A stretch of DNA of 64,000 nt. Source: Dicyema japonicum. Its lineage: Eukaryota; Animalia; Dicyemida. The stretch covers positions 251,583 through 315,582 of the forward strand of contig RDEW01000036.1 of NCBI GenBank assembly GCA_011109175.1, in the 5' to 3' direction. How positions within the stretch are numbered: position 1 is the stretch's first letter; every line of letters starts with the position of its first letter. This document shows positions 1 through 64,000 of the stretch, in pieces. A program made the translations under genes and the position numbers. Below the pieces are notes generated by a model, which ran no database searches, was not told the origin of the DNA, and saw only the letters and a list, made by a program, of their open reading frames with translations.

Positions 1-807
1 AGGCCTATCTCCGTTACCAGTACACTGTCAAAAATTATGAAGAAACTTGTATTATCAGTCATTATTCAGTACCTTCCACGTCCTATATTTCAACATGGTT
101 TCCTCCGCGGTAAGTCCACCGCTACATACTTGGCTACCCTATCGCAGTTCATTGCCGACAAGTTTAACACCCATCCCCCGCCTGACAAACGCACAATCTT
201 GGTTTCTATTGACATCAACAAAGCCTTCGACACTGTTTGAGGAAAATCCTGGTTGGAAAAATATTTTCTACTAATATTCGTCCGAATGTAAAATTATGGC
301 TGGCCAACTTTTTGTCTGAAAGTCGTGGAAGAGTAGTCAGTGGTGATCTCAGATCTAGATCACGATTACTACCGAACGGGGTACCCCAGAGGTCTCCAAT
401 TTCACCAATTCTATTCAACTTATTCCTACACGACCTACCTAATGATGGAGACAAAGATTCCCTTCTATTATCCTACGCAGACGATTAAGACTCAGGCAAA
501 ATTGAACATTTTCCACGATTGGATTGTTGGCAATCGACTTACGATTTCTGCTACCAAGTCTATTTGTACCATTTTCACTTCAGACCGTTGTTCTAAGGAT
601 GAACTAAGTATCTTTATTGGTCCCATTCGGATTCCAGTGACAAGGTCCCCCACTGTCCTTGGAGTCAAGTACGACAGTCTACTCAATTTTAACTCCCACG
701 CAAAAGACATGATCACCAAGGGTCTCCAGAAAATTAACGTTTTACGCGCCTTTGTCCGTTTTACGCAAATCTTCGAAATCAGAATAAACATGGAAACCTT
801 TCGATAA
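1..807 (+). mobile_element. Vingi/Ingi-like non-LTR retrotransposon, degenerate RT fragment
   Basis: RT motifs across frameshifted ORFs: RPISVTSTLSK, ILVSIDINKAFDTV, GVPQRSPISPILFNLFLHDLP, LLSYADD, VLGVKYDSLLNF. Confidence 0.85.
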
Positions 808-1781
808 TCCGGGTAGATGGTCTTTAATAGAAATTAAAGGACAAAAAGGAAACAAATACCACAATGAGAATGTCATTAGAATTTAAATATATTATCTGTT
901 GGATAGCTATTTCTGTTTCAATTATGTGATCATAATAACTGGGAGCCTTTTCCCATGAAGCGGTTCTGTTGAGATTCCAGCAAGTGAAGAGGATAATGGT
1001 CCCACGTAAATGAAGGTTGTGTGTTTGAAGGCCAAAAGAAAGGTTACCACGTGGCGATTGAAGTAGCAGATATAGTAATACAATTTTGCTGAAAGTAGTC
1101 TAAGTAGATGGAAAAGACTACTTATAAGAATGCCAAAATAGTGCCCTCGAGGGTTATTAGTAGGCGTCGAATAAACAGGTGAGAGAAATTAAATAATAAT
1201 TTTGTTTAAAGAATCAAGTCTGTTATTGTGCCAATTATAGATAACTTGACGGAACACTAACGAGATTTTAAATTGAGGAGTCTAAAAACAACCCATTAGA
1301 TCATATTGAGAATCCTCCCCAAGATATGAGGAAACATTTACATCATCTATATTTGTAAGTCAAATAAAATTAAATTCTGATGGTTTATATTAATATCAAT
1401 ATTCCACATTAATTCCACAGGTCGACATTAATTCAGGATTAATTAAGTAATCTACTATCTTCCTCATATTCCCAGTCTAGTCGGTAAAATTGTCAAAATA
1501 AATGTCGTCCACGTGGTCACTAACAGGGACTGATCTTCTAGATTTATATTTTGTAAGGTTTCGTTGGCTAATATCCGGGAAGAACTGGATTACATAATGA
1601 GTAGGGAAAGTAAATAAAGTCAATTTCAATTCAGAGTTAGACTTTATTTTAAAAATAATGATTAATTTAAAAAAATGTCAAAAAAAGGTTTCTATAAAAA
1701 GTTTTTAGGTCAACTTTTTAGATTTTTAGGTCAATTTTTAAATACAAATTTAAATATAATTATATCATAATTTTAAGCGTA

Positions 1782-4294
1782 CGGTTCTACAGAAATATTA
1801 GTGGAGATAATAAGAAGGGAGTGCTGAATTTCGATGAAGGGGAATGTCTACCTTTTGGACAACCATTTGGAATGAGAGTGATCGAAAGGAGAGCAAATTC
1901 TTGTTGAACAAGAGAGTGACTGGATCTGAAAATTCTTATGCCGATTTACAAAGGAAGCGATCGTCGATACTATCAAGATGCTTCCAAATTGGAAAGCGTC
2001 TGGGTGCGACGGAGTTTATAACTTCTTTATCAAAAGTTTTACTTCGATTCATGAACATCTTTGCGAGGAGATTCAGAAGATCGTAAAAGATGAATATACG
2101 CCTGGTGATTGGTTCTACACGGGGATAACACATCTTATACCAAAAGTGGACGTATGTAATTCACCCAAGGAGTTAAGACCAATTACTTGTATGCTTAATC
2201 TCTATAAACTATTGACAAAGTGTGTGAACAAGAAATTATCTGAATATATTGAATCGTACGATCTCTTAAGTGATAATCAATTGGGAACTCGGAGGATGTG
2301 TCAAGGAGCCAAAGAACAAGCTTTGGTGAACCAATATTTAAATCAAAGAAATGGAAGTAACTTATGTTCTACCTGGATCGATGTTAAAAAAGCATTTGAT
2401 TCCGTTGACCACGAGTTTTTGGGCGAAGTGCTCCAGAATTCTGGCCTGCCTTTCTGGATTGTGAGTTTTATCACGAAACTTGTTGGGAAATGGAAGATAC
2501 GACTGAATTTGGAAGGAAAAGTGTTGGGGGAGATTAGAATAAGAAGAGGAATTCTACAGGGGGACTCTCTTTCGCCACAGATCTTTGCTTTGTTAATGGA
2601 CCCCCTTAGCCGAATATTGAATGGAAAATTTCCTAAAGTAACTATGGGAAGCCCGGGAAATGGAGAGCCAACATATGCCACTAATCACCTTCTGTTTATG
2701 GACGATATAAAGTTGTTTTCTCACAAAAGTGATTCAATGGTTATGATGATGGAAGAAGTTGATTCGTTTTTTGATGCAGCCGGGTTGGAGAGGAACTTTG
2801 ACAAATCTGCAACAAATGTCAAGTCCTTGTCTGGGAAAGCTCGTTTCCTTGATGGATTGGATGGATACCGATATTTGGGAGTTCTTGAAGATAAGAACAG
2901 CAATGTTCTTAAAGGAGAAATTATGAATAAAATCTATGGAGAAGTATCTAAGCGGATCAAAAATTTGACGAAGACGGATTTAAACTCAGTGAACCTGTTT
3001 AAAGCTATGAATGAGTATGCAATCTCCCTTTACAACTATTACATTGGATTGATTGATATCGAACCTGGAGAGTTTGAACAGATTGATAAAAATATTCGCA
3101 GAATTCTTATGGACAGTCATATCCACTTGCAACCGGCAAACAAAGAAAGACTTTATCTACCAAGAAATAAATTTGGAAGAGGCCTCGAGTAGTCAGTAAC
3201 AAAGCAGAAAGAATGCTCCTCCAATTTTATAGTGATTTGGAACATAAGGCAAATTACTGCCTAAGAAGAGCGGGAATTCTACGGGTCATTAATTCAAAGA
3301 AAATACACATGGCCACTATCGTAAATTCATCTCAAGAAAGTACAACATTGAAAATGTGAAGGATTTGACAATGTTGAAATTGATGGAAATACAACATGAA
3401 TATCTACTGGGAAAAATTGAAGAGAAATCGCTGCACTCTATTCTATTTGAGTGTCTGAAAGATACCGAAGTGAATATTGCTGAATCCTCAGGGTGGTTAG
3501 TTCATGGAAATCATTCTCCTGTAACCGAAGGAAGGCTGTGTCTGCTTCAGGATCGTAACATGTTTTTTGATAATGGAGAAGCCAAGTGCAAACATTGTAA
3601 CTCAGGAAAGAAGACCGTTGATCACCTTGCAACTAGATGTGGGAGAATGCTGAATAGCTCGTATCTCAGGCGGCATAACGAGGTGGTCAGATGTATTCAC
3701 TTACACCTCTGCCGTCAATATGGAATAAGAAAAACTAAGAAACTGAAGACCCACTCAGTCCAATCTGTTGTCTCAAATGAATTTGTGGAGATTCGTGTAG
3801 ACACAACGATTAGTACAGATACGGCTGTACAGAATAACAAACCCGATATTTTCGTTCATGATAAGGTGCGTAATACGATTACTCTCGTTGAAATTGGGAT
3901 CACGTCCCAAAACTGCCTCAAGCAAGTCGAGGTGGAAAAGTTCCATAAGTATGACTTACTGGCGAACGAACTCGGATGTATTCATCGCGCAAAGGTAAAA
4001 ATAATCCCTGTAGTCATTACCTGGGATGGGATTGTTTCGAGATTCTTCAAGGGCCATCTGGATGCCCTCAAACTGGAGGAAAGGGTGAAAGCGTACATCC
4101 AAACGTTAGTATTGAGAAAGACGTTGGAGAGCATGCAAGCTGAAGATAGACATGGAGTATCGATACCTGATGAGGAGGAAGCTGATAAGGAATGTCGACC
4201 TAGGGGAGTCTCGGAATGTGGGTTGTGCGACAACGAAAACACACCTATACTGACAATTGACGTTGGCCCCAAGAAGAGGAGATTAGCTAATTAA
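1782..4294 (+). mobile_element. R4/Dong-like REL non-LTR retrotransposon, 5'-truncated (RT, zinc knuckle, PD-(D/E)xK endonuclease)
   Basis: ORF 1978-3192 has RT motifs (WIDVKKAFDSV, RGILQGDSLSP, HLLFMDDIKLF). ORF 3356-4294 has CKHC..HLATRC, RRHNEVV and KPDIFVHD..LVEIGIT. About three indels separate the frames. Confidence 0.9.
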
Positions 4295-4415
4295 TTAATT
4301 ACTTGTGACTCGTTGTTTCGTTAAAATATTTGTTTAGTCTATTTTAAGCAATAAAGTTAAAATAATTGACACTTCTGTCTTATTGTAACAAATCTTAACT
4401 AAATTATACAGTACT

Positions 4416-5015
4416 ATGCCTAAAAATAAGCCTTCCAATTTTAAAAAAGCTAAAAATATTTGTGCCAAATATCCCAAAGAGTTTTTCAATTACACCGAAT
4501 GAAATGCTTTATTGTAAATCATGTGAGTTACCCGTAACTTGCAAGAAACAATTTTTTGTGAACAAACACAGGGAAACACAGAAGCACTCTTCACAAATAA
4601 ATACATCCACAAATAAAAAACAATTGAATATTGTTCCAAATGAATTCTTTTTTTGGAACCGACGTAACGGAAGCATTTGTATCCGCAAACATTCCACTGT
4701 ATAAATTGAGGAATCGAGCAATTATCAACTTATTCGAACGTATTGGGCATCCACTATCTTCAGAGTTTACTTGCCGCAATATAGTAGAAATTTTAGCTCA
4801 ACAAAAGATGTCCAAAATAATTAATTTAATTTCAAATAAGAAAGTTAGTTTGAATGATTTAATTGTTAAGGTTTTTTGATTGTTGACGAAACTGATGTTG
4901 GGATAAACAAATTTGTTAATTGTCTAGTTGGAACGTTGGCAAATCTACAAAGCTCTTACCTAATAGATTGTATAAAAATTGATTTTTCTCCGAATTCGTC
5001 TATCATCAGTAGGGT
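4416..5015 (+). mobile_element. hAT-like (CGGBP-type zinc finger) DDE transposase, 5' fragment with a probable 27-nt intron
   Basis: N-terminal CKSC..HRETQKH finger, then VSANIPLYKL and KK|VFLIVDETD once 4844-4870 (GT..AG) is removed and a 1-nt indel in the T-run is allowed. Confidence 0.7.
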
Positions 5016-5304
5016 GAATGTTTTTTTAACCTAAAAAATTAACTTTATTAACCTAAAAACTAAAAAAATTTAACTTTATAACTAAACAATAAAAACACTA
5101 AAACTTTTTGTTACACATACAAATTACATAATTTTCTAAATTTTCTAGTAGAAAATGTCTGTTGGATCTTAGAAAATTCTTTATTTCAGAAAAACATCGT
5201 TCAACCGAGCACTAAGTTGGCCAACAATTCAGGAGTAATGAATACTCGGCAGGAGATATGTGTGAATTTTTTTTAAGCACTCCCGGGAAATCAAAAATTA
5301 ATTA

Positions 5305-8245
5305 GATTAATTAAGTTCCCCTTGTGCCACGTCCAGTATCCTCCCACACATCCTCTTCCATGTTCCCCTGTTCAGGGCCATTGCTCGTAGTGAGTCAAGA
5401 TCTTCACCATTTTGTAGAGTTTTGTTTATTCGGATTAGGTCATCATTTAGTACTGAAGGTAACGTCACTCTAGGCCTGCCACGGAATGATCCCTTCAGTT
5501 GTGCGAAATAGTTCTCCATTGCAATGTTTGGTGGAGTCAACATATCCATTCGTAAGATGTGACCAAAAGTCTCCACCTAGCCTTGAGAATCTCCTCTGAT
5601 AATGGCCTTAAGCCACATCTTTTGTACAGTTCTGAATTTGATATCTTTTTCGGGAAATGTATTCTCAAGATGTTTCTTAGTTGATTTCTATGAAATTGAT
5701 CCAGATTGTCCATTTCCGTTTCGTAATCCCCCATGTCCCACAGTTGTATGTCAGGACTGGAACCACGAATGTTTTATACAATTTTAGCTTTGTATTAGTA
5801 GTTATGCTCTTCTTAGAACGCCAGATAGTTAAAAATTTTTATATGCAGCAGTGGAAAGGATTTTTCTGTGGGTAACATCTTCTGAGTCTCCAAGTAGTGA
5901 ACCAACTGTTTTATGCCTTCTCCATGATTCATCGTAAGTGCATACAACTCGTACAAGTTTTGTATATTCAGTTTTGTCTTGGTTGACAACTAAGAACCAT
6001 TTAGAAAAGGCATTTGGTAAGTTCTTGAGAACGTGATGAAGAATTTCAACATCTTCGGAAACAAAGTCAAGATCGTCTGCATATATTAACTCGATTATTT
6101 TGTTGTTTCAATAAAAGGCCTGAAATCTCTCAGTGCAGCCTCCAGGTAGATTATGAATAGAACTGGTGACAAAGAGTTCCTTGCGGAATTCCACGTGAAG
6201 TATAAAAGAATTCTGAAGTAGTTTTTCCAAGTTTGGTTGCTAGTTGCGTATTCTGCAGTAGTTTTTGTATAATTTTGACATCATCCGTTGTTAGGAAGCT
6301 TGTGAGTACTTCAAGAAGTTTGCCTCTATGAACCGAGTCAAACGCTCTGGACATGTCTATTCCGAGAATCTATCTTTTTATATTTTTGGCATAGAGCACT
6401 TGACCATCTGTGTGTCCAAATGACATCGGCAGTGGATCTGCCTGACCAAAAACACTTTGTCCTGGTGACAGAAAATACTCCACCTTGTCTTTGATTCTTT
6501 CCAATGTAATAATTGACAAGATTTTTTAGTTAGTAGGATGATTGGTCTTAGGTTGGAAAGGGGCCCTTTGGGTTTTCCCTGTTTTTGCAGTGGAATTAAC
6601 CAACCCTTGCCATTGTCTAACGTAGTGTTTTCTTAAAATATTTTGTTGAGTATATTGGTAATGATTGTTACCAACTTCACTGGGGCATACTTTATAAGTT
6701 CGGCTGGGATATTCTCTGGTCCTGCCGATCTGTCATTTTTCAATTTTTTAATTGCATCCAGTGTTTCTTGTGTGTTTATTGGGATGTCCAAACCATGCTT
6801 TACTTGTGCACCAAATTTATAGCCTATTTCGTTGTCCCAGTTGAGCATATGATAGTAATAAGCAGATATAGTAGCTGCTTTGTCCTTTTCATCGATAATT
6901 ATTCTGCCAAGGATGTCATTGATTATTATAGGGCTTGCACTCGTTTTCTTATTAATTGAATAGCTTTGAACATTTTCACTCCATCTTTATATTTTTCAAT
7001 GTCTTCAATTTGTTTTTCTATTTCTTTAGCCGTTCGGGATTTCTGAGTTTGCTTGATTTTTAATGATGTTCGGTTTCGTTGTTGCCGAAGTTCCTTGGCC
7101 TTTTCTGGAGACCTTGAGTTTTCTATCTTCAATCTCAAGGCTTTTTGGTTTTCTGATAGGACGCAAATATCATGATTGTAAAATTTACGGTGTTTTGTAA
7201 TACTTCCCAACACATCACATGCTGTACCTTTTATCGACTTTGTCCCAAATAATATGAACAGGTTTAGTCGTCGATATCATTAAGTTCAAGATTTAGTTGA
7301 TACGCATATTTCTGTTGAGTTGACTTGTCATGTAATAATTGGATATCATATTGCTCCTGCTTTTTATTGGAAGGTGTTTTCATTTGGTTATGGACTTTGT
7401 ATAGTCCAATGCGGGTAACCACAATTTTATGATCACTATTTGTCTCTAATCCTCCATATGACCTGGAGTCTACGAGGAGATGTTTGTGACCTCGTCTGCA
7501 TAGTATGTAGTCAATTTGATTATATATTTTTATGTAATTTCCTTGCAAATCCTTCCTAGTTCCAGTCCACGTCGTCTTGTGTTTCGCTAAGTGAGGGAAT
7601 GCCGTATTGCACAAAAACAGATCCAAGGAAGTGCAAAAGTGGATTAATGCCATTCCGGGCGTGTTTCGCCGATTTCTTCCATGAGATCCGATACAAGTTT
7701 CTCCAGATCTGGATTTTCCTGCTTTGGCATTCCAGTCCCCGGCAATTAAGCAAAAATATGAAGAACTGAGTGTTGTAAACCCTTATGAGGGCGGAGTAGA
7801 ATTCGTCTAGTACTTCTGGATTGGCAGATGCCCTGATTCCAGTCGGGGCGTATATGTTGATGATTGTCACTGTAGAGTTTGGTTTGCTTCCCCACCGGAT
7901 TTGCAGTACCGCAATCCTGTCTGTAACGACCCACATCCGAGATATACGACTATACAACGTGTGATGAATAGCAAATCCAAGTCCATAGTGACGACATGTT
8001 GTTGGAAGGGTAATCAAATGATAATTTCCCGCCCACATGCATGTGTTGTCAGTTATTTTTGTTTCCTGTAGGCAGCATACTGATACCTTATAGTGATCAA
8101 ATCACGTGACAGCTGAAGCTTCTTGTATGTTGGATTGAGTCCTCTTACATTCAGGGTACCCACAGAAAAAGGGCAGTTAGATATTAGACGTGAGAAAGAC
8201 ATATGTGCTATAGAGGGACATCACCACCTCAACCAAAAATGTGTG
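5305..8245 (-). mobile_element. RTE-clade LINE, near full-length, degenerate (APE + RT)
   Basis: APE motifs (VTIINIYAPT, NQIDYILC, TNSDHKIVV), RT motifs (RSAGPENIPAELIK, MSRAFDSVHR, GIPQG), RTE C-terminus (FGHILRM..RGRPRVTLP). 5' motif at 8215-8240 resembles the head of the 60689-63763 copy. Confidence 0.9.
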
Positions 8246-8389
8246 AATTAGTCATTTTAATTATGTTTGAAATATCATTTTTGAAGCCTTTTAATTATGT
8301 ATTCTTTAATAAATTGGTGTCATTTCCAAATTCCAACGATTCTAAACCATTACATTATTATCTAGAAAAAATAATTGTTATATCGCAAA

Positions 8390-8610
8390 ACTCAATGAAT
8401 TTTCATCAAAATGAATTTTGATGGGAATTTACAAAATGCCTTTTTTTGCCTTTTCTCGCATTTTATATTACACAAGCAGAGTCGACAATATAGCGCACCA
8501 TCCTCAAGAATCATAAATTCTTTAGAATAATACTTTACAATGGCCATAGCTTTAATTTGGTACGATTTTGCTATCTTAGGTATGTCAACCAAAAATTTTA
8601 GTAGCAAAAT
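8390..8610 (-). mobile_element. CGGBP-type hAT-like transposase, 5' fragment
   Basis: KYYSKEFMILEDGALYCRLCLCNIKCEK, homologous to the zinc finger at 4462-4600. Confidence 0.55.
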
Positions 8611-9170
8611 ATATTAATAATAGTTAATTTAAAAAATTAATAAATTAAATCAAAAATTATTTTAACTTTATAATTTCAACCTAATAATCTTGTTTAATAT
8701 ACATTTATAATAAAATATAGTTAAAAATCATTTTAATGATTATTTATTGTCGTATAGTATGAGAACCCGGGGCCATCTCGTGTCCGGCTGTTAAGTCAAA
8801 CTTATCAGTCCAAAACATGTGGTTACAGGAGTATTAATGAAACCAAAGGAATCAATATATCCATGATAACCACAAATATTGAACAACTGCACATCATCAA
8901 AAGGATTGAAAACGTAACAAAGGCAAAAGTTCAAAAATTTATTGCTTGCATAACACAGAAACCCTAAAAAATTCATATTTGAATTATGTATAAAAAAAAT
9001 TTGGATAGCTTTTAACTAAGGAGTTATTTATAGTAATAATATATTAATATTAAAAATAAAAAGAGAATTTATGGACAAAAATTACAAGTCAATTTAATTA
9101 GAGTTCAAACATCGTATTATGTCAATAAAATAAACTTTATGAATATATAGAAACAACCGATGCTTTAATT

Positions 9171-9462
9171 TACCCTAACCCATTCTCTTATTCACCCTAA
9201 CTCATTATCTAATTCAAACTAACTCCTAATTACCCTAATCCATTTTCTAATACAACATAACTCATTCTCTAATTTACCCTAACACATCTTTTAATTCACC
9301 TTAATCCATTCTCTAATACATCCAAATCCATTCTCTAATACACCATAATTCATTCTTTTATTTACCCTAACACATTCTCTAATACACCATAATCCACTCT
9401 CTAATATTCCTTAACTCCTTCTCAAATAGACCCTAATCCATTCTTTAATTCACCCTAATTAA
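9171..9462. repeat. Degenerate 22-bp tandem repeat, ~13 copies, consensus taatccattctctaatacaccc
   Basis: Directly visible periodicity. Confidence 0.85.
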
Positions 9463-9466
9463 TCTG

Positions 9467-9650
9467 AAAATCGAAGACCGATGTCAAGGTCTCCCTTTTT
9501 TGTCCCATACTACGTCGAAAATGTTTTTGGACGAAATTAAAAAATTTCGTTTTTTCTTTAAAAATCGGAGACCGATGTCAAGGTATTCCTTTTTTGTCCC
9601 ATACTACGTCGAACATGTTTTTGGACGAAATTACAAAATTTCGTTTTTCC
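9467..9650. repeat. Two-copy 94-bp direct tandem repeat
   Basis: aaaatcg(a/g)agaccgatgtcaaggt... begins at 9467 and again at 9561. Confidence 0.9.
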
Positions 9651-9779
9651 TCCGAAAAGAAGCCGGTAACCATTTGTTTTAGAATGATAAGTAAGACTTA
9701 TCAGCCGGACGTAATACTTTACCCGGACGTAATGCTATACGACATTTATTAACCTATTATTAAAATTTTAACTTTTTTT

Positions 9780-10883
9780 AACTTAGTTCGCCCTAATCAG
9801 CAGTCAAATTATTGATGACACATTTCGGAACATTAATGTTGAAAGAAACAATTTTTCTCTTTTTATTACCGATGCTGCTCCATGTATGGTTTCTGCAGGA
9901 AATACTCTCAATTTATTATGTTCTAGTCCTACGGATCGCTACACGAAATGGAGACCCTCGTGAGCGCTTCTGGTTATTTGAGCGAATCTAGCTCGCTATC
10001 CTGAGAGGGAATAACCAGACAGTCAGGTAAGCCTCTATATAACCGTTACTCTACTTTATTTCTTCAATAAAATTTAAACATTCTAGTCTATCCATATCAC
10101 ATGTTTTGCTCATTTAGTGCATAATTGTGCACTTAAAATAAAAGTATATTATCCCAAAGTCGACAAATTGATTGCTTGTATTAAATCACTTGTTGTAAAG
10201 AACATTTATCAAAGACAATTGTTTAAAGAAATTGGGGTACCCACCAGAACCAATAGTTACGAGATGGGGGAGCTGACTTAAGGCTGATTTTTACTATGCT
10301 ACAAACCTGCCAAATGTTATTCAAATATGCACTTCCTTGGAATGAGATTCTTTGCTCATTAAAAGAGCGAATTCTTTTTATTCATGAAGATCTAAGACGA
10401 AAATATCACAATATTCACCCTTATTACATTGCTTGATGACTTAGAATCGACCAATTTTACTATAAAGCATACAATTATTTAAAAAGATTGGATTTTAAGG
10501 AATACGTTTGTGGAATAAAAAATTATATTAATAAAAGGATGAATTCTAATGACATCACAAAAATAATGAATTTCGATGATCATTCCTTTAGATTATTCTT
10601 TGTTGATTGAATGTCAGGCTACATCGTGCGCAGTGAAACGATCATTTTCGATTCTTAACAAAATTTTATCCAAGGATAGGAATTTTAAAGCGGATAATGT
10701 AAAATAATATTTAATTGCGAATAAACGATTAATAAAATTACTTTAAATTTTCATAAGCGTAGTTTATGAAAATAAAGTTGTAAATAGTATTTTTTAGGTC
10801 AATTTTTAAAATTGTAAGATCAATTAAATTGAATATTTAAGGGCAATTTTTTACTTATTTAAGTCAATTAAAATGTTGCCCTA
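9780..10883 (+). mobile_element. CGGBP-type hAT-like transposase, 3' part, degenerate
   Basis: ITDAAPCMVSAG, HITCFAHLVHNCA, IVTRWGS, SILNKILSKDRNF; possible terminus ttgcccta at 10876-10883. Confidence 0.7.
9929..10080 (+). mobile_element. CRE-like element, extreme 3' fragment inserted in the hAT-like transposase
   Basis: GDPRERFWLFERI*LAILRGN; 8-bp TSD ttctagtc at 9921-9928 and 10081-10088. Confidence 0.8.
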
Positions 10884-10953
10884 GTTATTACTGTTCGTAC
10901 TAGGGCAATATTGTAAGCCTAGGGTTAATGATAAAAATAATAATAACAAGAAT

Positions 10954-11440
10954 CTAGGACTTCCGACATTCAATAATTGAGACTAAGAAGTTTCTTCTGA
11001 CATCGCATGGTTGGTTCTTGAACCATGTCGAATGCTTTGCGTTTAGGTCTCCACAAAGTAACATATTTTTTGATTTGTCGACGTCTGACAGGGAGAAAGA
11101 GAATTCCTTGAGGCATGAGTTAAACGGTAGTACATACACATTCAATATGTTTATGTTTCCGATACTTGTCTTGACTGAAATACCAATATATTCGACGAGA
11201 GACATGAGGTTGACAAAAGTTTCGTTTGCGTACGGTATTTCTTTTTTTATAAGGGTAAGCCGGGCTTACATCGCCGGAAAGCATTAGGTGGGAACCATAA
11301 AGACAAGAGAGAGAGGCCAGTGGGGCAACCGTCCAAGAAGGATATTCCTCTTGGAATGGACGTAGTGCATGGTTCTTTTGTCTAGGATATGTAGTCCACA
11401 GTTTACGTCACCAAAAACGGCAAACCACATGACGAATTTA
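10954..11440 (-). mobile_element. Vingi-like LINE 5' fragment, internally deleted (2A remnant + APE)
   Basis: HLMLSGDV remnant at 11267-11290; INILNVYVLP and LLCGDLNAKH; family 5' motif cgtcatgtgg. Confidence 0.75.
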
Positions 11441-11589
11441 ATAATCTTTCAAATCCAACCAAAGGATTTTCAAAAAATATAAAAATTTGAAGAATTTAAC
11501 CACATTGCGGTGAAGACTACAGTAAATCCTATTTCTTTTACAATTTATTTATTAACCCCGGATACACCGAGAAAGAAGTTAAAGTAAAC

Positions 11590-11885
11590 AACTAATTAAG
11601 TGAATCCAGTTTCCACTTCTACAGAGAGTCCATTCGGAATAGTGGGCTCATAATTCGGAATCAGCATAAAGGGTAAAAGACGTCCATACGTGCAGTTGTG
11701 GAAACCCCTCCAGTGGAGTGGAGGAGAGCAAATGATCCTTTTTTGTGCCGGCCTGGCGCTGGCGCCACCTAGACAGGTGGATCACATAACGCCACTCTAA
11801 TAGGAAAAGAGAGAAGGAACAGACGAACAAAACAGAAACTTCAATCAACTAGCCACGAAGCACCACATGGCGCCACGCGGCTAAG
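11590..11885 (-). mobile_element. Short Vingi-derived element (family 5' motif + family 3' end)
   Basis: Head gtggcgccatgtggt matches other Vingi heads; tail ggattcacttaattag matches gggatcacttaattag at ~30610. Confidence 0.45.
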
Positions 11886-11990
11886 AGTTCTTTACATCAA
11901 ATACAACAAAATTTTAAATTAATTTTTTTTAATTTTCAAATATTATTTATAAAAGAAAATAATATTATTGGTCTAATTAAAGAATATATT

Positions 11991-14900
11991 ATGAACAATC
12001 TAATTCGTTTGTGCAAGGTAAATAAGTCATCTAAACATTTCTTCCTCACTCAGCGAAACAGTAATGAGGGAATTTACATCACTCCTAACAGAATTCTCAA
12101 ACTGAGTTCCATTTTTGCCTTAGCTTAGACTCCTCTCAAATTGAAAAACTCGTACCAAACTCAACCAGAATCCTTGAATCAGTGGGCTTTCTTGGAATTC
12201 ATCGTTCACAGAGTGACTTGACCACTTATTTTTAGATTATCGATATCTCTGCTTCGTTCGGGATTCCTCTCTAGTGTTGTCTCTTAACGATGTCCCCGTC
12301 TTCTCCCTTGGTGGAGTCACTTTTATCAAAATTGGAGAAGACTCTCAGAATGAAGCATCAGAAATCTCCGAAATGACCAAATTTTTCACGTGTGGGTCGT
12401 TCTACTACTCCTCGAGTGCTCTCAGAGACAAATTCGACATCACTTTAAATCAAGTCGCTTTCAACGAGAAGGCAAAGACAAACGTAGACTTTTTGTGGTT
12501 TCACATGTTTTATTACTGAGGGAATGGGGAATTGTTGGGTCCCTCGAAATGGCTGGATTGACTACACTAAATGGACTGTGGACCTCATAGCAGGCTTCTT
12601 TGGTTCAAAGACTATCTATTTTGGCTCAAAGACAGCCCGGGCTTGCGTCATTTCTAGGATGAGTCGTGAGAGGGCAGGTACACGGTTCTCAGTTCGCGGA
12701 ATAAACGACGAGGGAGCCGTGGCAAACCCACGTGGAGACAGAACAGGTATAAAAACGGTTAATTTAGATTGTTTGGTTGTCGGATTCTCGTATTTTCTCA
12801 TTCCTTATACTCAGAGGCTCAGTACCCATTTTCTGGGAACAGTCGGGGACACAGGTGGGAGCCCACAAGGTGAATCTGTCACGGAGTTTTGAAGCCACAG
12901 TCCCCGCGTTTTACAGGTTTGTCAAATTAGCGATTCAGACACGTGCAAAAGATCACGCAGTCCTATGGAAGCATTTTTGTGCTGAATCTACTTGGAAACA
13001 GTCCCGGGGAGTTTGTCTTGACCTATAACCTACAAGTATTAGTGAACCTTATTTTAGGAACTCATAAAAGAGATCATCAAATTCGAAGGGACGCCTAATT
13101 TTGGGGAAAAAATATCCAAAATTGACGATTATATAAACTTTGACTACCATGCCTATTCATCTATAAAGTCGGGGTCAGAGAAAGATGCCCAGTTCGCCAA
13201 TTTCATGAAACAGATTTCCTCTTTTCTACAGAAGACCGGGTTCACGCACGGGAGGGGAGAAGTCACCAGAAGACAGACTGGGGTAATTCGTGTGAACTGC
13301 ATCGACTGTCTGGACCGCACAAATTGCATGCAGAAAGAAATTTCTCTCCAAGTCATGCTAGATAAGAATTTTAGGTTCTGAGGGAGCAGCTGGCTATGAT
13401 AGGAGTCGAGTCTCTGGTGGCCACAAAGTTTAGAGATGCTTTTGTAGGACTTTGGGTGTCTAATGGACACTCTGTGAGCAAACTCTATGCGGGGACCGAC
13501 TCACTAGAGTTTAAGAAAAACAGAGTCTTGGTCTGTGTGATTGTAGTATTCCAATGTTCTGCGGACTGCTGAGAGAGCAATTCAGAGCACTATATTTGAC
13601 TCAAAGAAGAACAACGCCATCATGTATTTATTGAAGGACTCACCTATGACCGTAAAACACCACCCCCTCCAGTCATCGCTTGGAAACATTGTGAGACCAC
13701 AACTGCTTAAAAGTAGACGTCTTACTTTATTAGCCCCTTTCCTTCATTGAATCTCTCAATCGAGAAACTGGGAATTTTTGTAGAAAAAGAAAACTTAGAG
13801 TGTTCGTAGGCACTTGGAATGTGAATGGAATGTCAAACTATCAGAGTATCTTCTGTGAGGGAGACATTGGTTTGTGGCTACTAGAAGGACCTGAAAAAAC
13901 CCGCCAAACGTTTAAATATTAAGTAATTTTAGTGGGACGGGATATCTGGCTGCAAATGAACCAGATTTGGCCAACGACATATTCGCTATTGGATTTGAGG
14001 AAATGGTGGACCTGAATGCCACCAATATTATCACTGGTGGAGGGTAATGGTCTGTTGTTCATTTAGTAACTCCAAACGGTTATACTGGAGTGAAGAGATT
14101 AAGAAAAAGATATCACAAAACGAGAAATTTTGTTTGGTTACTTCCCTTCAGTTGGTTGGTGTGTGTCTGTTTGTTTTTGTTCGACAATCACTTCTCTGGC
14201 ATGTAAAGTAGTTTTGAATATTTTTTTTGGGATGTGGTCACTGGGAGTGTCAAGACGGGTGTGGAAGGGACTGTTGGCAATAAGGGGGCTGTGGGAATCA
14301 GTATGAAAATCTTTAACACGAGCATTTGTTTTGTCTGCTCCCACTTTGCAGCTGGACAGTCGAATATGGCTGAAAGAAATTCAAATTTTAGTGAAATTTT
14401 TAACAAAATGACTTTTAATGATGTTGTGAGAGTTATAATGACTTAGTGGCTCATAAATGACCATGATTATGTCTTTTGGTGTGGAGACCTCAACTATAGG
14501 ATCGATCTCTCCAGAGAAGTCGTCCTGAGTGAGATATCTAAGGCAAACTGGTCTGCTTTGCTAGCAAAGGATCAACTTCAACAACAAAAGATGATGGGAA
14601 ATGTAGTTTTGGTGGTCTTTTTTATAGGTTTTCCGGCACTTTTTTGAAGGACCTGTAAATTTCCCGCCAACTTATAAATATGACTTGTACTCCTCAGAAT
14701 ATGACACCAGTGATAAGTGTAGAGTTCCCGCGTGGACGGACAGAGTCTTGTGGCGCAGTTTGGCTGGATGTCTCCTTTGTTTTTAATTTATAGTGTCGAA
14801 TCCATCTGAAAAAGGTCGTCTAGTTTACTATGGACGTGGTGAGTTGGTCACTTCTGACCATCGGTATTATATTTTTCTTATGCAGACCTGTTGGTGCCAT

Positions 14901-15438
14901 AATTGAGATTAATGTTAACGAGGCTGTCCCTTCACTGCTGGAGAAGACGGTTATTTCCATACTTTCTCGTTTTCCACCTTTCGATGGCTGTATTCAGGTG
15001 TCCCCCTACCTGTCTCAGTTGGAAGAGACCTATAGGACTCATTTTGGACGTATTGGGGAGATCCAGGAGATTATGTTTGTATCATAGTCATTCCAGTCCT
15101 TTGGGGGAAAAGCTAATCATCGGATACTGTGATCCTATTAGTCTAACAAGACTCTCTGAGATTGGGAATATTCCAGTTTCTGTTATTTGAGTGATTTTCA
15201 GATTAACGGGACAAAGGTGGAGATTAATTATCCCCTAATGAGAAACTGGGTGGACTTTGTTCTCAAGTTTTTCGGTATTAGGACTTTTGTTCCCACTCAA
15301 TCTCATTTGGTCCCTTCTCCATCTCAGTCACGACCATTGCTGCTTCAGAGGCCAGGACAGATCGATAAGTATCAACTTGGACTTCCTGGGAGTTTTAGGG
15401 ATTTGTATGGACTTGGAGATCCAGGATCTCCTCCGTGA
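11991..15438 (+). CDS. SYNJ1: Synaptojanin (SAC1 domain, inositol 5-phosphatase, C-terminal DUF1866/RRM-like region), many 21-24 nt introns
   Basis: [93 protein letters not shown]. Introns include 12213-12235, 12747-12767, 12917-12938, 13036-13057, 13352-13374, 14864-14885. At least two homopolymer frameshifts. SYNJ1 versus SYNJ2 cannot be resolved. Confidence 0.93.
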
Positions 15439-15908
15439 AAATTAATAGTTTTATATTTAACACAAATCAATGTTTTTACCCTCCTTATTCTTATCATAAG
15501 AGTGTCTTTAGTAATCCTACTATTATGGCACTCTCTTTGTTACATCTTTTTATATATTTGCATTACTACATTCACACTTTTTACATTTTATACTTTAAAT
15601 GGCCTATTCCATTCTTACAATGGGTTCTAGTCCTTCCCCAATGGTTCTTTTGTTCTCTTTCCTCGTTTGCTTGCGTCATATAATTTAAAGTGAATTATAC
15701 TGCAAAATTAACGCATAAAGGATCACTCTCCTCAACTACACTTGGTCATTTCATAGAGTGACCCCAAAAACTGGACTTATTCTTCCTTGAAAGGTCTTGT
15801 TTCTCTGTGACTGCATTGTTGAGAATTGGATATGCTAAATTATTTATTTACTGTTTACTTCGTTCTCACATTTTTCTCAACTGCAATCCATTTAAGAAAC
15901 GAGGCACG

Positions 15909-16440
15909 TCACCACCTCACCAAAAAATCTTTTTCCTTCCACATGTTTTTCCAAAAAGCTGAACATTCCTCAATCTCAAAATTGTACACAGAGCTGCGGC
16001 CTTCCTCTCTCATCTTATAAAAGCGCCTTCTATTAAGCTCAAAGCATAAATTGTCTTTTCGAAATTCTTTTCTCGACTTATTCATCCTAATCTTTTTTTC
16101 AACAATTTTAATCATTTCATTGATTGTACACAACACTCTTTCCAGATCTCCTTTTTTTGACTTCTTGTAAGCATAAGCAAACAAAGGTTCTCTTGTTGAG
16201 TCATCATACTTCTGACTTCCCGATGACCCCACTAGTACACTGATTTTCTCAGCGTGATTCTCTAGTTTTGTAAGTCGCCTATTCATTGATTGTAGCCAGT
16301 CGCTCTCCTTGTGAACAGTAGCAGTAAGTGTTTCATATGAGCACTGTGTAGCATAAAGAATATCTGTAATATCTTCCATTGTATTCGAAGGCATACTATT
16401 GATATAGTATCTTCCATTGTATTCGGGGGTATACTATTGA
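15909..16440 (-). mobile_element. R4/Dong-like element, N-terminal fragment
   Basis: FELNRRRFYK..EECSAFWKNMW aligns with FYRNI..ECL-TFWTTIW at the 5' edge of the 1782-4294 element. Confidence 0.7.
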
Positions 16441-16444
16441 TCGA

Positions 16445-17943
16445 GAAAATTATATTGCCTTTGGTATCACATGGACTGGTAACATGGATTGCCCTCTACC
16501 ATTTTTTGTTATTTGCGGTGAAAAACTTGTGAATAGTGCTATGGCTCCAACGAAACTTAGACGTCATTTCTCCACCAATCACTTGAACTTTCGAAGAAAA
16601 AAATAAATTGGACCAGAATAAATTCCAAGCATCCCGTTTTACAAAAATTCAAAATAAACGAAAAAGCACTGCATGCTAGTTATGCTGTTGCTGCGATTGC
16701 CGCTAAAATATGAAATCGCATACTATCGCCGAAACTGTTATTTTGCTTGCATCCAAAGAAGTAGTGAAGATAATGTTCGGAGAATTTTGCTGCCGCTGAA
16801 CTCAACTTAATTCCTATTTCTAATAATTCTGTGAGCAGACGCATCAAGGATATGTCTGATGACATTAAAACCACTGCGAATAAAAAAATCTGTGTTTTTT
16901 GCGCATCAAGAGGATGAAAGCCCAGATATTAACAGGAAGAATGCAACTCTTTGTTTTCATTCGATATATGAATGATGAATCCATTGTTGAAGACTTTCTT
17001 TGCTGCAAAGAGGTGCTCGGAACAACAAAGGGATATGAAATTTTGAATCTTATAAATTCATATTTGAAGATATAAAGTTGGATTGGAAAGCATGTTTGGG
17101 TATTTGCACTGATGGTACTTCAGCAATGACTGGGCAATTTAAAGGCTTTGTTTCTATTGCGAAAAATAAGAATCCGAACATTATTCACAAGAATTGTTTT
17201 CTTTATCGCGAGGCATTGGTCGCAAAAACTATTGGTCGCAAGAACTTAAATTTACTTTGGACATAGTTGTAAAAATAATTAATTACATCAAAATGAGGCC
17301 TTTGAAATTGCGACAGTTCTCGAAACTTTGTGAAAATGCAGAACATTTAGTTTTGATTTTGCATACTGAAGTAAGATGGCTCTCAAAGGGAAACATGTTA
17401 ATTATTTTCTATTAAGACACGAATTGTTGGCTTTTTGTATACAAGAGAAGTTAAATGACTTTATTGAATGCCTCAATTATGAATTTTGGTGTTGCAAATT
17501 AGCATACCTCGCCGATATTTATCATGAACTCAATGTTCCAATAGCAGCATGTAAGGAAGAAATAAAAATCTATTTTTATATTGATTAGTTTTTGCTGATT
17601 GTCAAAAAAATATCCTATTTGGCAAACAAAGCTTTAAGAGTTTTGGTCCAGTTTTCAACGACTTATCTCTGTGAAAGTGGATTTTCTGCATTAACAAATA
17701 TAAAGCGTAAAAACGCGCGAACCTAGTGTATGTGGACGAAAACCTGCGTTTATTTCTGTCAAGGACAAGGCAAAATATTAAGAGCTATGCAAGAGACGTC
17801 AGCCTCAACCATCTCACTAACTAGCATTTTATTTTCTTTATATTAGTAAAATACTGATAATTGTTAAAAACTATATAAGGGTTCCGTATAAAATGAAAAA
17901 TGTCTATAGGGTTCTGTGTTTTCAAAAAGGTTGGGAACCACTG
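16445..17943 (+). mobile_element. hAT (Charlie/ZBED5-like) transposon, degenerate, apparently intronless
   Basis: [46 protein letters not shown]; right TIR ggttgggaaccactg ends at 17943. Confidence 0.88.
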
Positions 17944-18324
17944 GTCCGATAGTATGAAGATTATCTACAAGCTAATAAATGTCCTGTTGTTTCCTCAGCA
18001 GGAATGCATATTTGACAAATTGTGTCTTTTGTAGAGCCAAATTTATACGAGTTGGAGAAGAGATTCCAATAACCTCCCAAGATCTACTCGAATTCTATGA
18101 GGGAGTTTCGATTCGGAATCATTTATTTCAGAGGTAATTTTTAATAAAATTTATTCATTCTGAATGCATTGATGGATCTAGTCTCTATATGTGTGACCCA
18201 TCATGAGGAGGTATCGTGGCACTGCGATATTCTTTTTTGAATTCATCTAAATAGTTGCACTTTTTATCGGGTAAAAAGGCGAGATTTATTAAATAGGTAG
18301 TTATAAGGGTTTATTTTCTTAAAA

Positions 18325-18630
18325 TGCACTTATACGCAAAGTCATATTAGCTACAGCTCCACTCAGACAGGACACACACTTTATTTAAGTAAAGAATAGT
18401 AATGATTAGTAATCGTTGAGGGAGAAGAACCAAGGAATGCTCTTCACTTCTTTTTTCTTTTTGTTGGGTGTGAGTCCTTTATAGACGATCCAATTCCACA
18501 ATGAAATGTTCACTGATAATAACGTCACTCGTCTAACAAAAGCATCGTAGACGCGTGGAACCTTCAGAAAGAATGTACAATAGCGAGATTCGATCCAGGG
18601 ATCATCAGGCCTCACTCGTTACACTGCGCC
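18325..18630 (-). mobile_element. tRNA-derived SINE, divergent subfamily
   Basis: Shares the central domain (gaaggttccacgc.tctacgatgc) and the ataaagtgtgtgtcc tail with the other three copies; B-box-like ggatcgaatc. Confidence 0.8.
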
Positions 18631-18639
18631 ATTCTGTTT

Positions 18640-19520
18640 TTCTTTAAGGGCATTGAAAATAAATTGCTTCTTAAGGAATTCGAAGTAGTCTGAGATACAT
18701 TGATATTCTCGATAAATGTGATCGTAGCAATGCTATTCTAGGTTTGATAACCGAGAGCCCATACTCGACAGGCATAATTAATAACAGTTTTGTAAGTGCA
18801 TTTACCAATACAGTGATAAATCAAAGATTGATTTTAATAGTTATCTCTTTTTCATTAAGCATTTTTACAAATTGGTATTAATCCAGTTAGAATATAGAGT
18901 TTGCCAGGTTTAATCAACATTTTGTTGAGAACTTCGATTGTCAGTAAGGTCTCTTAAATTGGCACAAAATTGTTCCTGAACTATTTGTGGCCAATTTGGG
19001 AATTTGAACATCTGAGTATTTCAGATTTTGAAATCATAACTGGCTTTATTTTAAGGGTTCCAGTCATATTTGTACATAACATAATTGATCTTTGAAATTT
19101 TTATATCCACCAAATCGTGTTTTGCATATGCTCTTAAACGGAATCAATAAAGCTATTCCATATTTTAAATGTCGTCTTCTTTATAATGTTTTGAAATTTC
19201 TTCAAAGTGATCTAAAAATCTTTATAGGTCAGGTTGTTGGTCAGTTATCATTTCCCCATGTAATTTATGAATTAGAAAACCGAGCTTAGTATCAAATTCA
19301 GGAAATTTTAATGATTTGCATGTCTTTGTTGAAGAAATATAATTTTTAGATGTTTTTGATTTGGACTCTAGGGATTTAAGGAATATTATTCACTGTTTAT
19401 CTTGAAATTCGAATAGTAAATAAATCAGAAAATTTGTGAGCGATTGTATGGCACAGTGTAGTATTATTCTTGTCTTTATATCCTTGACGAAAAGCTTTTG
19501 AACACATGATAAAATTTTTG
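18640..19520 (-). mobile_element. Highly degenerate pogo/Tigger transposase
   Basis: KTCKSLKFPE and SICKTRFGGYKNFKD match the 57842-59702 element. Confidence 0.6.
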
Positions 19521-19577
19521 TTTGAAATTTTGATTTTTTAATAAAATAATTTTTTTAAATAATTGAAAAAAAGAATC

Positions 19578-19724
19578 CTTGGCCCCCAAGCAGATGAGTT
19601 GGTTCGTAAGACCGGCTCCATGATTCAAGCTGTGACCAAGGATCCGCGAGAGACTGGTTGGTTCCGAGAACGTATCTCGTTGGCTATTGTTAGGGGAAAT
19701 AGCATGGCCATTCAGATGCCTTAA
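19578..19724 (+). mobile_element. CRE-like element, 3' fragment
   Basis: LGPQADELV..DPRETGWFRERISLAIVRGNS. Confidence 0.8.
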
Positions 19725-20083
19725 TTTAATTTTTATTCATTTTATAATAAAATTTCTTTTTATAAAAAAAATTGAAAAAGATTAGTAAAAATAAATTTTA
19801 TGTTTTTAATAATGTGTGTCCAATTTTAGAATTGTCAAATTAGAAAAACTTATTTGTAAAACTCTATGTCAAAACTAGCAAGCCCATAGCCTACGTGGTC
19901 ATGGTAATCTATAGATACGAAGATTAAATCATCCGCCTATGTCAGAAGTATGTTTTTATCGCAGATTTGAGGAGTCGTCACTAATGGGCTTCTTTTGAAG
20001 CCGTGTTTTTTTTTTTTTGAAGCGGCAGGCTTCCCGGCAGTACTGGAGCCTGTGAAGCCGTGTTAAAAGGAGGTTATCTGATA

Positions 20084-20404
20084 ATAATAATAATAAAGCC
20101 TTTTCACGAGAGCCATAGTGTTTATAGCTCCGCATAGGCAGGACACACACTTTATTTAAGTAAAGAACAGTTAATTTTAACTAATCGTAGAACCAAAAAA
20201 TGATCTTCACTTCTTTTTTTCTTTTTCTTGTGTGAGTGTCCTTTCTAGACAAATCCAGTTCCGCAGTGAGTATTCACTGATGACGGCGTCACTCGTCAAA
20301 CCATTTCTGCATCGTAGATGCGTGGAACCTTCCACCAGGTGAACAGCAGCGAGATTCGAACCCGTAGCCTAAGCCACTTAAACCCGACACCTAACCACTA
20401 CGCC
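20084..20404 (-). mobile_element. tRNA-derived SINE with RTE-like tail
   Basis: A-box ggcgtagtgg, B-box ggttcgaatc, (TTA)n end, 13-bp TSD aggttatctgata (20071-20083 and 20405-20417). Confidence 0.92.
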
Positions 20405-20544
20405 AGGTTATCTGATACAGGCTTAATTATTATTGTTAAACCATTTATGATATTAACTTTTTTCTTTTTTTAAGGTAAAAAAATAATATTTATTGTTAAT
20501 AAATTTTTTTTTTAAAAAAAAAAATAAAATAAATAAAAATTAAT

Positions 20545-22600
20545 TAACAATAAAATATTATTTATTAACTATGGAGAAGATCGACTGCTGACATTAAGGG
20601 AGTAAGCGTTTACGCAGACAACTGCGATCCAATTAGTTGCCTCAGCCAGACCGCTTCCCGCACGTCTTTCTGGCGGTGGGCCAATTTCCCCCCGAATTCC
20701 TTCAGGAAAGAGGCTGTAATACTTCCGGCCCACCAGACGTCTCGATTGCACCGGTACAAAACGGTAACGGTCCCAATTTCGCCATATTTTTTAATCTTGA
20801 TTTTCTCGGCCAGATCAACTGCCGATCCAGCAGACTGCGCCGAGCTGAGTATCGTCGAGTTCGAGAAAGAATCCACAACAGTGCAGTCCCATACGAGCTA
20901 TTTTCCCTCAGTGAACGGAAAGATAACCCATCCGGTCTTTTCCCATCTCCGCGGTCCAATCCCACAGGCTCCAGTACTGCCGGGAAGCCTGCCGCTTCAA
21001 GAGCATACATGACAATGTTGTTCATAGCAGCATGGCGGGGTGCTGTGCCCGCACTCCTTTTGCACGAGAGGGATGCAGCCCTTTGGCATCGACGATCCCT
21101 CCACAACGACATTGGTGTTCGACGTAAACATCAACTCCTAGGCTTTGTGCGATCCCAATCCGAATACAGTCATCGTTCAAAAGGGTCCCCAGGGAGGAAC
21201 ACGGGAGTGCATCCAGCCACGCTCCGCTCCCATGGTTAGCGGCGGACACGAGGAATACAAGACGATGCTGGTTGGCGTCAATGATATTCTTGGAGTAGAT
21301 CTCATCCCAGTCACGTTGTCTCGAAGGATCGTTCGGCATATCCAAACCAGATTCACACCGTTCGCTGACGAGCTTCGTCGAAGACTTTTCCCAAGAAAGT
21401 CCGGTTGGAAAACATAGGATATCTTGGACCAAAAGGCTTCCACTTGAGAGCGATGACACATTTGTTGGAAAGGAGATCTCCAGCGCCGATCTGAACCCGT
21501 ACCTCGATGCGTATAGGAAGCTTGCATTGATTCAACTCGGCACGTCAAAATGGATGTTTAGAAGCAATTCAGCTGATTTTCTCAATGTCCTATCCAGTGA
21601 CAGGAGAATGTCACGATGTTTGAAGCAGGGAGAACATCGGAGAGCATATAGGAGTTTGGGCAAGCCGATGCTATTCTTCAAAAAGAGAATTTCGCTGTAT
21701 GAGCATCGAGTAAAGATTTCTCCTTAACTCTAGAGAGTTCATTCTCTTTTGTTAGTAGATGGCTCCGCAGTTCCTTTTCGTAAAGTGGGCTCCCAAGAAA
21801 GTATGTCCGCTCCTGGGTACGACGGTAATTCCAGGTAGTACCGAGTTGAAAGACTCGACCATGTTGATAAAATCACTCTCTCGAGTATGTGATTATTAGC
21901 TCCGATTTCTTTAATTTATCTCAAGTCCGAGGTTTCGTAGTGCCAGCATGGTATGTGACAGAACGTCATGAACTTTTCTCTACGGCCCTACAATCGTGGC
22001 GTCATCAAGATACCAGAGGTTTAGTTGTGTGTTGATAGAGCGGACAAATTTATCGATGGCCAGAGCGAAAAGAAATGGACCAAGTGGGTCCTCTTCCTGG
22101 ACTCCAGTCTCCGAAAACCAGTGAAGAATTGTTCTGTAAGCGAGGTAGACAAGTGGAATAAGACCCGGGGCTGTTTGCTTGTAGTTTCGAAAATTTGATT
22201 CCTCCTCAGTGAATTGAAGGCATTGCAGATGTCCAGCTTGAACCCCATGTGTGGGTTTTGTTCGTCTTTCTGTCCAAAAAACACCTTGCAGCATGCACTG
22301 CCGCCTCGTATCCGTTCCTTACACCAACCCCCAGTTGGAGGGGGGATAATTCTTCAGATATTTTCGGACAGACAATACTGCATGCGATTTTCGCTGTCAG
22401 TCTTCTGAAATAGTTGCCGACAGCGATGGGGCGGCTGTCGGAGAACATGGATGTTTTCGTCTGAGTAGTTCAAGCACCTCAGGTGTCGCAGCCATGACAG
22501 CATCGTCGCTGGTAACGACGCGCAACGCCGCTCGGACGTCGCCTTCAAATAATTTACGATTTACTCTCTCTCCAAGTTTTTCCGGGCCATTCAAAGAAAA
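20545..22600 (-). mobile_element. CRE-like REL retrotransposon copy A, internally deleted
   Basis: EGDVRAAL, RPIAVGNYFRRL, LWYLDDATI, GAWLDALPCSSLG, CRCG..H, DGKRPDG, IETSG. Confidence 0.88.
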
Positions 22601-22609
22601 GCTGTGCTG

Positions 22610-25600
22610 GGAAGTCTGTAGCCTTCAGAGCTCTGACGATCACATCGTTCAGAGCAGCATGACGTGGTCCCCTTCCGGCGCTTCTTCTGCAGGACAGCGG
22701 GTGCAATCCTTTCGCATCGACTGTTTTCCCGCATCGGCATCGGTGCTCCTGGCAAACGTCTAGTCCCAGCCTTTGTCCGATTCCAATCTCAAATAATCGT
22801 CGTCCAATAGAGTCCCTAAGTTTGGGCAAGGTATTGCAACAAGCCATGCTCCACTCCTCCATTTGAAGCTGACACCAAACAAACCAGACGATGTTTATTT
22901 GCTTTTTTTAAGGTCTTCCAAAATTTTGGAGCACCCAATGTTATCCAAATTACGTTGCTTCGTTGTATCTTTGGAGATTTTAAGTCCGGACCCGTTCCAT
23001 TTCCGACAAGCTTCGTCAAATTACTCATTCCAGCAAAGCCCAATAGTGTGATCAAGAACTTACAGTGTCAAATGTCTGCAGCTTGAGAGAGACGATATAT
23101 GCCGGGTACGCAACCTCCAGCGCCGATCTTAGACCGACACCCCCAAATCCAGAGGGAAGCTTACATTGTTTCCAACCAAGTTCGTCGAAGCGGACGTTAA
23201 TTAGTGACTCAACAGTTTGCTTGAGAGATTTGTCTATTGAAAGTAGAATGTCATATTGTTCGTAGCAGGGTGAACATCGGAGTAGATATAAAAGCTTGGG
23301 TAGTCCGATGTTGTTTCTCATCAGGAAGAAAGATGTGTGAGAGTCGAGACATGACAATCTTTTCGCAAGGCGTGTTAATTCTTCATTTTTAGAAAGTAGA
23401 TGGTTCTTGAGTTCTTCTTTGCTGAGTGGGCATCCGAGGAAATATAATTTATCAACTGGCACAGTCGGGATCCCAGGAAGCAGTTCGTTAAAAGACTCCT
23501 TGATAGAGAGGAAGTCGGTGTATGGATATGAGACATTTATTAGCTCTGATTTGTTAACATTGATGTCCAAGCCCAAATGTTTTAAAGCGGGTAACGCTTT
23601 ACGTAATGAATTGTATGTTTCCTTGAACGATCCTCCAATTGTGGCATCATCGAGGTACCATAGATTTAGCTGAGCATCAATTGATCTCACAACCCCATCA
23701 ATAGTCAGGGCAAATAAGAGGTCCGAGCGGATCTCCTTATTGACACCCGTTTTTGATTAAATAATTTTATTTTCAAAAACCAAAGACGTATCTTCCCCAT
23801 AGGATATTGACAAGAGGAAAAAGCTTTGGAGCCCTCTTCCAACACGTTTTCATAATTTCATTCTCTTCCAATGCATTCATTTGAAATATTTTTCTGTGTG
23901 AAAAAGCGCCTTGCTGCATGAACCGCAGTCTCACATTCGTTCTGGATACTAACACACATTTGTTTAGGAAAGAACTCCTCTCCGAGTTGTCGGCTCACCA
24001 GAGTCGATGCTACTTTTGCTGCAAATCTTCTAAAATAGTTCCCGACCGCAATGGGGCGGATTCCTCCGTTGGGTTTTTTGAAAGCAAGTAGCCTTGCAGA
24101 GAAGAGCAATTCTCTGGCATAGGATGCCGCCGTTAACCATTTTTCTGATTATGTCCGTAATTGATTTGACAATACAGCGTCCAGCTTCCGAGGTGTAAGT
24201 GGACGTAAGGTCCTTAATATGGCCAGGACGTAACCCTTCCAAGCCTCCACCGCTGCTAGCGGCGAAGGAAGTTATTCCGTGGCGCACTTCGGATTCGGTA
24301 ATGATGATCTCCTGGGTTCCTTCAGGATTCAAAAACTTTTTATAGTCAGTCGGTGCATCTGGATGCTTTAGTATTAAGGTATTTAGGACCTCGGGGTACA
24401 AGACAATACTGTGTCATCGGATGTGATAACCGTAAGGCTGCCCGCACGTCGCCTTCAAGAAGTTTCCGGTTTACTATCTCCTTTAGTTTGTTGGGGGCAT
24501 TTTGATGAATACTCCTCTGGTTTCGACCTCATTGACAGTATGTGCATGTTCAAGTATTTCGTGTATGTTATGACAGCTAAAATTCATTATGTTTCGTTTC
24601 AGTTTCCCGGATAAGTTGAGTCGGGAGTTTGTTTCTTTATTATTGTCCTCAGATTCCTTTGTAGGTATTCCGAGTGCGACAGGTGCAAATCATATAAGTT
24701 TTAGCCAGGATTCCCAACTGTCAGAGGATAGTGCGTGATCAATGGCATCTGAAAGACACGTTGCTGCGGCAATTCGTACTCCTTTAGGGATTTTTACTAG
24801 GATCTTCATGGCTTTCCTGAGTTTCGAGATCTTCGTACTCCTTTAGGGATTTTTACTAAGATCTTCATGGCTTTCCTGAGGTTCGAGATCTTCGTACTCC
24901 TTTAGGGATTTTTACTAGATCTTCATGGCTTTCCTGAGGTTCGAGATCTTCGTACTCCTTTAGGGATTTTACTAGGATCTTCATGGCTTTCCTGAGGTTC
25001 GAGATCTTCGTACTCCTTTAGGGATTTTTACTAGGATCTTCATGGCTTTCCTGAGTTCGAGATCTTCGTACTCCTTTAGGGATTTTTACTAGGATCTTCA
25101 TGGCTTTCCTGAGTTCGAGATCTTCGTACTCCTTTAGGGATTTTTACTAGGATCTTCATGGCTTTCCTGAGTTTCGAGATCTTCGTACTCCTTTAGGGAT
25201 TTTTACTAAGATCTTCATGGCTTTCCTGAGGTTCGAGATCTTCGTACTCCTTTAGGGATTTTTACTAAGATCTTCATGGCTTTCCTGAGGTTCGAGATCT
25301 TCGTACTCCTTTAGGGATTTTTACTAGGATCTTCATGGCTTTCCTGATTTCGAGATCTTCGTACTCTTTAGGGATTTTTACTAGATCTTCATGGCTTTCC
25401 TGAGGTTCGAGATCTTCGTACTCCTTTAGGGATTTTTACTAAGATCTTCATGGCTTTCCTGAGTTCGAGATCTTCGTACTCCTTTAGGGATTTTTACTAA
25501 GATCTTCATGGCTTTCCTGAGTTTCGAGATCTTCGTACTCCTTTAGGGATTTTTACTAAGATCTTCATGGCTTTCCTGAGTTCGAGATCTTCGTACTCCT

Positions 25601-28396
25601 TTAGGGATTTTTACTAAGATCTTCATGGCTTTCCTGAGTTCGAGATCTTCGTACTCCTTTAGGGATTTTTACTAAGATCTTCATGGCTTTCCTGAGTTCG
25701 AGATCTTCGTACTCCTTTAGGGATTTTTACTAAGATCTTCATGGCTTTCCTGAGGTTTCGAGATCTTCGTACTCCTTTAGGGATTTTTACTAAGATCTTT
25801 CATGGCTTTCCTGAGTTCGAGATCTTCGTACTCCTTTAGGGATTTTTACTAGATCTTCATGGCTTTCCTGAGGTTGAGATCTTCGTACTCCTTTAGGATT
25901 TTTACTAATCTTCATGGCTTTCCTGAGTTCGAGATCTTCGTACTCCTTTAGGGATTTTTTACTAGGATCTTCATGGCTTTCCTGAGGTTCGAGATCTTCG
26001 TACTCCTTTAGGGATTTTTACTAGGATCTTCATGGCTTTCCTGAGTTCGAGATCTTCGTACTCCTTTAGGGATTTTTACTAAGATCTTCATGGCTTTCCT
26101 GAGGTTCGAGATCTTCGTACTCCTTTAGGGATTTTTACTAGGATCTTCATGGCTTTCCTGAGGTTCGAGATCTTCGTACTCCTTTAGGGATTTTTACTAG
26201 GATCTTCATGGCTTTCCTGAGGTTCGAGATCTTCGTACTCCTTTAGGGATTTTTACTAGGATCTTCATGGCTTTCCTGAGTTTCGAGATCTTCGTACTCC
26301 TTTAGGGATTTTTACTAAGATCTTCATGGCTTTCCTGAGGTTCGAGATCTTCGTACTCCTTTAGGGATTTTTACTAAGATCTTCATGGCTTTCCTGAGGT
26401 TCGAGATCTTCGTACTCCTTTAGGGATTTTTACTAGATCTTCATGGCTTTCCTGAGGTTTCGAGATCTTCGTACTTCCTTTAGGGATTTTTACTAGATCT
26501 TCATGGCTTTCCTGAGGTTTCGAGATCTTCGTACTCCTTTAGGGATTTTTACTAAGATCTTCATGGCTTTCCTGAGTTCGAGATCTTCGTACTCCTTTAG
26601 GGATTTTTACTAAGGATCTTCATGGCTTTCCCTGAGTTTCGAGATCTTCGTACTCCTTTAGGGATTTTTACTAATCTTCATGGCTTTCCTGAGTTTCGAG
26701 ATCTTCGTACTCCTTTAGGGATTTTTACTAAGATCTTCATGGCTTTCCTGAGGTTCGAGATCTTCGTACTCCTTTAGGTTTTTACTAAGATCTTCATGGC
26801 TTTCCTGAGTTCGAGATCTTCGTACTCCTTTAGGGATTTTATACTAAGATCTTCATGGCTTTCCTGAGGTTTCGAGATCTTCGTACTCCTTTAGGGATTT
26901 TTACTAGGATCTTCATGGCTTTCCTGAGTTTCGAGATCTTCGTACTCCTTTAGGGATTTTTACTAAGGATCTTCATGGCTTTCCTGAGTTCGAGATCTTC
27001 GTACTCCTTTAGGGATTTTTACTAGGATCTTCATGGCTTTCCTGAGGTTCGAGATCTTCGTACTCCTTTAGGGATTTTTACTAGATCTTCATGGCTTTCC
27101 TGAGGTTCGAGATCTTCGTACTCCTTTAGGGATTTTTACTAATCTTCATGGCTTTCCTGAGGTTCGAGATCTTCGTACTCCTTTAGGGATTTTTACTAGG
27201 ATCTTCATGGCTTTCCTGAGTTTCGAGATCTTCGTACTCCTTTAGGGATTTTTACTAAGATCTTCATGGCTTTCCTGAGGTTCGAGATCTTCGTACTCCT
27301 TTAGGGATTTTTACTAAGATCTTCATGGCTTTCCTGAGGTTCGAGATCTTCGTACTCCTTTAGGGATTTTTACTAGGATCTTCATGGCTTTCCTGAGTTC
27401 GAGATCTTCGTACTCCTTTAGGGATTTTTACTAGATCTTCATGGCTTTCCTGAGGTTCGAGATCTTCGTACTCCTTTAGGGATTTTTACTAAGATCTTCA
27501 TGGCTTTCCTGAGGTTCGAGATCTTCGTACTCCTTTAGGGATTTTTACTAGGATCTTCATGGCTTTCCTGAGTTTCGAGATCTTCGTACTCCTTTAGGGA
27601 TTTTTACTAAGATCTTCATGGCTTTCCTGAGTTCGAGATCTTCGTACTCCTTTAGGGATTTTTACTAGATCTTCATGGCTTTCCTGAGGTTCGAGATCTT
27701 CGTACTCCTTTAGGGATTTTTACTAGGATCTTCATGGCTTTCCTGAGGTTTCGAGATCTTCGTACTCCTTTAGGGATTTTTACTAGGATCTTCATGGCTT
27801 TCCTGAGTTCGAGATCTTCGTACTCCTTTAGGGATTTTTACTAGGATCTTCATGGCTTTCCTGAGTTTCGAGATCTTCGTACTCCTTTAGGGATTTTTAC
27901 TAAGATCTTCATGGCTTTCCTGAGGTTCGAGATCTTCGTACTCCTTTAGGGATTTTTACTAGGATCTTCATGGCTTTCCTGAGGTTCGAGCTCTTCGTAC
28001 TCCTTTAGGGATTTTTACTAGGATCTTCATGGCTTTCCTGAGGTTCGAGATCTTCGTACTCCTTTAGGGATTTTTACTAGGATCTTCATGGCTTTCCTGA
28101 GGTTCGACATCTTCAAGAGAGTATGGTCTGTATGTGACAGTGTAAAGTTTGGGTGAGTTATTTTTTCCCGCCTGGGGGCCTCCATTCCAATACAAGAGGG
28201 GCACATCCAACTCGACAGCGTCTCGGCGCAAGCTTTACTCACTTTTATGCAGCCCAGATGGACGAATGATTCACATTGTGTGCAGTTAATCCCATATTTC
28301 CTGATATTCGATTGTCCACATAAAAAACATACCTGATTTGTCCGTACTGGATTTGTTCCTCGTACATTGTCTTCTTTTTCGTTCTTTATTTTCCAT
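22610..28396 (-). mobile_element. CRE-like REL retrotransposon copy B (PHD finger, RT, zinc knuckle), interrupted by a tandem array
   Basis: PHD finger 28192-28329; [53 protein letters not shown]. Confidence 0.88.
24773..28114. repeat. 59-bp tandem array, ~57 copies, derived from CRE coding sequence
   Basis: Unit gatcttcgtactcctttagggatttttacta(g/a)gatcttcatggctttcctgag(g/t)ttcga; collapsing it to one unit restores LKMSNLRKAMKILVKIPKGVRIAAATC on the minus strand. Confidence 0.97.
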
Positions 28397-28411
28397 CTGA
28401 GATTTTTGTTA

Positions 28412-28725
28412 ATAATAATAATAAAGCATTTTCACGAGAGTCATAGTATTTTATAGCTCCCCATTGCAGGACACACTTTATTTAAGTAAAGAACAGTTAA
28501 TTTTAACTAATCCAAGGAATGATCTTCACTTCTTTTTCTTTTTCTTGTGTGTGATTCCTTTCTAGACAATCCAGTTCCGCAGTGAGTATCCACTTATGAC
28601 AGCGTCACTCGTCAAACCCTTTCTGCATCGTAGATGCGTGAACCTTCCACCAGGTGAACAGCAGCGAGATTCGAACCCGTAGCCTAAGCCACTTAAGACC
28701 GACACCTAACCACTAAGCCACCCGG
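28412..28725 (-). mobile_element. tRNA-derived SINE with RTE-like tail
   Basis: Consensus A-box tggcttagtgg, B-box ggttcgaatc, 15-bp TSD ctgagatttttgtta (28397-28411 and 28726-28740). Confidence 0.92.
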
Positions 28726-28789
28726 CTGAGATTTTTGTTATTTAATTTTTTTTTTTTTTTTTTTTTTTTTTTGATTAACAAAATTTTTT

Positions 28790-29366
28790 TTAACAATTAA
28801 ACAAATGTCAGTTGAGGAAGCCCTGCTGCGTGGATTGCGAACGAGTTCCCTCGGAGTATGGCTATTCCTATCTTTTGTCTTAGCCATAACCCTTCTCGTT
28901 GATCCCTTTTTCTTTCTGGCAAGCAATCCTCCGAGTTCTTGCAAGAATTCAGCCGTCATTGGACCAACGGCTCCCGATGATTCGGTCGCAACAGGAGTAA
29001 ATCGGTAGCGATCCCCGAGGCAAGAATATTTCTTGATTTTTTAAATTTTCCGCGGTCGAAGCAGCTGCTCCAGGTGTCTGAACAGATTTAAAAATGTTCG
29101 TGCTTGAGAACGTGTCTATGCAAGTTGCGTCCCAGACCAAAGATCTTCAGACGTGAAGGGGAAAAGGGTCATCCCGTCAGGTCTCTTCCCATCTACTCGA
29201 TCAAGACCCACTGGTTCAAGCTGTGCTGGAAAGCCTGAAGCCTTCAGAGCTCTGACGATCACATCATTCAGAGCGGCATGACGTGGTCCCCTTCCGGCGC
29301 TTCTTCTGCAGGACAGCGGGTGCAATCCTTTCGCATCGACTGTTTTCCCGCATCGGCATCGGTGTT
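28790..29366 (-). mobile_element. CRE-like 3' fragment, same subfamily as copy B
   Basis: 29220-29366 is near-identical to 22610-22745; [16 protein letters not shown]-rich tail. Confidence 0.88.
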
Positions 29367-29442
29367 ATTTAATTAAATAAAAAATTATTATAAAATTATA
29401 TAATTTTTGTTATATAAAACAAATAATTTTACTATAAACTAA

Positions 29443-29887
29443 ATGGATCCTGGTGAGGTTAACAAAGAAAGAGAGACAGCAGAAGATGTATTTGTTTGTT
29501 AATAAATCTAGGAGCTATCAAAGCTCGTTATGAACATAAAAGTTTATTTTAATTTTATTAGAGGAACATACGGAGTCCTCTGCTTCTTCTAGTAATGAAA
29601 TTGGGGATCAAATGGACATTTTATCCGACAATTCGGATATTTCTTATTCATCGACAGAGGCTATGGATAACAAACCATTCAAATCATCCTCTGAGAAGAT
29701 GTGGGAATTTTTAAACGACGATTATTACTCAGAACTGTTCCAGAAATTTTTGAACAAAGATATTTTCACAAAAAGCAACATAAAAATGAATATCACTGAA
29801 GACTTTGTCGAGAACTACGCTCCCATGGACATCATTCTTACTGATGATGAGGACTCTTTGATAATGTCGGACATTGATGGTTTCTAG
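29443..29887 (+). CDS. Small acidic protein of unknown function (~132 aa), two micro-introns
   Basis: ATG at 29443; removing GT-AG introns 29488-29511 (24 nt) and 29542-29563 (22 nt) gives a continuous frame into ORF 29612-29887. Confidence 0.65.
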
Positions 29888-30124
29888 TTTGCTCACGTTT
29901 GGTTGTTCGTATATAAAACTATTTTTTCTTAGATGTAAGTGAATATCTTTTTATTCTGTAATTAAATCTGTTTTAAAGAATTTATGGCACCACGTAGGAT
30001 TCGACGAGATTGCGCGCTTTAATTTTATTGTATTAAAAATTAATAATATTGATTATTTTATTTTTTTAATTAACAGTTATTTGTTGTGACTTACAACTAT
30101 CATGTTGCATAATTAATTACATAA

Positions 30125-30365
30125 TTGTCTGCAATCCAGGATTCTTCCAAAAGAGTCATTGACCGAAATTTGTCCGCCTCTCGACAACGGAAGTTGATGA
30201 GGGCAACTACTGCACCCAAAATCCCCCCTCTACGAAGCCATTACCAAATACCTCAGAAACCACTCGAAATATGAGATAACTGCATTTTTCCTTTCTAAAG
30301 AACCATCCAGGATTCTCTTCCACGTAGGATAGAACCTCCTCCATGTCGTTCTGGGGTCGCTTAAG
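30125..30365 (+). mobile_element. Vingi-like 3' fragment
   Basis: Ends PRRIEPPPCRSGVA*, similar to PRRTRPLPCRSGIT* at 45996. Confidence 0.55.
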
Positions 30366-30599
30366 TACTTTCCTTCTTTAGCCCTGTGATTTTAGGGTAA
30401 TAATAATTATAACAGTTAATATTTGCCTTGAGATCCTATCCTCTTTGTTCCAATTGCCTCTGAAACCTATGGAGCAGTTGAAAGAATGTGGAAAGGATTC
30501 GTGATTAGGGTGCGATTCAGGAATGCTTGCGAGAGAGATGGTTTTCACAGCTCTCTGTAATTTTTTATTTATTTAACCCCAAGCCCACCAGGAAAGATA

Positions 30600-33495
30600 G
30601 GTCAAATCTAACTAATTAAGTGATCCCAGCTTCCAGCAACATCCGGACTCTCTTCAATTGGTCTTCTGATGATCCAACCGCACTCCGGAAGCGTCTTCTC
30701 TTGCTTCTGCAAAGGAATTCGATCGGCGTGCATTTTTTTTGCCGACCGAAATTCCTCTGCATGGGCCACCTTTTCCTTGAATGGGTTTCCCAGTTCCTTG
30801 CAGAAACGTAGGAAACCCTGGCCATTTTTCAACGTTGCCTCATCAGAAACGAGGTCGCCAATGGTGATGTCCGTGCGGTGCATAATTCTCCGCCTGAGGG
30901 AGTTCAAACGGTCCACTCTCGAAAGGGGAATCGCAAACCTCCAGGCGGAGCAGGCATATTCAATGGTCGGTATGATTACTTGTTGATAGACTTTGCTGAT
31001 GCAGTCGGCCGGGGGGAAAGGGCTCTTCTTTATCATCGCATTCAGAATGTTCCATTTCCGAAGACCCTTGGCGAGCACCTCCTCCACGTGACTCGAGAAC
31101 GTCAACAGAGAGTCAAAAACTACACCAAGGATCTTCTGGGTCCGCGTAGAAGGGATGGGAGTGTTTCCGATGGATATTTCAAGCCCACCTTTAAACCTTC
31201 TGTCCGTAGTGAATAATGTGAACTGAGACTTGGATGCTGATACGCATAACGTATTTGCATATAGCAAGTCACAAATTCGGTTTAGGTGTGTCTGAACAGT
31301 TGCTACAGCCATGGAAAGAGATTTATTTCTTGAAGAGATAATTAGGTCGTCCGCATAGGACAAAAACATAGTGTCCTGGTCATTGGTAGTAGGTAGATCA
31401 TGTAGAAATAGGTTGAAAAGGAGATAAAGGAAAACCTTGCGGAACTCCATTGGGGAGTAGTCTTGATTTTGAAGTGGTTTTGTCAATACGGACCCTTCCG
31501 CGTCGTCCAGTTAAGAAGTTTTCCAGCCATAGCTTGATGTTTGAGTGCAAGTTCGTGTTAAAAATCTTTTGCGTTATGAGTTTCCTCGGAACAGAGTCAA
31601 AGGCCTTCTGTATGTCGATATATACTAAGGTCGTCCGTAAGTGTGTTTTCATGTTGAAGCCATCAGTAATAAACTGGGAGATAAAAACCCAAATGAGTCG
31701 TTGTAGAACGGTCTGCCCTGAAATCATGTTGAAACTCTGGTAGATGTAGAACAGGAGAGATGCGCTTTTCCAGTACTTTTGATAAAACACAAGTTATTGG
31801 GATGGGGGTAAGAAGAGGGAACGTTTTTTGGTTTTTCTGGGCTTTAGGATTGGCGTAATCAGAAAGTTTTTCCATATATTAGGTAGCGTATGGTAGTTGA
31901 TAGAGTCGTTGTACAGTCTTGATAGTATGGCCCGTGCCTGAGGTCCAAGATGTTTGAGGTAAATAGTGCAAATACCGTCGGGACCACAAACACGAGTGGG
32001 ACGTAGCAATTTAATAGCCTTTTCGACATCATCGGGGGTGAAGAAGGTGGAATATGGTTCTTGTTGTGCCGGCGCCGTTCAACAAGTGTAAACGAGAAAA
32101 AATTTATGGCTGATCGATACGTAGTACTTCATAATCTTGGTTGCGAGTTTGCGTGCAGGTTCCTAAGCGTTGCGGGTAAAGGCCTCAGCTCCGCGGTCCT
32201 CTTCATTGATAAGGGTATTGATCCTTCTTAGTGTTTTCCAAAATGTGGCACAAGAGTTTTTGTGACATAGTCGTCCAACTAGGCGGCTCCATTTGAGTCT
32301 GTTGTTAGTTCGGATTAGCTCAGATAATTTGGTATTCAGTGAACATATGAAGTAGAAGGAGATATTAGTTCTATTCCTCTTCAGCGCATCTCGTTTCTTG
32401 ATGAGTGACACAATTTGTGATTATAATCTTGGATTGAACTTCTTGTAAGAGACGACAGGTATAAATAGTTTATCAGCTTTCAGAATGATAGCGGACATAA
32501 TCTTGGCCGTCTCCTCTACTGTGCAATTAATCATAGTAAGGTTAAGGAGACTATTGTCCACATACGTCCTGAAACCTTGCCAGTCGGCTTTCAAGTAATT
32601 TTTGAACTTTGTAGAACAACACGGTGAACAAATAGGCCTTCTAAGTCTCAACACAATGAGGTTATGGTCGCTTGAGAAACCATAACGAACATTCCATGAA
32701 ATTCATCCAGCCACAAAGGGAGAGCAGAGGGACAGGTCCGGGGATGTTGGACTGTCCCTTCTGCGGGACGGGGTCCTTGTGTGTGGGTGTCCGGATAATT
32801 AAGGATAGTAGATCATTGAGCAGGGAAAGGATGTATTCGCCGCGACTGTCGGCTGATTGAGGAGCCAGAGTTGATGTTTCGCGTTTAGGTCTCCGCATAG
32901 TAGCAGATCCTTTAGTCCACCCAGGCTAAATAGCTTGGGAATGTAGGAAGTAGTACATGACTCCTGAGGCGGGATATAGACATTACATAGTGTAAAACAT
33001 CTCGTCGAAGAAAAAAGAACTTCAATATAAATCTGTTCCAGAATAAAATCCTCTTCGCAGAGAGAAGATACAGAAAGGGTGACATCCGTGAATTTAAGTC
33101 CATCCTTAACGATAGTCAATAATCTCCTCCGAGACTTCTTGTTCGGTCCCTGCGAAGTACACAATATTCAGGAAAACAAGGTGTTGGGGACTTTATAGAG
33201 AGCTTCGATTCTTGGAAGAGGGCAATGTCCACTCTCAAATGGGATAAGAGAGATCGTAATTCTATTACTTTATTGCGGATTCCATTTACATTTAGTTGTA
33301 GAATACTCAACGTGCAGTTGGGTCCCGGATTAGGTTCTACATCACCAGACAGAAGTAGTAGAGAGAAAACGGGGGAGTTGGTAAGCTACCCTTCTGAAGA
33401 TCGCAGAAAGGTAGGGAAAGTCAAACGGTTCTCTTCCATAAAGAACTTGCACTGAGCGCCACCACAACACCAGGTGAACCGCATGACGTCACGCT
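30600..33495 (-). mobile_element. Vingi/Ingi-like LINE, near full-length (leader-2A-APE-RT), frameshifted
   Basis: LLLLSGDVEPNPGP, ILQLNVNGI..FQESKL, LLCGDLNAKH, CGPDGI, YIDIQKAFDSV, GVPQG, FLSYADD; 3' end gggatcacttaattag. Confidence 0.9.
33320..33370 (-). other. 2A-like StopGo peptide VFSLLLLSGDVEPNPGP
   Basis: Exact DxExNPGP consensus, in frame with the downstream APE domain. Confidence 0.9.
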
Positions 33496-33599
33496 AAAAT
33501 AAATTTCTACGCTAATATAAAGCTTTCTGTAATGGCAATGATCAATCTTTTGTCAATGAAGCTTGTTACTGATGTCTTTGTTTCTGTTGCCGAAAAAAT

Positions 33600-35050
33600 A
33601 AATTTTATATAATTGCTACAATTTTATTTCCTTAAACCTAATTGAACTGTACATTTGCATAAGGGACAAACAAGCACGTAAAATTACTACATTAATTAGG
33701 TTAATAGGATTTTTCAATGCAAAAGTGGAATAGTATGGAATTCCATATGCGTCCATACATACTACTAACATCATTAGGAACGCGATAAAGACACTATTCG
33801 AAGCAGAAAAGGTCGAGAAGGTTAAAGGGAAAGAATATCAAGGAATTTCATTACAGTAATGATCCGTGCGATTGGGAAAATGAGTAGAAGTCTGTGTCAA
33901 GAACCTTGGACGTTTGGTCACAGGTTGGTCACCTTTGAATGCGAAAAGGTTTAATTTTGATGTGAGATGAGTAGGCGCAACTCCATCAAAAGATTAAGTT
34001 ACTAAAGTAATGATAGATTCTACATAAAATAAAACTCCTAGTAAAGTGCAAGAATAAACTTACTCGATTTCTTATAATCCACTCAATTAATGGCTTATGT
34101 TTGTCACCTTGACTCCTAGGGATTTCATTGTAGAGTTAATCATATATAAATCATTTTCAGGGGCAATTAAACAGAGGAAGTTCATTATTCAACATCTGGA
34201 AAATGATTCCTCTAATCCTTTTTCATGACTCTAACTAAAAGTCCAATCCCCTGAAAGAACTCACAATTGTTTATTATTTCGTTTGAGTAAATTCAACCTC
34301 CTTTAATGATCCCTTTGGGGATACGAACTAAGAAAAGTGACGTTTGACGATGATTTATTCAAATACACGTCTAAACTCGTTCGTTGCTTGTTTACAAAAC
34401 CTTTCAAAATGGATCACTTCAGAGAGAATATTTTCGAGAACAACCACCATTAAAATAGAGAAAATTGGTCATTTTCAAAGACTAAGTTAAGACACATAAA
34501 ATTCCAAAATAACTTGATAATCAATTAAATGAAAAACCACAAATTGGTTTGCGACTTTTCAGTCCGATTAATTCCACCCCACAAAATATCAAAGTAACTC
34601 TCAAAGGAACATTAAAATCAATTATTGTCAAATATTTGAAACATTTAAAGCTCGCATGTCAATTAATAATTGCATCAATATTGAAGGCCAGATGACTCAT
34701 TCCATCATATTATCATCATAACTTGTAATTGGGCCTATGTTGTCATGCATACTAAACCGTAAAGCAATAATTCAGTTATCTTAACACGTCAGGCTAATTA
34801 AACCATTATCGGGTATGTGATTTATAGGTTTATACTGAAATGATCAATCACAAACGCTTCGCATCCCTTCAAACTGCACCTTAAGGAATGATGACGAAAT
34901 CAGAAATGCAAATGATTAAAAGAAAATTCCACAATTTTGATATAACAACTTTTGTAACACATGTAAACATCAATTAACGAATGCACCCCCTGCAGAGACG
35001 TATCGATCCCCCAAGTATTGACCAACTCCGCATTGTGGACTAATTGACAG
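33600..35050 (-). CDS. Possible unrecognised host gene fragmented by micro-introns
   Basis: Intron-like gtaagt...ctag (34038-34063, 26 nt) and an adjacent 22-nt GT-AG segment between open stretches; less AT-rich than intergenic DNA; no family recognised. Confidence 0.3.
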
Positions 35051-35150
35051 CATTATCACCACAATGAAGCTAAACTTACAAAGATAATTTATTATTAAAA
35101 GTAAAGTTAAAACGAGCAAGCACAGGCAAATATATTTAAGATAATTTCAT

Positions 35151-35522
35151 CTAGTTTACAGCACAACATGATTTAATCACCCTCTTCTTCCTCTTAGGTT
35201 TCACTACTTCTTCCCCCTTTTCCAAAGAGCCATCAACCTGAGTGTCGTTGGCGCAGACCTCGCCCTCCACATTCTCCACCACTTCCACAGTGAAATCTTC
35301 CGTCAGTTGACCATTTTCCAGTGGCAGTTCGGACTCAGTGACGGCCTCTTCTACTAATAGCATCGATTCTTGTGTGTTTTCATTGTTATTCTCGTCCAAA
35401 TGGTTAAGTGCTTGATCTGCTTCTACAAACTGTCCCTCTTCAAAGAGAAAGGTCTTAACTACGATACCGGATTCCTTGTTTAGGTCAGTTCCTGGCTTGA
35501 AAGGGTTGACGACAGATTCCAT
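35151..35522 (-). CDS. Glu-rich protein (~123 aa) ending in polybasic-CCAVN
   Basis: Single open frame MESVVNPF...KPKRKKRVIKSCCAVN*, divergent from NARS2. Confidence 0.65.
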   Translation of the reverse strand: MESVVNPFKPGTDLNKESGIVVKTFLFEEGQFVEADQALNHLDENNNENTQESMLLVEEAVTESELPLENGQLTEDFTVEVVENVEGEVCANDTQVDGSLEKGEEVVKPKRKKRVIKSCCAVN

Positions 35523-35593
35523 AAGAAAAAAGCACCACCTAAACGTCAAATGATTTTAGGTGCCAGCTGCGATATTGAATTATTAATAGGTTA

Positions 35594-35628
35594 GCCAATT
35601 AAAATTAAAAATAAATTAAATCACGTCA
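35594..35628. promoter_or_regulatory. Candidate bidirectional promoter motifs (CCAAT and TGACGTGA)
   Basis: agccaat near 35594 and tcacgtca at 35621-35628 in the AT-rich ~270-bp gap between divergent genes. Confidence 0.3.
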
Positions 35629-35793
35629 AATAAATAAATAAAATAATTAAAAAAAATGATAAAAACATGTCCAATCTTAAAAACCTTAATTATAATATTG
35701 TTAACTTTAATGGAAATATAACAACTTTTAATTAAAAAATAAAATAAAATTGTCTTTAAATTAAAAATAACAAAAAAAATTAAGTCACATTTA

Positions 35794-37482
35794 ATGGTTG
35801 GTTTCTTATCTGTTATTTCCTCTTTAGTTATCTCGTTTGACTAATCTTCCATCGAGTTGTCGTCGTTTCTGTACCTCTATCCGCGACATTGTAACTAAAT
35901 TCGATCGGGAACATCACGACAGTGATCCCATTACTGTCACAGTTTACATTAATAAGAATTCCCAAGGGCTGGGTCAAATACTCACGTGAATTCAACAACC
36001 TTTTGTTCGTTCAACTTAATGATGGTCTGAGTCCTCACGTGCTCCAAGTGGTCGTTCAAAACTTTGAGATTCCCGAGTTTGTAGTCTTCTAATTTGTAGA
36101 GAAGGCTTATATGGTTCGGCTGTTAGGGTTACTGGCAGGCTCTGTATGTCTGTGGGCAGAAGGCAGGTTGTCGAACTACAGGCTGTCTCTTTTGAGTTTT
36201 GTGGGAGTAACGACGCATGTGTTAGTGGTGATGATTCATTTTTTGCAGAATTTTCCGCTTTATGCCAAGCAAATGCTTCCCTACGCTTATATTCGAAAGT
36301 TTCTTCACTTGAGAGCCAAGACGAACATATTCTCTTCAGTTCTTCGTTGTCGCAGCAAGTGCACGTGTCTCATTCATGAGTTTTTCCATGTACCTCACTT
36401 TTCGAGCATTGTGGTAGAATAACGACTTTCTGTTAATACATTCACCCATTTTGACAACTAACGACTGCGAAGGAGGGAGCAACACATTTCAAATTTACGG
36501 AGAGACGGTCCCTCAAGGGAATAAGTTGACGAATGCGAGCTTCTTCAACGCATCAGTCTTTTTGACCGTCTCCACTCAGTTTCACTTGGAGTCATTAATG
36601 ACGTAATTTGGGGGAAATTCATGTTAGTGCTGTTTCTAAGGTGTATTGTATGGGACCAGCATTCAGGGCAGATTATTCAGACAACAGTCGACATCACTTG
36701 GCTGAGTTTTACATGCTGGAAGCCGAAATTGCCTTTGTGGACTCACTAGAGGACCTTTTGAAAGTTTTTGAGTCTTTAACCTTTAGATGGTCGAGAATAT
36801 GCTTTCCTACGTCGCCAATGCAATAAAAACTCTCATCTCCGATGACTTAGAGATCATTGGTAGGCATCCAGAGAGTGTATAAATTTCTCTTACTTCCAGA
36901 AAGGATCTCAGATTGACTCCTTTGCTGAGATTCCCTATCCAAGGTTTTCTTATTCCTTACAATCAGAGTGGCATATTCTACAGCAATAGAAATTTTAAGA
37001 TCCAGTAATAAGGAGTTCAAGAAAGAACCAAAGGTTTTAAATAAAAGGACCATAGAATGGGGGGGATCTGTCAAAGGAGCATGAGTTGTATCTATGTCAG
37101 CATTTTGGGGGAGTTCCCGTCTTTATCACTGATTTCCCAATGAACTTGAAGCCTTTTTATGTCAAAAAATCTGATGATGGAACTGTCAGTGCTGTTTTAA
37201 TGCTAGGCGTTGGCTTTTGACTTGTTGGGACCGGAAGTAGGGGAGATAGTCGGGGGATCCCTAAGAGAGACTGATTTGGAAGAACTGGACGAGCGTTTGG
37301 CATCGTTTGATGAAAAGACAAGAAGGAAGTTGAGTTGGTACACAGGAATGAGACGGTTTGGTTGTCCTCCGCATGGTGGATTTGGATTGGGGTTCGAAAG
37401 GCTTTTGCAAGCTTTCCTCGGAGTCCCAAATATTAGAGACGTCATTCCATTTCCTCGTTATTCTAATTCATGTGAACTTTAA
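35794..37482 (+). CDS. NARS2: Mitochondrial asparaginyl-tRNA synthetase, micro-introns
   Basis: Presequence-like M|[17 protein letters not shown]; [62 protein letters not shown]. Introns 35797-35827, 35942-35966, 36077-36099, 36221-36248, 36390-36417 and a 22-nt intron near 37183-37204. Confidence 0.93.
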
Positions 37483-38132
37483 AAGTGTAATAAATTTAAT
37501 TTGTGGTGCAAATTATTAGAATATAATTTAGTACAAACTTTTTTAATCCCAGGTCCTTCCAGGTTAAATCATCTCTGATTTCTTTGAGTGACAATGAGTC
37601 TCAAAAATATGGAATTGCTATTTAAGTGTTTCTCGACTGATTCGCGTTCCGTGAGATTGCTGTTGGGGACGACTGTAGCGATAAGTAAAAAATCTTTGTT
37701 CAATAACCTTAAATGTCTAACCACATTCAGAAACCATTATTTTTTGGAAACCTAGTTAGTTGTTGTGCAATTATTAATTTATTTAAGATTTCCATTATTT
37801 AAAATAGATTCTCTTCCTCTTTGGATCAAACAAGATCATCCTAAAGTCTCCATAGGAATGCCACCTTCTGTGTCCCTATCTACTTAGGATCTTAATTGAA
37901 ATTCTAAAGTTGAGTGCGCACTTTTTTCGACAGTGTTTTTAGGTCGTTTAACATCAAATGTGAGTCATTTGTTGAGGAGAACATCCAGTATTTTATACGC
38001 ATACTTTTCAAAGGTTTTTGGAATAATATATGCTCGTATAGAGACATCCACATTAAGCGATTATTCTTTACTACAAAAATAGTGAATATCCTCCATATTC
38101 GGATCTATATTATGACTCTTGTAAAAGTTATA

Positions 38133-39221
38133 CAGTAAACTCTCCCAAATTTGCCATTTTTGGTTCCAGCATTTTTTGCGACAAATTTGGGAATTGGGAA
38201 ATTTCAGAATTTAATCAATAATTTTATAATAGTTATTGGGGAACTTCTCAACGATGAAAATAACTAAATTTGATTTTATTACGAAAAAAATTATTTGTCA
38301 AAAAAGGCGAACAGTGTTTTGGCTATAAACAAGGAAAAGAAAGACTCACTGTTCTTCTATGCTGCAGTTTAATTGGAGAAAAACTTGACCCATTGATTAT
38401 TGGAAAGTATAAACAACCTCGGTGCCTAAAAAATTTTGATGTCCAAGATTTTGGGTTATTGTATTCGTCTTCAAAAAATGCATGGATGACTGGAAAGACT
38501 TTTATGAGTTGGCTTACACTAATAAATGAATTGTTTCGCAAAAACAACAGAAAAATATTATTATTGCTTGACAATGCTGGATGCCATAAAACTTTTGAAT
38601 GTTCAAATATCGAATTTTTTTACCGAAAAATACAACGCCATATTTACAACCATTGGATATGGGAATAATCAAAGCCTTTAAGAATTATTATTCAAGTTTC
38701 TTAATGGAATTTTTGTGTTTTCACGATGTCGAAAACGATTTTGCACATTCTATTGCAAAATTAAACTTGCGTCATGTCATGATGCTAATTTCGAAAGGTT
38801 GGGAGAAAATAGATGCGGCATGTATTGTTAATTGTTGGCCGTGATTCTTATGCGACAGACTGTCTAACAGATCAACTTCTAAATCATGATATAGACGAAA
38901 CAATTGATGTAGAGTGCGAAGAGTCCTAAAGTAATATTTATAGTGGATATTCAGAAACGGAGAATATTGAAAATGTCGTAGAGGAAACAAAGGATCTGCT
39001 AAACAATTTGGAAGAACAAATTTCACATGTGGCACCAAAAATGCTGCGAGACTATGATTTCCGGCTAAAATTAACAAATAATATACGACAAAACTCTAAA
39101 ATTAAAATAACTGATTATTTTGGCAAAAATATTATTTGATGTTAATTATTGATTCAATTTCAGAAATAATAATAAACCCCTGTTTTTGGGGCACTTGGTG
39201 CCCCATTTAGGGGTAGGACTG
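38133..39221 (+). mobile_element. pogo/Tigger transposon with mismatched ends, apparently intronless
   Basis: KERLTVLLCC, SKNAWMT, LLLLDNAGCH, LQPLDMGII. Left end cagtaaactctc matches the 57842 family; right end ggggtaggactg|ta matches the 41208 family. Confidence 0.85.
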
Positions 39222-39222
39222 T

Positions 39223-40100
39223 ATGTCCTGTTTTACTATTGTCAATGTATATATCCCACCTATTTACTTGTGTCTTCCTAAATATACGCCGACTTACACT
39301 TTTTCTATTGAAAATTTAATCCTATGTGGTTTAATGCTCATCATCCTGCATGGCTATTTTCTAACAAACCTGATAAACGTGAAGTGCAAATTCTGCGTGA
39401 TTAGTTCTACATACTCGTACTCGCTGTACTCAAAGTTCAGATTATTCTAATAAATCCACGATATCTCCCTCTGTTCTCAAAGTATCGCTCTCGACGCTCA
39501 ATGAGATGTATTTTATGATCTCTCAACTGATCACAACCCGATTTTAATTTCCTTCAACAATCAACCACGAAGACGTATATAAACTTAACCATGGAAAGTA
39601 GGATTCTCACAGAAACGAGACCGATCGCGTACTCAGACTTTTCTTTTGTTCTTTCCGCTCTTTTCGATGCTGCTGTCGAGAAACTGTCTTCACAAACTGT
39701 CTAATTGCTAAAAACAAAATTAATTCCCCGTGGTTTCATCGCTAATCATGGCCTCTACTACCTTTATGAGATTATTAATCTTCTCAAAGAACACAGAAGG
39801 GTCAAATCGATGACTGTGGTAATAGTAGAATCGAATATCTTTCTGAAATCAATAAACCTATTGACGACCTAATCTTAAATACAAGACCTATCAATGGAAT
39901 GAATATTTATACTGTAAACTCTTATACTTGATCCCATATCTTTCGGAGAACCCTTAAGAAGATACATTCCAAACATCCGTCCCCTCAATCGCACTCAACT
40001 AGTCTTTCAAGAAAAATTGTGCTATCCTTCCTTGACCAAATCAACTTATTAATGATTATGCGAAAATAAGCCACATTCATACCCAAAAAGACTCCCTATA
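39223..40100 (+). mobile_element. Vingi-like APE fragment, highly degenerate
   Basis: IVNVYIPP and STDHNPI remnants. Confidence 0.55.
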
Positions 40101-41207
40101 AGAGACTGAATACTCTAAAATCAAAATACCTTTTCATTATTCCACAATTTCTAATTATTATGGATTTATCCCTTTCAGTGGAGACAAATCTAAGCCTTTT
40201 TGTATAATCTGCAAAAATTCTTTGGCCAATAGTTCTATGAAATTGTCAAGATTAACACACCATTTAAGGACTAGACATCCAAAACTACCCTTCAAAAGTT
40301 AATCACTCATCATGCTCTTGCACGAAAAAGTATTCCTTTTAACCTATTTCATAGATGGGTTACTTGCATCCTACAAAATTGCCCATATCGTTGCTAAAAA
40401 TAATGCTACCCATGTTTCGGGTGAATCGTTAATAATACCTTCTATCGCAGTTGTTTTACAAGATATGTTGGGACATAATCCATCTGAAATTTTACAAGTA
40501 GTGCGATCATTTTGATGTTCTTAGAATTTACCTTTGAGTAATGATACGATTCGTCGCCGAATTGACGAAATGGCTGAAAGTGTCGAAGATAACTTTAAAA
40601 ATATACTTAGAAAAACAGTTTTTTCCTTGCAGATTGACGAATGTCTGGTATGTGTAATAAATCTATATTAATGGCCTATGTTAGGTAGGTATTTTAAATA
40701 ATATTTGTTTAGATTTTTTGACGAACAAGAAGTTTTTTTTGTGAAGAGGTTTTGTTTATCAGACCTTTGATAACAGTTTCTACCGAAGAGTCAATTTTTA
40801 TTGTATTGAAAACGTATTTTGAAGAAAAACAAATTCCATTTTAATCACATGTGCTACGGACGGTGCAATGGCCATGATTGGGAAGTACAAAGGATTTGCG
40901 TTTTTTTGAAACAAAAATGTCCGAATTTAATTCATATTCATTGCGTATCACACCTCCATTATCTGGTTTCAAAAAAAATCTCCGCTTTTTTAAATTAAGT
41001 GCTAAATCTCGTCATAAAAACGATCAATCGAATTAAAACAAGTCGAAAATCTGATAGGATTTTTAGGAAATTTTGTATAGATAGGAATGAAGATTATTTA
41101 AGACTCTTGTATCATTCTGAAGTTTATTTTTGTTTTTTATATTCTTTAGGTTCGCTGGTTGTCCAAAGACACTGCTTTACAAAGATTTGTAAACCTTTTA
41201 CCAGCTA

Positions 41208-42128
41208 CAGTCGAACCCCGGGGTGGGGCATCAAAGTGCCCCAAAAAGCGGGGGTGCCCTCCAAAACCGGGGTTTGGTTCAAACTATTGATTTATGGTTG
41301 ATTTAAAACACTTTATGTCTTAAGGTTGAATCAAAGATGTTGTGTTTTTCTGAAGAAAAAACAATTTAACATTTGAGTATTCCAATAAATAATGGCATGT
41401 AGCATTATCCATTATTAAAAGTATTTTTCTATCGTTAATCTTTGAAAGCCACATTTTGAAAATTTCTCTATTCATCCAGGAATTTTTTGACTTTTTTTTC
41501 ATATAAATACAGAATTTTTCACAATCAAAATCTATGTTAAAATATAATTAAGCAAACTTTTCATACAACTAAGTGATTTGTATTTTCCAATAACAAGGGG
41601 TCTTAATTTATTTCCTGCTGCATTACAGCAAAGGAGAACTGTTACTCTTTCTTTACTGAATTTTGTACCATGACATGTTTCTATATATTCGACATAAGAT
41701 CTTGAAGAAAATTTTTTAACATACAAAGATGTTTCATCACAGTTAAAAATATTTTCATGACCATAAGTTTTCAACAAATTATCGAATTAAATTATCGAAT
41801 TGAAAGAAAAATTTGAAGGCATTACACAAAGACAATTATCACGTGTTCAAAAATAATATTATTCAAAATAATATTATATAATAAAATATTAAAATAAATT
41901 AGTAAAGTGCCCCATACTGGGGTTTTGATAATTTCCAAATTTGGAAATTATTATTTTTTTAAATTTATTAACAATAAAATATTATTTATTAACTATGGGG
42001 GAGAGCGGCTACTGACATCACTGATGGAAAATGTGGAAATTATTGATGGAAAATGTACTAAAAAATAAAATCGCCCCAAAAAACGAGGGTGCCCCAAGAC
42101 GGGGATTTATTGAAGCGTGGTTCGTCTG
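41208..42128 (-). mobile_element. pogo/Tigger deletion derivative with a 26-nt intron, inserted at TA in the hAT
   Basis: TIRs cagtcgaacc / ggttcgtctg, TA TSD; removal restores RFVNLLPA|ILDFLESE of the hAT; NIFNCDET, KERVTVLLCC, MDNATCH. Confidence 0.88.
41960..42030 (-). mobile_element. CRE-like 3' tail remnant
   Basis: attaacaataaaatattatttattaactatgg matches the copy A 3' end at 20543-20574. Confidence 0.6.
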
Positions 42129-43069
42129 TATTTTGGACTTTCTTGAATCGGAAATTGAAGAGGAATAAGCAAGATCAATTTCAGAAAATGAGAAATATAT
42201 CTATTATTTAAATTGGATTTTTGCTAAGTTGAATGAAATTTCCTTGAAATTGCAGAGAAATTTTGTAACTATGTTTGACGTCAGAGTTACAATAATTACA
42301 TTTTGTGAAAAGTTAAAGAATTATAGAAATAACTTTGAACCAGGAAAATACAATTTCTATATCCAGAATGTGAAGCATTTAATTTGATATAAAAATTTTT
42401 GTTGACCATCTAATTAATTTGGAAAAGGAAATGACAATCAGATTTGAAGACGTGATTAATATGGAAATACCAAGATGGATGATAAATTTTTTTTGACTAG
42501 CACTGTAGAGGCGCAAATGGATTTGCAAGATGAATTTATTGGTATTTTTATCATTATTATTTTTATAGAAATTAAATATAATTATTCTTACAAGATTTTG
42601 TTTGAAAACCAGGATTTGTCTACCTTTTGGCGAAAAAAGGAATTTAAAGACAAATATCCAAAGATTTGGGAACAAATAATTAAAATTTTATTATGTTTTC
42701 CGACGACATATCTTGTGGAATCAGGATTCAGCGTAGTAAACAGGATATTGAGCGATGAACGTAACAAGCTTGATATCTGCTCGCGAGGAGATGTCAGATT
42801 ATTTTTAACACGCTTGGACCCTGATATTCAGAAACTAATTAAAATGCATGAAAACCAAGGCTCTCATTACATAGTTAAAAAAAGATTTTAAGTCCATTAA
42901 TTAAATTAAAAGAATTAAATAAGTCTTTGTTTCTTTGGTACACGAAATAACTTGGTTTGGTACACTGACTTTTTTTTGGTACACCAAAAAAAGGTTGAGA
43001 ATTACTGCTATAAATCATCTATAAAATCTAGGACCGAATGGATTTTTTGCTTTAACTAATTTAATCAAA

Positions 43070-43370
43070 CATTCAGTTAATCAGTACCTATGCTCTGGAA
43101 GAAATCCACAATAATTCCTATTTTGAAGCCTACTCGCGATCCTTCTCATCGTCCTATTTCGATTTGTTTGTTGTCTCAAAAACTGCAGAAAGAAAGTCGA
43201 ATTCCAAAATGGGTTACGTGATTATCATTCGACTACAACCCATCAACTGACTCAATTTAGTTATGATGGATTTAATAATAAACCTCCCGAACTAACAATT
43301 GATATCAAAAATGCTTTTGACGGAATATCGAGACACGTTCTGAGCAGGAAAATCATGGCTACTTATACAT
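43070..43370 (+). mobile_element. Vingi-like RT fragment
   Basis: IIPILKP..RPIS and IDIKNAFD. Confidence 0.6.
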
Positions 43371-44910
43371 GTTATGTTATGTTGTCCAATTAAATCGTGT
43401 CCGACCCTTGGAGATCTCATGAACGAGTTTCCTACACTCTCCCCGATCCGTCGCAATTTGGAGTAGCCTTGATATAGGCATTCCCGTGACGTCTTCCACC
43501 GTGGATAGCCACCGAGTCCTCGGTTGACCAGGTCTTCTCTTCCCAGTAATATTGCTCAGTATAATGGTTCTTTACAGTGAATCAGAGCGGACAACAAGCC
43601 CAAAGAACGCCAATCTGTGTTTTACGATTCTACCTTCTACCGAAATGTCCGTCTCTACCCGTTTGAGTACATCGATGTTTGTTATTTTGGAAGTCCTCCT
43701 CCAGCACCACAGCTCAAAAACATCAATTTCCGCCTTTTTCAGTATCCATGATTCTGCGCCGTATAGAAAAACCGGGAACACGATTGCATTAACCAGTTTG
43801 CATTTGGTCCTAAAGCAAATATCTTTGCTTTACCAAATTCTATTCATTCTCTGGAAGGTGTCTCGTCTCATGGTAATTCGCCTCTTGATTTCCAAGCCTC
43901 CGTCACCATTCCGATAAATTAGACATCCCAGAAAGACAACATTATTGCAACTCTATTTTCTCATTCCCAATTTTTAGTTCCATTATTCCATTATTAGCAG
44001 TCGTCATAATTTTGGTCTTCTTGATATTTAGAAATAAACCAAAGACGGCGCTCTCTTCTCTGAATCTTAGAATCAACTCCCTGAGGCCATCTTCTGTTTC
44101 AGCCAGTAAAGTTGTATCGTCAGCATAGCGCAAATTATTGATGTTCCTGCCTCCAATTTTAATCCCGTTATTTGATACAGTATCCAATTTAGTCATGATC
44201 ATTTCGGAATAAATATTGAATAGGATGGGAGATAATAAGCATCCTTGTCTTACTCCTTTACAAATTTGGAACCAATCGGTATCTCCATAAACTGTTCTAA
44301 CAATAGCTTCTTGATCCTTATAAAGAGATTTGATAAGCAATATCAGATGGGTATCGAATCCAAATTCTTTTAAAGCGGACCACAGCTTCGTCTTTTCCTG
44401 AATCTTGCTTGGACATCCGGTAGAATCATTTCGGCTTTTGCCATTAGACGATGTTGTATTATCTTTAGAAGTATTTTGCCGATGTGGGGAATTAAGGCTA
44501 TTGTACTATAGTTTGAACAGTCCTTGCTATCCCCTTTTTTCGGTATTGAAATAAATATAGATCTTTCCGTTAATTGCCGTGTAGCCCACACGTATTCCTC
44601 CTCAAGGATTTTATGCCCCTCACCCAACGTTGCTTCATTACACAGTTTCTGAATATAGCCGTTACGTATATTCTCTCCAACGATTTCGGATGTTCTGTTG
44701 GCTTAGCAATTCTACACCATTATTGTCCTTGATTTTGCCAATCATTTTCGTAAAGGGGGTTCGTAATCTTTTAGTTGTAAATACGCTTTCTAGTGTGACC
44801 TCTCTTATAGTCGTCTTCCATTTTTTTGCAGCGTACCTCCAGTAGTCTTCTTTATCCTTCCTGGCTGTTTTTTTGAATTCAGACTTAAGTAACGTTGCTT
44901 CCAATTAGAT
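43370..44910 (-). mobile_element. BovB-like RTE LINE, 5'-truncated
   Basis: IPKKGDSKDCSNY.TIALI, KGVRQGCLLSPILFNIYSE, NINNLRYADDTTL, IDVFELWCWRR; tail caacataacaacataac. Confidence 0.88.
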
Positions 44911-45029
44911 CGTAGGAGAGTTTGCTCATAAGATTTTTGGCATTTAAATACAGGGTAGTTTGCCAGGTCTTTCCCCATGAAAAACTTTTATATTGGGATA
45001 AGTTTCAGAGAATGTATAAACACCACTTA

Positions 45030-45960
45030 TGCATAAGATATCATAATTGCCTTTTACCATTTCGACCTAACTGTTGCTTCTATGGTCCAGCAAGATAATA
45101 TTGACGAAATTTCATTTTGGATGGACCAAAATCTCCTCACCCATTCTAATGAAAAGTCATCAATGATGCTTTCACTACAGACTGTCGTAAATTCAACTTG
45201 GAACCAATGTTATTAATGAACAACGTTCTCTTCTGTGGTTAAAAACCCTAAAATACTTGATGTGATATTTAATACTTTCTTGTCATTTTCAAAACATGTC
45301 TCTTCTGTATGTGAAAAATCTCACAAGAAACTCAATGTAATCCGGGCCGTGGCGGGTACGTCATTTGGCCAGAGCAAAGATAGCTTGACCACTATCAGAA
45401 CAACGATGAACTATGCTATTCCTGCCTGGGGTCTCTGTTTATCAGTAACAAACGTAGAAACAATACTAACGACTAAAAAACTCTGCTCCAGCTCAATGCA
45501 TTTGGGTCTCCACAAAGTAAAGGAGAATTATTCCTACTTTTGGTGATCAAATTCGGATTCTAAAAACCATCCCAGAGACCGAGTCCTCTCAGTCACGAAA
45601 GCAAACAATCCATCCACGATTCTATCTATTGTTTAAGTAGCTTACACCATCTATTGTTTAGTGAGAGTATTCCATCTATTGTTTAGGGAGCAAAGCTTCC
45701 CTACCGTGGGAAGTTCGCATCTAATTGGCGCGCATTTGAATTTACACTCGTATCTGTACAGGATTATACAATGTCCTCTCCACTATGCCCATCATGCTTT
45801 CATTGGATCTACCTTGCTTAGGAGACGCCCAATGCCTGGCCGGCATCAAGAGGATCCACTATTTTTCCCCAGGGACAATCTCGTTACCTAGAGACAAGTT
45901 TGAAATGCTGGAACGAATCAGGATCAAGGACTTATTACTATTATTACCCCCAGGATCACT
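45030..45960 (+). mobile_element. Vingi-like RT and 3' fragments
   Basis: KNPKILDVIF..LSFSKHV, AVAGTSFGQ and HLNLHSYLYRI. Confidence 0.65.
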
Positions 45961-46346
45961 GGGTCAAAGAGAAAGAAATCAAAGTTCTCATCTAACTAAG
46001 TGATCCCAGAACGACAAGGGAGAGGACGAGTCCGGCGGGGTCGAGAATCCTGAACAGCTCGTCTCATTGGACTGTGTGATTGTGGATATTTCGATAGTGT
46101 ATGGAATAGAGGGCAGCTCGGTAAACTAGCCTCCTTTAAGAGTTTCCGTTGTAATTCGATTAAGAAATTTTCAATGGGCTGGATTTTGTGTTCTGGTCCA
46201 ATTATCCTTATTGCACTCTCCTCGATTGCGGAAAGTTTCAATGAGGAAGATCCTGAAATATGCATTGCCCATGAAGGACTTGCATACGTCATCGTTGGTC
46301 GGATAAATTGTTCATAAATCGTGGCAAGGCCACCAGGATGAAGGAG

Positions 46347-47410
46347 TTAGTTATTATTATTATTAGCACTTTCATCACTTTCACGAGAGCCATAATATTT
46401 ATAGCCCCGCATGTGCAGCAAAAATATAAGAGAATTAGTTAGGTTGTTCCAAGCTCTTCTGTTCTTTGCTAGGTCCCTCAGTGAGTCCAGATCGTCACCA
46501 TATGCCAATGTTTTCTTCACGGCTTTCAGATCGTTTTGTAGAACGACCGGGAGGGTAGTTTTCGGTTTTCCACGAAAGCATTTTACATTGGAGGAGTAGT
46601 AATCTTCCATTGCGATATTCGGAGGGGATATCGGGTCCAACCTCAGGACGTGTCCAAAAAGTCTCCAACGAGAGCTAATGATCTAGTGGCTTAATGGTAT
46701 ACAGTCACACTTATTGTACAGTCCATTCCGCGAGATCTTGGATGGCCAGGACATTCCAGTTATGTTTCTTAGATGATTCTTGTGAAATGAGTCTAGCCTC
46801 TCCAATTCCTCTTTAGAGGTGACCCAGGTTCCAGAGTTGTATAGTAGAATTGGTTCGATGAAAGTGTCGTATAACATAATCCTTTGTTTATGTTATATCC
46901 TTTCCGTTTTAGCCAAAAATTTTTCAGCCTTTGTAATGCCGCATTTGCCAATGTTTTTCTCCGTATGATGTCTTCGCTATCTCCTAGTAGAGAGCCAAGT
47001 TTCTTTATGTGTCTCCATTTTTCTTCGAGTGAGTTGTTCATTCGTCTTATCTCCCCGTTCTGTTTTTTCCTTGTTCACGGTGAGAAACCATTTCTCATGT
47101 ATATATGGTGCTTTTTCTAGTACATGCTCCAGGAGTTCTTTGTCTTCAGAAATTATGTCGACATCATCAGCATAAATCACTTCTTCTATTTTTCCTTGGT
47201 ATAATGGTCTCAGTTCCCTCATAGCGGCCTCCAAGTATATTGTGAATAGTAAGGGAAGTCTTCTTGAGGAGTGCCTGTGTTTGTTTCAAATTTTCTTGAG
47301 TAGGTTTTTCCAACTCTCACAAGGAGTTCTGTGTTAAATAGAAGGATTTGAATTCAATATCGGTCTGATGATAGAATTCTTCCAAATCTTGGGAATAATA
47401 TTATAGTTAA
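46347..47410 (-). mobile_element. RTE LINE, 5'-truncated
   Basis: IYADDVD, KKLGSLLG, RWRLFGHVL, FRGKPKTTLP; tail atgcggggctataaatattatggctctcgtgaaa..(TAA)n. Confidence 0.9.
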
Positions 47411-48840
47411 TGGACAGGTTTTATATATGCGTGAGGTAGCTAATTGCGTAGTGGCTTAAGTGTTTTATGTGAATCGAAGATACTTTGTCAGGCCCGCACG
47501 CCCGTGAGCTCTTTAATCTGGTGATCACATCCAAGACTTGGTCATCTGTGAATAGTTCGTGGTAAGGTTCCTTCTTCGGTTTATGGGCACGCACCTTAAT
47601 GTCCAGGTGTTTCGAGAATGGTTTGAAGCTAATTCCAGCGTGATGTTTCATAAGGGTGTTAGGATGTAAGTGGCATAAGTGTTCAGGAGAAGACTTTCCG
47701 GTTCCGTCTGCATCCTCCAGCTCCGACTTGACTTGTTTAAGAGTTTTCCAGAAATGTCGGGATGTACTTTTCCTGTCGAAGTGGTTAACTAGATGCTGCC
47801 ATCTCTTGTCCTTGTGTTCTTTTATGCTCTGACAGATCCTTTTATTCAGTTGTCTGAGGGCTGTCAAAGACTTCATGTCCAACAGATGGCATCTCTTCAG
47901 CCGGTCTCTTTGTTTTATAAGACTTATTGTATAAGAGCTGAGGGTAGGAATAAACTTCTTGTATGACGATATAGGAATAAAAATATGGTCAGCTATCTGA
48001 ATGGCAGCGCTGATAATTTCTGCTGCGGCCTCATCAATAGAGCGTATTGGGAGGATATTCTCTGGGCCAAGAATTTATCCACAAGGTTACTGAAACCAGA
48101 CCAGTCAACCTTCGTATAATCCTTGAATCTTTTTGATTCCGCCGGACGTCTCCTGTATCGTCGAAGACCTCTCAGTTTTAGAAGGATTGGATTATGGTCA
48201 CTGGAGAAGCCGTAAAAGACGTTCCAGGAAATGAGTCCAGCCAGAGAAGGTGAGCATAGTGTTAAGTCGGGGGATGTGCAGCTATCAGTCATCCTTAATG
48301 GGGTCCTCGTATGTGAGTTATGGTTGTTCAGTATAATCAGGTCAGGGAGATAATTTGCAATGAGTTCTCCTCGGTTATCAGAAGATTGGGAAGTGAGCCA
48401 AACTGGATGTCGTGCATTAAGATCCCCACATAACAGTAAATTTTTCAATGTTGAAATGCGTGATAAATCGACGGACACGATCCTTGAGGAGGAATATATA
48501 TATTAGCCAAATGGATCCAAAAGGACGGGAATAACTCGATTTTGACAGTAATCTGCTCCAAAGTCTTGTCGGAGCCAAGAAGCTCTGAGGTTCGTTGAGT
48601 TGTATCCATAAAAGGAATATCGTTCTTTAAAATAGTAAGTAGTCCTCCTCCGCGTCCTCCCTGACGATCTTTACGGATCACTGTGTATCCGGGAAAAGAG
48701 GGTGTTGGTATGGAGGGAGATAGCTTGGACTCCTGTATTAAAGCGAGGTCAGCCTCATTTTCGCGGAGGAGTGCCCGGAGTTTAAAGATTTTCTTCCTGA
48801 TCCCATTCGTATTCAGTTGTATAATTGTAAAACCTCTTCA

Positions 48841-48888
48841 TGGACCAGGATTGGTTTCGACGTCCCCACATAGAAGAATCAAAAGTCT
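48841..48888 (-). other. 2A-like StopGo peptide RLLILLCGDVETNPGP
   Basis: DxExNPGP consensus in the APE frame, followed immediately by TGA. Confidence 0.88.
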
Positions 48889-49047
48889 GGATAAATGGGG
48901 ACACCAGACAGGGTCGAAGACACAAAAGATGAGAGGACCACCGGACGGTGGGGAGAAGCTGTTGGCTCTTTTCGTTCCATTTTGGAATGGGTGACACCGT
49001 TTCTGGTGAGCCACATGACACCATTCAAATACCAGTTAGTTGGAATA

Positions 49048-51038
49048 TTATTATTATTATTACAGCACTTATCGCCTTGCCATAATAGTTATAGCAAAGC
49101 ATGTGCAATACAAGAAACAATGTTATTAGTTAGCCTCTTCCATCCTCCACGGTTACACGCAGTCGATCTCAGCATGTCCAGATCGTCTCCCGTCTTTAGG
49201 CATTTCTTCATCCTTTGGAGGTCTTTGTGCAGCATGATAGGTAGGGTCATCCTTGGTCTGCCACGGAAGCATTTGCCCTCGAACATGAAATGGTCCTCCA
49301 TCGCCACATTAGCCGGGGCAGTAAGATCCATGCGTAGTACGTGACCAAACAGTCTCCACCGGGCGTCAGTGATTTCCAGGCTTAGAGGCCTACTCTTGCA
49401 TTTTTTGTAAATACCGGTATTCGAGATTCTGGCTGGCCACTGCATGCCAAATAATACTCTAAGCTGTTTTCTGTGGAACCCATCGAGAGCCATTGATTCC
49501 GCAACTGTACAGGCCCAAGTACCAGCATTGTATGTCAGTATCGGTTTCACAAGTGCATTTTACATGCGTATCCGCAGATTGACATCTAGTCCTTTCAGCC
49601 ATCCCTTTTTGAGTTTTCGCATTGCTACTCCTGCAAGTGTTTTCCTTTTGATGATGTCTTCTGTGTCCCCCAGTAGGGATCCAAGCTTATTAACATGTCG
49701 CCAACGTTCATTAAGGATGTTGTCCATTCTTTTGATTTCCGTGATTTCCGTTTTGGCCCGGTTAACGATGAGGAACCATTCCCCCAGTTTGTCCGGTGCA
49801 TTTTCCAGCAGATGTGTGAGAGCTTCTGTATCCTCGGATATAAAATCCACATCATCCGCGTATACGACTTCGTTTATTTTTCCTTCATAGCAAGTTCTTA
49901 GATCCTTTAGTGCAGCTTCGAGATATATCACAAATAGTAAGGGGGAGAGGGAGTCTCCCTGAGGAGTGCCGATTGTAGTTTTGAATGGTCGGGATAGAGT
50001 TCTCCCAATTCGGACTGACAGTTCAGTACTTGAGAGAAGTACTCTGATTATCCGTAGCAATGATTGGTCCACAAATTGATGAAGGACAACCATTAGCTTG
50101 TGTCGGCTAATGGTGTCGAAAGCTCTTGACATATCGATCCCCAGGATGGTCGTGGCATTTTTGTATCTTTGAGCCGTTGCACACCGCCACCTGTGGCTCC
50201 ACAGAATGTCCGCTGTCGACCTTCCTTCACGAAATCCACTATGGCATGCTGATAGGTAATTTCCTGCAGGATGTTTTAAGCGGTCCAAAGCAACAGATGC
50301 AAGAACTTTTCGTAATGTGTTTAACAATATGACTGGGCGTAGGCTTTCTAGTGGTCCCTTTGGTTTGTTAGGCTTTTGTATAGGTATCAATGTCCCTTTC
50401 CCCAGTGGTAGGACAGAGTTGGATGTAAACATTCCATTTAACAATGTCGCAATGGTTTCGAATAGACGCATAGGTCCATATTTCAGCAGTTCGGGAGGGA
50501 TGTTGTCTGGTCCAGCGCTCCTGTGATTCTTTAGCTTACTGCACGCACTCTGAACTTCCTTAGATGTGATAATTGTTTCCAGCATCCGCGGTTCTCCGAT
50601 GAAAGGGGCCAGTTCTTGGCCGTTCGCATTGAACAGTTTTTCAAAATGGGCAGCAATCAATTCGATCTGTTCGTCTGGTTTTAAGATAAGTTTCCCCTTC
50701 CCATCCATAACATGTACTGTCGCTTTTTTCTTTCCTCGCATTAGTCGGACTGCAGCGAACATTTGTGCATTGTCCTTTAGTTGCTCCAGCTCTCTAAGAT
50801 GTGATAGGAAGACATCCTTCGAGTGTTCATTATTAAGCTTCATGATTCTTCTCTTGATAATATTTCGTTCAGTTCGTAGTTTGTTTTTGATATGTATATC
50901 CGTCGTGTTTAGACTCTGTATCCATATTTCTCGTTGTTGTTTTGCCAGTAATAAGGAGTCTGGATGGCCAAGTGACATATTTCCGGTTGTCTGCCGTCTC
51001 ACTCCAAGGTGGGTGTTTGCGGCAAGGCAAATAATGCT
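49048..51038 (-). mobile_element. RTE LINE, 5'-truncated, young-looking (480-aa open RT)
   Basis: ORF 49560-51002; 12-bp TSD ttagttggaata (49036-49047 and 51039-51050). Confidence 0.93.
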
Positions 51039-51124
51039 TTAGTTGGAATAATTTTAATTAATTTAATTTAATTTAAATAATAAATAATTATATTTAAAAA
51101 ATAATTGTCTTTTAATCCTTGTGG

Positions 51125-51654
51125 ATGCCGGAGAACATTTTCCGATCAAATTCAGGTAACTTTTACACAGTTCCCACTCAACGTCCTGACGGAACATGGC
51201 GTAAATCAGTAAGAGTAAAGGAAGGATACGTTCCCTCGGATCAAGCTCCACGGTATTTTGGATGTTGACCCATAGATATGAGAGTAGGTATAAAAAACAG
51301 GAAAGACTAAAAGTTGAAAGGAACAAAGTACAACCTGGTTCAGAAGAGTACTGCAAGATGCTCAAGGACGAAGAGATCGAGGGACTGTCTGACGCAATGA
51401 GGGACATAAACATTTCACGTGAGGTGATAACACAAAGTACGTTAAATTACCTCGAAAAGCCATTGCAGAATCGTTTCAAAAATCTGTTACAAAAAATCTC
51501 TAATATTGAAAAACTCGAAAAGCTAGACAGGGATTCATTGCTTCCTTCTCAAATCGAGTCCATACACAGAAAGAAGGAGTTCATTAGGGAAACCCAGTCT
51601 ATTAAGGCTCAGGCAATAATGAAAAGAAATGCTGATTTGTTGAATAAATCTTAA
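51125..51654 (+). CDS. PYM1: Partner of Y14 and Mago (exon junction complex disassembly factor)
   Basis: TQRPDGTWRKSVRVKEGYVP signature; 23-nt intron 51253-51275 (APR|YESRY); C-terminal coiled coil NLLQKISNIEKL. Confidence 0.92.
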
Positions 51655-51779
51655 ATTTTAATTTATTTTTTGTTAATATTTGAATGATATTTATTTGAAA
51701 TTCTTGGTTATTTTTTTATAAATGTAATACTGATCGGATAATTATAACTCACGAATAGTGTGTCTATGACTAAACACTC

Positions 51780-52100
51780 GGTTGGAAACGGTATCTGTTC
51801 ATTAACTCATGATATTTCTTCTTAATATCTCTGCAAATTCTATCCATCGAAATAGCCATTTGGAAATTTGTAAACAGATAAAAATTTTTACACTCATATT
51901 TTACAATAGCACGGAAAATTATTGAAAGAATTGTCGAAGAATGCCCAATTTTTAAGTTTTCTATTCCACTTAAAGTATAAAAATACTTATAGGTTTCCGA
52001 TTCTATACCCTGTGATTGCCAAAATACCTAATGAACGATTCCAAGCAGACCGTATAGATGTTAAAAATAATTCCAACAATGGCTATAAATGGAGGGCCTG
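51780..52100 (+). mobile_element. Ginger/KRBA2-like integrase fragment with an 18-nt intron
   Basis: IVEECPIFKFSIPLK|VSDSIPVIAKIPNERFQAD..NNGYKW (needs a 1-nt indel correction). Confidence 0.65.
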
Positions 52101-52394
52101 TCCTGAGCTTCGATTATTTAAAAAACGACGCTGAGTCTCTTCTGGGACCTCCAATACCAGACTTGATGGGCACGTGTTCTCAATTTGGTTAACCGATTGA
52201 TCTGCAGTTCTGCTGATTCGTCAGCCTGCATTTATTTTGCAAGTGTCCTTAATTCGGTTAATCAACTAATATGGTGTTCTGCTGATTCTTCATCAAGCAT
52301 GTGCTTGGGAGACTTGAAATAAGTATTTTATTATTGTATTTGTAAGAATAAAAATATGTTTTATTTTATAAAGTAAAAATTAATAATTAATTAT

Positions 52395-52500
52395 TAACGC
52401 AGCCATCCATTCAAAGAGGTCCCCGCAGACATTATCGACGTTGTGTTGCCTCCACGATTGCAACAGAAATCAACTGGAAAAGCCACCTGGTCTGTAAGAA
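52395..52500 (-). mobile_element. CRE-like 3' fragment
   Basis: TRWLFQLISVAIVEAT / GNTTSIM; same subfamily as 55005 and 63855. Confidence 0.75.
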
Positions 52501-52559
52501 ATGTGTTTAAATTAGCAGTTTAAAAAATCAAATTTTGATTTTTTACCCACGTGGGGTGT

Positions 52560-54150
52560 CTCCCATTGTCCTCCATCTCCGGGATCTTATATTACTGCCT
52601 AGAAATGATTAAAGTGGAAAGTTTCTGAAATTAGCATTTAATGTCACTCCACTTGACAGGATGATATTGATCGATATTTTCAGAAACTCAAATATTTTAT
52701 TTCACTAACTTTTTCGTAGATAGATATTTTCTGCGTGAAGAGAGAAGCACTTCCGACTTCCTGTGTTCTTTGTACGATTTTTTTTGTGTAAATTTTATTA
52801 GATTGTTAACGTCTCGTTGAGTATAGTCATCCTCGGGGGAAGTTTCTTCGCCCTTTGCAACAATTCGGATGGCTTTCTACACTTCTCCGGTACTACGGTT
52901 GCGATTTACCTTTGTAAGAATTTGATTCCACTTCAATTTCTGGGCCTTGAACTCTCTGGCCTTTATTTCGTTGTTTAGAGTTCTGATCAGGAGTTTCGTT
53001 TCTAATGTGATCCAATTAGATTTTTTGAGGTGATTTCTTTCTTTTACCAATGCCGACTTCTCTCGACCATTAAAGGAATTTAGACGATGCTTGGGAATAG
53101 CCAGCCGATCTTTCTTCTAGGATTGTCCAGTAAAGTATTTGATCCCATTTTTTAGCGATTTGAAGCTGTCCAAGTAACAATTCTTCAGTCTATCATCCGA
53201 GATTGCCCGATACAATTCCCAATTAGCAACTTTGTAATTATAATTAGTAGGTGCTTTTCTCACTTTGACTTCGCTCTTGATCTTCATCACAATCGGGTTA
53301 TGATCGCTTCTTGCTTCGTAGGAAGACAAACCAGGTAATTTTCGATGAAAGTGATGTGGAGCAGAGTGTTACGTCGGGAGAGGTAGGCTGATCCGTCTCT
53401 CTGAGTGGGGTCCTTGTATTTTTCGCTGGGTCATTCAGTATCGTTAGGGAGTCCCTTGTCCACAACAATAGCTTCCTTCTCGTGTTGGCCTGTTGGGTTG
53501 ACAACCAGAAGAGGTGCTTTGCGTTTAAATCTCCACATATGATGATCTTTTCGTAGATAGCCAACCTTGATAGGTTTGGAATAACATTGTCCTTTGTGGA
53601 GAAGCCGGGAGGAGGCAAGTTGATATTCACGAAACACAGACTTCCTTTCGTTGTCCCAAACGAGATTCCAATTGCCTCAGTAACCTCGTCGTTTCCAAAA
53701 AGTTTCCTCATTTCCGAAGTAATGTCTCTGCATTTCAGGTTCTTTTTGAATAAAGTAAGTAGTCCGCCCCCTCTTCTCTTTTTACGGTCCATTTTGATAG
53801 CCTCGTATCCAAGGAATGAAGGAGTGGAATCATTCATGCGGAGTTTAGTTTCTTGGATCATAGCCATGTCGATCTTCAGATTTGCCAGGATTGAACGCAG
53901 TTCCTTGACCTTGCCTTTAATTCCGTTGATGTTCAATTGAAGAGCAGTAAATTTCCTTTCTCCACAATGGGCTGAGGATTTTTTCCGGGAATGTTTGGAC
54001 TTTTTTGAAGCACATCGCAAGGGGTCGATAATGACCCCAGGAGGAAAGGGTCTAATGGTCTTTTTCGGGAGGGCATTAGAAGCCCTCTGGTCGTTGTCAA
54101 ATCCTTTTGAATTTTTTGACTTGGTGGGGCACATAACGCCACGATACTTG
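52560..54150 (-). mobile_element. Vingi-like LINE 5' part (APE and linker), no 2A motif seen
   Basis: ORF 53298-54134: LQLNINGI, MIQETKL, RRGGGL, ICGDLNAKH, SPDVTL; then SDHNPI; head gtggcgttatgtg. Confidence 0.85.
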
Positions 54151-54164
54151 AGATTAATAAGTTT

Positions 54165-54250
54165 ATTTAGGGTTTTTGGTTAGGGTTAATGTTTAGGGTT
54201 AGTGTTTAGCGGTTTTGGTTAGGAATTAAGGGTTTTTGTTAGTGTTTAGA
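54165..54250. repeat. Degenerate TTAGGG-like low-complexity tract
   Basis: ttagggtttttggttagggttaatgtttagggttagtg. Confidence 0.6.
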
Positions 54251-54469
54251 GTAAAGTTTCATATATATGGATAAAAGAACAAGGCTTAAATTTAATATTT
54301 GGTAACGTTGTATTTGAGTGACCTATATTTTTTCAAGAAAATAAGAATTAATAAATAATTATATCAGCATATTTAGAGTAACTTTCTCTTTTATATTTGA
54401 ATAAATTTGAATAACATGGTGAGAGCTGGTAAAAGAGCATAATTCCACAAGAAGAAATAATAACCAAAA

Positions 54470-54740
54470 GTCGTGGAAATCGACGAGTCTAAATTCTTCC
54501 ACCGTAAATACCATCGCGGTCAATGGCGGGAAGGTCATTGGGTTCTTGGAGGAATCGAGCGCGGAACAGGGCGCTGTTTTCTCGCAGAGGTTCAAGATAG
54601 GTTTATTTAAAAATATTGAACATTGTAGATCGACGGAAACCTTGAAAGATGTGATTACAAGACACATACTTCCTGGGACGAGGATTATAACCGATGGATG
54701 GCTGGCATATCAGTCAAAAAAATATAGGTCACTCAAATAA
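54470..54740 (+). mobile_element. Merlin/ISXO2 (IS1595-like) transposase fragment with a 28-nt intron
   Basis: VVEIDESKFFHRKYHRG..WVLGGIERGTGRCFLAEVQDR|STETL..ILPGTRIITDGWLAY; intron 54601-54628. Confidence 0.88.
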
Positions 54741-54844
54741 ACATTACCCTTATTGCGTATATTTAAGTTTCTGCTATAGAAAATTTTGTAATTCTATTCT
54801 AAACGTTTTAATTTGATTTCACAATGTATAAAGTCTCTGAAAAC

Positions 54845-54874
54845 GATAATAGCCTTTTCACGAAAGCCACATTA
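54845..54874 (-). mobile_element. 3' tail of the SINE whose body lies at 60403-60673
   Basis: ataatagccttttcacgaaagcca joins taatatctatagctccgc to rebuild the SINE tail consensus. Confidence 0.75.
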
Positions 54875-55004
54875 TGTCGCACGCACTGTGAGCAACCATG
54901 CACAACGCGCAACAAATCATGTGTCAATCAATGTCATATGTCAAACAATATCACGATTAATTACTGAAATAAGATAATCTAGAGATAATTTATTACATGA
55001 GACA

Positions 55005-55120
55005 ACGACGCACGTGAGACCCGGTGGCTACTCCAGTTGATCTCTGTTGCAATCGTGAGAGGCAACGCAACGTCGATAATGTAGGCGGGGTCCACTTTGG
55101 ATGGATGGCAGTTTTAAATA
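55005..55120 (+). mobile_element. CRE-like 3' fragment
   Basis: RETRWLLQLISVAIVRGNATSIM. Confidence 0.8.
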
Positions 55121-55384
55121 TGCTTTACTGGGGATAAATTAACTGATTATTTTTCTAAAATTTGATTAATTTTTCGAAATTTATTACATCCATATTAATT
55201 ATATTTTTTTGACTAAAATATTTTTTTACATCTAACTTCTACACGATTGTTTGATAATAAACTTAAGACTTCTACATTTTCACTGTATGGACTCTCAAAT
55301 TTATTCAGCCTTAGAAAAGGATTAGTTCCTATAATTTCTTAAAACTCGTACCTACATTTAATTATTTAATTTTTTTTTAAACCA

Positions 55385-57170
55385 ATAACAATTTATTGAA
55401 GAATAAAACCAAATAGTTAAAGGCTACTGGCTGCTCTCAGGATTGAGAGCGCATTTCCCCTTACGATCTGTAAGGAGATGCGCTCAATGAGCCAGCCCTT
55501 CTCTCAGACATCCCTCTTCCTTTTAGCACTAACGATCCAATTTTGTAGAGCAGGGCTAACGACCTGCTTCCTATGACTCCCGAAGTTTCAACTGCTACTG
55601 ATTCAAATGTGTACTGCTCGCCGAGGCATGTGTACTTCTTTGCTTTAAGTATTTCTGCTTTCTCTGCAGCTGAGCCTGGATTTGTCGCACTCATTGTAAT
55701 ATTGGAAGGGGAGAAGCTATCTACGCAGGTGGCATCCCAGGCCAGGTACTTCCCAGCATCCCACGGGAACAGAGTCGCCGGCCTTCTGTTTGCCGTGGCA
55801 AGTCCTAGGGGCTCCATCTGGACAGGGAATCCGGCAGCTTCTAGTCCCCACGCAATAACCTTGTTGATTGCACTATGTCTCAGGCTCCTTCCAGCGCTCA
55901 TTCGGCAGGAAAGTGCGTGGAGTCCTTTTGCGTCGACTACTCCTCCACATCTACAGCGATGGATTGCGCAACATCGATTCCGAGGCGGACGCAAACCCCA
56001 ATCCTCGTGGAGTCATCGTCCAGAAAAGTTCCGAGTGAAATGCACGGGAATGCTTTGAGCCATGCACCGCTTACGTTTGTTGATGCGGTAGCCAGACAAG
56101 CCAGACGATGCTGGTCGAGTTGTGGTTTTAGCTCATCGATGGTCCTCGAACATACAAGTTCGTTCCAGTCTCGTTGTTTGTTATAGTTCTTCGGGAGTCC
56201 CAAATTAAGTCCAATCCAAACATCGTGAGCCATGCATGCCATTGGTTCAGTGTCCGATCCGTTAATGTAGCGTAGGGTCTGGTGAACTAGACCACGGGAA
56301 GCATATGTCGAAGACAGAAAGGCTGGGAGGGCGAGTTCAAGTGGCGAGCGTATCACAATTCCTCCATAACGAAGTGGTAACTTGCATTGGGTCCACCCTG
56401 CTTTATCCAGAGAGATGTTAAGTGTTTCTTCAACAGAGGTCCTCAGCTTCTCATCGATAACTCTCAAGAAATCCATGTCTGTGAAACATGGGGATGTCCG
56501 TAGAAAAAAAAGGAGTCGTGGTGTAAGGTGAAAATTCTTGAGGATGAAGAGAGAAATGTGGGATCCAATGCCTTTAGATTGTGCGTGAGCAGCTGCACGG
56601 ATTCACTCTTCTCCTCCAGGACAGTTGACAAGTCATACAGAGGAGATCCGAGGAAAATCGCCTTTTCTAGTCGGGTGACTTTGATGTCCTGGAGGCAAGT
56701 AGAAATGGTCGTTATTGCGCGTTCAAAGGTGTCCTCTCCACAGGTAACGTTAATAACTTCGCACTTCGATGGATTCGGCTCCAGTCCGAGTGCCGCGAGG
56801 GCAGGGATGACGCGTTTAACTTCTTCCACAACAATTTCCCAACTCCCTCCAATGGTCGCGTCATCAAGGTACCATAAGTTCAAGGAGTTTTGATCGCAGA
56901 TGATACACAGTCGATTCCCAAAGCAAAGAGTAGAGGGCTAAGTGGGTCTCCTTGTTGGACTCTAGTCTTGGACTTGATGGCGTGTTGTCCGAAGATCAGC
57001 GTACACGGGGAACCATATGAGAGTCTGACCATCCTGCTGATCTCAGGAATCCTAGAGACACTATCTTCTATGATTCTATCCTTCGGATGCTATTGAATGC
57101 ATTACGTATGTCCAGTTTGACTATAATTGAATCCTGCGCGTCAGGCTGGCAACAAAATTCCGGATTGAAT
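55385..57170 (-). mobile_element. CRE-like REL retrotransposon, 5'-truncated
   Basis: LWYLDDATIGG, GAWLKAF, CRCG..HALSC, WDATCVD, VETSG, ERISLQIVRGN. Confidence 0.88.
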
Positions 57171-57841
57171 GTATTACTGTTATTATTTAATAAAAACTTG
57201 ATCCCCTACGTGTATTTACTATGATGAACATTTATCTTTTTGTTCATTTTCTTAAAATAAGGTGAATTCAAATTTGTTTTTATGAACTTAAGTTGAAAGT
57301 TTTCTAATTTTAAAATCATTTTTGTAACCCATTTCACAAACAGACTTTGTAGATTCATTATTTGTTTCTTCTAACGACTCATCGAACGACATCAGTATTT
57401 ACTGTCTCATCGAAAAATCATTCTCCAAATCTATGTAAAAATTTTAAAAATTCAGCCAACCATTATTTAGTTTAACAGTATTAAAACTAGGAATTCCTCT
57501 ATACATCTCAAATGGTGTTCTTCCACTCGACGAATGAACAGTTATGTTATACATATAAGTGGCACTAGGTAACATTTGAATCCAAGATGTTTCAGCGTTT
57601 TTTGCCATCATTTTTGACAGAATCCGTGTAATGGTTTGATTGAATCGTTCTATGATATCTTAAAATATATACAAACAACTAAATACCTTGAGAACGAGGA
57701 TTGTTTGGTCTTTCATTAACTTGTTTAATATTAACTTCATTAGTAAGTGCCCGAATATCAGAATTTTTAAATTCTGTACTATTGTCTGATTGTAATTCAT
57801 GGAATATGCTTTTTTAATTCCATTGAAACCTAAATTAAATA

Positions 57842-59702
57842 CAGTAAACTCTCTCAAATTTGCCATTTTTGGTTCCAGCGAAATTGTGGCAAATTTGAGA
57901 ATTGGCAGATTTCAGAATAAAATTTTATTTGAATTTTTAATTAATTTATTAAAGGATAATTAAACTTTTAAAATTAATAAATTTTATTTTTAAGGAAAAC
58001 AATATTTTTAACCAAAGAAACAAAAATTAATTAAATTTTATTAAAATTATACTTAATTCCCAATTGCCTCTTATTAGAATTTGTAATATTTTCTTTACAT
58101 CTTCTTATAGAAGTAATGAATTAGGCATCATTGTCATTTTCAATGTTTTCTAGAAGATAATTTTCAATCTCTCTTAATTTTAAAAGCATTTCAGCCTTGT
58201 TTATTGACCCATGAACTTATACACTACCGGATTCTTCTTGTTCCTCCATAGCAATTAATTTCTCTTCATCATCAATTGCATCCTTTTCACTGTAATCAAT
58301 TGAAATAAATTCTTCTAATTCAATAGGATCATAAATATCTGTTCTGGATACGATTTCATCGGTTAAATTTATGTTGGTAAGTTCTGATTCGCATTCTGTA
58401 CGTTCTAGACGTTTAAAACAGTTTGAAATTGTTTGGAATTTTTACAAACAATACAGTATCCATGAGATTTAACTTCTTATATGATTCATATACTGAGTTC
58501 TCGCATTCCAATATATCCGTTAAATATAGTAATTTGTGCCTTGTAAAATGAACTTTGAATGATTTGATGATTCCCAGATCCATAGGTTGAATAAGTCCTG
58601 TACTTTGGAATAAACATAATTTTAATATTTTCCAAATAAAGAGGTGGGCAATGAGATAGACAATTATCCATTAATAACAAAATTGATCTTTTTTTCAATT
58701 GATTGTCAAAATTCGTAATCCAATTCGCAAAAATTGATGCTGTCATCCAAGCCCTTTTGGAATTGTAATAAGAAACAAAGGAATTATAATCATAATTCTT
58801 GAAACATCGGGGCATTTTTGGTTTCCCGATCAATAGTGGTTTTAACTTATGTGTTCCTGACATATTGGCGCACAACATGACTGAGACTCTATCTTTAAAA
58901 TTTTTATATCCGTCAAAACGTGATTTACAAATACTCCGAGATTGAATCAATTTATAGAATATTCCTGTCTCATCCAAATTGTAAATATTTTCCGAAGAGT
59001 AACTTTGAAACTTCAAAATCTTTTTAAAATTGATCAATATCCACATGTTTTTCAGTGCGCATTTTTCCGTGTAATTTACGCATTCGAAATCCATGTTTTT
59101 TTTTAAATTTGTCCAAAAACCCGTAAGAATTTTTAAAATTATACAACGAAAGTTCTGTAGCGAAAAATTATGCCTTGTGTAATATTAGAGACTCGTTCAA
59201 TATAGCACATTAAATGTTAGAGTAAATAGTGTACCTTTTGATTCCATTGAATCCATCCAATCTACTAGATTTTCATTAAGCTCCGGGTATTTTAACTTTT
59301 TGCAAGTTTTTAGTTTAGGATTTCTGTTCTTAAACTGAAATAAAAGCGATTCTGCATTCATTAATATTGCATTGACTGTCTTCTTGATATTCTCCTTTTA
59401 AAATAGAAGAAAATCTGTTGCATATCGTCTGACATGAAACTGAATTATTGGTTTCTTTATACCGCTATATATCCACTTTTTGAGCTATTGAAAGTCTGGT
59501 GTAGCCTCCAACAAAAACATTCCGAACCATGCTTGCTTTAAATTATTTAAATTTTTAAAAATATTTTAAAAAATAAATATAATATTTAAAATGTTGGCAA
59601 ATTTCAGAATTGCCAAATATCATTAAAAATAGAACAAATCGATAAAATGGTAAATTTCAGAAATGGCAAATTTAAGAGTGGCATATTTGAGAGAGTTTAC
59701 TG
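57842..59702 (-). mobile_element. pogo/Tigger transposon, both ends intact, apparently intronless
   Basis: 24-bp TIRs cagtaaactctctcaaat(t/a)tgcca, TA TSD; NIYNLDETG, KRAWMT, LLMDNCLSH. Confidence 0.92.
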
Positions 59703-60402
59703 TATATGATTTTAAGCATCTTACTTCAAAACCAGATTTGTTTTTTAATTTTCTTGTTATGACCAACTTTGAATATACATCAATTACAGTGAGCATCCAT
59801 TTGTATTCATCTTGACAGAATAAAATCTTTTCAGATCAATAAGATCTATTTGATTCCTTTCATTTGGTTTTAACGCAATGATATGATGTTCTTCATCACT
59901 TATCTATTTAAATATTACCAAAAAACAAACTTTTAAAGGGGTAGAAAACTTACAGATTTCACAGAATTAATTATTCTACTTATAACATTTCTTTTAATGT
60001 TGAAGTAGTGTTTATTGAGAGATCCTCCATTTTATTCATTCCAAGATGAGCCTGGTTATGGAGTGCTGAGGTCAAATCATCCATCTCATTGTCATTGTCC
60101 ATACAAATGACAAGCTTGTGATTTCCATTCTGATCTTTCAGATATATTTTGTCGTTGATCATCATGAAATTTCTTGCTTTTGGTAGAAGGCAAAATTTAT
60201 TATACCTGTTGGTACTTGAAAATACTTGGTCTTTAATAATAAGTTCGATTATTTCATATTCCTCAAAACATTTTATATAACCTCTGTATGCAGGCATCCT
60301 TAGATTTACGAATATTTTCGCAAAAGTGCTATCGAATGAGATGGCGTGATTCTGACATGACATTGATTGACACATAATTTGTTGCGCGTTGTGCGCGCGA
60401 CA

Positions 60403-60673
60403 TAATATCTATAGCTCCGCATAGATATGACACACACTTTATTTAAGTAAAAAACAGTTCATAGAACCAAGGAATGAATTCACTTCTTTTTTTCTTTTTT
60501 TTGTGTGATTCCTTTCTAGACAATCCAGTTCCGCAGTGAGTATCCACTGATGACAGCGTCACTCGTCAAACCCTTTCTGCATCGTAGATGCGTGGAACCT
60601 TCCACCAGGTAACAGCAGCGAGATTCGAACCCGTAACCTAAACCACTTAAGCCCGACACCTAACCACTATGCC
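60403..60673 (-). mobile_element. tRNA-derived SINE body (tail displaced by the Ginger-like element)
   Basis: A-box ggcatagtgg, B-box ggttcgaatc, shared central domain. Confidence 0.9.
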
Positions 60674-60688
60674 CCACGCGTTAAACTA

Positions 60689-63600
60689 TATAATTATTAT
60701 TAAAGCACTTTCACGAAAGCCATAATGATTATTATTAAAGCACTTTCACGAAAGCCATAATGATTATATATGCCCCGCATGTGCAACACTCAAAGAAACA
60801 ATATTTATAGTTAGTCTTTTCCATCTTCCTCTGTCGAATGCGAGTGATCTCAATTCGTCCAGGTCGTCTCCCGTCTTTAGATTTTTTCTCACACGATTTA
60901 AGTCTTTGTTTAGGGCTGTCGGAAGTGTCGATCTAGGTCGTCCGCGGAAGGGTTTTTCGCATCTGTCAAAGTAATCTTCCATCGCTTTGTTAGCGGGTGC
61001 GTCCGGGTTCATTCTTAGTACATGCCCAAATAGCCTCCACCGGGCATCTATCACATCCTTGCTGATGTATTACAACATACAGTTGTAGATACCAGTGGTT
61101 GATATTCTACGTGGCCACTCCATTCCGAGTAAGCTTCTTAGTTGCCTTCTATGGAACGAATCCAGTTTTGATAGTTCTTGAAGGAACTTCCCCATGTCCC
61201 AGCGTTATACAGTAGGATCGGTTTCACAAACGCGTTGTAAAGCCTGCATCTGATGTCAACTCCAAGTCCTTAGGTCCTTAGCCATCCTTTCTTCAGTTTA
61301 GCCATTGCTGCATTTGCCAGTGTTTTCCTCCTTAGTACATCTTCAGCGTCTCCTAGTAGAGAGCCGAGCTTATTAGTACGTCTCCATCTTTCATGAGTAA
61401 TATCGTCTTCCCTTTTGATTTCCGTAATTTCAGTTTTGTTAACATTTACGCTGAGAAACCATTTTCAAGCTCCGCAGGTGCATTTTCTAGCAGGTGTTGG
61501 AGTGCAGTCACATCCCGTGATACAAAATCCACATCATCCGCATAAGATGTCTCTTCTATGTCTCCTATATAGCATTTACGGAGGTCGCGGAGTGCAGATT
61601 CAAGGTATATGGTGAATAGTAAAGGGGAGAGGGAATCACCCTGGGGTGTCCCAATCGTTGTTTTGAAACTGCGGGAAGTTGCTCCTTCTGTCCTCACAGA
61701 TAGTCTTGTGTTCGCAAGTAGTGATCTGATTATCCTAACCGACGCATCAATATAATTCAGTTTCTGTCTGTTTATTGAGTCGAAAGCTCTGGAGAGATCT
61801 ATTCCCAACACGGTTGTTGCGCTCTTGAATCTTTGGTGCGTTGCGCAGCGCCATCTGTGGCTCCATACAATGTCTGCCGTAGACCTCCCTTCTCGGAACC
61901 CACTTTGACTTGCTGGTAGGTATAGATCCGCCACACCCTTTATCCGGCTTAGTGCAATGTTTGCCAGCACCTTGCGTATCGAATTCAGAAGTATTATCGG
62001 GCGGAGATTTTCTACTGGTCCTTTTGATTTGTTCGGTTTTTGTATGGGTATTAATAATCCATTTCCAAGTCCTAGATCGGTATTAGTTTCAAAGACGTCA
62101 TTTAGGGTTTTTGCAATTGTGTCGCTAAGTTTTTTTGGCCCATATTTTAGGAGCTCAGGGCTTATGTTGTCCGGCCCAGCACTCTTGTTGTTCTTCAGTT
62201 TATTTATCGCTAATTCCACCTCTTCCACTGTGATTGGGATTTTTAGCCCCTTTGCTTCTCCTTGGAAAGGGGGAATGTCATTATTTTCTTTATTCAACAG
62301 TGTTTCGAAGTGTCGTGCAATCAATTCTGCTTTTTCTTTCGGGTTACCCACGAATTTTCCATCTTTGTCTTTGATATGAAGGATGTTTTGTCCTTTCTTT
62401 GTCCGCAGCAGCCGCATACATCCTTGAATTGTCTTTTAGGCATTCCACATCTTTTAATAGGAATGTAATAATTTCCCGTGAGTGTTTTCTGTTCATCTTT
62501 TTGATTTTCCACTTTAGTTCCCTTTGTTGGATATTAAGCTCTTTTTTTTACTCTCGTCTGACGTGTTTGCCGCTTTTAGTCGTAGCTCTCTGCAATGCTT
62601 TGCCATATTTGGCACGTTCGGGTGGTGATCCAATTTTGATGATTTCGGACTCCAAGGCATATTTTGGCCGACTTGGAGATTGCCTGTTTTGTTTGATCCC
62701 ACAGAGTTCGTACTGATGATTCCGGTGCGGTTTTCACCATAAGAGTCTCGATTTGTTCGTGATATTTAGCTCTACAAGTTGGCTCTAACCACAATTTTTC
62801 TGTCTGAAAGTATATATTGGGTCTTTGTCTCGCCTTCTTCGTGTTTCCAATTTATTTTTTCCCAGTCAGGTGCTTTTTACACAAAGTTTTGCAATGACGA
62901 TCCTGTGGTCGCTGTCGGTTGTTGTTCCCTGGTAGGAACGTGCATCATTTATCAGGTGTTTATCAGACTTTCGGCAGATAATGTAGTCGATTTGATTATA
63001 TATATATTCACGGTCTCTCCGACAGAGTTTTTTCTTTGTCCGTGCCACGTCGTCTTGTGGCAAGCTGAGTGCGTAAAGGCCGTGTTGCACAGAAGTTTAC
63101 CAGAGAGGCTCCAGATGCATTTCTCCTTCCGCGCCCGTGTCTTCCAATAGAGGATTCTTCGGGCCCCATTCGCATTCCGGCCTTTGCATTCATATCTCCC
63201 GCAACAAAGACAAGAGACGAGGAAGCATTGTTAGAGTATTGCTTGATAGTTATGAGTAGAATTCCTCGAGTTTACCGGGGTTCTTGATTACTCGTCCACA
63301 GAGTGGTGCATAGACATTTATGACGGTTAGTAGACTCTTGGACGGGCATAGTTCATTTAGTTTGACCTGTAGGACACATATTCGGTCGTTGACTCTCCAA
63401 TAGCGATGTAATTTTTTGAGGTAATCCACATGTAGGGCAAATCCCATGCCGTAGTGCTTGCATTCACTTGGGAAGAGAATCAGTCGGTAGTTGTTCCATG
63501 TCTCATCGCGTCCATTTTCGATTTTCGTCTCTTGTAGGCAGCCAATAGATATTTTGTATTTCTCGAGATCGTCACAAAGTACCTTCCTTGTCCAATCTTT

Positions 63601-63763
63601 CGATATTCCACGTACGTTGAACGTTATTAGCCTGAGTTCTCGATTGTATGATGAGTGTTTTTCAGACATTTTTCTTAACCGTTGTACAGAGAAGAAACGA
63701 GGTACGTCACCACCTCACAAAAAAGAGAAGAAACGTTGTACAGAGAAGAAACGAGGCACGTCA
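60689..63763 (-). mobile_element. RTE LINE, apparently full-length (APE-RT), frameshifted
   Basis: ITFNVRG..LQETK, NQIDYII, DSDHRIV, 323-aa RT ORF; probable 15-bp TSD ccacgcgtta(a/c)acta (60674-60688 and 63764-63778). Confidence 0.92.
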
Positions 63764-63854
63764 CCACGCGTTACACTAGTGGACTTAAAAAAATCTAAAA
63801 AAATTTTTTTGATTTAATTTATCAAATTAAACACAAATTTATTCTTTTATTTAA

Positions 63855-63965
63855 AACTGCCATCCGTCCAAAGTGGACCCCGCCGACATTATCGACGTTG
63901 CGTTGCCTCTCACGATTGCAACAGAGATCAATTGGAGTAGCCACCGGGTCTCACGTGCGTCGTGG
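63855..63965 (-). mobile_element. CRE-like 3' fragment
   Basis: ARETRWLLQLISVAIVRGNATSIMSAGSTLDGWQF*. Confidence 0.8.
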
Positions 63966-64000
63966 CTTTTTAGTGTAGCTAAGCGTTTAAGTTTCTTTAA

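Follow-up and report, generated by a model that had tools for sequence, protein, structure and literature searches.

Introns shorter than about 30 nt have been reported in only two animal lineages, one of them Dicyema (PMC13644364, PMC6736024), and both their origin and the way in which they are recognized are open questions. A stretch of 64,000 nucleotides (hereafter the window), part of the 67.5 Mb, 377-scaffold assembly of Dicyema japonicum, a parasite of the octopus kidney, raises these questions for mobile DNA: do its DNA transposons contain introns of the host type and, if so, where did these introns come from? Compared with host genes, transposon families have the advantage that their copies are numerous and dated, that the same genome contains relatives without introns, and that the dead copies are free of selection. 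Introns gained in place would make these families a rare example, and a tractable one, of introns gained recently in an animal, and introns inherited and then shrunk would show the speed of a genome-wide deletion pressure.

A first-pass annotation had proposed that DNA transposons of five groups carry micro-introns in this window. We found ten GT-AG segments of 25 to 32 nt inside the transposase genes of four DNA transposon families: five in a Buster/Charlie-like hAT, one in a pogo, one in a Merlin and three in a Ginger-like element. Four superfamilies were verified, and the fifth group, described as CGGBP-type, fails as it was proposed. Our main conclusion is that the ten segments are very probably genuine U2-type spliceosomal micro-introns that belonged to the founder elements and are removed by the host spliceosome. 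Host-style introns in DNA transposons are known in principle; the Dicyema case, as read from its DNA, appears well documented and unsurprising.

Chance segments and family-wide segments

For any one length class, 23 to 30% of the positions of the window fall within a GT..AG span, so that the rescue of a reading frame in one decayed copy is weak evidence for an intron. Chance spans could in this way bridge frameshifts or stops in decayed copies and pass for introns. Such artefacts do arise: chaining open reading frames (ORFs) without homology produces spurious introns in decayed copies, several of which were picked in decayed pogo elements, and this method was used for host genes only, with manual selection. 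An artefact probably explains an 18-nt site proposed in the Ginger-like element, and perhaps the CGGBP-type site.

The case for the ten segments is carried by family-wide and exact-junction tests. Each segment is common to all of the family copies examined that span its site, save a few that are mutated or deleted there. The frameshifts, by contrast, are private to the window copies; those at 40654, 40733 and 40900 are corrected in the DNA contigs of other copies, in which the segments are never skipped. All ten begin with GT and end with AG, as U2-type introns do, a combination that a random insert would show with a probability of about 0.003. Their removal restores the reading frame in natural hAT, pogo and Ginger-like copies, and frames of 318 to 447 codons depend on it. 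Seven junctions align with intron-free relatives: those of hAT introns 1 to 4, pogo and Merlin at the exact position, with no residue lost or added, and that of hAT intron 5 less cleanly. At the Ginger-like junctions, the support consists of a restored motif and an open frame. Moreover, a uniform tblastn screen with DNA transposon queries returned 49 colinear extra stretches of 15 to 40 nt, of which 47 were GT-AG. The family-wide and exact-junction tests reject chance as the source of the ten sites, and we regard that explanation as extremely improbable for them.

A different possibility is that the segments are real features of these families that are never spliced, either as old insertions in non-autonomous lineages mobilized in trans or as sequences removed at the DNA level. 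Every sampled copy has at least some damage, and dicyemids have been reported to rearrange their somatic DNA, both of which would fit. This reading nevertheless requires ten independent insertions of 25 to 32 nt, all of the form GT...AG, in four families whose frames are otherwise open, and no segment-free copy was found among contigs at least 90% alike; we judge it unlikely. The four sequencing runs used, all from one sample, behave as genomic DNA: between 36500 and 42499 they keep the introns of a host asparaginyl-tRNA synthetase-like gene, and their depth is repeat-like. A word search of a protein collection with hAT exon 4 returned no spliced Dicyema protein at E<=1e-30.

Under the preferred reading of spliced introns, the micro-introns would already have been present in the founder elements of the hAT, pogo, Merlin and Ginger-like families, and no family could make its transposase without splicing of the mRNA. 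Host introns of 21 to 25 nt are handled by the host spliceosome, and the same machinery would remove the transposon introns of 25 to 32 nt. Since DNA transposons move as DNA, the introns would be kept in each copy, and LINEs, being copied from processed RNA, would be intron-free.

The elements and their introns

The hAT element (hAT-B, 40159-43007, + strand) is dead and truncated at its 5' end, and a pogo is nested in its exon 5. It is about 93% identical to more than ten genomic copies, and the family has terminal inverted repeats (TIRs) and 8-bp nnnTAnnn target duplications, found in seven copies. A zf-BED finger and a Dimer_Tnp_hAT dimerization domain (21.9 bits for a cut-off of 21.4) were detected, and its closest homologues carry FAM200-ZBED5 and GTF2IRD2-like families; the element belongs to the Buster/Charlie clade of the hAT superfamily. 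Pfam matches on the exons are limited to the BED finger and the dimerization domain, and the junctions were therefore tested on outside homologues.

Four introns, all on the + strand, are family-wide and are supported by the frame and by the homologue alignment. Intron 1 (40330-40354, 25 nt, phase 1) is kept in seven of the eight other copies that span the site, its acceptor being mutated to GG in two; in the remaining copy, L009, it is largely deleted. Intron 2 (40498-40524, 27 nt, in phase) contains TGA and TAG, and its removal joins ..EILQ to NLPLSNDT, which matches the homologues. Intron 3 (40685-40712) is 28 nt long here and 29 nt in the family. Removal of intron 4 (41122-41149, 28 nt) restores the motif H-[ST]-E-VRWLS; outside homologues and a second hAT of the window have this motif without a break. 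All four junctions align gaplessly to seven outside hAT transposases obtained in a representative search, and excision of the four segments from one natural copy (L006) leaves 447 stop-free codons, compared to 153 in the unspliced form. The hAT introns of 27, 28 and 28 nt claimed at first, with a possible fourth of 25 nt, are borne out. A fifth segment (42542-42568, +, 27 nt) is present in all covering copies, and its removal gives a longer and cleaner alignment with homologues; it is probably an intron, on weaker evidence, and it may be coding or read through because it is a stop-free multiple of three.

The second hAT of the window (hAT-A, 16403-17585, +) is a decayed and distant relative that is intron-free at positions 1 to 4, since tblastn stretches span positions 3 and 4 and its frames read through positions 1 and 2. 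The two closest full-length outside homologues also have ORFs that are uninterrupted in their contigs; no TIRs were found around these ORFs in the contigs, which may for this reason represent RNA. In divergent relatives (64 to 73% DNA identity), the matches end at the borders of exon 3, which suggests that old hAT subfamilies share intron positions. In these relatives, for example at C345:1354195-1354683 and C112:298586-299076, exons 3 and 4 lie 15 to 26 nt closer together, and their intron 3 may be shorter or missing.

The nested pogo (41206-42128, - strand) is internally deleted, its full-length relatives being about 1.9 kb long, and the empty-site joint 41205>42129 is present in all four DNA runs. 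DDE_1 matches (E-values from 1e-6 to 2e-23 across pogo copies), a TA duplication, CAGT... TIRs and the empty site of this nested copy identify these elements as pogo, of the Tc1/mariner superfamily. The 26-nt intron already proposed (41532-41557, -, phase 1) is kept with intact GT-AG in 8/8 element copies that have both TIRs and is found at 12/12 colinear junctions. Its junction extrapolates to DDE_1 profile position ~33|34|35 and is gapless with respect to intron-free pogo copies; removal of this single segment from one copy (L060) gives 330 codons. Two other pogo elements of the window lack an intron at this position: one (57842-59702, -) has TIRs and a TA duplication and matches DDE_1 positions 1-110 in a single stretch, and the other (38133-38841, +), with a TIR of the shared type, matches positions 1-102 uninterrupted. 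Together with hAT-A, they substantiate the claim that intronless relatives of the hAT and the pogo lie in the same window.

The Merlin (54464-54737, +) is a transposase fragment that matches DDE_Tnp_IS1595 (PF12762, profile 61-90) with 18 to 21 bits, where the curated cut-off is 27. This threshold is exceeded, at 29.2 bits, by a longer copy (C113) with a match to the Merlin DNA of the window, and the element is a Merlin (IS1595/IS1016-like) by this domain. As the earlier reading had it, it contains an intron of 28 nt (54601-54628, +, phase 2), present in 14/14 other copies with GT-AG intact in 13 of them. The spliced fragment aligns with no gap at the junction to an intron-free relative (L079) that is 57% identical.

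Two Ginger-like integrases had been described, but they are halves of one element (54900-60394, -) into which later insertions have occurred. The inverted arms (54900-54943 and 60353-60394) are identical at 42 of 44 positions, and the two halves adjoin in other genomic copies, on which ground the two-integrase description was rejected. The rve and H2C2 Pfam matches are weak on single exons, and the frame of one natural copy (L094) shows H2C2 and DDE motifs; we describe the element as Ginger-like. Its intron A (59904-59930, -, 27 nt) is in phase and ends with an in-frame TAG; it is recognizable in all covering copies, with GT-AG intact in seven. Intron B, uninterrupted in other copies with a length of 32 nt, is split here into a 5' part of 20 nt (59705-59724, -) and a 3' part of 12 nt (57830-57841, -) by the 1,861-bp pogo at 57842-59702, inserted at a TA. 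The supposed 18-nt Ginger intron is composed of the end of this pogo and the 12-nt tail of intron B. Intron C (57659-57686, -) has 28 nt here and 29 nt in most copies, and its removal restores P-R-S-Q-G-I-I-E-R-F-N in the family. Without the three segments, the natural copy has a frame of 318 codons rather than 150; intron A, the 27-nt Ginger intron proposed at the outset, is needed for it.

The CGGBP-type candidate gave a different result. The 27-nt intron claimed at 4844-4870 has a length divisible by three, and a TGA stays in frame when it is removed; by frame arithmetic, the two frames are joined by a 23-nt version (4848-4870, +) only. This segment is family-wide and might be an intron. 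Its run of T residues has six in 7/12 copies, seven in 3/12 and five in 2/12; alternatively, the site could be read through in copies with seven. A DETD-like motif is the only hAT-like sign of this element, for which we found no Pfam match, no usable Atlas match and no similarity to the hAT-B protein, and we refer to it as unclassified.

LINE elements and host introns

The claim that LINE elements of the window have no micro-introns holds for their coding regions. An ORF of 492 codons (49563-51038, -), which served as a control, is uninterrupted, with RVT_1 profile positions 5-192 in a single stretch, and the ORFs at 1930-3189, 61449-62435 and 53301-54179 are likewise uninterrupted; for the reverse transcriptase and the endonuclease domains alike, the profile match forms a single stretch. 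In the tblastn screen described above, about 17,000 aligned LINE ORF residues gave no colinear extra stretch of 15 to 40 nt. This absence is expected, because LINEs copy via spliced RNA. The data support the view that host-type micro-introns reside in DNA transposons of four superfamilies and are lacking in LINE coding regions.

Host introns were taken from a synaptojanin-like gene (12152-15437, +, introns of 21 to 24 nt) and from the asparaginyl-tRNA synthetase-like gene (35952-37481, +, introns of 22 to 25 nt), both obtained by ORF chaining; the introns of the latter are unspliced in DNA contigs. Host and transposon introns resemble one another in that both are GT...AG, mostly end with TAG, are A+T-rich and measure less than about 30 nt. 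The transposon introns are, however, longer, by about 5 nt (25 to 32 nt, mean 27.8, n=10, compared to 21 to 25 nt, mean 22.8, n=13; Mann-Whitney p=5e-5), and the idea that their sizes match is correct only roughly. Genome-wide, the analyzed length classes of D. japonicum host introns are 20 to 27 nt (PMC13644364). Transposon introns of the window are also A+T-richer (21% GC versus 30%), and they more often follow exonic A-[AG] (9/10 versus 5/13); the AA or AG said to precede every site is thus found at nine of the ten validated sites and not at one.

Origin of the introns

Where these introns came from is a separate issue. The first possibility is that they were gained de novo once the families had reached the dicyemid lineage. 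The hAT, pogo and Merlin have relatives in the same genome without introns at the corresponding positions, the ORFs of the two closest full-length hAT homologues from outside are uninterrupted, and the A-[AG] that precedes 9/10 sites, compared to 5/13 host introns, resembles a proto-splice site. Yet the intron-free relatives are distant (30 to 57% protein identity), the outside hAT contigs may be RNA, and we found no near-identical pair of subfamilies with and without an intron. Nor did the introns reveal a mechanism through similarity to one another or to their flanks: mean best identity between introns of different groups was 0.554, shuffled sequences gave 0.554 as well, and no tandem duplication of flanking sequence was found as their source. 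We give de novo gain a little less than an even chance.

Introners link mobile DNA with intron gain (PMC9860276, PMC12130899). An introner is an element that itself serves as the intron and occurs in many genes as near-identical copies, whereas in Dicyema unrelated introns lie inside the elements. Introners were rejected as an explanation, given the identity at the shuffled level and the lack of near-identical copies of one mobile sequence.

The second possibility is that the introns were inherited and then shrank with the genome, or that the elements were transferred horizontally from a host with tiny introns. Introns are common in DNA transposons elsewhere, as in P, Ac, Tol2 and Drosophila pogo. 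The excess of about 5 nt over host introns is what incomplete shrinkage would leave, and the divergent hAT matches that end at the borders of exon 3 suggest shared intron positions; against this, no outside homologue bearing introns was identified. Inheritance or transfer is a serious contender, which we place somewhat below an even chance.

A broader and rather unlikely proposal is that D. japonicum is still creating micro-introns, in selfish DNA as well as in host genes, and that its transposon families form a datable record of intron birth. If so, the longer and A+T-richer introns at A-[AG]|GT would be young introns, untrimmed relative to a host optimum of 22 to 23 nt.

Whatever their origin, the Dicyema elements share with Drosophila P and pogo, maize Ac and medaka Tol2 the cut-and-paste mode and a transposase mRNA that would need host splicing. 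They differ in the size of their introns, which at 25 to 32 nt are much smaller than the minimum usual for animals, and in that four superfamilies of a single genome carry such introns in parallel; the introns are known here from DNA alone. The Paramecium Tc1/mariner elements Sardine, Thon and Anchois belong to a ciliate and to one superfamily, compared to an animal and four superfamilies in Dicyema, and their introns were predicted without analysis of gain or loss. The activity of the P element is confined to the germline by the splicing of one of its introns. The first-pass annotation proposed that splicing could act as a host switch on transposase expression, which for the Dicyema elements is a conjecture. 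All transposon copies in the window are dead through frameshifts, deletions or nested insertions, and splicing of these particular copies is without consequence, every one of them being defective.

Chance repair and the evidence required

DNA transposons that bear introns have long been known. Predicted introns were noted in Tc1/mariner elements of Paramecium (PMC3464196). In Dicyema japonicum, repeats make up 49% of the genome and introns are very short; the paper does not use the word 'transposon', and the only mobile DNA it mentions is copies of LINE-1 ORF2 (PMC6736024). A 2026 survey found introns of less than 30 nt, among animals, only in myxobolids and D. japonicum, whose splice signals are cut down to about 'GTa' and 'AG' (PMC13644364). 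The window (G000:C290:251583-315582 in an assembly of 67,542,437 bases and 377 contigs) is a mosaic of host genes (synaptojanin-like, 12.2-15.4 kb; asparaginyl-tRNA synthetase-like, 36.0-37.5 kb; a small gene, 51.1-51.7 kb), many LINE fragments and DNA transposons. It contributes four intron-bearing families side by side, long restored frames in two natural copies, an estimate of chance, a LINE control, a length difference and several corrections to the first-pass annotation.

GT..AG spans of 18-32 nt occur 40-50 times per kb in this A+T-rich sequence, covering 23-30% of positions per length class modulo three, and ORF chaining 'mended' decayed pogo copies with several plainly spurious introns. 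Frame repair by GT-AG removal in one dead copy, the method of the first-pass annotation, is therefore weak evidence. Three tests were applied: presence of the segment across the family and not in the window copy alone, a long open frame in a natural copy after its removal, and an exact junction with an intron-free homologue. A random insert would start with GT and end with AG with a probability of about 0.003.

Segments in four DNA transposon families

The intron-bearing hAT of the window (hAT-B, 40159-43007, plus strand) contains four plus-strand segments of 25 nt (40330-40354), 27 nt (40498-40524), 28 nt (40685-40712; 29 nt in the family) and 28 nt (41122-41149). These are the sites claimed from the window alone, and they proved common to the family, with the frame restored and exact junctions. 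In 11 further genomic copies (87-94% identical) they are kept wherever the site is covered, save three damaged instances; the acceptor of intron 1 is mutated in copies L003 and L008, and copy L009 has deletions at introns 1 and 2. The remaining frame breaks of the window copy are private to it; relative to it, the majority of the other copies carry one more A after 40654, lack two T near 40733, and are longer by seven bases near 40840 and by one near 40900. Removing the four segments from copy L006 (G000:C121) leaves 447 stop-free codons, as far as an assembly gap, against 153 codons in the longest unspliced frame, and the spliced protein aligns without gaps at all four junctions with seven outside relatives. 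A profile-free search with exon 4 returned 4,320 relatives, the full-length ones (about 590 residues) being about 50% identical. Removal of a fifth family-wide segment (42542-42568, 27 nt, plus strand) improves the C-terminal alignment; we grade it only as a probable intron because it has no stop and a length divisible by three.

The TIR CAGTGATTCTCAACC, target duplications of 8 bp centred on TA, the BED finger and hAT dimerisation domain, and closest homologues that carry the FAM200-ZBED5 and GTF2IRD2-like families place hAT-B in the Buster/Charlie-like clade. The reported intronless hAT relative within the window was also found: hAT-A, a decayed relative at 16.4-17.6 kb (31-52% identical), reads through all four intron positions uninterrupted. 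Among divergent relatives (64-73% DNA identity; G000:C345:1354195-1354683, C112:298586-299076 and C367:1117466-1117964), several DNA matches stop at the borders of exon 3 or close to them, and exon 4 lies 15-26 nt nearer than in hAT-B; these relatives may thus lack intron 3 or have a shorter one. At 9920-10090, an insert of some 150 bp between 8-bp direct repeats TTCTAGTC, possibly a small hAT-type non-autonomous element, breaks a second hAT-like coding region.

A pogo element is nested in hAT-B (41206-42128). Its empty site was found in all four DNA runs, each with hAT family contigs whose joint 41205/42129 skips 923 nt, and its insertion is thus later than the hAT amplification. The 26-nt intron claimed for this element (41532-41557, minus strand) held up: GT and AG are intact in all eight copies bounded by both TIRs, the segment is seen at 12 of 12 colinear junctions, and one copy has a 330-codon frame once this segment alone is removed. 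The exon 5' of it matches the DDE_1 profile to position 30, with three residues over, and the 3' exon starts at extrapolated position 35, which brackets the split codon at position 34. Spliced, the element aligns without gaps across C-M-K/N-F-D with the two other window pogos (49% and 40% identity), each of which matches DDE_1 in a single stretch. Intronless pogo relatives thus do lie in the window, as had been noted, but their TIRs (CAGTAAACTC...) differ from those of the intron-bearing family (CAGTCGAACC...), which makes this a difference between families and not within one.

The 28-nt Merlin intron (54601-54628), also claimed earlier, recurs in each of the 14 other copies, 13 of which have kept both GT and AG, and the spliced fragment is gapless at the junction against a same-genome relative (57% identity) whose 153-codon frame is uninterrupted there. 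In a genome-wide scan with PF12762, the matches of several Merlin loci, including copies alike to the window Merlin DNA, begin at profile position 61; other families continue through it, one within a 395-codon open frame. About a dozen matches in the scan stop at position 85-88; together with the several that begin at 61, these suggest that other Merlin families of the genome have a second position at which introns recur. Degenerate TTAGGG-like units form a short run (54180-54250) directly upstream of the Merlin fragment.

The two Ginger-like integrases of the first-pass annotation are one minus-strand gene, the halves of which abut in other copies. Within a 32-nt GT-AG segment, intron B, that is intact in other copies, a pogo lies between them (57842-59702); its TIR starts are perfect and it has a TA duplication. 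At 57830-59724, this 1,861-bp insertion at a TA has made the 32-nt intron B 1.9 kb long in the window copy. The proposed 18-nt intron is rejected, being made up of the end of the pogo and the last part of intron B; the 27-nt one stands as intron A (59904-59930, minus strand, family-wide), and a family-wide intron C follows at 57659-57686 (minus strand; 28 nt in the window, 29 nt in the majority of copies). Copy L094 (G000:C20), whose longest unspliced frame is 150 codons, has one of 318 codons once all three are removed; this frame takes in the H2C2 finger and, with the motif S-Q-G-I-V-E-R-F-N, the core of the integrase. The window copy has inverted arms (54900-54943 and 60353-60394), more in keeping with a TIR-bounded DNA transposon than with an LTR element; single exons match Pfam weakly. 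Across the four families, we infer from the sequence that the spliceosome would remove these segments.

LINE control and the CGGBP-type site

LINEs had been described as apparently free of micro-introns, and their coding regions are. In three LINE ORFs the match to the reverse-transcriptase profile is unbroken (1-202, 5-192 and 3-172 of 205), and one ORF covers positions 1-204 of the 225 in the endonuclease profile. A uniform screen of 14 LINE ORFs against all copies, both in the window and in the fetched loci, covered about 17,000 aligned residues without a colinear match pair that had 15-40 unexplained bases between its members; the same screen with the three spliced DNA-transposon queries yielded 49, of which 47 contain a GT-AG span equal in length to the excess. 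Intron-free LINEs are expected, since they propagate through processed RNA.

For the fifth group claimed to carry introns, a CGGBP-type element, the proposed 27-nt segment (4844-4870) is rejected: its length is divisible by three, and its removal leaves ...V-F-stop in frame. A 23-nt segment (4848-4870), present family-wide, is a candidate whose removal would join the frames; the T-run directly after it is T6 in seven of 12 copies, T7 in three and T5 in two, and with T7 no intron is needed for the frame to continue. The element has no match in Pfam or Atlas, and its hAT class is putative.

Origin of the introns and comparison with host introns

Homology of the introns to one another or to local sequence, a check put forward earlier, was not detected: the introns of one family resemble those of another no more closely than shuffled sequences do, and none shows the resemblance to its own flanks that a tandem-duplication origin would predict. 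Gain in place would agree with the intron-free hAT, pogo and Merlin relatives in the same genome, distant though these are, and with the uninterrupted ORFs of the two closest outside hAT homologues, in contigs that are possibly RNA or DNA; against it, none of the near-identical copies examined is without its intron. We give gain in place and inheritance followed by shrinkage roughly equal weight.

Transposon introns had been described as host-sized. Both sets are tiny, but the ten transposon introns are longer at family length (25-32 nt, mean 27.8) than the 13 host introns judged reliable (21-25 nt, mean 22.8; Mann-Whitney p=5e-5), the latter having been obtained by ORF chaining in agreement with conserved motifs of the two enzymes, synaptojanin-like and asparaginyl-tRNA synthetase-like. 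Exonic A-[AG], said to precede every site, precedes nine of the ten, against 5/13 host introns (Fisher p=0.03), and GC content is 21% against 30%. With small samples and a hand-picked host set, these differences are a lead and not a result. In the synaptojanin-like gene, chaining restricted to GT-AG breaks at several places unless GT-TG segments, such as 12507-12534 and 14208-14229, are allowed.
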